DNA from: Mobula hypostoma
Taxonomy: Eukaryota
DNA: 64,000 nucleotides
NCBI RefSeq assembly: GCF_963921235.1
Contig: NC_086097.1
Coordinates: 150,042,001-150,106,000, forward strand
Direction: 5' to 3'
The notes under the pieces are model-generated. The model was given only the letters and a program-made list of their open reading frames with translations. It was not told the DNA's origin and did no database searches. The position numbers were made by a program, and so were the translations under genes. Shown in pieces: positions 1 to 64,000 of the stretch; the first letter of the stretch is position 1; each line of letters opens with the position of its first letter.

Positions 1-212
1 GAGTCAACCCCCGTAGGACAATATTCCAGGGCGCACCAGCTCACTGACATCGTCATGGCCATCTTCAACATTTCAGTTATCCAGGTTGCTGTCCCGTATG
101 CTTCAAATCAGCCAACCTTGTACACTATACACCTTCAGAACTAAATGACTGCTGCCCAGTGGCACTGATGCTATCATCATGAAGTGCTTTGAATGGCTGT
201 TAATGGCAGACA
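1..212 (+). mobile_element. Rex1/Babar-type LINE RT fragment (decayed)
   Basis: Conceptual translation across frameshifts gives IFNIS..VP.CFKS..LND..PVAL..IMKCFE, the RT N-terminal block also seen at 44638-44853 (MMKYFERLV). Confidence 0.7.
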
Positions 213-216
213 TATG

Positions 217-1228
217 GATGATATGAAGATAGACAGAGGGGGCAAGTAGTGTTGAGGAAGCAGAGAATCTGCAGAAGGACTTAGGTAGTTTAGGACAATG
301 GACAAAGAAGTGGTAGATGGAACATAGTGCAGGGAAGTGTAAGGTCATGTGCTTTAGCAGAAGGAATATAGGCATAGCACACACATGAAGGATCTCGGCC
401 CAAAACGTCGACTGTACCTCTTCCAATAGATGCTGCCTGGCCTGCTGCGTTCACCAGCAACTTTTATGTGTGTTGCTTGAAATTCCAGCATCTGCAGATT
501 TCCTCGTGTTTGCGTTTGAATATAGGCATAGACTATTTCTAAATGGGGAGAAAATTCAAAATCAGAGGTGCAAAAGGACTTGTGAGTCCTTGTGCAGGAT
601 TTCCTGAAAGATAGCATGCAGGTTGAGTCGGTGGTAAGGAAGGCAAATGAATTTCAAGAAGACTAGAATATAAGAGCAAGGTTGTAATGCTGAGGCTTTA
701 TAGGATATCAGTCAGACAGCACTCTCTGAGGCCCCTTTTCTGAGGAAAAAAATGTGCTGCTATTGGAGAGTGTCCAGAGGAGGTTCATGAGAATAGTACC
801 AGGAATGAAAGGTTAACGTATAAGGAGAGCTTGATAGCTCTAGGCTTGTACCCGCTGAAGTTTAGAAGAATGAGTGGGGATCTCATTAAAACCTATCGAA
901 TATTGAAAGGCCTAGACAGAGTTTTTGTTTCGTATACTGGGTGAATCTAGAACTAGAGGGTACAGCTTCAGAATAGAGAGATGTCCATTTAGAACAAGAT
1001 GAGGAGGAATTTCTTTAGCCAGAAGGCACTGAATCTGTGGAATTCATTGCCGTATTTAGCTATGGAGGCCAAGTCATTGGTATACTTAAAGCAAAGTTCT
1101 TGATTAGTCAAGGGATCAAAGATTACAGAGAGAAGCAAGAGAATGGGTTTGAAAAAGATAATAACTGATGTAATGGTAGAGCAGACTCAATGGGCCAAAA
1201 TGCCTAATTCTGCTCCTATGTCTTACGG
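217..1228 (+). mobile_element. CR1 LINE 3' fragment, interrupted by a Penelope pLTR piece at 378-517
   Basis: Similar to the 3' part of the CR1 copies at 45356-47100 and 57400-58363; ends in CR1-type 3' UTR gggccaaaatgcctaattctgctcctatgtct. Confidence 0.85.
378..517 (+). mobile_element. Penelope-like pLTR mini-insertion with degenerate hammerhead motif
   Basis: 14-bp TSD GAATATAGGCATAG at 364-377 and 518-531; body near-identical to 9945-10077. Confidence 0.85.
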
Positions 1229-1274
1229 GTTTTTGTTAAAAGCTCAATTCCTGCCACACTGGACACTGACCAAT

Positions 1275-2130
1275 ATGCTTGTCAACAGAACTGTTCTATG
1301 ACAGATGTCATAGCCATAGCTTCTGTTGTGCACCTGGCCCTGACACACTTAGAGACGAGGACACTAACGTCAAAATGCCGTTTCTGGATTTCAGTTTGGC
1401 ATTCAGCACTATTGCCGCAGACTTTATTGAACAAATTTCCGCTCCTCAGTCTAAATGCACCACTGTGCAATTGAACGTTGGACTTTCTAACCAGCAGATC
1501 TCAGACTGGGTAATGAGTACTTCCCTCAGGAAGTGAGACTAATGAATAATCTGCCACTGCTGAGATGTCACTAGGACAGTGAGCTGTTTTCTCTTTACTT
1601 ATCCCAGATGCAGCAGAGAGCATCACCGCATTGTGTGTAAACTGCACTGGCATTAGGAAGGCTTGACAACAGGTAGTTAAGGCTGTCCAATACCTCACCA
1701 GCCTACCCACCATCAAGGACATATACCCAGAAAAATGCCAGACCAAGGCTAGCAACATTGTAAAGGATTCCGCCCCCCCCACCGCACCCTGCTCATGGAC
1801 AGTTTGTCCCACTCCCATCAGGAAGGAGTCTACGTAGCATCCATACCAGGAGCACCAGATTCAAAAACAGTTACTTTCCCTAAGCAGTAAGGTTGATCAA
1901 TGCCTCCACCCACTAACACTCCCAACCACACCCCTCATCACCAATACTTTATCAATTTTTGTCAGTCACATAATATATAGACTCTTCTGTGAGAAGCATC
2001 ACTTTATGAGCATACAATCAATCTATGTAAATATGCTGTCTTATGTGTTTATATTTATTGTGTTTTTATTATTGTGTTCTGCATCTTATTGTTGCTATTT
2101 TGTGCTGCACTGGATCTGGAGAAACATTCA
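1275..2130 (+). mobile_element. Rex1/Babar LINE fragments (RT part and 3' end)
   Basis: ORF 1279-1536 contains VKMPFLDFSLAFSTI; 1750-1900 reads IVKDS..HPAHG..RF.NSYFP, the Rex1 C-terminus. Confidence 0.7.
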
Positions 2131-2139
2131 TTTTGTTCT

Positions 2140-3050
2140 CTACCTCCACACCAGGCACTTATCAGTCCTTGTGTAAAAACATCCCTCTGGCATCTCCTCT
2201 GAACTTTCCTCCAATTTCCCTCTCATTATGCCCTCTGATACTAGTATAACCCTAGATTCGGCTAGCAACTTAATCTAGGGGAAGACAGCCTCCAGTTCGG
2301 CCAAGCTTAAGAAATCTTGCTTGGATGGATGCTGCATGATGTGTTCCCCTGCTACAAATCAGTACCACGAAATAACAAACGGTACACAATATGCATTTAA
2401 ACGATTGAGCTTTATAATTCTTAATTTGACTATATGGTTAGTAAAGAAAATAAAAAAGAGTAAGGGCCCATTCTCATGAAAAAGTCTAATGAGCAACGTT
2501 GGAGCTCACGGTTTTCTAGTCTGTTCATTCTCCATAGATTTTCTCCCTGGGTGTCGACACCCGACCCCATTCCAAGTCCACTCCGTCCTGCAATCTACGA
2601 TTTTCCCAATCTGGCAACTTCTTTCTCCATCTTCCGCTGAACAAAAGACGGCAAAACCTTCTCTCGGGCCCACAAGAAAGAAAAAAACATCTCCCCTCGT
2701 TGGCCAGCGCACATTCCAAAACCCCCGTTATCTCTAGTCATAACCCAAACACTGCGCTACAGAGAAACCATTACATAAGCAGGCAAACCTTTCCCAGCTT
2801 GTTAAACTAGTCATCGCAGCCCTGGGAAAAAAGTGGTGGCTGTCCCGTCTATCAATGCCGCTTATAATGTTATTCATCTCTATCAAGCCACCTGCTCCAG
2901 AGAGAAGAGTCCTAGCATTTTCAACCTTTCCTCATAAGAGGTGTTCTCTAATCCAGGCAGTGTCCTGGTAAATTTCCTCTGCACCCCTTCTATTTTTTCC
3001 TCATCCTTACAATAATGAAGTGACCAGAACCAGGGAATACTCCAAGAGTG
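2140..3050 (-). mobile_element. CR1 3' fragment split by a solo LTR
   Basis: Flanks tgccctctgatactag and tcatcgcagccctgggaaaaaag join into continuous CR1 3' sequence (compare the reverse complement of 18570-18610). Confidence 0.7.
2245..2806. mobile_element. Solo LTR, 562 bp
   Basis: Termini TATAAC...GTTAAA (decayed TGTAAC...GTTACA); 4-bp TSD CTAG at 2241-2244 and 2807-2810; interrupts a CR1. Confidence 0.75.
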
Positions 3051-3054
3051 ACCT

Positions 3055-3293
3055 TTATTTATTTATTTTTAGAGATATAGCGTGGTAACCAGCTCTTCTG
3101 GCCCAATGACTCATTACAACCAAGTGAACAGTTCACCTGGCTACTTGTACATCTTTGGAATGTGGGGTAAACTGGAGCATCCAGAGGAAATGTATAGTCC
3201 TGGGGAGAACATTGAAACTCCGTATGGACGGCTGCGGATTTGAGCCCAGTTCGCTAATGATGTAAAAGCGTTACGCTAACTGCAACACTACTG
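3055..3293 (-). mobile_element. tRNA-derived SINE
   Basis: Minus strand has a tRNA-like head (gtagtgttgcagttagcgtaacgc...ggctcaaatcc) and a (TAAA)n tail; similar to 6788-7025 and 23526-23760. Confidence 0.75.
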
Positions 3294-3934
3294 TCAAACA
3301 ACCAAATGTTCAGGAGTCTATTAGTATTGCGTTTGAGTGAACACAGCTCCGTCATTCTTTTGTTCAACAAATACACTTTGACCTGCACCTTCCAAGTCAT
3401 TTAAAAAATATAAGTATTAGTAGCAGGGAGTGCAAACATCCTTTTACTGAAATTCAGCCAAAGAATATGATATAGAAGCCTTTTTTTCTTCTCTCTTCTA
3501 CATAAGGGTCCTAAATAGAGTGAACTTTAAGTTCTCATCTTTCTGTTAGCAATGACATTATGGGTCATAAGCAGCTAAACTTTTCCATGAACTATCCATT
3601 TTACACATAAAAGATGACTCATACAAAAAATGGAAACATCACAGGTTTACTAGTCATTCATCTGTGATGCAAACATTGGTGACCTTGTTTGCGCAGAGAC
3701 GAACCACCACCATATGTCAAAATAATTTATTGTCTGTGAAGAAATTAGAGATGTTTCTCAGAAGGATCTGAAGAAATTATATTAATGCATGTTCTTTCTT
3801 ATATTTCCCTCCTATTTGTACAATTGAGAAACCCAGTTGAGCTTTCTATAGCACCCTATTGCCTTTTCCCATCCTCCCTCGATTTCAGCATCAATGTGCG
3901 GTTTCAGGGCATGTGTTGTGTTCTGTGTAAATTC

Positions 3935-5800
3935 ATAATGCAATCCAGTGAGTGAGTAAGTGAGGCCTCCAGCAGCCAGCTGATGGTGGATATTGCATCC
4001 TAGCTGTGTAGATACACGAGCCAGGACAGTATGATACGGTGGGCAACCTATTGCCCATGTAACAAGCTCCCCCCTCCACACATCTGATGAACCCAAAGCA
4101 ATGACAGAAACCGAAACAGTTTAGTACCAGCAGCATCGCAGGAATTGCCATTCAGCATTGAACTCAATGTAGGACTGCCTTAGGTACTCCAACTCAGGGA
4201 CCCTCCTGACATCTTCCTTATGAATGGATATTGAATTGAATTGAATTGGCTTTATTTCTTACATCCTTCACATACATGAGTAAAAACCTTCAGGCTATGT
4301 CTCCATCTAAATATGCAATATGCAAATTATAGTAATTTGTAATAAATAGTACGTACAACAGGACAGTCAATGTAGCATGGAAATACAATTGTGTCAGCGT
4401 GAATTAATCAGTGTGATGGCCTGGTGGAGGAAGCTGTCCCGGAGCCTGTTGGTCCTGGCTGTTATGCTGCGGTACCGTTTCCCAGATGGCAGCAGCTGGG
4501 ACAGTTTGTGGTTGGGGTGACTCGGGTCCCCAATGATCTTTCGGGCCCTTTTTACACACCTGTCTTTGTAAATGTCCTGAATAGTGAGAAGTTCACATCA
4601 CTCTCAGCAGAGTCCTGGAATTGAGGGAAGTACTATTCCCATATCAGGCAGTGATACAGCCAGTCAGGATGCTCTCAATTGTGCCCCTATAGAAAGTCCT
4701 TAGGATTTGGGGACCCATACAAAACTTTCAACCCTCTGAGGTGAAAGAGGTGCTGTTGTGATTTTTTTCACCACGCAGTTAGTATGTGCAGACCACATGA
4801 GATCCTCGGTGATGTGTATGCTGAGGAACTTAAAGCTGTTCACTCGCTCAACCCCAGATCCATTGATGTCAATAGGAGTTAGCCTGTCTCCATTCCTCGT
4901 ATAGCTCACAACCAGCTCCTATGCTTTTGCGACATTGAGGGAAAGGTTGTTTACTTGACACCACTGTGTCAGGGTGATAACTTCTTCTCCATAGGCTGCC
5001 TCATTATTACTTGAGATAAGGCCAATTAATGTAGTATCATCAGCAAATTTAGTTAGCAGATTGGAGCTGTGGGTGGTGACATAGTCATGTGTATACAGAG
5101 AGTAAAGGAGAGGGCTTAGGACACAGCCCTGAGGGGCACCTGTGTTGAGGGTCAGAGGGGCAGAGGTGAGGGAGCCCACTCTTACCACCTGCTGGCAATC
5201 TGACAGGAAATCCAAGATCCAACTGCACAAGGCAGGGTGAAGGCTGAGGTCTCTGAGCTTCTTCTCAAGCCTGGATGGTATTGAGAGTTTTAATGATCTC
5301 CCCAGGACTGCACATTTCCTCTGGATGCTCCAGTTTGCCCTGCATTCCAAAGATGTACAAGTTGGATGGAATTATGGTATTGAATGCTGAACTGTAGCCG
5401 AAGAACAGCGTTCTCACATAAGCATCCTTCTCCTCTAGATGTGTAAGGACGGCATGTAAAATTGTGCCTCTTCGTCATCTGTTGTTCAGTTGTGTCGGTA
5501 GGCAAACAATAGATATAGCCACAAGACAGTGGAGGTTTGAGATCAGAGTTTTCTTTCTCCTAACTGAACTGCCAACAACAGCTGACAAGCCCCATCTGCC
5601 CAAAGCGATTGGTTTTAAAGCGTCAGTAACTGTCGGTAGAAGCAGTTCAGCCAGGCTGAGTAGCGAAGCCACACGTGACAGCCAGGAGCTGGATTTAGTT
5701 GTCAGAGGCTCATTGAGATGCACCCTATTGAAAGCATTTATTGGTAATGGGAGCTTGTCTCCACTACCTCCCCCAGCTGCAGCAACCTTAAGGAATCCAG
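3935..5800 (-). mobile_element. RTE-derived non-autonomous element (3935-4231 plus 5508-5800) split by a Rex1 insertion
   Basis: Minus strand has the RTE-type 5' UTR motif AGGAGAAAGAAAACTCTGATCTCAAACC; segment 4040-4140 resembles the RTE-like part of the SINE at 53380-53480; near-TSD AATGGATAT/AATAGATAT flanks the Rex1 insert. Confidence 0.6.
4232..5507 (-). mobile_element. Rex1/Babar LINE, 5'-truncated
   Basis: ORF 4919-5350: [33 protein letters not shown]; (CAATT)n tail. Confidence 0.92.
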
Positions 5801-5887
5801 TCAGTAAGAAAATAAATATTATAATAATTTACTTTATTCAGTTCCAAATTGACATATACTAACCATACAAGAATTATCCAGACTTTT

Positions 5888-6549
5888 CATCCAGAAAATC
5901 ATGAGGAATGGGATCCAGGGAATCTTGGCGGCATGGATTTGCAACTGATTTGTCCTCAGAACGCAGCGGTAGTAATACATGGAGCATGATCTGCCAGGTG
6001 TTTGGAGACTAGTGGTGCTCCAGAAGAGTCTGTACTGTGACAGCTGCTCTTTGAGCTTGTTGTGACATGGATGAGGGAGTGGAAGGGGTGGGTTAGTAAG
6101 TTTTCAGATGACCACGAAGGTTGATGGTGTTGTGGATAGAGTAGAAATTTGTCATAGATTGCAACAGGACCTAGACAGGATGCAAAGCTGGGCTGAGAAA
6201 TGGCAGAAGCAGTTCAGTCCAGATAACACACATCAAAGTTGCTGGTGAACACAGCAGGCCAGGCAGCATCTCTAGGAAGAGGTACAGTCGACGTTTCAGG
6301 CTGAGATCCTTCGTCAGTCCAGATAAGTGTGATTTGCTTTGGAAGGTTGAATTTGAAGTAATAGTACAGAGTATTGTGAGCATGATTCTTAGCAGTGTGG
6401 AGGAATAGAGGGATCTTGGGGCCCAGGTCTGTAAATTTGTCAAAGCTGGCGGACAACTTGATAGAGTGGTTAAGAAGGTGTATGGTGTGTTGGCCTTCGT
6501 TAGCTGGGGGATTATGAGATAAGTTTGCAGCTCTATAAAATTCTGGTTA
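5888..6549 (+). mobile_element. Decayed CR1 RT fragment
   Basis: Similar to 17760-18330; contains gggttagtaagttttcagatgacc (WVSKFxDD). Confidence 0.8.
6227..6313 (-). mobile_element. Penelope pLTR mini-insertion with hammerhead core
   Basis: 13-bp TSD TCAGTCCAGATAA at 6214-6226 and 6314-6326; minus strand reads CTGACGAAGGATCTCAGCCTGAAACGTCGAC, with its first bases overlapping the TSD. Confidence 0.85.
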
Positions 6550-6554
6550 TATTC

Positions 6555-6609
6555 GGGGATGTATCTCAGTGCATCTAGGAAATCCCGGGTTCAATCCCTG
6601 CCACTTCCA
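6555..6609 (+). pseudogene. tRNA-Ala-like pseudogene or SINE head with internal deletion
   Basis: GGGGATGTATCTCAGTG...CCCGGGTTCAATCCCTGCCACTTCCA matches the 5' end, B box and 3' end of vertebrate tRNA-Ala; the D/anticodon part is deleted. Confidence 0.6.
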
Positions 6610-6787
6610 CTTGTGTGGTCAAGTACACTGAATATCACATTGGACTTCTGGGGGAAGTCCGACCAGAGTTCCGAACAAAATCAGAGGGTGGAACCTAAAC
6701 CAGAGCCTCGGTGAGCTGGAACATGGCAGATGACAAGTAGAGTTTTCTCCAGTGTCTTCCACATTAACCTACAGCTTCATGCTGCTA

Positions 6788-7025
6788 GGGGCAACACAGT
6801 GGCATGGCAGTTAGCGTGATGCTATTGTGGTGCTTGCCATCTGTAAGGAGATTGTACTTCTCCCCGTAACTGTGTGGGTTCCCTCTGTTTTTCTCCACTT
6901 TCCTGCCGTATTCAAAAGACACAGGGGATGGTAGGTTAATTGGTCACGTGGATGGAATTGGGCAGAGTGGACGCTTGGGCCGGAAGGGCCTGTAGCCATG
7001 GTGTATCTCTAGATAAATAAAATTA
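6788..7025 (+). mobile_element. tRNA-derived SINE
   Basis: A-box-like GTGGCATGGCAGTTAGC, shared SINE body, CR1-like 3' end gggccggaagggcctg, ATAAATAAA tail. Confidence 0.75.
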
Positions 7026-9892
7026 ATAATGGAATTTGAAGGATGAGGGAATAATTCTATGAAATAATGCTAAGCTAATGGTGATAATCTTGCCTGAAGG
7101 CTGAGCAGGTTCAAAGGGCAGATGGTCTAGTCCTTACCCTTGTTTTAGCTTTTATGTTCTAGATAATGTTACGTTATCGCAAGAAAGACAAGATATGGTG
7201 GTTTTCTGTGGTTTATTGTAATAATACCAATAATCATAAAGTCATTTATTACTGAGCACTAAAATACTCCTATCCAGTTCAGACTCTGAGGAGAGTAATT
7301 GATAATGCACCACATCATTAAAAGATAAGAGGAAGACTGAGCAATGGGAAGCAGATCAATTGTATAAAAATAAAGGATGAGCCTGACTGAACAAATAAAC
7401 AGCTCCACTCAAATCAATGGCTTTCTAAGGAAAGCGTTATAGTGATATAGCATTATACTATAGCATTATAGTAAATATGTGAGGTGTACACCAGCTGGAC
7501 AATCTGCCACTGTTCACTGAAATTCCAAGAATTTGAAGTTGAATTTCATTTCCATTTCACTAAGGAATAAAGGAAGGAAGGGAAGGTCTTCATTAATGAT
7601 GAGAGTCAACATAACAACTAACAGCATTTACATTACCTCCTTCATGTCCTCAGAATACTGAATCCAGGTTAAAGACTAGTCTAGCACATCTCACCCTCTG
7701 CAAAACTGCATGTTTTTATTTTATCCCCATCAGTTACTTATCTAGTCTAATTTTAAATGACACAATTGAATTTGCCTCTTTTTCTTACCTGGAAGTATTG
7801 CCAGGACATTGAGCCAGCAGCTTTCCAGTAAATTCTACTCAAAAATGGATCTTGGTTTTAGAGTGGCCCTTGCATACCAAGGGAAACCTTTAACAGATTT
7901 ACAGAGTCCAAGAATTTAATTAAAAGATCACCTTGAAACTTCTGCCAAGTTTATGTGTGGGACTATCCAAACCTATTTAAAGATGAACTTACTTATGAAT
8001 ATTTACATTCCAACTTGTTTTAGTCAGATCTAGAGTAATAAGCAGAAACAAATGAGGTGGGAGACAGGAGAGTCAGCAAGCCTGCATTAAAAAGTTGCAC
8101 TGTGAAACCGCCTATTGCCAATGTGTGTGTGAAACATGAAAGATTGATGATGAAGGAGGCCTAATTTAGAAATCTTTACATCAGGCCTTGGTGATTTTCC
8201 AAGAGCCCATATTATGTACGTGCACTGAAAGTAACTCAAACTGAGGAAGAGTTCAAGGTTCAAGAGCTTTTTGACTATTTACCAGCTGACCTTTACTCAG
8301 CTTAGGTTACTCAGTTTTACATTACTCATCTTGATTCATTGCTGACAGGATTTCTCTGCAGATCAACAGCACTCTAATAACTTCTACAAATGGCAGCCTA
8401 GTATTTTCCGGATCTAACTTCCAGTAGGACATGTCAAAAGGTGATCCGGTTCGGAAACACTGGACTTCTTTTTTCCTTTCATTACGGCAGACAGTGAGAC
8501 CACTTGTATTGCAGTGTGGAGGTGAGGACAGAGGCCGACTGGGTTTGGCTCTGCCTTTTACAACTTTGCAGCTTACTGGACTAAGTTAGTTATGAAGGAA
8601 GTTAAAAGCTGGTAATTAACAAACATTAAAAAAAAAACAAAAATTAAACAAAATTATTGCCAATATTTTCCAGCCATAGGTAGCTTCCACTTGTTTCCAT
8701 CTGCCTAAACAGAGAAACGATGAGGAAATATTAACACATATGTAGGGAGATACTTTATATTAATGAACTACTATTTTAGTTTCAAGGGGCAATCCAAATG
8801 TTGAGCTAAGCAAACTTCTACTAGATGAAACCAGACCTAGTTTAAGTAGGTTTAGATTTTCAAATATGATTGGTTGTTGTGTTTTTTTTAAATGCTTGAA
8901 GGCATCAATGGTTAGGCCACTATTGAATCCCCACTCCTAATCACCTTGAGAAAGAGGTGGAGGAACTCCCAGAGTGCAGTCGATGGGGGAGTTCTATAAA
9001 GTAAACCCACATAAGTGTATGAATGATCATATGTTTCCCGTGTGTGACCTACAACAGAACTTGCAGCTGGTGTAGCTCTTTTGCTGCTGCCGACCTTGAA
9101 CTTCTTGTGAACAGAGTTGCTGGAAATACCAGGTACTGTCAAAAGTTGGCTGATTTATTTTAAGGAACCCCATAATTATAGGGACTTTTCTAAAACTTCT
9201 GTCAGTTCCTTACAGGAAATTTCTGAAAACTTGTCTGCATTGTAGAGAATCTTTTCTGAAACATTTGACCATCTCTTTGCTTATTCATAGTACTAACTCA
9301 CACTGAAGCATTGTTCCTTAAGAAATAGGGCTAGAATTCTGCCATTTGATTTCTTGAGCTTTTCCTGCCCAGAACTCAAAAAAGCATGTGAAAGATGTAC
9401 GCTAAAATGGATCTTTTGTTGTATTTGTGCTCATTCATATAAATATTGTACATAATGTAATGCTCAATTTATGTTTTTCTTATGAATGTGCCCATGATAC
9501 TGCTAAAAGTAAGTTTGTCATTCCAGTTCTGCTTATTACTTGATGTTGATTTTGACTTTGATATCAGAATCAATTGTAACACTGAGGTCCTGGTGGATTT
9601 CTCTGGAGAATGGAAAAGATCTCCAGGAACTAGCTGCAGCAGATTAATGGGCTCCTTCAACTAACTTCAAAGAAAAATATGCCTAGGAAATGAATGGTGC
9701 CTAGATGGTCCCAATCAGCGGTGAGAGCAGCGTAGAGAGGAGGTTTCTCACAGGTCGGTGATACTCATTTAAAGGTAGAACTTTGCAGGCATTTGGGTGT
9801 CATTCCAGCAGCCCGAAAACCTGTCTCACTCCATCAATGTGCCTTTACCCCAAATACCTTTGGTTAACAAGGTTCCAGAAACATCAGGCATT

Positions 9893-10215
9893 CTCCCCCT
9901 CCCCCTCTCAAATCTCTTATATCTCTTCTTTCAGTTAGTCCTGACGAAGGGTCTCAGCCTGAAACGTCGACTGTACCTCTTCCTAGAGATGCTGCCTGAC
10001 CTGCTGCGTTCACCAGCAATTTTTATGTGTGTTGCTTGAAATTCCAGCATCTGCAGATTTCCTCGTGTTTGCGTTTTTAAATTCACTACTGCGAAGCCTC
10101 TTCCGGTGATGCCTACACTGAAGAAGTTTAAATCTGCTCTTCGATGGGAGTTTAGGGAAACCATCTCTCACTGTTCCCCATCTATAATTTCTTCAGCCCT
10201 TCAACTTTTCCATCT
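9893..10215 (+). mobile_element. Penelope-like pLTR plus probable start of the ORF
   Basis: Longest copy of the pLTR family in the window; contains an intact hammerhead motif and continues into ORF MPTLKKFKSALRWEF. Confidence 0.8.
9937..9972 (+). ncRNA. Minimal type I hammerhead ribozyme motif
   Basis: AGTC-CTGACGA-AGG(GTCTCAG)CCT-GAAA-CGTC-GACT: stem I AGTC/GACT, conserved CUGANGA and GAAA boxes, GUC triplet, palindromic ACGT in place of stem III. Confidence 0.75.
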
Positions 10216-10680
10216 GCTCTGCCGTATATATTCAGAAATCAATGGACTTTTACCCCAATGTCCCTTTGTTCAACAACATTCCCTCAGATTCTACCATTTA
10301 CTAACCTTGTTTGCCCTCCCAAAACATATCATTTCCACCTGTCTGGATTAAACACCATTTGTCATTGCTGTGCCAAACCTTCTAGCTGATATCCTGTACG
10401 TCCTGCTGTAGACCTAAATAATCTTCCTCACTATCTAATTTTCATATCACCTGGAAACCTACTTACCACATTTCCTAAAATCACATATAGGTAATTAATT
10501 TACATATATCACAAACATCAAAGTTCACAGCACCAATCTTTGTGGTACACCACTGGTCACAGAATTCCAATCAGAAAATCAACTCTCCAACACCACCCTC
10601 TGCTTCCTATTACCAATCTGATCTGGAGTTCAATTTGCCAGCCTGGCTGGATCCTATAGGTTCAAGCTTTTGGATGTTCA
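10216..10680 (-). mobile_element. Old CR1 RT fragment
   Basis: tgtggtacaccactggtcac is the reverse complement of VTSGVPQ; degraded. Confidence 0.65.
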
Positions 10681-11469
10681 GAAAATACAGTTCTCTGGTG
10701 CTAGGGAACAAACAGTGTTCTTCACTCCAAGCCTACAAATACTGCAGAAGCAGGGCATTGGGTTCATACTATCTGTGCAGATGTTTACGTTGAATTTGAA
10801 CTTCATTCCTTTCTACTTTATCTAATCTAATCCAAGCAGCACCTTTTAAGCTTCTTGTGCCAAACTCTTGCGTTAAACGTGTACGTGGGTGGGTGGGGGG
10901 TTGGGAGTGCAAACTATGGAAGTGGCTCCTGAAACTCTCCCTTTCATTTGGCAACAGCTACTGGTACAGGTTCACAGCGGTTAAGGGATAACACTGAGTG
11001 CCTGTGTAAATGGGTATACAAGACAAAGTGTAAAAGTCAGTAAAATTAAAAAAAGAGATTCAGGCATTTGTGCTAGAGGGAAGGCATTTAAACCAAGCTA
11101 AAAATACAAACAGTCCTTTTGGCACCCTGTGGAGCTTATTATCTTTAAGAAACAACAACAAAAACAACCATATAGAAAAGTTAATCAGCCAAGGTCTTTG
11201 GTTTGGGTTTTGGAAAACCATTTGCTTTATCTGATTAATCATATCTAAATGTCTGTTAGTACAGGTAATATTAGTTAATCATTTATTTCTTGCTTTGTTG
11301 GAAAGAACATAGGTAAAGCTCATGCAAGTGTTAAGGGATTTTTAATTAATCTTTTTGGGCATCATGTTTTTGTTGTATTTGTTGGGCATATCTGGTTTCC
11401 CTTGGAATTGAACTATTTTCTTGAACTGCCATGTCCTTCCAGTGTAGGAACTCCCACAAGACTTCAGAG

Positions 11470-11890
11470 GAGTTACTCAAACAGCAATATCATCAAGGAC
11501 CCCACCCATCCTGCTCGTGGACTGTTTTGTCCCACTCCTATCAGGGAAGAGGTTACACAGCACCCACACCAGGACCACCAGATTCGAAAACAATTACTTT
11601 CCTCAAGTTATCAGGCAGCACGCCGCCCATTAACACACTTCAACCCCCACCACCACAATTTTATCATTTCCTGTCAGTCACCTTACATACAAATACTCCA
11701 GTACACCTTGTGTACATACAGTCTAAGTGTATAAGCTAATCTTATAGTTGTGATTTTTGTGTGCTTTTATTGTGTTGTTTATGCTTATTGTGCTTCTTTA
11801 TGCTGCATCAGATCTGGAGTAACAATCATTTCATTTTCCTTTACACTTGTGCACTGACAAATGACAATAAACAATCTTGAATCTTGAATT
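11470..11890 (+). mobile_element. Rex1 3' fragment
   Basis: NIIKDPTHPARGLF motif; AATAAA followed by an (AATCTTG)n tail. Confidence 0.8.
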
Positions 11891-12229
11891 ATTAAAGCAT
11901 GAGAAAGTACTTTCAAAACAGGATGATATCCAACAGGAAAGGCAAGCTGCATGTCACTTTCCAATTCACCAGAAATCTCTGCCTTTCTTGCTAGTGGAGA
12001 TCATCGATTTGGGTGATGACCTTAGAGTAGGTCTAGATGAGCAACTAGAATGTGGTTTATTGATGGTACACACCGCAGCCACACACTCTGATGATGGACA
12101 CAATGAACAATTAGGGTGCAGAGAAGATGGCGATCAAATAAACTATTTTGTCCTGGATGGTTTCAAGCTTCTAGAGTGTTGTAATGACTTTCCACACAAG
12201 TGGAGAGTATTTATTAGCATCATTAATTT

Positions 12230-12486
12230 GTTCTGGTCAAGATGGCGTCAAGATGCCACCTCCGGGAAATGGTACCGCAGCACCAACAGGCTCCGGGACA
12301 GCTTCTTCCACCAGGCCATCAGACTGCTTAATTCATGCTGACAGAACTGTATTTCTATGTTATACTGACTATCCTGTTGTACATACTATTTATTATAAAT
12401 TGCACACTTAGATGGAGATGTAACGCAAAGATTTTTACTCCTCATGTATATGAAGGATGTAATTAATAAAGTCAATTCAATTCAAT
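12230..12486 (+). mobile_element. Short bipartite Rex1 derivative
   Basis: Begins GTTCTGGTCAAGATGGCG, then TNRLRDSFFHQAIRLLN and a 3' UTR/(CAATT)n tail matching 4232-4400. Confidence 0.7.
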
Positions 12487-12511
12487 CAAGTTTGTTGGTC
12501 AGACTCAGCTG

Positions 12512-13130
12512 ATTTTTTTTTAGGTTTCAATAGGTGCATTTAATGTCAGAGAAATGTATACAATATACATCCTGAAATTCTTTTTCTTCGCAAACATCTA
12601 TGAAAACAGAGGAGTGCCCCAAAGAATGAATGATAGTTAAATGTTAGAATCCCAAAGGCCCCCCTCTGAGCACTCAAATGTGCAGCAAAGCATCAATAAA
12701 GACACAGACTTGCAGTACCCCAAAGACTACTCGTTCACCTGTTAATTCAACATACCACAGGCTCTCTCTCCCTAATAAGGGAAAAAGAAATGTCCCCATT
12801 TCACAGTGAGAGGGGAGACATAACAAACAACTTGCTGATTTATGATGAGGAAAGCCTGTTGCCTCACTTTTTCTGAGCTCTGTGCTCAGAGAGCTCAGGT
12901 TTCTGGACTCACAGCCAGCAGGTAGCCTGCTGCTCACGATGTTCCGTGTTCTCCCATGATGCCTCAGTCTGGGGCACCGGCTTTGAATCAGCATGTCTCC
13001 AGAACCACAAAAATCCGGCACCCTGAAGGCGCCCTCATCTTCCAGGCCATGTCCTTGGGATATCAAAAAGCAGCTGATCGTGAGGCACCGAAAGTGGGTC
13101 CCATTCCTGCAAAGGGAGTGTAAGGATGAT
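12512..13130 (-). repeat. Unclassified non-coding retroposon with A-rich tail
   Basis: T-run at the left end preceded on the minus strand by an ATTAAA-like signal; GC-richer body; no coding similarity seen. Confidence 0.4.
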
Positions 13131-13137
13131 TTACACT

Positions 13138-13843
13138 TTCGTAGGGATGATTTAGGGATCAGGTTAGGGACAGGCATGTGGGGAAATTAGAGGTCAGGCC
13201 AGAGCCTAGGTCTCTTCACTATGCTCTGTGTTCGAAGGCCAGTGACATGAGCATTTGATAAAGGACACCTATAGTCAGATATTGGGCTGACAGATTAGCC
13301 ATTTGGAAGGCTGATGGCCCTCCCAAGTTAGTGAGTCACCGGCCAGTTCCAGGATTGGAAATCTGCGGGAGATGGAGGGCTGGTTAATCTATAGATACAC
13401 ATGCCTAGGCCTGTGGGCCTCCAGTATGGAGGTCAAAGTCCCAATGTCTATTAGTCTAAGTCCACTGGAGGCTGGAGACCTGGAGATGCCTGTCCTGGAA
13501 TTACTGGTCGCTCCGTGCATATGTACAGGTGGGAGTAAGGTTAGGGGCTTTGCTGTTGTTCTGCGGTTTTTGATGCTTATATGTACTGTGAACATGGTAG
13601 GTATGCTATATTGACACCGGAATGTGTGGTGATACTTGTGGACTGCCTCCTGCACATCCTTAAGTTATGTTGGTTATTAATGTAAACAGCCCTGACGAAG
13701 GGTCTCGGCCTGAAACGTCGACTGCGCCTCTTCCTATAGATGCTGCCTGGCCTGCTGCGTTCACCAGCAACTTTGATGTGTGTAGCATGTTTCACTGTAT
13801 GTTTCAATGTACGTGTAATAAATAAATGAACATGAACCTGAAT
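13138..13843 (+). mobile_element. Non-autonomous LINE-derived element, same family as 42578-43362
   Basis: Shares both the 5' part (tttagggatcaggttaggga) and the 3' part (tttcactgtatgttt...ataaataaa) with the reverse complement of 42578-43362. Confidence 0.65.
13691..13783 (+). mobile_element. Penelope pLTR mini-insertion with hammerhead core
   Basis: CCTGACGAAGGGTCTCGGCCTGAAACGTCGACTG...TGATGTGTGT inserted into the element above. Confidence 0.85.
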
Positions 13844-13849
13844 CTGCCT

Positions 13850-14650
13850 TATTACATGGTGCAAGGCTTTGGGAGGTGACACATTCACTTCAGCGTACCC
13901 AGCTTCAGATGTGTTCTTGTAGCCACCGTATTTATAAGACTGGTCCATTTGAATTTCTGGTCAATGGTGAGCCTCAGCAGTGGACTTGGTAATGGTAGCA
14001 CTATTGATTGTCAAGGTTAGGTGACTGGACTTCCTCTTGTTGGAGATGGCCATTACTTGACACTTTTGTGGTGTAAATATTACCTGCTAATTATCAGCCC
14101 ATGCTTAGATCTTCCTGCATGTAAATATGGATAGTTTTATTTGCTGAGGAGTTTACAATGGAATTATCATTAACAAACATCTTCACACCTGAACTTATGA
14201 TGGATGGAAGATTGTTGATAAAACTGCTGAAAATGTTGGGCCTAGAACTGCACTATGGAATTCTGGATGTGATGTCCTCAGGCTGGGTTGGCTGATGTCG
14301 AACAATGTATCTATCTTCCTTGTGCAGTTATGGCTCCAACTTTTAAAGTGTTTTTCATTCCTTGATTCCCAATGAACTTCTCCTTGAAGCCACATTTGGC
14401 TGTATGCTGCCTTGATCTCAAGGGCAGTTACCTTCACCTCAGCCCTGGAATTTAGCTCTTTGATCCACGTTTGAACCAAGATGATGATCAGGACCAAACC
14501 CGAGAGATCCTGGCAAAACGCAAGTATCAGTGCACAGGTTATTGGTGAGTAAGTGCTGCACTGTGTCAGAACTACTCATGATGTTTGGATAGACTGATGA
14601 ATTTGTCCAGCTTTTTGAACACAGGACATAACTGGACAACTTTTCAGTTT
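13850..14650 (-). mobile_element. Old CR1/L2-group LINE RT fragment
   Basis: ORF 14195-14497 LVQTWIKELNSRAEVKVTALEIKAAY is a decayed ..ALDIKAAFD RT motif; related pieces at about 11920-12220. Confidence 0.65.
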
Positions 14651-15599
14651 GTTAACTGCCAGTGTCATAATTGTACTGGAATGGCTTGCTAAATTTATGG
14701 TTACATTTTGACCACAAGTCTCAGACCATGAGATAACAGACTGAGACATTTTTGTTACTAGTAACAACGTACAGAACTTTAGAGATAACCAGTTTTGAGC
14801 AGTCACATCTATGATATGTTTACCCATTCAGTATGAGTTTGCAAAGGCACACAAGACGATAGAGTGTGCTTGGTGCGAACATTGACTCCATGAAATGGTG
14901 TTACCAAGATAGTGGACCTGACTATACCTAAGTAGAGTATCTTCTGTACCCTGTCAGTGTTTTTTCAATTGGTGAGGATTCCCAGGGCAACCCCCTCCTG
15001 CTGCTGTATCACTGATCCAACAGAGGTCTGCGCTGCTGACAAGAGGAACTTCCAAAGAACTCCATGGAAATTCCAAAGTCCCCTGTGATAGAAGGCATAC
15101 TGCTTAACCAGACTGTGGAACAGCTCTTCCATCTGAGGTTCTTGTGAGAAGAGCATTGCATGATCAACTGCACTGGGCCACTTCATCATTTCAGAAGGAG
15201 ATAAAAGGCTTTGGGGAGAGGTACACTATTAATCAGAGATGATAACAGGGTTGCACTTACAGCGGGCATTATGGGTAGAACTCAAAAAATAGGAGAAGTG
15301 CAATCACTCTCATGGGATTGTATGTCACGATCCCCAGTAGCCACTGGAGGCATTGGGAAACAGATATGCAGACAGATTAGAGAAAGGTGTAAAAACAACA
15401 GGGTTGTTGCAATGGGTAACTTCAACTTCTCAATACAGACTGGGACCTCCTCAGTGAAAGAGGATTAGATAGGGTAGAGTTTGTTCAATGCATCCAGGAG
15501 GATTATGTAAATCAACATTTAGATAGTGGAACAAGAGGAGAGACCATACCGGACCTAGTGTTAGGTAATGAGCCCAGCCAGGTGATCAATGTTTTAGAT

Positions 15600-16770
15600 C
15601 CGGGGGTCCCCAACTTTTTTTGCACTGCAGACCGGTTTAATATTGACAATATTCTTGTGGACCGGCCGACGGGGGGGCGGGTGGTAAGATTGCCAACTGA
15701 CAAGAGTAGCAGTCAAATATGTTGTGTTTACCCCGAGAAAGACTACAATGACCATGAAGCCTTGAGCAGGCACCTGTGTGCACATGCGTGGTGTGTACAT
15801 GCCAATTTTTTTTCTGCAATTCGTTTTTGGCGATTCTGTTCGGGGGGGGAGGGGTGTTAATCACAACCGGAATATAGGTGATAAGTGGCTAATACACTCA
15901 ATTTCGTTTCTAACAGGGTTCATCTAACGGATTTAATATTAAACACACAGCGCATATTTTCCTCGCATGATAATAGTGATAAGTCAATTATCAGGGGAGG
16001 ACAGGGGAGCTTGAAGTAAGTGTTGAACGAACTTCCAGTAGAAGTGGCAGAGGCAGGTTCGATATTATCATTTAAAGTTAAATTGGATAGGTATATGGAC
16101 AGGAAAGGAATGGAGGGTTATGGGCTGAGTGCAGGTTGGTGGGACTAGGTAAGAGTAGCGTTCGGCACGGACTAGAAGGGCAGAGATGGCCTGTTTCCGT
16201 GCTGTAACTGTTATATGGTTATATAAGTCACTTATAAGTCAATAGCATCATAACATTTTAAGTAACATTTGGATATTAAACACACAGCACGTGTTTTCCC
16301 TGTATTAATATATAAAATCATTGCAACACACCAATATTGCTGAATCAGTGGGAGCCCTGGGCTTGTTTCCCTGCAACAAGACAGTCCCATTGAGGGGTGA
16401 TGGGAGACAGAGATACTCGAAGGGGGTTCCTTATGTCCAGTCTATTCCGCAATTTAGTTTTCGTTGCATTCATTGCAGAGATATGTTGGAAATGGAAGCA
16501 ACGTTTTCAGTGCTTTCGTAGCTCTCTCAGGATATTCAGCCTTGACTTTGATCCAGAATGCCGGCAGAGATGTTATGTCAAACATACTTTTCAGCTCACC
16601 ACCATATGCAAGCTCAAGGAGTTAATCTCCTTCCCACGCTGACATGGATGACGTGTGAGTAAAGACCTCGCGTGTGTTCAAGTTCAACAGTGCGCGTGAC
16701 ACGGAATGAGGAAAGGTTTCCTCGCGGCCCGGTAGAACATGCTTTGCGGCCCGGTGGTTGGGGACCGCTG
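15600..16770 (-). mobile_element. hAT/Charlie-type non-autonomous DNA transposon
   Basis: TIRs CGGGGGTCCCCAAC / GTTGGGGACCGCTG; 8-bp TSD TTTTAGAT at 15592-15599 and 16771-16778; minus strand 16425-16600 encodes LPAFWIKVKAEYPERATKALKTLLPFPT..KLRNRLDI (hAT dimerisation domain remnant). Confidence 0.9.
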
Positions 16771-17164
16771 TTTTAGATGGAAAACAGTCAGGGAACAACA
16801 ATCATAACTGCTTAAGTTTAAGAAGGCTACAGATAAGGATATGTGTGAATCTTGCAGGAGAGCAGGCCAAATTACCAGAGCATGAGGTACGAACTAAGGA
16901 GAGTTAATTGGGAGTAGATGTATTTGGCAAGTCCACATCTGGCATGTGGAGTGTATGTAATGACTAACAGCACAGAGTACAGAACAGTAAGAAGGAGAAA
17001 ACAGCAAGGTAAGGGAAACTTGGATGTCAATAAATCATTGTTAAAATGAAGAAGAAAAGGAAGTTCAAAAGTTCAAAGTAACTTTATTATCAAATTACAT
17101 ATACGTCACCATATACAACTCTGAGACTCATTTTCTTGTGAGAATTCACAGTAAATACAAGAAA

Positions 17165-18883
17165 ACTGGAGGAGATAGCAGAGGTACTTAATGCATACTT
17201 GGCTTCAGTATTCACTGCGGAAAAGGATCTTGGTGATTGTAGGGATGACTTGCAGTGGACTGAAAAGCTTGAGAATGTAGTTATTAAGAAAGAGGATGTG
17301 CTGGAGCTTTTGGAAAGCATCAAGTTGGATAAGTTACCGGGACCAGAGCAGATGTACCCCAGGCTACTATGGGAAGGGAGGGCAGAGATTGTTGAGCCTC
17401 TGGTGATGATCTTTGCATCATCAATGGGGACAGGAGAGGTTCTGGAGGATTGGAGGGTTGCAGATATTGTTCCCTTATTCAAGAAAGGGAGTAGAGATAG
17501 CCCAGGAAATTATAGACCGGTGAGTCTTATTCTGTGGTTGGTAAGTTGATGGAGAAGATCCTGAGAGGCAGGATTTATTAACATTTGGAGAGGCATAATA
17601 TGATTAGGAATAGTCAGCATGGCTTTGTCAAAGGCAGGTCGTGCCTTACGAGCCAGATTGAATTTTTTGAGGATGTGACTAAACACATTGATGAAGGTAG
17701 AGCCATAGATGTAGTGTATATGGATTTCAGCAAGGCATTCGATAAGGTATCCCATGCAAGGCTTATTGAGAAAGTAAGGAGGCATGGGATCCAAGGGGAC
17801 ATTGCTTTGTAGATCCAGAACTGGCTTGCCCACAGAAGGCAAAGAGTGGTTGTAGACAGGTCATATTCTGCATTGAGTTCGGTGACCAGTGGTGTGCCTC
17901 AGGGATCTGTTCTGGGACCCCGAATCTTTGTGATTTTTATAAATGACCTGGATGAGGAAGTGGAAGGATGGGTTAGTAAATTTGCTGATGACACAAAGGT
18001 TGGGGGTGTTGTGGATAGTGTGGAGGATGCAGCAGGACATTGATAGGATGCAAAACTGGGCTGAGAAGTGGCAGATGGAGTTCAACCCAGATAAATGTGA
18101 GGTGGTTCATTTTGGTAGGTGAAATATGATGGCAGAATATAGTATTAATGGTAAGACTCTTGACAGTGTGAAGGATCAGAGAGATCTTGGGGTGCAAGTC
18201 CATAGGACACTCAAAGCTGCTACACAGGTTGACTCTGTGGTTAAGAGGGCATACGGTGCATTGGCCTTCATCAATCGTGGGATTGTGTTTAAGTGCCGAG
18301 AGGTAATGTTGCAGCTGTAAAGAACCCTGGTCAGACCCCACTTGGAGTATTGTGCTCAATTTTGGTCACCCCACTACAGGAAGGATATGGAAACCATAAA
18401 AGGGTGCAGAGGAGATTTACAAGGATGTTGCCTGGATTGGGGAGCATGCCTTATGAGAATAGGCTGAGTGAACTCGGCCTTTTCTCCTTGGAGTGACGGA
18501 GGATGAGAGGTGACCTGATAGATAATGATAATGAGATAATGAGAGGCATTGATCATGTGGATAGTCAGAGGCTTTTTCCCAGGGCTGAAATGGCTAGCAC
18601 AAGAGGGCATAGTTTTAAGGTATTTGGAAGTAGGTACAGAGGAGATATCAGGGGTAAGTTTTTTTACGCAGAGATTAGTGAGTGTGTGGAATGGGCTGCC
18701 AGCGGCAGTGGTGGAGGCGGAAATGATAACGATAGGGTCTTTTAAGAGACTCCTAGATAGGTACATGGAGCTTAGAAAAATAGAGGGCTATGGGTAAACA
18801 GGTAGTTCTAAGGTAAGGACATGTTCAACAGAGCTTTGTGGGCTGAAGGGCCTGTATTGTGCTGTAGATTTTCTATGTTTCTA
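17165..18883 (+). mobile_element. CR1 LINE, 5'-truncated
   Basis: [45 protein letters not shown]; tail TTCTATGTTTCTA; several stops and frameshifts. Confidence 0.95.
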
Positions 18884-19776
18884 AACACAATAGAACATTA
18901 AGGTGGATTAGTCCCTAGGGCCTTATGGGATATGCTCCAGGTTACTGAGAGAGGGAATAGACGAGATTGCTGGGACTTGATTAATATTGATTTGTGTTGT
19001 CTCCGGCCACAGGTGAGGTCGTCGAGAACTGGCGAGTAGTTAATTTTATTCTATTGTTCAGGAAGCAAAATAGGAATAATCCTGGAAAGTATAGACCAAT
19101 GAGTTTCATGTCAGTGGTAGGAAAGTTACTGAATGTAATCTCTGGGATAGGGCATGAACATTTCAAAAACCATGGCCTGATTGGGGACAATGGACATGTC
19201 TTTGTATGGGGAAGTCATGCCTTATTACTTGATTAAGCTTTTCGAGGAGGTGTCAAAGGTGATTCCTTAAAGTAAAGCTGTGGATGTTGTCTACGTAGAT
19301 TTTAGTAAGGCATTTGTTAAGGTCCATCAGGGTTGGCTCATCCAGAAGATTAAGACGTATGGGATCCTCAAAGAATTCAGCATTTGGATTCAGAGTTGCC
19401 TTGCTCCGAGAAGACAGAAGGAACTAATCAAAGGGACCGATTCTGACTGGAAATCTGTTGCAAGAGTATGAAGAATTTCTTGGTGTGAACCTGTACTGGA
19501 ACCTCTGCTGTTTGTGATTATATATATATATATATATATATGACCTGGATGAAAATGTAGATAGGTGGGTTTGTAAGTTTTTAGATGATACATAGATTGG
19601 TGTTGTTGTAGAAAGAATAGATGAGGATATAAGTCAGTTGCAGATATGTGTAGAGGAATGGCAGATGTAGTTTAACATGGCCAAATATGAAACGTTGCAC
19701 TTTGGGTGATCAAATAAAAAGGGACCGTACTCTGTAATAGCAAGCCTTAACAGTTTTGATGTGCAGTAGGATCTTG

Positions 19777-20180
19777 GTATATTTGAGGGCAGGGTGGAAG
19801 TTGGAAGCAAAGTTGCTGAAGTTGATGAGCTTCAAATGAGTGCAGGAAGCAGTACCAATGCAGTCATCTATGTGAAGGAAAAGTTAAGGAGAGATACCAG
19901 TGTAGGCTTGGAACATTGACTGTTCCATAAAGCCGACAAAAAGGCAGGCATATCTGGGACCCATATGAGTGCCCATGGCCACACCTTTTGCTTGAAGGAA
20001 GTGGGAAGAGCCAAATGAGAAATTATTGAGAGTGAGGGCAAGTTCCACCAGATGGAGGAGAGTAGTGGTGGAGGGGAACTAGTGGAGACTAATGTCCAGA
20101 AAAAAAATGGAGAGCTTTGAGGCCTTTCTGGTGGGGGATGGAAGTGTATAGGGATTGGACGTCCATAGTAAAAATAAGAA
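19777..20180 (-). mobile_element. Penelope-like element RT fragment
   Basis: LIFTMDVQSLYTSIPH, LTLNNFSF, GVAMGTHMGP..ACLFVG, IDDCIG: RT motifs typical of Penelope-like elements. Confidence 0.9.
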
Positions 20181-21165
20181 TGAAGTCAACATGTAACTCC
20201 AGGTCAGGGTCTTCAAAAGAACCCTGAAAGGGAAAAATAGAGATATTTAAGATAGAAATAGAGCTGTTTCCAAAGATGCAAGCAAAGGAGTTGTTGTGAG
20301 GCACCATCATCCTCCTAAACTGCTCCTCCTTATATAATTATAAGAATAGGAAGCTCCAGTAGGTAAGTAGACTTGTTAAGATGGATGTCCACGTCCATGA
20401 CACTGAAGGTAAGTTTATTACTTCCACTTCTAGGTTACAGCAGTACTTCAGTACAATTCTACATAGGTTTGTGGAAGATCTGTAATTGAATTAGAAGCTG
20501 TAGCTTGAGGAACAATCCAGCTGCTCTTTCTACTGGTTGCAAAAATTCACCTAGAAAATAATAGCTCGCTTTCGTCAACCTGGTACATTTAATTGGCTGT
20601 TGGTCCTATTTGTGAGAGCTCGAAGAATTGGAGGCCTGATGTCAATAAACCAACACAAAAACAGTTTCTGCTTAGCTACTAGTACCAATAGTCACTGCAC
20701 ACCCAGGTGCAGCATGTTCTAATCACTGAAGCATTCAGATATGACGTTTCTAGTTTACTGTTGGCTAGATATAGTAAGGTTGATTATCGCAGCAAAAACT
20801 TAACAGGGAACATGTCCAAGTTTCAATGGTTGCAGCTCAGTGTCAGTCAACACGGACAGCATCAGCACAGTCTGGGCAATTGCCACAGCATCTGACTAAT
20901 GCTCGATTGCACAACACCTCCCTTTGAAGAATATGTGAGGACAAGGAGTACGCAGAGAGCACAAGGATGTGATATTGGGCAAAGATTGGATCAGCCATTT
21001 TATCGAATGGTGGAGTTGGTTTGAGGGACTGCCCCTGCCTGTATTTCTGCATGTTCTTATGACCCCTCCTTTCCTGAAACCAGTACTCTAAACTGGGCTA
21101 CCGCAGTGCCTCATTACTGATTTAATATGCAAAAACAGTTGCTCAGCTAGCAAACAGATCCATGT

Positions 21166-22690
21166 ATCATCATCATCAGTGATCACTCGTAGTCGAGTCT
21201 GTTTCTTCTCATGGTGGTTGATCCGGTCAATGGTGGCTCTTGAGATGACTGAAGAGGCTGATCTGCATTCCACAAATCCTATTGCAGTATTGGCAGCTGT
21301 GGGTCATTGAAGTGGTGGTGGATGTAGCTGGTTGGACCTTTCCTCGTCTCTCCTTACATTGAAGCTGTTTAGTCTCAATGGCACAGTGGGGGTATTCTTT
21401 GAGCTGTGCAGTCCCCTCATAGACAGCTTTCCTTATCCTGAGCTAATTTCTCCCATCCATCCAGGTCGATATGGCATGTCCTCAAATGGGTCTTGATATT
21501 GCCCTTGAACCACTTTTTCTGCCCTCCAGGAGTGCGCGTTGCATCCTTGAGTTAGCCAAAGAGAAGTTGTTTAGGGAGGCTGGAGTCAGGCTGATGTGGC
21601 CAACCCATTATAATTGGTGTTGAGTTATGATTGTGGCTATGGAGTTAATGTTAGCTTCCTCTAGGACGCTGGAGTTAGTATGCCTGCTCTTCCAGCTAAT
21701 TCTCAGAATCTTTTGGAGGCACCTTTGATGGGAAATTTCCAGGGATATATGTGCTTGCTATATGTTGTTCATGACTCTGCTAAATATAGCAAGGAGGGGA
21801 GGACTATGGCTTTATGGACCAGAAGCTTAGTGTTGGTCTTGATATCCTGACCTTCAAAACCCCTTTTTCTCATCTTGGCAAAAGCTCCGGTCACACAGTC
21901 TACTCTGCGATTTTTTCAAAGTTAATGTTGGCTCTTGAAGAAAGACGGCTGCTAAGGTATGGGAAATGATCAGTGTTCCCCAGAAGGATGTTGTCAACTT
22001 GAAGGGTTGGAGGTTTAGCAGCTTGATCTGGAGAAGTTTGGTGCAAGACTTGGGTTTTTTGATGTTCAGATCAAGTCCCAGGAGCTTGTATGCTCTGGCA
22101 AACATTATGTGCTGCAGACCCTCCTCAGGGTGAGCTACGATGGCATTGTCATCAGCATATTGGAACTCAGTGATGAAAGTAGTTGACACCTTTCTCTTTT
22201 CCTTGAACTTGTTAAGTTTAAAGAGCCCCCCCCCCCCATCTGTCCTATAGAGAATCTGGACTCCCTGTGGGAGGTCTTGGCCTGTGATGTGAAGAAAATT
22301 TGCAGTAAAAATAGCAAACAGAGTTGGGGCAATGATGTACCACTGTCTAGCCCTGGTCTCAACCATAACAGGTACTGTTTCAGAACCACTGTTGCTGATG
22401 ACTGTTGCAGTCATATCACTGTGTAAGACCTGCTGGTTCTTGAGGTATTTCTCTGGGCACCCAACTTTGGACAGTTACTGCCAAAGGGCAGGACAATTTC
22501 CAGAGTCAAATGCTTTTGTAAGGTTAACAAAGGCTATACAAAGTGGGAGATTTTGTTCCCGAGCTTTCTGCAATTGACGTGCGGTAAAAATCATGTCAGA
22601 TGTTCTGGCTGGATGGATGCCACATTGAGATTCAGGCAGGAGATCTTCTGCCAAAGGTGAAAGTCGATCACATAAAATCCATGCAGAGAC
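21166..22690 (-). mobile_element. RTE-clade LINE, 5'-truncated and decayed
   Basis: LPESQCG..DMIFTARQLQ..AFVNLTKAFD and FQYADD; (GAT)n tail. Confidence 0.9.
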
Positions 22691-23525
22691 AGAAGTATTT
22701 ATAGTTGAGAAATATAAAGAGGGAAAGATTACTGATGAAAGCAAAGAAGCATAAAAAAATTAACTGTAACATTGTGTTGATGAGCCTAAGTTAGAGAAGT
22801 TGAACTAGCCAAGTTAAATCTAATGTGGTTTAAAGGACCTAGCACAAATTAGCATGTTTTGCAAACTAATCATAGAGTCTTTGAGTCATACAGCACAGAA
22901 ACAGATTCTTTGTCCCAACCTGCTCCATGCTGATCAAATGGCTCATCCAAACTAATCCCATAAACTTCTAAACCTTTCCAAACCATGTACCTGTTCAGTT
23001 GCCTTTTAAATATTGTTATTGTCTGATCAATACATTGGCAGTGGAGTGTAATAAAATGTAAGGGGAAAGGGAAGAGCACAAGTTGGCAGGAACTAAGTGA
23101 GTCTGGGTGAGAGGAGGAAGGTAAGTGGGTGATCAATTGTACCTTTTTGAAAAGGTCATTAGCTAACACTTCCAGAGTGCGATGCTTGCTTGCCACATCA
23201 TGTCAAAATGTCACTCATGTCTTACTGCACAAAGGCACAAACTAATTGATTTTCTGAACATTTGCAAATGGAACTGATCGTTTTAATCAACAAACATCTC
23301 CAAGTTGTTTCCTTGGAGGCCGAGACCTAAAGATGATTTGTCCCAAAACAATGGCCTGAGGAACTTCTGCCAAAATGTTCTGGGGCTAAGGTGATTTACT
23401 TCATGCAATAACAGTAGCAACATCTGTCTGAGAAGGGACTCTGCAAGAAGTTTTCCAATCATTCCCATTTCCTTTGATTTCAGTGTGGTTCCTTGATAAC
23501 ACACTCTGGATATTTAGTTATACAT

Positions 23526-23760
23526 ATTTATTTAGATATACAGCACAGTAACAGGTCCTTCCAGCCCAAAGAGTCATGCTGTTTAGTTATACCCACATGA
23601 CCAATTAACCTACTAACCATTACTTTGGAATGTGGGAGGAAACCACAGCACTCAGAGCAAACTCATGGGGTCACAGAGAAAGTACAAACTCCTTACAGAC
23701 AACGATGGAATTGAACCTGGGTTACTGGCACTGCAATAGCATTAAGCTAACCACTACAGA
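23526..23760 (-). mobile_element. tRNA-derived SINE
   Basis: Minus strand GTAGTGGTTAGC (A box) and GGTTCAATTCC (B box); same family as 3055-3293. Confidence 0.8.
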
Positions 23761-23946
23761 TATAACTCTCAACTTACCTCAAAATTTAATTTCTTTCTCC
23801 ATGTTTGTGCTCTTGAGTCAAATCTTCCCGATAAATCTCATGCAAACTATTAATGGGCAGGTTAATAGTCAGTGATTGTCCCTTGTTTATATTATTATAT
23901 TATTTTTAAAAACCTGCCATCACTTGTTTAATGAAAAATATCCAAT

Positions 23947-26900
23947 TGTTGCAAGGGCATGGCTGGGGACAAACCCAAGTGTAGAACATAGGCACTGAGG
24001 CAGAGTCATTAGACATTAGCATCACCGCGAATGGGGAACCGGTATCCAGCAGAGTCTTTACACAGAGACGAGGTTCATGTAGAGAATCCGGGAAACGATG
24101 TGGAACTTAGAACTGAGAGTTCTCAGGAATCAGGAAACAAGGCTTACTCACATTAGAGTCTACCAATGAACTGGCAGCTCCTTGTTGTGATTACAGGGTT
24201 TTTATCCTGCATTTACTGATGGAAGGCAGGTGTGTGTAATTAGTGGAACTGGGAATGATTGGAAATTAAACGAGGGGATTGAGGCCCAATTACTGAGGTA
24301 ATAGCAAGGTGGGGAATGGCCAGATGGGACCACAAAATACCCCCCCCCCCAATGGGAGCCTCCAGGCTTGTCTGGATGGTCCCAATGAAAGTCCTGGATG
24401 AGGGAAGGGTCCAGGATGAAGGAGTGGGGAACCCAGGAACGTTCTTCTGGACCGTACCCCTCCCAGTCTACCAGGTATTGGAAACCCCTGCCCTGACGGT
24501 GCACATCCAGTAGTCGGACAGTGTATGCCAGATGGTTGTCAATGATACGGGCAGGTGGGGGAGTCTCAGCCGGGACACACAAGGGACTGACGGAAACTGG
24601 CTTTAACTGGGAAACATGAAAGGTAGGGTGGATGCGCATAGATCTTGGCAGTTTAAGTCGGAGTGCTGTGGAACCTTTTCAACCTTGAATGGTCCCAGGA
24701 AGCAAGAGGCGAGTTTCCTAGGCTCGATCTTGAGCGGGATGTCCTTGGATGAAAGCCACACCATCTACCCAGGTTGGAACTCAGGCGCCGGAGTCCGGTG
24801 TCGGTCGGCCGTCTTTTTATTGCAATTTGCCGATCTGAGTAGGGCAGTGTGTGTCTCCTTCCAAACCTTAAGGCACCGATCGATATGGTCCTGAACCGAT
24901 GGCACAGCAATCTCTTCCTCTTGCATGGGGAACAGCAGGGGTTGGTACCCAAGAGAACACTCGAAAGGAGACCTTCCAATGGCAGAGCTCACCAGAGAGT
25001 TGTGGGCGTACTCAGCCCACGGGAGGTGGTCGCTCCAGGTTGATGGGTTGTTTGCTGTTACATAACGTAGCGTCGCCTCCAGGTCCTGGCTGACCCGTTC
25101 CATCTGCCCGTTCGTCTGGGGTTGGAAGCCGGATGACAGGCTGACCGATGCACCCAAGGCGTGACAGAATGCCTTCCATACCTGCGAGACGAACTGGGGA
25201 CCTCAATCGAAGACGATGTCCATGAGGATTCCATGGAGGCAGAAGAAGTGGTGGACGAGAAGGTCTGCGGTTTCCTGAGCAGAAGGGAGTTTAGGGAGGG
25301 CTACAAAGTGCACCATCTTGGAGAACCAGTCTACCACGGTTAGGGCAGTGATGGTTCCGCATGAAGGGGGTAGACCGGTGACTAAGTCTAGGGACGACCA
25401 GGGACAGGTAGAGGACAAAGTAACCCTGCAGGTGGCCAATGAGAAGCTTTTCCACGGGCACAGACGGAACATGCTGAGACATAGGAATGGGTATCCGCCT
25501 CCATGGAAGGCCACCAAAAGTATTTTCTCAGGAGCACTAGGGCCCGATCACTCCCGGGGTGGCAGGCGAACTGAGATGTGTGCCCCCACTGGAGAACCTG
25601 GGACCTGACGGAAACGGGCACATACAGGCGATCACCGGGTCCATTGCCGCGGTCGGGGTCGTCCCGTTGGGCTTCCTTTACTTTGGACTCGATCTTCCAA
25701 GTGAGGGTTGCCACCACACAGGATGGTGGGAGGATAGTCCCTGTGCTGGAAGTGTCCCCCTTGGAGTCGTATTGGCAGGAGAGCACGTCTGGCTTCCTGT
25801 TCTTGGATCCTGGACTGTATGTGAGGGGAAAACTTGAACTGTCCAAAAAATAATGCCCAATGGACCTGGCGGGAGTTGAAACATTTGGCAGTCTGAATAT
25901 ATCCCAGGTTCTTATGATCAGCCTAAACAATAAACGGTTGTTCCGCTCCCTCCAGCCAGTGCCTTCACTCCTCCAATGCTAGCTTGACTGCCAGTAGCTC
26001 CGGATTCCCCACGTCGTAATTCCGCTTGGCTGGGGACAGTTGGCGAGTATACAAGGAGCAGGGGTGAAGCTTTTCGTCCAAACTTGATCGTTGGGACAGG
26101 ACTGCTCCTATCCCGGAGTCAGAGATGTCCACCTCAACAATGAATTGACGGGCTGGGTCCAGATGGACCAGGATGGGAGTGGTGGTGAAACGCCTCTTCA
26201 GGTCGGTGAATGCCGAGTCAGCTTCAGAGTCCCAACACAAAAGTGTGGTAGGCCAGGTAAGCCAGGGAAGGGGGGCCGCCACTCGACTGTAGTCTCTGAT
26301 AAATCGGCGGTAGAAGTTTGCAAACCCCAGGAATTGTTGAAGTTGCTTGCGGGTCGTGGGCCTAGGCCATTCTTCCACTGCCCGAATTTTCGTGGGGTCT
26401 GCTCTCACCTGCCCGCTCTGAATGATATAACCCAGGAAGCTGACCGAAGGAACTTGAAACTCGCATTTCTTCACCTTCACAAATAACTTGTTCTCCCACA
26501 GTCTCTGGAGGACTAGACGGACATGGTGAATGTATTCCTGAGGGCTGCTAGAAAATATCAATATATCATCGAGGTAAATGAATACGAAGCGATTAATAAA
26601 GTCCCTCAGCACATCATTGATTAGGGCTTGAAAAACGGCGGGAACATTGGTGAGGCCAAACGGTATGACCAAGTATTCGAAGTGGCACAGAGGTGTATTA
26701 AAGGCCGTCTTCCACTCGTCCCCCTCCCTCATCCTGACCAGATGGCGTTACGAAGGTCTAACTTCGAGAAGATGGTGACGCCATGCAGTGGTTCAAATGC
26801 CGAACTAATGAGGGGTAGTGGGCACTTATTTTTAACTGTTATATTGTTTAGGCCTCGGTAATCAATACAAGGACGAAGCGACCCATCCTTCTTTTCTACA

Positions 26901-28885
26901 AAGAAAAAACCGGCGCCTACAGGGAGGATGAAGGTCTGATAATGCCCGCTGCGAGGGACTTGCTAATGTACTTCTCCATGGCCTCTCTCTCCAGTCGGGA
27001 TAGGTTAAAAAGGCGACTGGTGGGTAGCGAGGCCCCGGGGAGAAGGACGATGGCACAATCATACGGGCGGTGCGGAGGCAGGGAGAGAGCCCGTTGTTTA
27101 CTGAATACCTGTCCCAGGTAATGGTATTCTGTGGGTAAATGGGACAAGTTGAGGGGTTCTAAGGCAGGCGGGGTCACGGTAGTCTCCCTGGGAGGTGGGG
27201 CTGACCACAGACAGTTGGCGTGGCAAGACTGGCTCCATTTGACTATTCTCCCGGTAGACCAGTGGACGTGGGGATTGTGGTGATACAGCCACGGGTACCC
27301 TAGAACTACAGGGACTTGAGGTGAATGAATGAGACTGAATCGTACCTCCTCCCGATGGTTGCCGGATAGGATCAAGGTCAGGGGCGGCGTACAGTGGGTC
27401 ACGCGAGCCAGCAGTTTCCCGTCCAGGGCCCAGGCCTCCGGGGGGTAGTTAGCGGCTTGTGAGGTATTCCAGCCTGGGAGGCTATGTCTTCGTCCAGCAG
27501 ATTACCCTCGGTACCGGAATCCACCAAGGCGGATAGGGACAGGGACGGTTGTTGATAATTCACGGTAGCCGGGATCTGCATCCGGGTTTGGGGAACAGAA
27601 GGGAGGGTCATCTGACTCACCAGAACAGTAGGAGCGGGAGCTCTACGAGGAACAGAGGGAGAGAGAGGTTAGTGCTGGTAAAAGACAGTCAGGTGGGACA
27701 TGGGCTGACCCGAGGAGCGGGGTGACTGGTTTTTTCTCTCAGACGCTCTCAAAGTCGATTATCTAGCCTGGTGGCTAGAGAGATCAGAGTCCAGGCTGTC
27801 CGTGTCAACCCTCGCTGCCAGTTCATCCTTTATCTTCTCTGAGAGGCCCTGTCGGAACGCCTCCCATAGGGCCTCGTCATTCCACTCTGAGTCAGCTGCT
27901 AAAATTCGAAACTTGATGGAGTACTTCGCTGCGCTCCGCGAACCCTGACAAGGATTCAGCAAGCGCCTTGCGGCATCCTTACCGCAAATAGGCTGTTCGA
28001 AGATCTTTCTCATTTCAGAGACGAAGGAGGGGAAGGAGGAACAAACCTTTGGTCGGTTATCCCATATCGCAGTGGCCCATGCCAAGGCATCCCCTTGTAA
28101 CAGCCCCATGATGTACACAATCTTTGATCTATCCAAAGAGTATGTACGTGACTGTAGCTCAAAAACCAAGGAGCATTGTAATAAGAAGGCCCGGCACCTC
28201 CCTAGGTCCCCAGCGTAGGGTTCCGGCTCAGGTACGTACGGCTCTTGTAGGGATTGTGTTGCCGATCCCAGGGGTGTAGCCATCCCCAGCTGTGCGGTTT
28301 GGCCAGTCAGGGGTCTTGGAGGGGATGGAGTAAGGGAAGCAGATACCCTTCCCCATATTCGTGGACAGCACACGAAGGTTTTCCGTGACCTCCATGAGCA
28401 GTTGGTCGTGGGCGCCCAGTAAGTAGCTCTGGCTGGCGTGGGCCTGTTGCACGGGGTGCGCGTCCGCTGGGTTCATTCTTGGCCAGTTCGTTCTGTTGCA
28501 AGGATGAGGCTGAGGATGAACCCAAGTGCAGGACACAGGCGCTGAGGCAGAGTCATTAGGCATTAGCACCACAGCGAACGGGGAACCAGTATCCAGGAGA
28601 GTCTTTACACAGAGACAAGTTTAACGTAGAGTATAAAGGAAACAATGCCAAACTTCGAACTGAGAGTTCTCAGGAATCAGGAAACGAGGTTTACTCATAC
28701 TAGAGTTGACCAACAAACTGGCAGCTCCTTGTTGTGACTACAGGGTTTTTAATCCTGCATTTACGGATGGAAGGCAGGTGTGTGTAATACGTGGAGCTGG
28801 GAATGATTGGAAATTAGACAAAGGGATTGAGGCCCAATTACTGAGGTAATAGCAAGGTGGGGAATTGCCAGACTGGACCATGACA
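23947..28885 (-). mobile_element. Ty3/Gypsy chromovirus of the Tf1/sushi group, two LTRs, decayed
   Basis: LTRs 23947-~24337 and 28494-28885; 5-bp TSD CCAAT at 23942-23946 and 28886-28890; gag [39 protein letters not shown]; RNase H NYDVGN.ELLA; IN H..HPG..CSVC and [11 protein letters not shown]; chromodomain [16 protein letters not shown]; poly-G PPT 24340-24350. Confidence 0.95.
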
Positions 28886-28904
28886 CCAATATGTGGAAAT
28901 TCAG

Positions 28905-29152
28905 TGTGCGAAAACATCTTGTTAATGAGAGAGTTCAGAGGAGAATAGCCGGACTGGTGCAAGGTGACAGGAAGGAGACAGTGACTCAAATAACCAAGCG
29001 TTACAACAGTGGTGTGCAGAAGACCGTCTCTGAACGAACAACTTGTCGAATCTTGAAGTGGATGTTCTACAGCAGCAGAAGAGCATGAAACTATACTCAG
29101 TGACCACTTTATTAGGTACGGGAGGTAACTAAAGTGACCTCTAAGCGTATAT
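28905..29152 (+). mobile_element. Tc1/mariner-derived fragment with TIR hairpin
   Basis: RKHLVNERVQRRIAGLVQGDRKETVTQIT..SERTTCRILKWM resembles the Tc1 transposase HTH region; ends in inverted pair TATACTCAGTGACCACTTTATTAGGTAC / GTAACTAAAGTGACCTCTAAGCGTATA. Confidence 0.75.
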
Positions 29153-29720
29153 ACTGAGATACAGTGTAAAGCTTTTGTTTTACATGCAATCCAGACAGAT
29201 CATGCCATACTTAATTACATGAAGATAATAAAGAGAAAACAATATTCAAAATAGAGAGTACCGTTACAGCTAAAGTGCAGTTACGTCAATAATGTGTAGG
29301 AGTGGTGATAATGTAGACTGAGAGGTCAAGAGTTCAAGAATTTATCCTCAACTACAAATGTAAATGAGAGGTCTGTTCGAGCGTCTGATATTAGTGGGAC
29401 AGAAGCTGCCTATGAGTTTGGTGGTTTGTGCTCTTAAGCTTTTGTACCTTCTGCCCAATGAGAGAGTTGAGAAGAGAGCGTGACTGTGGTGGGAGGAGTC
29501 TTTGATCATATTGGCTGCTTTCCCATGGCAGCTGGAAAAATAGGCAGCATCAAAGGGAGAAATGAGTGTGTGTGCGTGTGTGGGGTGGGGGGAGGCAGGT
29601 TGTCTTGTGTGATCAACTAGGCTGTGTTCACAACTCTGCAATTTCTTGTGGTCTTGGGGAAAAAAAACACAATTGCCGTGCCAAGCTGTGCTACACCCAG
29701 ATGGGATGCTTTCTTTGTCT
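29153..29720 (-). mobile_element. Rex1 3' fragment
   Basis: KAANMIKDSSHHSHALFSTLSLGRRYKSL. Confidence 0.75.
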
Positions 29721-31190
29721 TTGACTGAGCGTAGACTAATGATGCAGTATTTATTGGTGGTTAAGGAGGCTTTGGGAGATTTGCAGCACTGTTGATTTGG
29801 TGCCAGTATTATGCTGGAAGTGCTTGGCCAAAGGGGTGGGTAATTCTGGAATGGACATGTGGAACATTATCATTTCCCATATTCTTGGATATATCCATCA
29901 CTCTCACCCCTATTGCATAGGAGGGATCACTTCAGCTAAGAAAAAAACTGCGATGGTGAGGATGTTGGAATGAAATCATGATGAATCATACGCTCGGCAT
30001 TTCTGGCTAGATTTGTCCCTATGCTGTTGATTCTCTTTAACTGTGTACATTCATGTGCAACAAAAAAAAGAGAATCTATCTGCTCATGGAACATTTTATA
30101 GAAATACTTTTAAATTTAAAAGGAGACATGTGGTAAAGATAGGCTGAGGAGTAGAGCTCAACAGAAGGAACAAGAAAGGCATGATTCAAAGTGAATCTGA
30201 CTCCCAATTTGGAGTCATGAAGGTGAAATCAGATCTCAGCCTTTATTCTCTGAAAAGGGAAAAATGCCAGAAATTTACAATTGGGTGGCTTAGGTAAAAA
30301 TAGTGGTTGAGGGGGAATGGAGGCTAATTGGGGCCACAGTCCCCCATCATTTTCTAAATCGTGCCTGAGTGAATATGCATACTAATATAAAATTATGTTG
30401 GCTGATGGTAGAGATTTAGGGCAGGTCAGAGGGTCTAATGGCAGGTGAAACAGAGCCGAAGACTCAGCATCATTCTTTGGGGGAAAGTTAGAAAGCAAAT
30501 GGCATAAATTAAGTAAGTCTTATTCATGACTTAGCTATAATCTCCAGTCAATACATGTATTACCTTGTTGGTATTCATGAAAAAATAAGGCAGAGTTTCA
30601 GAGTCAAAGACTGGAGAGTGAACCTGGATCTATGAGAAGAACAGAGGCTTGTAAGAAGCTGATCAGCTAAGGTGATAATAATTGTCGTTTTTTGTGTCTT
30701 AAGAACAGTTTTTAATGGGTTTCACACAGGAGAATGAACAAGATCAAAGCACACAGATAGTCTGCTGTCATAGGGTGAGAACTAGCTATTCAATAAAAAC
30801 AAAGAGGTTCAGTTACTCAATCAAAACTGTGACTGAAATTCTTCCGGATTGCAGAAAAACAGTACTGAGTTAGAAGGTCAAATGTGGTCTCAATGAACAT
30901 TGAAGCAGACCTGAAAGTCCAAATAGCCTGTGCCTGCTCCTGTTTCTTAGGTAGGGAGTGGAGACTGGTTGCATCAATTTTCTTTTACATTTCTTAACTG
31001 ATTGCTGCTTTAGCCTGAAAGACATCTAACTAAGGTATGCGCTTGCCACTAAGAAGCAAAGATACTGATAAGATATAGGGTGGCACAGTTATGTAGAAAC
31101 ATAGAAACATAGAAAATAGGTGCAGGAGTAGGCCATTCGGCCCTTCGAGACTGCACCGCCATTTATTATGATCATGGCTGATCATCCAAC

Positions 31191-34100
31191 TCAGAACGCT
31201 GTTCCAGCCTTCCCTCCATACCCCCTGATCCCCGTAGCCACAAGGGCCATATCTAACTCCCTCTTAAATATAGCCAATGAACTGGCCTCAACTGTTTCCT
31301 GTGGCAGAGAATTCCACAGATTCACCACTGTCTGTGTGAAGAAGTTTTTCCTAATCTCGGTCCTAAAAGGCTTCCCCTTTATCCTCAAACTGTGACCCCT
31401 CGTTCTGAACTTCCCCAACATCAGGAACAATCTTCCTGCATCTAGCCTGTCCAATCCCTTTAGGATTTTATACGTTTCAATCAGATCCCCCGTCAATCTT
31501 CTAAATTCCAATGAGTACAAGCCCAGTTCATCCAGTCTTTCTTCATATGAAAGTCCTGCCATCCCAGGAATCAATCTGGTGAACCTTCTTTGTACTCCCT
31601 CTATGGCAAGGATGTCTTTCCTCAGATTAGGGGACCAAAACTGCACACAATACTCCAGGTGTGGTCTCACCAAGGCCTTGTACAACTGCAGTAGTACCTC
31701 CCTGCTCCTGTACTCGAAACCTCTTGCTATGAATGCCAGCATACCATTCATCTTTTTCACCGCCTGCTGTACCTGCATGCCCACTTTCAATGACTGGTGT
31801 ATAATGACACCCAGGTCTCATTGCACCTCCCCTTTTCCTAATCGGCCACCATTCAGATAATAATCTGTTTTCCTATTTTTGCCACCAAAGTGGATAACTT
31901 CACATTTATCCACATTAAATTGCATCTGCCATGAACTTGCCCACTCACCCAACCTATCCAAGTCACTCTGCATCCTCTTAGCATCCTCCTCACAGCTAAC
32001 ACTGTCGCCCAGCTTCGTGTCATCCGCAAACTTGGAGATGCTGCATTTAATTCCCTCATCCAAGTCATTAATATATATTGTAAACAACTGGGGTCCCAGC
32101 ACTGAGCCTTGCGGTAGCCCACTAGTCACCGCCTGCCATTCTGAAAAGGTCCCGTTTATTCCCACTCTTTGCTTCCTGTCTGCTAACCAATTCTCTATCC
32201 ACATCAATACCGTACCCCCAATACCGTGTGCTTTAAGTTTGCACACTAATCTCCTGTGTGGGACCTTGTCAAAAGCCTTTTGAAAATCCATATATACCAC
32301 ATCCACTGGTTCTCCCCTATCCACTCTACTATTTACATCCTCAAAAAATTCTATGAGATTCGTCAGACATGATTTTCCTTTCACAAATCCATGCTGACTT
32401 TGTCCGATGATTTCACCGCTTTCCAAATGTGCTGTTATCACATCTTTGATAACTGACTCCAGCAGTTTCCCCACCACTGACGTTAGGCTAACCGGTCTAT
32501 AATTCCCCGGTTTCTCTCTCCCTCCTTTTTTTAAAAAGTGGGGTTACATTAGCCACCCTCCAATCCTCAGGAACTAGTCCAGAATCTAACGAGGTTTGAA
32601 AAATTATCACTAATGCATCCACTATTTCTTGGGCTACTTCCTTAAGCACTCTGGGATGCAGACCATCTGGCCCTGGGGATTTATCTGCCTTTAATCCCTT
32701 CAATTTACCTAACACCACTTCCCTACTAACATGTATTTCGCTCAGTTCCTCCATCTCACTGGACCCTCTGTCCCCTACTATTTCTGGAAGATTATTTATG
32801 TCCTCCTTAGTGAAGACAGAACCAAAGTAATTATTCAATTGGTCTGCCATGTCCTTGCTCCCCATAATCAATTCACCTGTTTCTGTCTGTAGGGGACCTA
32901 CATTTGTCTTTACCAGTCTTTTCCTTTTTACATATCTATAAAAGCTTTCACAGTCCGTTTTTATGTTCCCTGCCAGTTTTCTCTCATAATCTTTTTTCCC
33001 CTTCCTAATTAAGCCCTTTGTCCTCCTCTGCTGAACTCTGAATTTCTCCCAGTCCTCAGGTGAGCCACTTTTTCTGGCTAATTTGTATGCTTCTTCTTTG
33101 GAATTGATACTATCCCTAATTTCTCTTGTCAGCCACGGGTGCACTACCTTCCTTGATTTATTCTTTTGCCAAACTGGGATGAACAATTGTTGTAGTTCAT
33201 CCATGCAATCTTTAAATGATTGCCACTGCATATCCACCATCAATCCTTTAAGTGTCATTTGCCAGTCAATCTCAGCTAATTCACGTCTCATGCCTTCAAA
33301 GTTACCCCTCTTTAAGTTCAGAACCTTTGTTTCTGAATTAACTATGTCACTCTCCATCTTAATGAAGAATTCCACCATATTATGGTCACTCTTACCCAAG
33401 GGGCCTCTCACGACAAGATTGCTAATTAACCCTTCCTCATTGCTCAAAACCCAGTCTAGAATAGCCTGCTCTCTAGTTGGTTCCTCGACACGTTGGTTCA
33501 AAAAACCATCCCGCATACATTCCAAGAAATCCTCTTCCTCAGCACCTTTACCAATTTGGTTCACCCAGTCTACATGTAGATTGAAGTCACCCATTATAAC
33601 TGCTGTTCCTTTATTGCACACATTTCTAATTTCCTGTTTAATACCATCTCTGACCTCACTACTACTGTTAGGTGGCCTGTACACAACTCCCACCAGCGTC
33701 TTCTGCCCCTTAGTGTTACGCAGCTCTACCCATATCGATTCCACATCTTCCCGGCTTATGTCCTTCCTTTCTATTGCGTTAATCTCTTCTTTAACCAGCA
33801 ACGCCACCCCACCTCCCCTTCCTTCATGTCTATCCCTCCTGAATATTGAATATCCCTGAACGTTGAGCTCCCATCCCTGGTCACCCTGGAGCCATGTCTC
33901 TGTGATCCCAACTATATCATAATCATTAATAACAATCTGCACTTTCAATTCATCCACCTTGTTACGAATGCTCCTTTCATTGACACACAAAGCCTTCAGG
34001 TGCTCTTTTACAACTCTCTTAGCCCTTATACAATTATGTTGAAAAGTGGCCCTTTTTGATGCTTGCCCTGGATTTGTTGGCCTGCCACTTTTACTTTTCT

Positions 34101-34224
34101 CCTTACTACTTTTTGCTTCTACCCTCACTTTACACCCCTCTGTCTCTCTGCACTGGTTCCCATCCCCCTGTTGTGAACTAACCTCCTCACGCCTAGCCTC
34201 TTTAATTTGATTCCCACCCCCCAA
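31191..34224 (-). pseudogene. CR1 ORF2 endonuclease/reverse transcriptase, broken into three ORFs
   Basis: ORFs 32497-34224, 31818-32477 and 31191-31790 are collinear parts of one polyprotein. Confidence 0.9.
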
Positions 34225-34229
34225 CCATT

Positions 34230-35128
34230 CTAGTTTAAAGTCACCTCAGTAGCCCCCGCTAATCTCCCTGCCAGGATATTGGTCCCCCTAGGATTCAAGT
34301 GTAACCCGTCCTTTTTGTACAGGTCACGCCTGCGCCAAAAGAGGTCCCAATGATCCAAAAACTTGAATCCCTGCCTCCTGCTCCAATCCCTCAGCCACGC
34401 ATTTATCCTCCACCTCATCGCATTCCTACTCTCACTGTCGCGTGGCACAGGCAGTAATCCCGAGATTACTACCTTTGCGGTCCTTTTTCTCAACTCCCTT
34501 CCTAGCTCCCTATATTCTCCTTTCAGGACCTCTTCCCTTTTCCTACCTATGTCATTGGTACCTATATGTACCACGGCCTCTGGATCCTCACCCTCCCACT
34601 TCAGGATATCTTGAACACCATCAGAAATATCCCGGACCCTGGCAGCAGGGAGGCAAACTACCATCCGGGTCTCTGGACTGCGTCCACAGAATCGCCTATC
34701 TGACCCCCTTACTATCGAGTTCCCTATCACAACTGCCCTCCTCTTCCTTGCCCTACCCTTCTGAGCTACAGGGCCGGACTCTGTGCCGGAGGCACGGCCA
34801 CTGTCGCTTCCCCCGGGTAAGCTGTCCCCCCCAACAGTACTCAAACAGGAGTACCTTTTGTTAAGGGGCAAGCCACCGGGGTACTCCCCATCACCTGACT
34901 TTTCCCCTTCCCCCTCCTAACCGTGACCCACTTGTCTGCCTCCCGTGGCCCTGGCGTGACCACCTGCCTTCCACTCCTCTCTATCACCTCCTCGCTCTCC
35001 CTGACCAGACGAAGGTCATCGAGCTGCAGCTCCAGTTCCGTAACGCGGTCCCTTAGGAACTGCATCTCGATGCACTTGGCGCAGATGTAGACGTCCGGGA
35101 GGCTTGGAGACTCCAGGGCCTCCCACAT
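34230..35128 (-). CDS. CR1 ORF1 (zinc finger/leucine zipper plus SGNH esterase), frameshifted
   Basis: CAKC..LELQLDDL; VVIGNSIVRG, HIGTND, DGLHLN. Confidence 0.85.
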
Positions 35129-35148
35129 CCGACACCGAGAACAACAAA

Positions 35149-35352
35149 CATAACACTATTACAGCACCAGGCATCAGGTTTCAAATCCCAATGCTGTCTC
35201 TAGAGAGATCATGCATTCTCCCCACATTCCCTTTGGTCTTCTGGTTTCCATCCAGTCCAAAGACATGCAGGTTGTTAGGCTAGTTGGTCACATAGGTGTA
35301 ATTGGGCGATACAGGCTTGCAGAAGGGTCTGGTACTGTGTTGTATTTCTAAG
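35149..35352 (+). mobile_element. tRNA-SINE body; its 5' end lies at 31078-31096
   Basis: GGGTGGCACAGTTATGTAG before the CR1 and CATAACACTATTACAGCACCAG..GGTTTCAAATCC after it reconstruct one SINE head. Confidence 0.65.
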
Positions 35353-35387
35353 TAACTAGCTAACCAAATAAGTAATTAAAATGTCTG

Positions 35388-35459
35388 CAACATACATCAA
35401 AGTTGCTGGTGAACGCAGCAGGCCAAGCAGCATCTATAGGAAGAGGCGCAGTCGACGTT
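35388..35459 (-). mobile_element. Penelope pLTR mini-insertion truncated inside the hammerhead
   Basis: 9-bp TSD AAATGTCTG at 35379-35387 and 35460-35468. Confidence 0.85.
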
Positions 35460-35599
35460 AAATGTCTGGTAGTTTGTAAGGAGCCGAGGAAAATGAGTCA
35501 GAGGGCAAGTGTACTGTGCGGTCTGCACAGCTGGACAGTTACGGTACTCTGGATCATGAAGGGTAAAGAAGGGAGGTGAAAGAGGATTGAGTACGGGAG

Positions 35600-35915
35600 T
35601 TGGGTTGCTATATTGGAGTTGTGAAAGACATTGGTAAGGCTAAATTTGGAGTATTTTGTGCAGTTCTAGAGAAAGGCGAAGTATTTAAGGGGAATCTGAG
35701 GGGGGATTTCTTTTCTCAAAGGGTGGTGCAAGTGTTGAACGAGCTGCCAGCAGAAGTGGTAGGAGTGCAAGTTCAATTGTAACGTTTAGGAGAAGTTTTC
35801 ATAGTTACATAGGTGGGAGAGGTATGGAGGGCTATAGTACAGATGGAAGTCGATGGGATGAGGCAGAAGACCAGGCCAGATGGGCCAGAGGGCTGTTTCT
35901 GTACCGTAGTGCTCA
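35600..35915 (+). mobile_element. CR1 3' fragments
   Basis: FKGNLRGDFFSQRVVQVLNELP. Confidence 0.7.
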
Positions 35916-36274
35916 GTGACTTCATGAAAAAGGTAGAAGAGATAACTGGCGTGAAAATGTATCAGCTGGCAATGATGCACCATTTGTTTCTGGCTGATGC
36001 ACCTTTGGTCTCAGCATCTCCTCTATTAATTTCTTTGTCCAATCAGAAATGAATTAATTTATTGGAGAAGAACCAGTTATCATTTAATGTAATGTGTGCT
36101 GCTTTCATTGGGTTGGACTGGACAGGATGGATCAGTCTAGAAACTTCAACAATGCAGAATGCTTGTAAAATATGTTATATTTTGTCTCATTTAAAATGAG
36201 TTAATTAATAAGGGTTTTAATAAGTAAACCAACATCAATTTAGATTTAGGTTTATTTTGAGAAAGGCTCTCAAA

Positions 36275-37632
36275 ATAAACCAGGAAAACAAAGGCCAATG
36301 AGCCTGACACCAATGTGGGAAAGTTATTGGAACGTATTCTAAGGGACTGGATATATAAGTATTTGGATAGACATGGAATGATTATGGATAGTCAGCATGG
36401 CTTCTTGCGTAATGGGCCATGTCTAACCAACCCCATAAAATTTTTTACCAGGAAAGTTGATGAAGGCAAGGCAATGGATGCTGCCTGCATGGACTTTAGC
36501 AAAGCGTTTGACAAGGTCCCGCATGGGAGGTTGGTCAAGAAGGTTCAGTCACTTGGCATTCAAGATGAGGGAGTAAATTGGATTAGACATTGGCTGAGTG
36601 GGAGAAGCCAGAGAGTGGTAGTAGATGGTTGCCTCTCTGACTGGAGACCTGTGACTAATGGAATACTGTGGGGATCAGTGCTGGGTCCATTGTTGTTTGT
36701 CATCTATATCAACAATCTGGATGATGTGGTTAACTGGATCAGCAAATCTGCGGGTGACACCAAAACTGGGGTGTAGTGGACAGTGACGACAGCTATCACA
36801 GCTTGCAAAGGGAACTGTGCCAGCTGGAAAAATTGGCTGAAAGATTACAGCTAGAATTTAATGTCGACAATGAGATGTTGCACTTCGGTAGGGCCAATCA
36901 GGGTAGGTCTTACTAGTGAGTGGTAGGGCACCGAGGAGTGTGATAGAACAAAGGGATCTGGGAATACTGGTCCATAATTTGTTGAAAGTGGGGTCACAGG
37001 TATATAGGGTTGTAGAGAAAGCTTTTGGCATATTGGTCTTCATAAATCAAAGGATCAGGTACAAGAGATGCATTGTTATGTTGAAGTTCAGTAAAACATT
37101 GGTGGGGCCTCATTTAGAGTACTGTGTGCTGATTTGGTAATTTACCTACAGGAAAAATGTGAATAAGGTTGAAAGAGTACAGAGAAAGTTTACAAGGATG
37201 TTGTTGGGATTGAGGACCTGAGTTATAGGGAAAAAATGAATAGATCAGGACATTATTCCTTGAAATGTAGAAGATTGAGGGGAGATTTGATAGAGGTACA
37301 CAAAATTATGCGGGATATAGACAGGGTAAATGCAAACAGGCTTTTCCCACTGAGGTTGGGTGGGACTACAACTAGAGTTCATATGTTAAGGGTGAAAGAT
37401 TAAAAGTTTAAGGGGAACAGAGGGTTGTGAAAGTGCGGAACGAGTTTCCAGCACAAGTGGTGCACGCAAGTTTGATTTCAGTGTTTAAGAGAAGTTTGGA
37501 TAGGTACATGAATAGTAGGGGTATGGAGGGCTATGGTCCCAGAGTAGGTTGATGGGAATAGGCAGTTTAAATGGTTGCATGGACTAGATGGGTCAAAGGG
37601 CCTGTTCCTGTGTTGTACTTTTCTATGACTAT
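36275..37632 (+). mobile_element. CR1 RT-to-3' end fragment
   Basis: [26 protein letters not shown]; tail TTCTATGACTAT. Confidence 0.9.
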
Positions 37633-38666
37633 TGTTACGTACCCCGTAACTGGGTTGCCAAACCAGCAGAAATGGATCACTCAGTTGGAGTCTGGAGTAC
37701 TAGAACTAAGAAAGTTTTATTAAAGAAACAAGCAACACAGTAATCGAAAGGATAATAAATGCAACAGTTCAGTGATGATAAACACACATGTGCACAGAAT
37801 TAAGATAACAGCATCAATCAAGCTCTATCGTTGTCTAGGGGTAAATGACCAATTTCAAAATGACTCAAAGTTCAGTCCAGTTTAGTAGTTCAGTTCGCAG
37901 TAATCGTTGCCATGGCGATGGACAACGTGGGGGAAGAGAGAGATAGAACAGGAACAACTGATCATTCAGAACACTGCTTCACTCACAGACCAGCGGGATG
38001 GCTCACAAACAGCTTTTGGGCGGGTCCTTGGTGATGTCACCTGAGGTCACCGACTGTGACCCCTCCTCCAGATGCGGTCGATCCTCTGCAGTGAACCCGG
38101 CACCCAGGCAAGGGCGGACACACACCGGGTTCCCGCTGATCGTACCTTTCCACCCTTGTCGTTGTCTGGGACTTCTCACCCACTCGTGAGAAGCGCACCG
38201 CTTCCAGGGTCTCGTTACCTCGGGTGGCGTGTGTGTCTGTCTTAGCGAACCTGTCCCTTTTTATCCCCCTGCTGGGGTATCGCCTGTCCATCACTTCAAA
38301 CAGTTCAGGGCTCAAAGGGGGGAGCCGCTCCAGACAGCTCTTCCTCCCACATCCCTTCATTACACATCTCCAGACGCTGCTCCATTGTTCCTTATCTCTC
38401 CTTCCCCTGAGGGCAGGTGGCAGACCAACTGCTGATGCCACTGATGCTAGCCCAGGCCAGCAAACATCTTAATTTTATGTGTATTCTCGTAACACTTCCC
38501 CCCTTTAAGGATTTTTACCGGGAGGTAAAAATTACAAACATGACTACATTATCTGATACATACACAATATACATCTTTAACAGTTATTTAGCTAATACAG
38601 AGAATTTGAAGCTGTCAACACCTTGACAGACAGTCATCACATTTTCTGTTCCTTTTACACGTGTTA

Positions 38667-41614
38667 TTAATAATCCCTTAGACCAGGCTCCAACTCAGCA
38701 AACTTCAGAGTGGCCAAAAACACTGATGAATTGCGACCAATGTAACCTCTCATTTGGTTTTGTCCCGGACCACAACAACAAGGGTCGTCCCATTCCGGCT
38801 CAGTTTTCTCTCGCAAGGGCTTAGTAGGAGGGGGACGGGTATTGACCGCAGAGTTATTGCAAAACTTCCTGCAGTACCCCACCATCTCCAAAAGCCTTCT
38901 GAGGGCCCTCTTGTCTGTCGGGGTTGGGAGGTCAGCGATAGCCTGCACTGTAGCTTGCATCACTGCCAGCTGCCCCTGTGTCACCACAATTCCCAGGTAA
39001 GTGACATTCGTGTGGCCGAATTCATTTTTTCCAAGGTTCACTATCAAGCTGGCTTCAGACAGCCGTGTTAAATTGCCAATACACACCTCTGTGTTCATCA
39101 GCCCTTTAGTCACTGAATTACTCAAAAAATATGGGTGTTGTTTACTTGGCCGCCCTATTGTAACCGACATAACCCAACGTCCCAGTTCTTTGCATTTCCT
39201 CGGGACAATCAAACACATGGGTGCGAGTCGTTTAATTACTCCTTCGGGGATTAAGGGAGAGACCTTATCAGTAGACCTGGCCAAAACAATAGCCTTCTCC
39301 CATCTGACCGATCCCATCCTAATCTTTTCAAAATGGTTTTTTCCTCTTATCAAGGGGCCCCTAGCTTCATTGATTTCCACGCTAACACCGACTAGGTTTG
39401 TTAGCATATCAAAAGCCGGTGACCGTCTCAGTTCGCGTCGGTCATGATCAATAACATTCTTCCCCCTGGGCAGCCGGTAAATCTCTTTCATGATTCCACC
39501 AACTGTTTCCTCCAGCACCGCAAAATGTCCACCGGGGGGTACCTCGTGGGCCATGTTAAAAACCTCATCCCCATAACTCTTTTGCACCACCCCCCACTCC
39601 TCATCTGCGGATGCTGTACTTGATTTCCCTTTCTTCCTTAGCACTTCCTCATCCGCACAATAGCCTACTAGTTCCCTTGTCAAGGCTGTGTCAGAGAGAG
39701 CTGTCTCGGCCAAAACCATCAGCCCCTCGTCTCGCTCCTGCGTCTGCACAAATTCTTTCCTGGCTACTGCTACGTCCGTCCCAGCTCCCTCACTACCTCT
39801 TATCTCACTACACCCTGTCTCATACAAGGTTGGCAGAAATGTTTCAGCCAAATTCACCATCGCGGGCGGGGCCTCCATGCTGGCAGGCTGACCCGTCAAT
39901 CTCACGACTGGGAACACGATTCCTCCGGCGATGTCATTACCGAGCAAGACTTCCACGTCTTTCATCGGTAATTCGGACCTCACCCCGATCGTGACTAGTC
40001 CAGAGACCAGGTTGCTCTGTAAATGTATCTGGTGCAAAGGGACTGACTCTGTCCCTTCCCCAACACCTTTGACCTCTACCTCCCCAGTCTGGGTCTCTGA
40101 GCTAAACTCTAATACACTCTTCAGTATTAGTGACTGACACGCTCCCGTGTCTCTCCAGATCCGCACTGGAACTGGTTTTAACCTCTTTTTCACTGACACC
40201 AGTCCGGCCGAGATAAACCTCTCGCGCCCTTCCTGGACTTTTTCAGACCTGTCCTTCCCTAGCGGTTCGCTTAACAGCTCAATACAGCCATTCCAAATTT
40301 CCGCTTTTCCTTTCCCCGTCTCCTTTCTTGGGGCAAAGCACCTGGACGCAAAGTGTCCGACTTTCCCACAATTATAACAGACGACCCCAGGAGACTTCCT
40401 ACCAGGCTGCTCCCGGTCTACCTTATCCTTTTCACTAGTCCCCGGCTTACTTTCTGACTTTTCCGGCGGACTCTCCCCGCCGTCCTGACTACCCTTCTGG
40501 TAGCCTTTACTCGGGGCAACCTTCATTTTATGCGTCAACGCATACTCATCCGCTAACTTAGCAGTTGCGGCTAACGTGGCTGCCTCTTTCTCATCGAGGT
40601 AGGGTCTCATACCCTCAGGGACACAACCTTTAAACTGCTCAATCAGAACCAGTTGCAGCAGTCTGTCGTAATCCCCCTCTACCCCTTTCGAGGCGCACCA
40701 ACGCTCACAATATGTTTGCATCTCACGAGCAAACTCCAAATACGTGCGGTCCCACCGCTTCCTCGCATTCCGGAACCTCTGCCGGTATGCCTCCGGGACC
40801 AACTCATAAGTCCTGAGGATGGCCTCCTTCACCACCTCATACTTCTGGGCATCTTCCGGGGATAAAGCGGAGTAAGCTTGTTGGGCTTTCCCTTCAGTAC
40901 ACTCTGAAGTAAGACAACCCACTTATCCCTCGGCCATTCCTGACTTATAGCTACTTTTTCGAAGTGGAGAAAGTACCGATCCACATCGGTATCGTCAAAT
41001 GGGGGAACCAGCCTAACCTCCTGGGTCGCCCGGAACCCTCCACCTTGGTTCGGCACGAGCCCCTGCTCGGCCCTTATCTTTAACTTCTCCAGCTCAAATT
41101 CCCTTTCCCTCTGTTTCTCCTCTCTCTCCAACTGTCTTTCTCTCTCTTGCCTTTCTACCTCTTTCTCTCTCTCCCGCCTTTCTAACTCTCTCTCTTTCTG
41201 CTGCCTTTCTAACTCTCTCTCTTTCTCCTGCCTTTCTAACTCTCTCTCTTTCTCCTGCCTTTCTAACTCTCTCTCTTTCTCCCGCCTTTCTAACTCTCTC
41301 TCCTGCCTTTCTAACTGCTTCTCTTCGTGTTCTAACTGCCGTACCCGGAACTCGTGCTCGAGTCTCAGTTTTTCAAGCTGTACCTGTACCGCGTCTCCAG
41401 CAGGTTTTTCAATAGACACCTCCCCCAGCTCACCTTGGGGAAACACACCTTTAGATACATAGTGCTCTACAATAGCTCTGTGTATCTCCTCTCTCCTCAT
41501 TGTCGACTTCACCTTAGCAAGATTCACCCGTTTGGCCACAGCTATCAATTCCGATTTCCTGGCATCCTCTAATGCCTCCAAGGTCGGCGCCTTTATAAAT
41601 TCCTCAACCTCCAT
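38667..41614 (-). CDS. Gag (coiled coil, SCAN-like, CCHC) - protease - collapsed IN/RT/RH remnants; one frameshift near 40889
   Basis: ORF 40829-41614 joins ORF 38667-40922 at LQSVLKG/KAQQAYS; PEAYRQRFR..LIEQF (SCAN-like), CYNCGKVGHFASRC, RDTGA..LLGND. Confidence 0.85.
41125..41340 (-). repeat. 27-bp coding tandem repeat encoding (ERQEKEREL)n
   Basis: Repeated ctttctaactctctctctttctcctgc units in frame with gag. Confidence 0.9.
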
Positions 41615-41683
41615 TTCTGCTGTTTGTCTTTTCTTTCTTTCGGGAATTTTAACCCAATCAATTTACTCCGTCCCAAATTTAGC

Positions 41684-41709
41684 GTTCAAAATCGCGGACG
41701 AGAACCCCA
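41684..41709 (-). other. Primer binding site complementary to the tRNA-Pro 3' end
   Basis: Minus strand TGGGGTTCTCGTCCGCGATTTTGAAC versus tRNA-Pro complement TGGGGGCTCGTCCGGGATTTGAAC; 4 nt from the 5' LTR. Confidence 0.8.
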
Positions 41710-42577
41710 CTTATGTTACGTACCCCGTAACTGGGTTGCCAAACCAGCAGAAATGGATCACTCAGTTGGAGTCTGGAGTACTAGAACTAAGAAAGTTTTA
41801 TTAAAGAAACAAGCAACACAGTAATCGAAAGGATAATAAATGCAACAGTTCAGTGATGATAAACACACATGTGCACAGAATTAAGATAACAGCATCAATC
41901 AAGCTCTATCGTTGTCTAGGGGTAAATGACCAATTTCAAAATGACTCAAAGTTCAGTCCAGTTTAGTAGTTCAGTTCGCAGTAATCGTTGTCATGGCGGT
42001 GGACAATGTGGGGGAAGAGAGAGATAGAATAGGAACAACTCATCATTCAGAACGGCTTCACTCACAGACCAGCAAGATGGCTCACAAACAGCTTTTGGGC
42101 GGGTCCTTGGTGATGTCACCTGAGGTCACCGACTGTGACCCCTCCTCCAGATGCGGTCGATCCTCTGCAGTGAACCCGGCACCCAGGCAAGGGCGGACAC
42201 ACACCGGGTTCCCGCTGATCGTACCTTTCCACCCTTGTCGTTGTCTGGGACTTCTCACCCACTCGTGAGAGGCGCACCGCTTCCAGGGTCTCGTTACCTC
42301 GGGTGGCGTGTGTGTCTGTCTTAGCGAACCTGTCCCTTTTTATCCCCCTGCTGGGGTATCGCCTGTCCATCACTTCAAACAGTTCAGGGCTCAAAGGGGG
42401 GAGCCGCTCCAGACAGCTCTTCCTCCCACATCCCTTCATTACACATCTCCAGACGCTGCTCCATTGTTCCTTATCTCTCCTTCCCCTGAGGGCAGGTGGC
42501 AGACCAACTGCTGATGCCACTGATGCTAGCCCAGGCCAGCAAACATCTTAATTTTATGTGTATTCTCGTAACACTAT

Positions 42578-43362
42578 TTATTTATTTATCACATCAAAAC
42601 ATACAGTGAAGTGTGTCATTTGCATGAACACCCAAGGATGTGCTGGGGGCATTCTGCAAGTGTCACCACACGATTTTGCATCAACATAATATGCTCCCAA
42701 TGCTTGGCAGAACAACACAGAACACAACAAAACAGTACACAACAAGCAACAAAGCAAAAAAGCCCCTTTTCTCCCTCCATAAACGCACATACATAGTCCT
42801 CTAATCAAGGACAGGCCACCTTCGGTGTCCAGCCTCATGGATTTGCAGATACTGGACCCCAACTTCCCAAAAAGACACACAGAGATTTGCAGATTCGAGC
42901 TCTGACCATCAGACCTCGACTTCTAGACTCACAATCAATTTTTGTGCTTTGATTTGGAGCTCTGATCGACCTTTGGACTTCGATCTTTGGCATTGACTCA
43001 GGACTCGCTGATGGCAATGAATGAGGGTCTGAACTTCAGGCCTCGAACACTGGTCTCACCAATGACAGGAGCTGAACACTAGGCATCAAATGCCCTACTC
43101 GCCAATGACGGGACTCTGAACATCCTCGCCGCTCTGCCAGCTGATATCCAACCGTGACCTCGCTGCTAGTCTTTGAATGGAGAATGGAAACAGACTTTGG
43201 CCTGTCCTCTAATTCCCCCAAGTCCCTGTCCCTAAACCCTAACCTGACCTCTAACTCCCCTCATGTCTCCAAAACCATCCCTATGAACCTAAAAAAAACT
43301 AAACCAAATAATTAAGGATGAGCCATGACCTCAATGGAAACTGTAATTCAGCACCATCTTGA
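42578..43362 (-). mobile_element. Non-autonomous LINE-derived element starting CAAGATGG
   Basis: Minus-strand 5' end CAAGATGGTGC; homologous to 13138-13843; (TAAA)n tail. Confidence 0.65.
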
Positions 43363-43507
43363 GAACGGATCAATACTCAGTGATGCGCAGTTTAAAAGGT
43401 GGTCATTAATGGCCTCTAGGTAAGTGTGGGTTTCTATCCAGCTCAGTGGTGGAATGATACGTCCAAAGTCCACATTCCTGTGTATTGTTCCCTTTTTTAT
43501 TTTGGAA

Positions 43508-44945
43508 CAGAATCAGAATCAGGTTTATTATCATTGGTATGTGATGTGAAATTTGTTAACTTAACAGCAGCATTTCAATGCAATACATAATACAGAAGGA
43601 AAAAAAAACAAAATAAAATTATGAGAATAATAAATAAGTAAATCAATTACAGTATACCTACATTGAATAGATTAAAAATCATGCAAAAAACAGAAATACT
43701 ATACATTGAAAAAGCGAGTTAGTGTCCAAGGGTTCAATGTCCATTTAGGAATTGGATGGCAAAGGGGAAGAAGCTGTTTCTGAATCGCTGAGTGTGTGCC
43801 TTTAAGCTTCTATGCCTCCTACCTGATGGTAACAGTGAGAAAAGGACATGCAATGGGTGCTGGAGGTCCTTAATAATGGATGCTGCCTTTCTGAGACACC
43901 GCTCCTTGAAGATGTCCTGGGTATTTTGTAGGCTGGTACCCAAGATGGAGCCAAATAAATTTACAACCCTCTGCAGCTTTTATCGGTCCTGTGCAGTTGC
44001 CCCCCCCCCATACGAGACAGTGATGCAGCCTGTCAGAATGCTCTCCACAATACATCTATAGAAGTTTTTGAGTGTACTTGTTGACGTACCAAATCTCTTC
44101 CAACTCCTAATGAAGTATAATCACTGTCTTGCCTTCTTTATAACTGCATCGATATGTTGTGACCAGGTTAGATCCTCAGAGATTGTGACACCCAGGAACT
44201 TGAAACTGCTCACTCTCTCCACTTCTGATCCCTCTATGAGGATTGGTATGTGTTCCTTTGTCTTACCCTTCTGGAAGCCCACAATCAGTTCTTTCGTCTT
44301 ACTGACATTGAGTGCCGGGTTGTTGCTGCAACACCACTCCACTAGTTGGCATATCTCACTCCTGAAGCCCTCTCATCACCACCTGAGATTCTACCAACAA
44401 TAGTTGTATCATCAGCAAATTTATAGATGGTATTTGATCTATGCCTGGCCACACAGTCATGGATATATAGAGAGTAGAGCAGTGGGCTAAGCACGCTCCC
44501 CTGAGGTGCACCAGTGTTGATCGTCAGCGAGGAGGATATGCTATCACCAATCCACACAGACTGTGGTCTTCTGGTTAGGAAGTCGAGGATCCAATTGCAG
44601 AGGGAGGTACAGAGGCCCAGGTTCTGCAACTTCTCAATCAGGATTGTGGGAACGATGGTATTAAATACTGAGCTATAGTCGATAAACAGCAGGTGTTTGT
44701 GTTGTCCACGTGGTCGAATGCCATATGAAGAGCCATTGAGATTGCATCTGCCATTGACCTATTGTGACAATAGGCAAATATCAATGGGTCCAGGGCCCTG
44801 CTGAGGCAGGAGTTCAGTCTAGTCATAACCAACCTCTCAAAGTATTTCATCACTGTAGATGTGAGTGCTACCGGGAATAGTCATTAAGGCAGCTTATATT
44901 CTTCTTCATAGGCACTGGTATAATTGTTGCCTTTTTGAAGCACAT
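43508..44945 (-). mobile_element. Rex1/Babar LINE, 5'-truncated
   Basis: [40 protein letters not shown]; (GATTCT)n tail. Confidence 0.93.
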
Positions 44946-45355
44946 GATGTATGTGATCAGGTATTCAAGGTAAAGCCAGTATTATGCCCATTACCAATCC
45001 TTCTAGAATTAACTGGAGTTGTGCTTCATTTCAGGACAAATTAGAATCAGACATATGTCTCCCTTTCTGGGGTCAAACGTGGGCTGGACCAGGTGAGGAC
45101 AGCATGTTTCCTTCTCATCAGTACATCAATGAAACAGCTTTTATTTCAATCCAGTATTTTATAGCCATTGTCATTGATATAATTTTGTTTTATCCACTAA
45201 TTAACTGATCTTAAACATCCTAGTTGCTGTGATAGAATTCAAAGCTCATCTCCAGACGATTACTCAGAGCTGTGGATCACTTGTGTTGTAACAGAACCAT
45301 TATGAGACCATATAACACATATGCTATTGTCACATTGAATTCTTTAATATTTAAC

Positions 45356-48262
45356 ACCATAAGACAAAGGAACAGAGGTCGTCCATTCAGCCCATTGAGT
45401 CTGCTCCGCCATTTTATCATGAGCTGATCCATTCTCCCATTTAGTCCCACTCCCCCGCCTTCTCACCATAACCTTTGATGCCCTGGCTACTCAGATACCT
45501 ATCAATCTCTGCCTTAAATACAACCAGTGACTTGGCCTCCACTGCTGCCCATGGCAACAAATTCCATAGATTCACCACCCTCTGACTAAAAAAATTTCTT
45601 TGCATTTCTGTTCTGAATGGGTGCCCTTCAATCATTAAGTCATGCCCTCTTGTACTAGACTCCCCCATCATGGGAAACAACTTTGCCACATCCACTCTGT
45701 CCATGCTTTTCAACATTCGAAATGTTTCTATGAAGTCTCCCCTCATTCTTCTAAACTCCAAGGAATACAGTCCAAGAGCGGACAAACGTCCCTCATATGT
45801 TAACCCTCTCATTCCCAGAATCATTCTAGTGAATCTTCTCTGTACCCTCTCTCACATCAGCACATCCTTTCTTAAATAAGGAGACCAAAACTGCCCACAG
45901 TACTCCAAGTGAGGTCTCACCAGCGCCTTATAGAGCCTCAACATCACATCCCTGCTCCTATACTCTATTCCTCTAGAAATGAATGCCAACATTGCATTCG
46001 CCTTCTTCACTACCGACTCAACCTGGAGGTTAACCTTAAGGGTATCCTGTACGAGGACTCCCAAGTCCCGTTGCATCTCAGAACTTTGAATTCTTTCCCC
46101 ATTTAAGTAATAGTCAGCCCGTTTATTTCTTTTGCCAAAGTGCATAACCATACACTTTCCAACATTGTATTTCATTTGCCACTTCTTTGCCCATTCTTCC
46201 AATCTATCCAAGTCTCTCTGCAGACTCTCCGTTTCCTCAGCACTACCGGCCCCTCCACCTATCTTCATATCGTCTGCAAACTTAGACACAAAGCCATCTA
46301 TTCCATAATCCAAATAGTTGATGTACAATGTAAAAAGAAGCGGCCCCAACACGGACCCCTGTGGAACACCACTGGTAACCGGCAGCCAACCAGAATAGGA
46401 TCCCTTTATTCCCAGTCTCTGTTTCCTGCCAATCAGCCAACGCACTATCCACGTATGTAACTTTCCCGTAATTCCATGGGCTTTTATCTTGTTAAGTAGC
46501 CTCATGTGTGGCGCCTTGTCAAAGGCCTTCTGAAAATCCAAATATACAACATCCACTGCATCTCCCTTGTCTAGCCTACTGGTAATTTCCTCAAAAAATT
46601 GTAATAGGTTTGTCAGGCAGGATTTTCCTTTAAGGAATCCATGCTGAGTTCTGCCTATCTTGTCATATGCCTCCAGGTACTCTGTAACCTCATCCTTGAC
46701 AATTGACTCTAACAACTTCCCAACCACCGATGTCAAGCTAACAGGTCTATAATTTCCTTTTTGCTTCCTTGCCCCCTTCTTAAATAGCGGAGTGTCATTT
46801 GCAATCTTCCAGTCCTCCGGAACTATGCCAAAATCTATCGACTTCTGAAAGATCATCGCTAATGCCTTCGCAATCTCCACAGCTACTTCCTTCAGAACAC
46901 GCGGGTGCATTCCATCTGGTCTGGGAGATTTATCTACCTTTAGCCTATTCAGCTTCCTGAGTACTTTCTCTGTCGTAATTGTGACTGCGCACACTTCTCT
47001 TCCCTGCCACCCTTGAGTGTCCGGTATCCTGCTGTCTTCCTCAGTGAAGACTGATGCAAAATACTCGTTCAGTTCCTCTGCCATCTCCTTATCTCCCATT
47101 ACAATTTCTCCAGCATCATTTTCTATCGTTCTTTTCTATCGTTCCACCTGTCCTTTACTCTTTATATACTTGAAAAAGCATTTCGTATCCTCTTTGATAT
47201 TATTTGCTAGCTTCCTTTCATAGTTAATCTTTTCCCTCTTAATGACCTTCTTAGTTTCCTTTTGTAAGGTTTTAAAAACTTCCCAATCCTCTGTCTTCCC
47301 ACTAATTTTTGTTTCCTTGTATGCCCTCTCCTTTGCTTTAACTTTGGCTTTTACTTCTCTTGTCAACCACGGTTGCATCCTTTTTCCATTCGAAAATGTC
47401 TTCTTTTTTGGAATATACCTGTCTTGCACCTTCCTCACTTCCGCATAAACTTCAGCTACTGCTGCTCTGCCGTCTTTCTCGCCAGTGTCCCTTTCCAGTC
47501 AACTTTGGCCAGTCCCTCTATCATGCCACTGCAATTTCCTTTACTCCACTGAAATACTGACACATCAGATTTCGGCTTCTCTTTTTCTAATTTCACAGTG
47601 AACTCAATCATGTTATGATCACTGCCTCCGAAGGGTTCCTTCACCTCAATCTCTCCAATCACCTCCGGTTCATTACACAATACCCAATCCAGTACAGCCG
47701 ATCCCCTAGTGGGCTCAACAACAAGCTGTTCTAAAAAGCCATCTCGCAGACATTCTACAAATTCTCTCTCTTGAGATCCAGTGCTGACCTGATTTTTCTA
47801 ATCTACTCGCATGTTAAAATTTCCCACAATTATCATAACACTGCCCTTCTGACAAGCCTTTTCTATTTCCAGTTGTAATTTGTAGTCCACATCACTGCAG
47901 CTGTTTGGAGGCCTATAAATAACTGCCATCAGGGTCCTTTTACCCCTGCGATTTCTTAGCTCAACCCATAAAGATTCTGCACCTTCCGATCCTATATCAC
48001 CTCTTTCTAATGATTTAATATCATTACTTACCAATAAAGCCACGCCTCCCCCTCTGCCTACCTTCCTGTCCTTCCGATACACCGTGTATCCTTGGACGTT
48101 CAGCTCCCAGAGACATGCATCCTTTAGCCAGGTCTCAGTGATGGCCACAATATCATACCTGCCAATCTGTAACTGTACGACAAGATCGTCCACCTTATTT
48201 CTTATGCTGCGTGCATTTAAGTATAACACCTTAAGACCAGTATTTGGTACTTTTTGCTTTGA
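45356..48262 (-). mobile_element. CR1 LINE ORF2 (endonuclease and RT) with 3' UTR
   Basis: LYLNARSIRNK, AITETW, 415-aa RT ORF with KFADD. Confidence 0.96.
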
Positions 48263-48309
48263 TTTATACCTGATCCCACTCCCCAGTCAGCAGCGCCTTC
48301 TCAGCGCCT

Positions 48310-50413
48310 TTTTGCAGGGAAATGTACTATGGACATGTGGTCGATGTTTAGGGATCTCTTGCGGGATGTAAGGGATAAATTTGTCCCAGTGAGGAAGATA
48401 AAGAATGGTAGGGTGAAGGAACCATGGGTGACAAGTGAGGTGGAAAATCTAGTCAGGAGGAAGAAGGCAGCATACATGAGGTTTAGGAAGCAAGGATCAG
48501 ATGGGTCTATTGAGAAATATAAGGAAGCAAGAAAGGAGCTTAAGAAGGGGCTGAGAAGAGTAAGAAGGGGGCATGAAAAGGCCTTGGTGAGTAGGGTAAA
48601 AGAAAACCCCAAGGCATTCTTCAATTATGTGAAGAAAAAAAGGATGACAGGAGTGAAGGTAGGACCGATTGGAGATAAAGGTGGGAAGATGTGCCTGGAG
48701 GCTGTGGAAATAGCGAGGTCCTCAATGAATACTTCTCTTCAGTATTCACCAATGAGAGGGAACTTGGTGATGGTGAGGACAATATGAGTGAGGTTGATGT
48801 TCTGGAGCATGCTGATATTAAGGGAGAGGAGGTGTTGGAGTTATTAAAATACATTAGGGCAGATAAGTCCCCGGGGCCTGACGGAATATTCCCCAGGCTG
48901 CTCCACGAGGTGAGAGAAGAGATTGCTGAGCCTCTGGCTAGGATCTTCATGTCCTCGTTGTTCACGGGAATGGTACCGGAGGATTGGAGGGAGGCGAATA
49001 TTGTTCCCTTGTTCAAAAAAGGTAGTAGGGATAGTCCGGGTAATTATAGACCAGTGAGCCTTACGTCTGTGGTGGGAAAACTGTTGGAAAAGATTCTTAG
49101 AGATAGGATCTATAGGCATTTAGAGAATCATGGTCTGATCAGGGACAGTCAGCATGGCTTTGTGAAGGGCAGATCATGTCTAGCAAGCCTGATAGAGTTC
49201 TTTGAGGAGGTGACCAGGCATATAGATGAGAGTAGTGCAGTGGATGTGATCTATATGGATTTTAGTAAGGCATTTGACAAGGTTCCACATGGTAGGCTTA
49301 TTCAGAAAGTTAGAAGGCATGGGATCCATGGAAGTTTGGCCAGGTGGATTCAGAATTGGCTTGCCTGCAGAAGGCAGAGGGTGGTGGTGGAGGGACTACA
49401 TTCAGATTGGAGGATTGTGACTAGTGGTGTCCCACAAGGATCTGTTCTGGGACCTCTACTTTTTGTGATTTTTATTAACGACCTGGATGTTGGGGTAGAA
49501 GGGTGGGTTGGCAAGTTTGCAGACGACACAAAGGTTGGTGGTGTTGTAGATAGTGTAGAGGATTGTCAAAGATTGCAGAGAGACATTGACAGGATGTAGA
49601 AGTGGGCTGAGAAGTGGCAGATGGAGTTCAACCTGGAGAAGTGTGAGGTGGTACACTTTGGAAGGACAAACTCCAAGGCAGAGTACAAAGTAAATGGCAG
49701 GATACTTGGTTGTGTGGAGGAGCAGAGGGATCTTGGGGTACATGTCCACAGATCGCTGAAAGTTGCCTCACAGGTGGATAGGGTAGTTAAGAAAGCTTAT
49801 GGGGTGTTAGCTTTCATAAGTCGAGGGATAGAGTTTAAGAGTTGCGATGTAATGATGCAGCTCTATAAAACTCTGGTTAGGCCACACTTGGAGTATTGTG
49901 TCCAGTTCTGGTCACCTCACTATAGGAAGGATGTGGAAGCATTGGAAAGGGTACAGAGGAGATTTACCAGGATGCTGCCTGGTTTAGAAAGTATGCTTTA
50001 TGATCAGAGATTAAGGGAGCTAGGGCTTTACTCTTTGGAGAGAAGGAGGATGAGAGGAGACATGATAGAGGTGTACAAGATAATAAGAGGAATAGATAGA
50101 GTGGATAGCCAGCACCTCTTCCCCAGGGCACCACTGCTTAATACAAGAGGACATGGCTTTAAGGTAAGGGGTGGGAAGTTCAAGGGGGATATTAGAGGAA
50201 GGTTTTTTACTCAGAGAGTGGTTGGTGTGTGGAATGCACTGCCTGAGTCAGTGGTGGAGGCAGATACACTGGTGAAGTTTAAGAGACTATTAGACGGGTA
50301 TATGGAGGAACCTAAGGTGGGGGCTTATATGGGAGGCAGGGTTTGAGGGTCGGCACAACATTGTGGGCCAAAGGGCCTGTACTGTGCTGTACTGTTCTAT
50401 GTTCTATGTTCTA
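48310..50413 (+). mobile_element. CR1 LINE, 5'-truncated, different subfamily from its neighbour
   Basis: RT ORFs 48691-49599 and 49621-50346; (TTCTATG)n tail. Confidence 0.96.
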
Positions 50414-50674
50414 AAAGAACTAAATAATTCTGTAGAAAACTTTCTACGCCATGTTTAAAACCAAATTGAAAATTACGCTCTCTTCCTTTGCCGGACATCG
50501 AGGCTTATCTCCTTAAATGTTTGAACTGTTTTCCCTGTTAATCTTTAGTCCAGTTCACCTTAGCCAACTCCATATTCACTCCATTGTAATTCATTTCACT
50601 TGTTAAAGCTAGTTGTTTCTGTTCCAATTTTTTCTGTCTCAAATGGAATACAAACTTGTATCAAATTATCAATA

Positions 50675-50772
50675 TTTTCTTTCCTCCTGTAGACGTTGCT
50701 TGACCTGCTGAGATCTCCCAGCAGATGGTTTGTTGCTCCAGATTCCAGTGTCTTCAGTCTCCTGTGTTTTCT
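50675..50772 (+). mobile_element. Diverged Penelope pLTR-like fragment without hammerhead
   Basis: gacgttgcttgacctgctgag..ccagca..gttgctccagattccag resembles 9985-10070. Confidence 0.5.
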
Positions 50773-51175
50773 ATCAAACCATGATAATTTTTTTCTAGGG
50801 AGACATTGAATGTCGTGATTAAACTTGTCTAGTTGTCCATTACTTTTTCCAAGATAGACTTCATCTGGTTAGCTCCCATCCTGAAACCTATCACTTTATC
50901 ACTGTAATGTTATAAGCTTTTCCTTTCAACAAATATTGTCCTTAATTTTATTAGTTAACAAAGATGCATCCACTTTCCACAGAAATAACAATGGAAATTA
51001 TGAAATATTTCTTTAAATGACGTGTAGGTTTTGTTGAACTACATTCCAGAAAGACTTGTTGCCCTGAAAAGTTATTGTACAGATATTTTACAAGCTACCA
51101 ACTGAGATTTAGCTATTATATTCTTGATGCACTATACTCTGTTAGTTGAGATTGCTATTGGAGATCTGGTCAAGA

Positions 51176-52529
51176 ATATCTTTTCTAATGTTGATAGTCA
51201 TTGTGATAGAAGTAAAACTGAGATAGCTACACTGACGCATATGTTTTGGTCGTGTTCTATATTGGAACAGTTCTGGAAGTCAGTTTTTTCAACAATTTCT
51301 AAAGCACTTAAAATTAATCTACAACCTAATAAATTAACTGTGCTTCTTGGAATAATTCCTCAAAATTAGGTTAATCCTTTGAACCTTTATTTGATTTTGA
51401 GAAAAGATGGGGCTCATTTGCTCATTATTATCATTTGAGCTAATTGATAGATTTTTCCACGATCTAATTGTAAATTTTTTAGTATATTTTCTTTTCTAGC
51501 TGGTGGTTTGATGTTTATTTTTAGAAGCTTTTTATATGATGCATGACTTCAGGGTTGTACACCTAATGGGTTCTTTTTTTTCCTCACTTTTTCTGCTTAG
51601 TAGGTTTTTTTTGTTATCACTGTTACGTACCCCGTAACTGGGTTGCCAAACCAGCAGAAATGGATCACTCAGTTGGAGTCTGGAGTACTAGAACTAAGAA
51701 AGTTTTATTAAAGAAACAAGCAATACAGTAATCGAAAGGATAATAAATGCAACAGTTCAGCGATGATAAACACACATGTGCACAGAATTAAGATAACAGC
51801 ATCAATCAAGCTCTATCGTTGTCTAGGGGTAAATGACCAAATTTCAAAGTGACTCAAAATTCAGTCCAGTTTAGTAGTTCAGTTCGCAGTAATCATTGCC
51901 ATGGCGATGGACAACGTGGGGGAAGAGAGAGAGGGAACAGGAACAACTGATCATTCAGAACGGCTTCACTCACAGACCGGTGATATTGCTCACAAGCAGC
52001 TTTTGGGCGGGTCCTTGGTGATGTCACCTGAGGTCACCGACTGTGACCCCTCCTCCAGATGCGGTCGATCCTCTGCAGTGAACCCGGCACCCAGGCAAGG
52101 GCGGACACACACCGGGTTCCCGCTTCTCATTACCTCGGGTGTCGTGTGTCTTGCCTTAGCGAACCGGTCCCTTTTTATCCCCCTGCTGGGGTATCGCCTG
52201 TCCATCACTTCAAACAGTTCAAGGTTCAAAGGGGGGAGCCGCTCCAGACAGCTCTCTCTCCCCCGCCCCTTCATTACACATCTCCAGACGCTGCTCCATT
52301 GTTCCTTATCTCTCCTTCCCCTGAGGGCAGGTGGCAGACCACTTGCTGATGTCACTGATGCTAACCCAGGCCAGCAAACATCTTAATTTTATGTGTATTC
52401 TCGTCACATCACAAATTTCTTTTTTCAATCTTTAAGATAGTCTTTTTTGACACATTGTAAGTGTTGTTAGTTCAATGTACTCATGTTATTTTTTTGTATA
52501 ATATAACAATAAAAGGATTTGAAAAGAAA
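51176..52529 (+). mobile_element. L1-clade LINE 3' fragment hosting a solo LTR
   Basis: C-terminal zinc knuckle remnant CDRSK..THMFWSC..FW; T-rich 3' UTR, AATAAA; 16-bp TSD GGAGATCTGGTCAAGA at 51160-51175 and 52530-52545. Confidence 0.88.
51621..52408 (-). mobile_element. Solo LTR of the Gmr1-like family at 37633-42573
   Basis: TGTTACG...CGTCACA; 4-bp TSD TCAC at 51617-51620 and 52409-52412; about 70 bp shorter than the paired LTRs. Confidence 0.95.
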
Positions 52530-53077
52530 GGAGATCTGGTCAAGAGGTAAACTTCAGTCACAGTCAAATTGGCTGAAGTTTCAGCATAAATGATTATAGC
52601 TGAACTTCAGCACTGACATGTACAAAGTAAATATTACAATTCTGGTTTGTTATTCACTGGCAAGTTAAGTGTTCTGACTGTTGGTGAATCAAAACTTATA
52701 CACGTACACGAAGACTGAACATTTGAACTTGGGGCAATCAGTTCCTATAGGACTGCACTATAATGAGTCCATGCCTTTAGGCAAGGAAGGAGAAAATTGC
52801 TAACATAATTGAACTGTGAACCTGTTGAATTCTGAACCGTTTGCAATGATTAGCAGAAGTATCTTTGGCCCTCAGTCAAATCTCTTTCCATTCTGTTTTT
52901 GTCAGGTAAATTATTGTGTTTGCTTATTTTTCAACAAGTAGGCTAACTATCGTCACATCCAGTTTATTCCCTCTTAAACAGCACTGATAGCAAAATAAAC
53001 TTCCAAATCTGCTCACGCAGCAAAAAGTGGTAAAACCTAAATAAGTGCTGTAGAAAACTGTTCCTTGTTAACTCATG

Positions 53078-53259
53078 CAACACACATCAAAGTTGCTGGT
53101 GAACGCAGCAGGCCAGGCAGCATCTCTAGGGAGAGGTACAGTCGACGTTTCGGGCCGAGACCCTTCGTCAGGACTAACTGAAGGAAGAGCTAGTAAGAGA
53201 TTTGAAAGTGGGGGGTGGGGGGGAGATCCAAAATGATAGGAGAAGACAGGAGGGGTTTA
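53078..53259 (-). mobile_element. Penelope pLTR mini-insertion with intact hammerhead motif
   Basis: 15-bp TSD CCTTGTTAACTCATG at 53063-53077 and 53260-53274. Confidence 0.9.
53140..53175 (-). ncRNA. Minimal type I hammerhead ribozyme motif
   Basis: Minus strand AGTC-CTGACGAA-GGGT(CTCG)GCCC-GAAA-CGTC-GACT. Confidence 0.75.
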
Positions 53260-53297
53260 CCTTGTTAACTCATGTTCAATATGAGTCTTAAATTAAA

Positions 53298-53602
53298 ATA
53301 GGCATCCATTAGTCTCATGAGACCATGGATTTGTGCCGTGGAAAGTTTCCAGGGCGCAGGCCTGGGCAAGGTTGTATGGAAGACCAGCAGTTGCCCATGC
53401 TGCAAGTCTCCCCTCTCCACGCCACCGATGTTGTCCAAGGGAAGGGCATTAGGACCCATACAGCTTGGCACCGGTGTTGTTGCAGAGCAATGTGTGGTTA
53501 AGTGCCTTGCTCAAGGACACACACGCTGCCTCAGCCAAGGCTCGAACTAGCAACCTTCAAATCACTAGACAGACGCCTTAACTGCTTGCCCACGCGCCAA
53601 CA
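53298..53602 (-). mobile_element. tRNA-headed SINE with RTE-like 3' part
   Basis: B box GTTCGAGCC, core-like GTGTCCTTGAGCAAGGCACTTAAC, then sequence similar to 4040-4140. Confidence 0.7.
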
Positions 53603-53856
53603 CAATACGAGTCTTATTCGTTCAATTAACAGCAATCCTGTGTCAAAGATAGCAGACTGTGACTGTGACCAGGAGTTAACCTCATGTTCATTGGGCTCTT
53701 CAGAATTGATTTTGAGCATCAAACTGAAACTTTGTTAGGAGGATGTAACTGACTTTGTTTGAAGGTGAAGAAGAGGTTCAACTAATGCATATTCTCTGGT
53801 GTCTAGCCAACTGTTACATCACAATTAACATGCCAAAGGTGGAGCTTTCATAAATG

Positions 53857-54530
53857 AGGGGAGGAGAAGATGGCAGCGCGACGCAGTGCAAGCGGCCACT
53901 CCGAAATGATATCGTATTTGGAAGTAGGAGACATGCACAATCCTGATTTGATGGAGCCGGATGTGAGAAGCACGGAGGAACATCTGGGGAAACTTCTGAA
54001 ATACCCACTTTGCTGCCGCTGCTACTGTGCGATCGAGAATCTCCAGAGGGGAAGGCCCCAAATCCTCGGCTTTGCCTATTGCCTGTTGCCGGGGCTGGGG
54101 TCGAAGCGCTTTGCAGAGATGGTGCTCGGTGTCGGAGGGCTGGTCGGAGGCTCGAAGTTTTCGGACGGACTCAAGATATGGCTGTGGTCAGGTGCTTCCA
54201 GGGTGCTGCATCGGCGAGTTTGCGGCGCTGGAAGCTCATAGCAGGAAGAGCTCTTCTTCCTTCTACCATCTGCGTGAGATGATGGGACTTTCGAGAGACT
54301 TTGAGACTTTTTTTACCATGCCCATGGTCTGTTCTTTATCAAATTACAGTATTGCTTTGCACTGTTGTAACTATATGTTATAATTATGTGGTTTTTGTCA
54401 GTTTTTCAGTCTTGGTTTGTCTTGTGTTTCTGTGATATCATTCTGGAGGAACATTGTATCATTTCTTAGTGCATGCATTACTAAATGACAATAAAAGAGG
54501 ACTGCGTGTCCTCATAATCTAGTCTAATCT
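53857..54530 (+). mobile_element. Non-autonomous retroposon starting AAGATGGC
   Basis: CpG-rich 5' part starting GGAGAAGATGGC, T-rich 3' part, AATAAA and (TAATC)n-like tail; possible TSD TAAATG. Confidence 0.65.
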
Positions 54531-54859
54531 AAATGGAACTACATAAATTCTTGTCAATAACAGGATGTCAAAGTTTTACACTGAGGGATTATTTTTCTTT
54601 ACCTGATCCATTTGTTGGTAAATAAAAGATTTTCTCTTGTCTGAAAGTTATAAATGCTCTTGTGCACTAAATAATTGTTCTATTTCCTTGCACCTATGAG
54701 ATGCCAAAAGATCGTGGCTTTGATTAAATTAATGCTGAAAGCCATATATAGTTGTAACATCTGTATAGTGCTTGTCTTATCTTGTCTGACTGGTCACCTC
54801 ATTCTTTCTGAGAAAATTAAATTACATAGTACTATACTAGGTGCTTTTGGCCTTCAGAA

Positions 54860-57800
54860 AGGATGGTGTGTTGCCTCCCTGGTGTCGGGATCCAGGATGT
54901 CACGGACCGATTGCAGGGAATCCTCAAGAGTGAAGGTGAACATCCGGAAGTGGTGGTTCACGTCAGCACAAATGACGTGGGGAAGAAGAGGAAAGACATT
55001 CTACAGCGCGACTTCAGAGAACTCGGAAGAAGGCTGAAGAGCAGGACTTCCAGGGTGGGTATCTCCGGTTTGCTTCCAGTTCCCTGTGCTGGAGTGGTCA
55101 AGAACAGGGAGATAATGGATCTGAACATGTGGCTGAGGAACTGGTGCAGGAAGCAAGGATTTACATTCTTGGACCACTGGGGTATGTTTCGGGGTAAGGA
55201 TGAAGTGTACAAAAGGGACGGGTTGCATCTTGATAAGCGGGGCACCAGCATTCTGGCAGGCAGGTTTGCCTCTGCAACACGGGTGTGTTTAAACTCAGTA
55301 GTGGGGGGGGGGGAACGAACTGGAAACATAAGGATGGAGATAAAGGGAAAGTGAGAATAAGAAAAGTTAAGAGTGACAGCAGAATCAACAGAGCAGAAAG
55401 CTCAAGAAGGGATCGTACAGTATGGCCAAGTGAAATAGGAATTGATGTGGGAGGTGAGGGGAGTAATGAATTAAAAGTATTGTATATGAATGCACGGAGT
55501 ATAAGAAATAAAGTGGATGAGCTTGGGGCACAGTTGGAAATTGGTAAGTATGATGTTGTGGGAATAACAGAGACACGGCTTCAAGTGGACAGGGCCTGGG
55601 AAATGAATATTCAAGCATATACGTCCCATCGAAAGGACAGACTGATGGGCAGAGGGGGTGGGGTGTCTCTGTTAGTGAGGAATGATATTCAGTCCCTTGC
55701 GAGGGGGGACATAGAATCGGGAGACGTAGAGTCAGAATGGATAGAACTGAGAAACTCTAAGGGCAGAAAGACCCTAATGGGGATTATCTACAGGCCCCCA
55801 AACAGTAGTCTGGATGTAGGGTGTAAGTTGAATCAAGAGTTAAGATTGACATGTCACAAAGGTAATGCTACAGTTGTTATGGGGGATTTCAACATGCAGG
55901 TAGACTGGAGGAATCAGGTTGGTACTGGACCCCAAGAAAGGGAGTTTGTGGAGTCCCTCCGAGATGGATTCTTAGAACAGCTTGTACTGGAGCCTACCAG
56001 AGAGAACGCAATTCTAGATTTAGTGTTGTGCAATGAACCGGATTTGATCAGGGACCTCGAGGTAAAGGAGTCATAGGAGGTAGTGACCATAATATGATAA
56101 GTTTTAATCTACAATTTGAGAGGGAGAAGGGAAACTCGGAAGTGTCAGTATTACAGTTGAACAAAGGGAACTATGGTGCTATGAGGGAGGAGCTGGTCAA
56201 AGTTCAATGGAACAATACCCTAGCAGGAATGACAGTGGAACAGCAATGGCAAGTGTTTCTGGGAATAATGCAGAAGGTGCAGGATCAGTTTGTTCCAAAG
56301 AGGAAGAAAGATCCTAAGGGGAGTAAGGGGAGGCCGTGGCAGACAAGTGAAGTAATGGACAGTATAAAAATAAAAGAGAAGAAGTATTACATAGCAAAGA
56401 TGAGTGGGAAGCTGGAGGATTGGGAAACTTTTAAAGAGCAACAGAAGGTAACTAAAAGGGCAATACACGGAGGAAAAAATGAGGTACGAAGGTAAACCAG
56501 CCAAGAATATAAAGGAGGATAGCAAAAACTTCTTTAGGTATGTGAAAAGGAAAAAAATAGTTAATACCAAAATTGGGCCCTTGAAGACAGACACGGGTGA
56601 ATTTATTATGGGGAACAAGGAAATGGCAGACGAGTTGAGCAGGTGCTTTGGATCTGTCTTCACTAGGGAAGACACAAACAATCTCCCAGATATAATAATG
56701 GCCAAAGGACCTAGGGTAATGGATGAACTGAAGGAAATTTATATTAGGCAGGAAATGGTGTTGGATAGACTGTTGGGTCTGAAGGCTGATAAGTCCCCAG
56801 GACCTGATGGTCTGCATCCCAGTGTACTTGAGGAGGTGGCTTTAGAAATCGTGGATGCATCGGTAATCATTTTCCAATGTTCTATAGATTCAGGATCAGT
56901 TCCTGTGGATTGGAGGGTGGCTAATGTTGTCCCTCTCTTCAAGAAGGGAGGAAGAGAGAAAACAGGGAATTATAGACCGGTTAGCCTGATGTCGGTGGTG
57001 GGAAAGATGCTGGAGTCAATTATAAAAGATGAAATTACGACACATCTGGATAGCAGTAACAGGATTGGTCCGAGTCAGTGTGGATTTACGAAGGGGAAAT
57101 CGTGCTTGACTAACCTTCTGGAATTTTTTGAGGATGTAACTATGAAAATGGACAAGGGAGAGCCAGTGGATGTAGTGTACCTGCACTTTCAGAAAGCCTT
57201 TGATAAAGTCCCACATAGGAGATTAGTGGGCAAAATTAGGGCACATGGTATTGGGGGCAGAGTACTGACATGGATTGAAAATTGGCTGGCTGACAGAAAA
57301 CAAAGAGTGGCGATTAATGGGTCCCTTTCGGAATGGCAGGCAGTGACCAGTGGGGTACCGCAGGGTTCAATGCTGGGACCGCAGTTGTTTACAATATATA
57401 TTAATGATTTAGATGAGGGAATTAAAAGTAACATTAGCAAGTTTGCTGATTACACAAAGCTGGGTGGCAGTGTGAAATGTGAGGAGGATGTTATGAGAAT
57501 GCAGGGCGACATGGACAGGCTGGGTGAGTGGGCAGATGCATGGCAGATGCAGTTTAGTGTGGATAATTGTGAGGTAATCCACTGTGGTGTAAGAACAGGA
57601 AGGCAGATTATTATCTAAATGGAGTCAAATTAGGAAAAGGGGAAGTACAATGAGATGTAGGTGTTCTTGTACATCAGTCACTGAAAGCAAGCATGCAAGT
57701 ACAGCAGGCTGTGAAGAAAGCTAATGGCATTCTGGCCTTCATAACAAGGGGAATTGAGTATAAGAGCAAAGAGGTCCTTCTGCAGCTGTACAGGGCCCTG

Positions 57801-58363
57801 GTGAGAGCACCCCTGGAGTACCGTGTGCAGTTTTGGTCTCCAAATTTGAGGAAGGACATTCTTGCTATTGAGGGAGTGCAGCGTAGGTTCACTAGGTTAA
57901 TTCTCGGGATGGCGGGACTGTCATATGTCGAAAGATTAGAGCGACTGGGCTTGTATACTCTGGAATTTAGAAGGCTGAGAGGGGATCTTATTGAAACATA
58001 TAAGATTATTAAGGGATTGCACACGCTGGAGGCAGGAAGCATGTTCCTGCTGATGAGTGAAACCAGAACAAAGGCCACAGTTTAAGAATAAAGGGTAGGC
58101 CATTTAGAACGGAGTTGAGGAAAGGCTTTTTCACCCAGAGAGTGGATATACGGAATGCTCTGCCCCAGAAGGCTGTGGAGGCCAAGTCTCTGGATGCTTT
58201 CAAGAAAGAGATGGATAGAGCTCTTAAAGATAGCGGAATCAAAGGTTATGGGGATAAGGCAGGAACTGGATACTGATTGTGGATGATCAGCCATGATCAC
58301 AGTGAATGGCAGTGCTGGCTCGAAGGGCCAAATGGCCTACTCCTGTACCTATTGTCTATTGTC
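54860..58363 (+). mobile_element. CR1 LINE from ORF1 esterase to 3' end
   Basis: VCCLPG..HVSTND..DGLHL; LYMNARSIRNK; 379-aa RT ORF with FADY; (ATTGTCT)n tail. Confidence 0.96.
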
Positions 58364-58522
58364 ACACTTCTAGAGATAAAATATAGCAACATATACAAAA
58401 TATTCACATGAGTAAGAACAATTCAAAATTCCAACATTCTGTCTTAGGTTCCAAATCTCAGATATCAAATGAAAACCAAATTCCTTTTTAATTAGAATCA
58501 GTGAGACTCATTCGAATAACCT

Positions 58523-59292
58523 TTGTTACTCCATGCCCGGAATGTCATCTCCACACCCCACTGCCCACGGGAGGACTGTAATGGGGTGGAGTCGGTGACT
58601 CACCTCTTTGCATACTGTGGGTTCACGAAGAATGTGTGGAGGAGAATGGAAGAGACAGTGTCGAGATTCATGCCCAGCAGCTGTGTAACCGAGGACTCCC
58701 TGATTTACGGCCTGTTCCCGGGACTCACACGGAGACCAACATCCGATGCTGCTGGCAGATCATCAATTCGGTGAAGGACCTTCTTTGGTCAGCCCGAAAC
58801 TTGATGGTCTACCAGCACATGGAGATGTCGGTGACTGAATGCTGCCGGCTGGCACATTCTCACCTGCAGGAATACGTGCTGAGTGATGCGCTCAAACTTG
58901 GTGCAGCCACTGCGAAGGCCCATTGGGGAAGGACCACAGTTTAAGGTTCGTCACCCACGGGAGTGGGAGGGGTCGTGTGGGGAGGAGTATACCCCTCATC
59001 AGCGGTGTGGAAAGATAAATCAACAGGGTGACACAGGAGCGGCTGGAAATGTGGAAAGGTATGGACTGTAAAGGAACTTCGGTAAAGAAATGAGAGTCAA
59101 CGCCTGGCTTTTTATTGTAAATAAGTTTTATTCTTGACTAAGGTTTGAGAGTCGATGAATGATTTATTGTAAACATCTTTATTCTGAATAAGGACTGAGA
59201 GTCAATGCATGATTTATTGTAAATAACTTTATTGAATAAGGACTCAGAGTCAATGAATTTTTTTGTAAATAACTTTATTTTGTAAAAAAAAA
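58523..59292 (+). mobile_element. Tx1/L1-group LINE 3' fragment
   Basis: CPREDC..ESVTHLFAYC..VW zinc knuckle, KDLLWSARN; poly-A end. Confidence 0.8.
59092..59282 (+). repeat. About four diverged ~50-bp tandem units in the Tx1-like 3' UTR
   Basis: Recurring GAGAGTCAATG..TTTATTGTAAATAACTTTATT..AAGG. Confidence 0.8.
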
Positions 59293-59635
59293 TTCTCTAA
59301 CTAATTAGATCTATTGTTATTCCCTAGTTAAAGGTTTACAGACTAACCATTGCCTTTCTATTTATCCCTAGCTAGTTAAAAAAGTTCCTATTCTTAAGTA
59401 TTCAGTTTCAGTTTAGGTCAGTTTGTCCTCAATTTCAAATTAAAGAAAATATATACAGCTTGAGTCCTTTCCCGACAGATTCTCCATCAGCACAACTTTT
59501 AAACAAAGTAAATCCCATTCAGTAACTTATCAAAGTCTTTGCAAAAATAATCAGTTTTTGCAGAAAATCAGATTCAGATCCTTCGAATGAAAAATAAACT
59601 TATACAGCCTATCATATTAAATCCTTTACGTCATT

Positions 59636-60466
59636 AGGAGATGAGGTTGAGTACAGGGCTACTGTAGGAAACTTTGTCACATGGTGTGAGCAGAATTATC
59701 TGCAGCTTAATGTGAAAAAGACTGAGGAGCTGGTGGTAGACCTGAGGAGAACTAAGGTACCGGTGACCCCTGTTTCCATCCAGGGGGTCAGTGTGGGCAT
59801 GGTGGAGGATTACAAATACCTGGGGATACGAATTGACAATAAACTGGACTGGTCAAAGAACACTGAGGCTGTCTACAAGAAGGGTCAGAGCCGTCTCTAT
59901 TTCCTGAGGAGACTGAGGTCCTTTAACATCTGCCGGACGATGTTGAGGATGTTCTACGAGTCTGTGGTGGCCAGTGCTATCATGTTTGCTGTTGTGTGCT
60001 GGGGCAGCAGGCTGAGGGTAGCAGACACCAACAGAATCAACAAACTTATTCGTAAGGACAGTGATATTGTGGGGATGGAACTGGACTCTCTGATGGTGGT
60101 GTCTGAAAAGAGGATGCTGTCCAAGTTGCATGCCATCTTGGTCAATGTCTCCCATCCACTACATAATGGACTGGTTGGGCACAGGAGTACATTCAGCCAG
60201 AGACTCATTCCACCGAGATGCAACACAGAGCGTCATAGGATGTCATTCCTGCCTGTGGCCATCAAACTTTACAATTCCTCCCTTGGAGGGTCAGACACCC
60301 TGAGCCAATAGGCTGGTCCTGGATTTATTTCATAATTTACTGGCATAATTTACATATTACTATTTAACTATTTATGGTTCTATGACTATTTATTATTTAT
60401 GGTGCAACTGTAACGAAAACCAATTTCCCCTTGGGATCAATAAAGTATGACTCTGACTATGACTAT
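59636..60466 (+). mobile_element. Rex1/Babar-type LINE 3' fragment with open C-terminal ORF
   Basis: LNVKKTEELVVD, YKYLG, RLYFLRRLRSF, SFLPVAIKLYN; (TATGAC)n tail. Confidence 0.92.
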
Positions 60467-61126
60467 TAAGCATTTTGTTCTCACACTGGTTCTTTAATCT
60501 TGCGTGGCACACTATCTTGCTTCTTGGCTTGTTGGATGAAATAGTTGGTCATCCATGGAAGGTTGATTCACAAAACTTACATAAAAAAAAACTGACCAAA
60601 TCCCTTGGTATGAATTAACAGAACCAATTCCCAGTTACATGGTAGAGATCTTGGATACTCGTCTCTGATGATATTGTCTCTCTATAGCTGTTGCTTGTTA
60701 TAGCCATAGCTTCAATAAACCTTTTATTGATATTGTCTCTCCACCAGGAGTTTCACCCTGAGGATTTCAGGTAAGTAGGGTAGGGATGCTCACTACAAAT
60801 TCCACTTTTAATGGTTTATATCTTTACTTTCTAATAGTTTGCTGTGTTTCTATTGATTGTCCACACCTGCATCAGCCACACCTCGTTCTCACATAGCTTT
60901 CTTTCCCCCAAATTCTCTTTTTTAAAAATTTGGTAAATCTGGTTTTCATCCCTCCACAGGCGAAGATTTCTAACATTACATTACCTGGGTGTCACTGATC
61001 ATGACTTTTAAATGTTGGGTTCACAGAACTTTGCAGTTGGGCTTTCCTACACAGTTACCAAGTTCAACATACTGTTCGTTGTTGATATATTGCCTGGTTT
61101 CACAGATGCAATTACTGCAGACAATG

Positions 61127-63658
61127 TAACCATATAACCATACAACCATATAACAATCACAGCACGGAAACAGGCCATCTCGGCCATTCTAGTCCGTGCC
61201 GAACTCTTACTCTCACCTAGTTCCACCGACCTGCACTCAGCCCATAACCCTCCATTCCTTTCCTGTCCATATAGCTATCCAATTTAACTTTAAGTGACAA
61301 CATCAAACCTGCCTCAACCACTTCTGCTGGAAGCTCATTCCACACAGCTACCACTCTCTGAGTGAAGAAGTTCCCCCTCATGTTATCCCTAAACTTTTGC
61401 CCTTTAACTCTCAAATCATGTCCTCTTGTTTGAATCTCCCCACTCTCAATGGAAAAAGCCTATCCACGTCAACTCTATCTATCCCCCTCATAATTTTAAA
61501 TATCTCTATCAAATCCCCCCTCAACCTTCTACGCTCCAAAGAATAAAGACCTAACTTGTTCAACCTTTCTCTGTAACTTAGGTGATGAAACCCAGGTAAC
61601 ATTCTAGTAAATCTCCTCTGTACTCTCTCAATTTTATTGACATCTTTCCTATAATTCGGTGACCACAACTGTACACAATACTCCAAATTTGGCCTAACCA
61701 ATGCCTTATACAATCTCAACATTACATCCCAACTCCTATTCTCAATGCTCTGATTTATAAAGGCCAGCATACCAAAAGCTTTCTTCACCACCCTATCCAC
61801 AGGAGATTCCTCCTTCAGGGAACTATGCACCATTATGCCTAGATCCCTCTGTTCTACTGCATTCTTCAATGCCCAACCATTTACCATGTATGTCCTATTT
61901 TGATTAGTCCTACCGAAATGTAGCACCTCACATTTATCAGCATTAAACTCCATCTGCCATCTTTCGGCCCACTCTTCTAAGAGGTTTAAATCTCTCTGCA
62001 AGCTTTGAAAACCTACTTCATTATCCACAACTCCACCTATCTTAGTATCATCTGCATACTTACTAATCCAATTTACCACCCCATCATCCAGATCATTAAT
62101 ATATATGACAAACAACATTGGACCCAGTACAGATCCCTGAGGCACACCACTAGACACTGTCCTCCAATCTGACACACAGTTATCCACCACTACTCTCTGG
62201 CGTCTCCCATCCAGCCACTGCTGAATCCATTTTACTACTTCGAAATTAATACCTAACGATTGAACCTTCCTAACTAACCTTTCGTGTGGAACCTTGTCAA
62301 AGGCCTTACTGAAGTCCATATAGACAACATCCACCACTCTACCCTCGTCAACTTTCCTAGTAACCTCATCAAAAATTCAATAAGATTTGTCAAACATGAC
62401 CTTCCACGCACAAATCCATGTTGACTGTTCCTAATCAGACCCTGTCTATCCAGATAATTATATATACCATCTCTAAGAATACTTTCCATCAATTTACTCA
62501 CCACTGACATCAAACTCACAGGCCGATAATTGCTAGGTTTACTCTTAGAACCCTTTTTAAACAATGGAACAACATGAGCAATATGCCAATCCTCCGGCAC
62601 CATCCCCGTTTCTAACGACGTTTGAAGTATTTCTGTCAGAGCCCCTGCTATTTCCACACTAACTTCCCTCAAGGTCCTAGGGAATATCCTGTCTGGACCC
62701 AGAGACTTATCCACTTTTATATTCCTTAAAAGTGCCAGTACTTCCACTTCTTTAATCGTCATACTTTCCATAACTACCCTTCTTGTTTGCCTTACCATAC
62801 ACAATTCAATATCCTTCTCCTTAGTGAATACCGAAGAAAAGAAATTGTTCAAAATCTCCCCAACTCTTTTGGCTCCACACATAGCCGTCCACTCTGATTC
62901 TCTAAGGGACCAATTTTATCCCTCACTATCCTTTTGCTATTAATATAACTGTAGAAACCCTTTGGATTTATTTTCACCTTACTTGCCAAAACAGCCTCAT
63001 ATCTTCTTTTAGCTTTTCTAATTTCTTTCTTAAGATTCTTTATACATTCTTTATATTCCTTGAGTACCTCATTTACTCCTAGCTGCCTATATTTATTGAA
63101 GATCCCTCTCTTTTTCCAAATCAAGTTTCCTATATCCCTTGAAAACCATGGCTCTCTCAAACTTTTAACCTTTCCTTTCAACCTAACAGGAACATAAAGA
63201 TCCTGTACCCTTAAAATTTCACCTTTAAATGACCTCCATTTCTCTACTACACCCTTCCCATAAAACAAATTGTCCCAATCCACTCCTTCTAAATCCTTTT
63301 GCATCTCCTCAAAGTTAGCCTTTCTCTAATCAAAAATCTCAACCCTGGGTCCAGTCCTATCCTTCTCCATAATTATACTGAAACTAAAGGTATTGTGATC
63401 ACTGGACCCAAAGTGCTCCCCAACACATACCTCTGTCACCTGCCCTATCTCATTCCCTAACAGGAGATCCAACACTGCCCCTTCTCTAGTTGGTACCTCT
63501 ATGTATTGCTGCAAAAAACTATCTTGCACACATTTTACAAACTCCAAACCATCCAGCCCCTTTGCAAAATGAGCTTCCCAGTCAGTGTGTGGAAAATTAA
63601 AATCTCCCACAATCACAACCTTGTGCTTACTACAAATATCTGCTATCTCCTTACAAAT
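61127..63658 (-). mobile_element. CR1 LINE, 5'-truncated within the endonuclease
   Basis: VGDFNFP, SDHN, NYRPVSL, KYADD; (TTATATGG)n tail. Confidence 0.96.
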
Positions 63659-64000
63659 ACTTCTTGAAGAAGTATATCTCTGCAAGCCACGTTCTTCCAG
63701 TTCCAAGAGAGTGTTGCTACTGAGTGAAATGTTACTGTAATGTCAGGAATAGGAGGGATGGTGCTTCCAGTGGGTCTGAGGGAACAGTACCTCAGTCTTC
63801 AGAAGCTACATTGTTCAAGTCCGTGGAGGTCTAATTTGCAAGGGAGTTCCTGTGAAGACCTGAGCCCAGCCTATGAATGCTTCACTTTGCAGAAGCTAGC
63901 AATGCAGGCATAGTCCCATGCTTGCTTTGCCTTCTCTTTTGGGATGAAAAATAAGTAAATACAGTCTACTATTCATAAGTAGAGATTCTGACCTAAATGC

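Follow-up and report, generated by a model that had tools for sequence, protein, structure and literature searches.

The 64,000-nucleotide window of Mobula hypostoma DNA analysed here contains six short related repeats, and the question that they raise is what kind of element, acting by what reaction, produces copies whose ends agree so closely. An earlier note on this DNA had derived the repeats from Penelope pseudo-LTRs (pLTRs) with a minimal hammerhead ribozyme, and had taken them for a SINE- or retrozyme-like mobile unit whose 5' end is set by ribozyme structure. All six (6/6) are recovered, at 89-95% identity to the copy at 9893, which serves as the reference, and each derives by 5' truncation from a 3.5-kb Penelope-like element that is autonomous. 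Element coordinates are given relative to the predicted hammerhead cut, +1 being the first base 3' of it.

Insertion 1 occupies 364..531 on the forward strand; its element part (387-517, -23..+108) ends at the start site called B below and carries the tail, and it is flanked by a 14-bp TSD (364-377 and 518-531) with nine extra bases before the element. Insertion 2 (6214..6326, reverse strand) aligns at 6225-6317, covers -28..+65 and ends at start site A, within a 13-bp TSD (6214-6226 and 6314-6326) whose 5' junction has a four-base overlap. Insertions 3 (9893..10210, element -77..+242) and 4 (13688..13789, element -32 to about +67-70, site A) lie on the forward strand, and a search of the flanks of insertion 4 found no TSD. 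Insertion 5 (35379..35468, reverse strand; element 35387-35459, -6..+67, site A) has 9 bp duplicated on both sides, beginning at 35379 and 35460, and insertion 6 (53063..53274, reverse strand; alignment 53070-53255, -113 to about +66-74, site A) has a 15-bp TSD (53063-53077 and 53260-53274) with four extra bases. The four clean TSDs noted previously are exact, at 14, 13, 9 and 15 bp, while the identical search with shuffled flank pairings succeeds in 1 of 150 cases. The shared 3' point also holds, four copies finishing at +65..+67, as do the four 5' ends inside the hammerhead (-23, -28, -32 and -6) and the observation that no copy (0/6) begins at the predicted cut. A boundary at query position 33 was rejected as an element end, being merely the place where the window copy starts.

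The ribozyme, identified by direct reading within insertion 3, is a complete minimal type I hammerhead at 9936..9973 on the forward strand, with its core from 9941 and the predicted cut after 9968. It consists of CUGANGA, an extra A, a 4-bp stem II, GAAAC-GUC and a 5-bp stem I, without a loop III, an architecture that agrees with the minimal type I hammerheads described in PMC4209133; an Rfam scan of the window gave no match at E<=1. Of 16 long loci chosen as the best matches to the 9893 copy, 15 have two direct pLTRs 3.25-3.73 kb apart, and these partial-tandem pseudo-LTRs carry the minimal hammerhead, as read from the motif; the proposed pLTR origin is supported. Locus L037 has one open frame of 998 codons, and the coding order is RT, Zn linker, GIY-YIG: of 10 motif matches 7 contain YIDD, 8 of 9 show a CX4CX2C linker, and 15 matches carry a GIY-YIG-type motif. 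A single ORF with RT plus a GIY-YIG endonuclease at its C terminus is indicated by this frame, by these motifs and by the nearest Atlas clusters (score 0.97), which carry HTH_animal, DUF8422 and either GIY-YIG or RVT_1. Pfam matches are weak: two of the 4 proteins give RVT_1, at E=8e-4 and 3e-3, which does not reach the cut-off, and Pfam and PDB searches with the 998-aa frame returned nothing reaching threshold. A CX2-5CxxC motif between RT and EN is described as a Neptune trait that is common to Nematis too (PMC8557442), and the CX4CX2C linker conforms to this motif. The optional 30-40-bp tail, the inverted 5' copy and the TSD of EN+ Penelope-like elements are all found, and the element itself is an ordinary member of this known class.

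Counting exact matches to three 23-mer variants yields 111,472 arms across 3.48 Gb, or one per 31 kb, both of which are lower bounds; pattern matches that continue into the ORF number 509, against 86,635 for the pLTR. The previous estimate of about one copy per 10 kb reflects a locally dense region and gives way genome-wide to at least one per 31 kb; the contiguous 144 kb around the window holds nine young insertions. With more than 100,000 young arms, the insertion junctions become a record of the reaction. This record was sampled in 251 young insertions (119 one-armed, 115 two-armed and 17 complex), with 321 arms scored for 5' ends, in a sample that is anchored on the motif, is drawn largely from the initial 38 Mb of a single contig and over-represents two-armed insertions about twofold; the unbiased sequence sampled amounts to 1.68 Mb, and ends placed by BLAST may be off by a few bases. 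A TSD was found in 136 of the 207 insertions examined, with lengths of mostly 13-15 bp. Distant TSDs were considered as a sign of common flank capture and rejected (4/51, two of them matching element sequence).

The 3' ends of the 251 insertions cluster at two sites 37 bases apart, A at about +66 and B at about +103, which may be interpreted as the known “tail” or as two RT start sites. One-armed insertions use both (65 A, 53 B, 1 other). There are 99 head-to-head two-armed insertions whose ends both fall at A or B; 98 of them are A+B, one is A+A and none is B+B, a count that leaves out 16 two-armed insertions in which an arm ends elsewhere or was cut by the fetch; 78 of the 98 A+B insertions have a TSD of at least 9 bp. 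The paired arms are also coupled in length, with a correlation of their 5' ends (rho) of 0.57 and mixed short/long pairs in 13 of 98 cases against 45 expected. The further-reaching arm is A in 54 pairs and B in 31, the two being equal in 13 (p=0.017). Of 499 comparisons at diagnostic sites, 446 show agreement between the arms, a proportion that falls to 0.56 on shuffling. At site +18 they differ in 12 of 77 pairs against a background of 3%, and therefore two templates may have been used in some pairs. Gene conversion between arms might also raise arm concordance.

Uniform scatter of the 5' ends along the pLTR, which ordinary random truncation would produce, is contradicted by the data: of the 321 arms, 89 have their 5' end within the 15-base stretch -22..-36. 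The stop rate per 100 nt is 2.59 in this interval, 16-fold above the background of 0.157, compared with 1.07 at -37..-46 and 0.24 at +1..-8, and upstream of -61 it is flat at 0.12-0.20. The pile-up has an upstream shoulder at -37..-60 rather than a sharp wall, its profile is identical for A arms and B arms, and the count at exactly -34 is inflated by a near-palindrome at -34..-21. These ends shift attention from the cut site to the front edge of the ribozyme. The proposal of ribozyme-linked 5' ends survives insofar as the ends are non-random near the hammerhead, but stalling of RT at the fold copy by copy is unsupported, because the ends peak once stem II has already been copied and because passage beyond the site is commoner in copies that reach the ORF. 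Raw passage is 0.69-0.76 for ORF-continuing copies against 0.51-0.55, and within the same subfamily it is 31/41, a hand count from two contigs, against 9,848/19,196 (p=0.001). ORF-continuing copies lose 24-31% (raw) between -20 and -65 where the background expectation is about 8%, so some position effect remains on the second pass; the calibrated genome-wide survival over this interval is 0.61. An arm whose partner is long stops at -22..-46 in 3 of 65 cases, while one whose partner is short does so in 60 of 79, and the rarity of stops beside long partners makes independent stalling at the fold unlikely.

The explanation that we consider probable is that truncated copies start at A or B through a protein dimer that primes both cut strands on one RNA, and that they frequently end at the front edge either because usable templates end there or because the whole complex is blocked. 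The endonuclease would make a staggered cut, as the usual TSD lengths suggest, and each target 3' end would prime minus-strand synthesis, one at A and the other at B; joining of the two cDNAs by their 3' ends would give a palindrome, and survival of a single cDNA would give a one-armed stub such as those in the window. The paired start sites and the frequent stops beyond the ribozyme likely reflect the loading of the enzyme pair on RNA rather than ribozyme cutting. There is about an even chance that the pile-up marks an RNA 5' end near -36, in which case priming in the first pLTR would run off after 100-140 bases and long copies would come from tandem, read-through or circular templates. Such run-off is ranked above the alternative that bound protein or splicing factors block the complex as a whole, for which the chance is put below even. 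If one RNA serves both arms, the B arm beyond the A arm in 17 of 55 short pairs needs displacement or trimming, and the same trailing B arms count against the form of the block in which this twin-primed element copies a long RNA and a stall of the leading RT terminates both arms. We hold that account to be possible but doubtful. It likewise predicts coupled arms, and it has several candidate agents: the element protein bound at the ribozyme (protein-assisted ribozyme activity is reported in PMC11167929), splicing factors on an acceptor at -35 that is exactly used at two loci, a lariat branch near -47, and an alternative hairpin at -47..-17 (-10.2 kcal/mol) that covers the raised zone. Four arms from three insertions that end exactly at -46 and the lack of a cap G at copy ends also suit it, whereas shuffled sequences fold just as well as the 66-nt region (z 0.16) and the higher passage of same-subfamily ORF-continuing copies opposes it.

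A possible alternative origin of two-armed structures is a single cDNA that folds back or primes itself, or else an antisense template, a proposal made for rotifer Penelopes in PMC3846280. Equal 5' ends in 13 of 98 pairs against 4 expected, several junctions on local palindromes and the variants shared between arms accord with this, but in 54 of the 98 pairs neither arm contains the other, and fold-back of a single minus-strand cDNA is rejected for these because the A arm reaches further there; overall the idea is improbable. In those 54 pairs A is longer 5' and B is longer 3'. It is very improbable that the repeats are a separate SINE- or retrozyme-like unit, as the earlier note had suggested, 100-140 bases long and mobilised in trans from source copies of its own. 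A SINE has a Pol III promoter or a head derived from tRNA, 5S or 7SL RNA. One solo stub has been re-copied with 300 bases of host flank to a TSD-flanked insertion 2.8 Mb away, with exactly two matches genome-wide, and one haplotype is over-represented in short copies (27/107 against 12/136, p about 0.02, two sites); yet this remobilised stub is 1 of 251 insertions, no haplotype is restricted to short copies, short and long copies share haplotypes, and in place of an own lineage with a fixed 5' end the ends scatter across 15 or more bases with every junction unique, while the 3' end is the tail or RT start of the autonomous element. As for the tandem copies expected of a retrozyme, the six window copies are single, although rare arrays with a hammerhead in every unit do exist elsewhere (loci L277-L280). 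Least probable of all, and refuted for this family by the counts, is that ribozyme cleavage sets the 5' end or that truncation is simply random. Two arms end at +1, one at +2 and one at +4, but the seven ends at +1..-8 do not amount to a pile-up against the 4.6 expected (p=0.18) and exclude cleavage as the cause, in line with the earlier statement that cleavage alone cannot explain the ends; random truncation fits the flat rates upstream of -61 but not the 16-fold excess or the survival of 0.61.

Judged by its sequence, the front edge resembles both Inr and 3'-splice-acceptor sites. A branch-like sequence, a pyrimidine tract and a CAG ending at -35 occupy 9917..9934 on the forward strand, and TCAGT over this acceptor, with A at -36, is Inr-like. 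At L277 and L280, tandem 310-bp units are joined exactly at GT-AG signals using the -35 acceptor, the ribozyme being intact within the unit, and the L277 array comprises 310 bp x 4.1; such junctions suggest rolling copying of a back-spliced circle. Recurrence of a junction was rejected as proof of splicing, since a +292|-155 junction without splice signals recurs at three loci. A bolder reading is put forward tentatively: the two RT subunits of an asymmetric dimer would load at A and B of one RNA and be primed by both target ends, the front edge would both delimit the template and serve as a functional 3' splice site, and a back-spliced circle of 310 bases, with its donor at +279 and its acceptor at -35, would have been rolled into TSD-flanked arrays. 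If true, this would be a splicing route, rather than a ribozyme route, to retrozyme-like repeats. The acceptor is placed like the 3' end of the Penelope intron of D. virilis, which lies at the 5' end of hammerhead helix I, with the start site 46 bases before the 75-base intron (PMC2377424, PMC4209133). Genomic copies of that element are described as retaining the intron (same sources), and here a genome-wide search finds 0 copies of the predicted linear splice junction -160|-34. In 23 one-armed copies ending at -38..-30, no upstream exon piece is longer than 8 of 12 bases, and a cap-type extra G is unenriched, a G preceding 4 of the 23. A spliced linear template with the predicted donor is rejected on the absent junction and exon pieces, another donor being possible. 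In contigs from six runs guessed to be RNA, no predicted intron or circle joint occurs among the joints listed (15/615 and 15/35), which is uninformative either way.

EN+ Penelope-like elements are described as having 5' truncation, an inverted 5' copy and a 30-40-bp tail, the one-ended tail being treated qualitatively and ascribed to endonuclease resolution or self-priming (PMC8557442, PMC3846280). To account for the inverted ends, the one-sided tail and the role of the hammerhead, the papers cited propose self-priming, resolution by the endonuclease or circles made by the ribozyme, without test. Here, in contrast, the pairing is a near-strict rule with coupled arm lengths, and there is a 5'-end hot spot that is not described in the accounts of the tail in those two papers. 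For Poseidon of Anolis carolinensis (PAc), the protein is reported to cleave and extend both strands, RT to start at two internal sites bounding the tail, a dimer is predicted, and ribozyme cleavage is dispensable for insertion (Frangieh et al. 2024, PMC11167929). The pLTR hammerhead and the two internal start sites bounding the tail are common to both systems. The PAc report finds no difference in start site between the strands and describes the sites without pairing them per insertion, whereas here they are paired as A+B, precede the likely ATG (about +140) and belong to an element with a Neptune-type linker. The A+B rule yields a prediction that the in vitro system already in use can test sharply. 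Animal non-LTR retrozymes are described as tandem units derived from the pLTR, 170-400 bases in length, with one type I hammerhead apiece (PMC7229834, 10.64898/2026.07.22.740005). L277 fits this shape, while the window copies are single truncated stubs, and the L277 and L280 units are joined at splice-type signals, whereas retrozyme circles are ascribed in these sources to ribozyme cleavage and ligation. Should the exact GT-AG tandem junction prove to come from a circle, it would connect Penelope introns with circular RNA and with the origin of retrozyme-like arrays.

The window also contains a seventh relative beyond the six repeats, an old fragment of a related Penelope family at 50682..50769 on the forward strand (71% identity). 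In an older related family, taken as a replicate, most of the 42 matches have alignment-limited ends and belong to other subfamilies; among the closer matches, which are too few and too mixed to carry weight, 0 ends fall at -22..-36 and several fall at +5..+19 or -8..-21.

The six short pLTR copies that the earlier note reported are all present in the window, with its four target-site duplications (TSDs) of 14, 13, 9 and 15 bp, a common 3' end in four copies and, in four, a 5' end lying within a minimal type I hammerhead, which can be read directly in the sequence and agrees with the accessible part of PMC4209133; an Rfam scan returned no match. The copies are a real feature, and they belong to an already known kind of element. 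The best genome matches of the long window copy (9893-10210, + strand) run on into a long common sequence, and 15 of the 16 such loci fetched carry two direct pLTRs 3.25-3.73 kb apart. Locus L037 holds a 998-codon frame and, on its 5' side, a pLTR copy in inverted orientation. Among the motif matches at the long loci, 7 of 10 show YIDD and 8 of 9 a CX4CX2C linker, and a GIY-YIG-type motif is present in 15. Pfam matches of the element's proteins fall below the cut-off, while their Atlas neighbours at 0.97 bear HTH_animal with GIY-YIG or RVT_1. The predicted proteins place it among the endonuclease-bearing Penelope-like elements, and its linker is of the Neptune type (as in the accessible part of PMC8557442); no publication on Neptune elements in sharks was found in the literature searched.

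Positions in the element are counted from the predicted hammerhead cut, the base just past it being +1 and those upstream negative; "arm" denotes a single continuous copy, and an insertion consists of one or two arms. Three exact 23-mer variants give 90,862, 8,397 and 12,213 arms in 3.48 Gb, or at least one per 31 kb, and copy density in the window is above the genome average. The sample, which left out loci picked for similarity to the long window copy, comprised stretches around motif matches taken in genome order and 184 kb of unselected sequence (1.68 Mb in total), most of it within 38 Mb of the start of one contig. Young arms (identity at least 88%, spanning +33..+55) were present in 253 clusters, which after removal of 2 local duplicates gave 251 insertions. 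The 3' ends of arms in these insertions fall at two sites 37 bases apart, A (~+66) and B (~+103). The interval from A to B is the 30-40-bp Penelope tail, which in vitro is bounded by two RT start sites (PMC11167929, accessible part), and the common 3' end taken previously as the mark of a separate unit is site A, a property of the autonomous element.

Head-to-head pairs of arms make up 115 of the 251 insertions, in a sample where two-armed insertions are over-represented about twofold. Sixteen pairs were set aside; the other 99 have A or B at each outer end, and 98 of them combine A with B, 78 of these being flanked by a TSD of at least 9 bp, mostly 13-15. Arm lengths are coupled (rho 0.57), with 13 mixed short/long pairs observed against 45 expected, and diagnostic variants of paired arms match in 446 out of 499 comparisons, where shuffled pairs give 0.56, with some excess discordance at site +18 (12/77 against a background of 3%). 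The farther-reaching arm is A in 54 pairs and B in 31, and the arms are equal in 13; fold-back of a single cDNA cannot account for the 54, in which neither arm contains its partner. All of the pair counts are compatible with two RNA-templated strands, one per cut end and mostly from a single source, which would be a single RNA with the A subunit leading. A one-ended tail has already been described qualitatively (accessible parts of PMC8557442 and PMC3846280); the literature searched (few subscription journals, supplements excluded) yielded no count of A/B pairing and no 5'-end profile of Penelope.

Among 321 arms, 5' stops per 100 bases at risk number 0.27 at +33..+2, 0.24 at +1..-8 and 0.58 at -9..-21, peak at 2.59 at -22..-36 (89 ends), and amount to 1.07 at -37..-46, 0.55 at -47..-60 and 0.157 beyond -61. 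The peak is equal in one- and two-armed insertions and in A and B arms, and is therefore set by position rather than by length. Genome-wide, 86,635 pattern matches reach -20 and 48,016 reach -65, a calibrated survival of 0.61 compared with about 0.92 predicted from the background, and these figures, with the stop rates, reject random truncation for the pile-up zone. Ribozyme cleavage is rejected as its cause by the low stop rate at +1..-8, in keeping with the earlier note's view that cleavage alone does not explain the 5' ends.

Short and long arms have common haplotypes, with a modest shift at 2 of 9 sites, so the short arms have no source lineage of their own, and the SINE- or retrozyme-like unit once proposed for the window copies is not supported. 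Nor is an RT stall at the ribozyme in each copy, since among arms reaching -22 those that stop by -46 number 3 of 65 with a long partner and 60 of 79 with a short one; the stop is therefore a property of the template or of the whole complex. A block of the whole complex is a close rival to the explanation favoured here, that the pile-up comes from a putative RNA starting near -36 and primed within its first pLTR. Few copies run on from the pLTR into the ORF (509, compared with the 86,635 pLTR matches), and these pass the pile-up zone at a higher rate (352/509 = 0.69; in a single subfamily 31/41, by hand count on contigs C1 and C2, against 0.51). The front edge carries an Inr-like TCAGT with its A at -36. 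It also carries a branch-like sequence and a pyrimidine tract, followed by CAG at -35 (consensus from PMC2846911), and an alternative hairpin spans -47..-17. Against an RNA start near -36 stand the upstream shoulder of the pile-up and the lack of a cap-type G, a G preceding just 4 of 23 copies examined. Junction statistics of this kind make the mechanism of Penelope directly testable.

Closely spaced genome matches pointed to three arrays, which were examined first. One of them, at L277:974-2239 (contig G000:C2), has about 4.1 units of 310 bp, ends at site A and has a TSD; a later, second locus with its junction, L280:1277-1742 (G000:C50), has about 1.5 units, ends at site B and differs in its flanks, and may be a daughter of L277. 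At the L277 junction +278 is joined exactly to -34, with neither overlap nor inserted bases; a genome-wide pattern search gave six matches to this junction, only at these two loci, and none to the linear junction of -160 with -34. The element from +279 begins RTATCCTTT, and -35 is the end of the CAG acceptor, which resembles the U2 type. RTATCCYT, the U12-type donor consensus (PMC2846911), occurs at exactly two sense-strand sites in the unit, -159 and +279 (L037), where 0.47 are expected, and at none on the antisense strand; the first base varies between A and G at both, and a GT-form donor, GTATCCTTT, is found in the same subfamily (L238:1804). RTATCCY accounts for 0.06% of the positions in the unit and GT for 3.7%. 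In Drosophila virilis Penelope the end of the intron has the corresponding position with respect to the ribozyme (PMC4209133, accessible part). Origin of the 310-bp tandem from a back-spliced circle is on balance slightly favoured; against it, -34 lies within the 5' pile-up in any case, splice-type signals occur in just one of the three arrays first examined, and a signal-free junction recurs too. The literature searched held no publication on Penelope-like elements with U12 and, within the same limits as for the pairing counts, no back-spliced Penelope circle.

A junction of +292 with -155, which has no splice signals, recurs at L279, L019 and L006 and may mark a non-autonomous derivative that has lost internal sequence and whose unit measures about 440 bp, and L278:944-1652 is a 285-bp tandem with its junction at about +218 and -66, ending at site A. 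One insertion with a 14-bp TSD holds a solo stub that, along with 300 bases of its host flank, comes from a locus at a distance of 2.8 Mb, and continues with a second B arm and then an A arm (remobilised-stub loci G000:C1:2960770-2961420, L119, and G000:C1:170476, L052). The window also contains three copies, 93-99% identical, of a young ~860-bp repeat (37633-38496, 41714-42575, 51621-52408), and many long fragments, 65-76% identical and on both strands, of an older repeat family (17171-18879, 31109-33138, 45362-50403, 55489-58359, 61159-63060). An older related Penelope family (window 50682-50769; G000:C1:150110801-150111720) has the same hammerhead, again with a pyrimidine tract and CAG upstream of it, and in its few two-armed copies, too, a short 3' end is paired with a long one.
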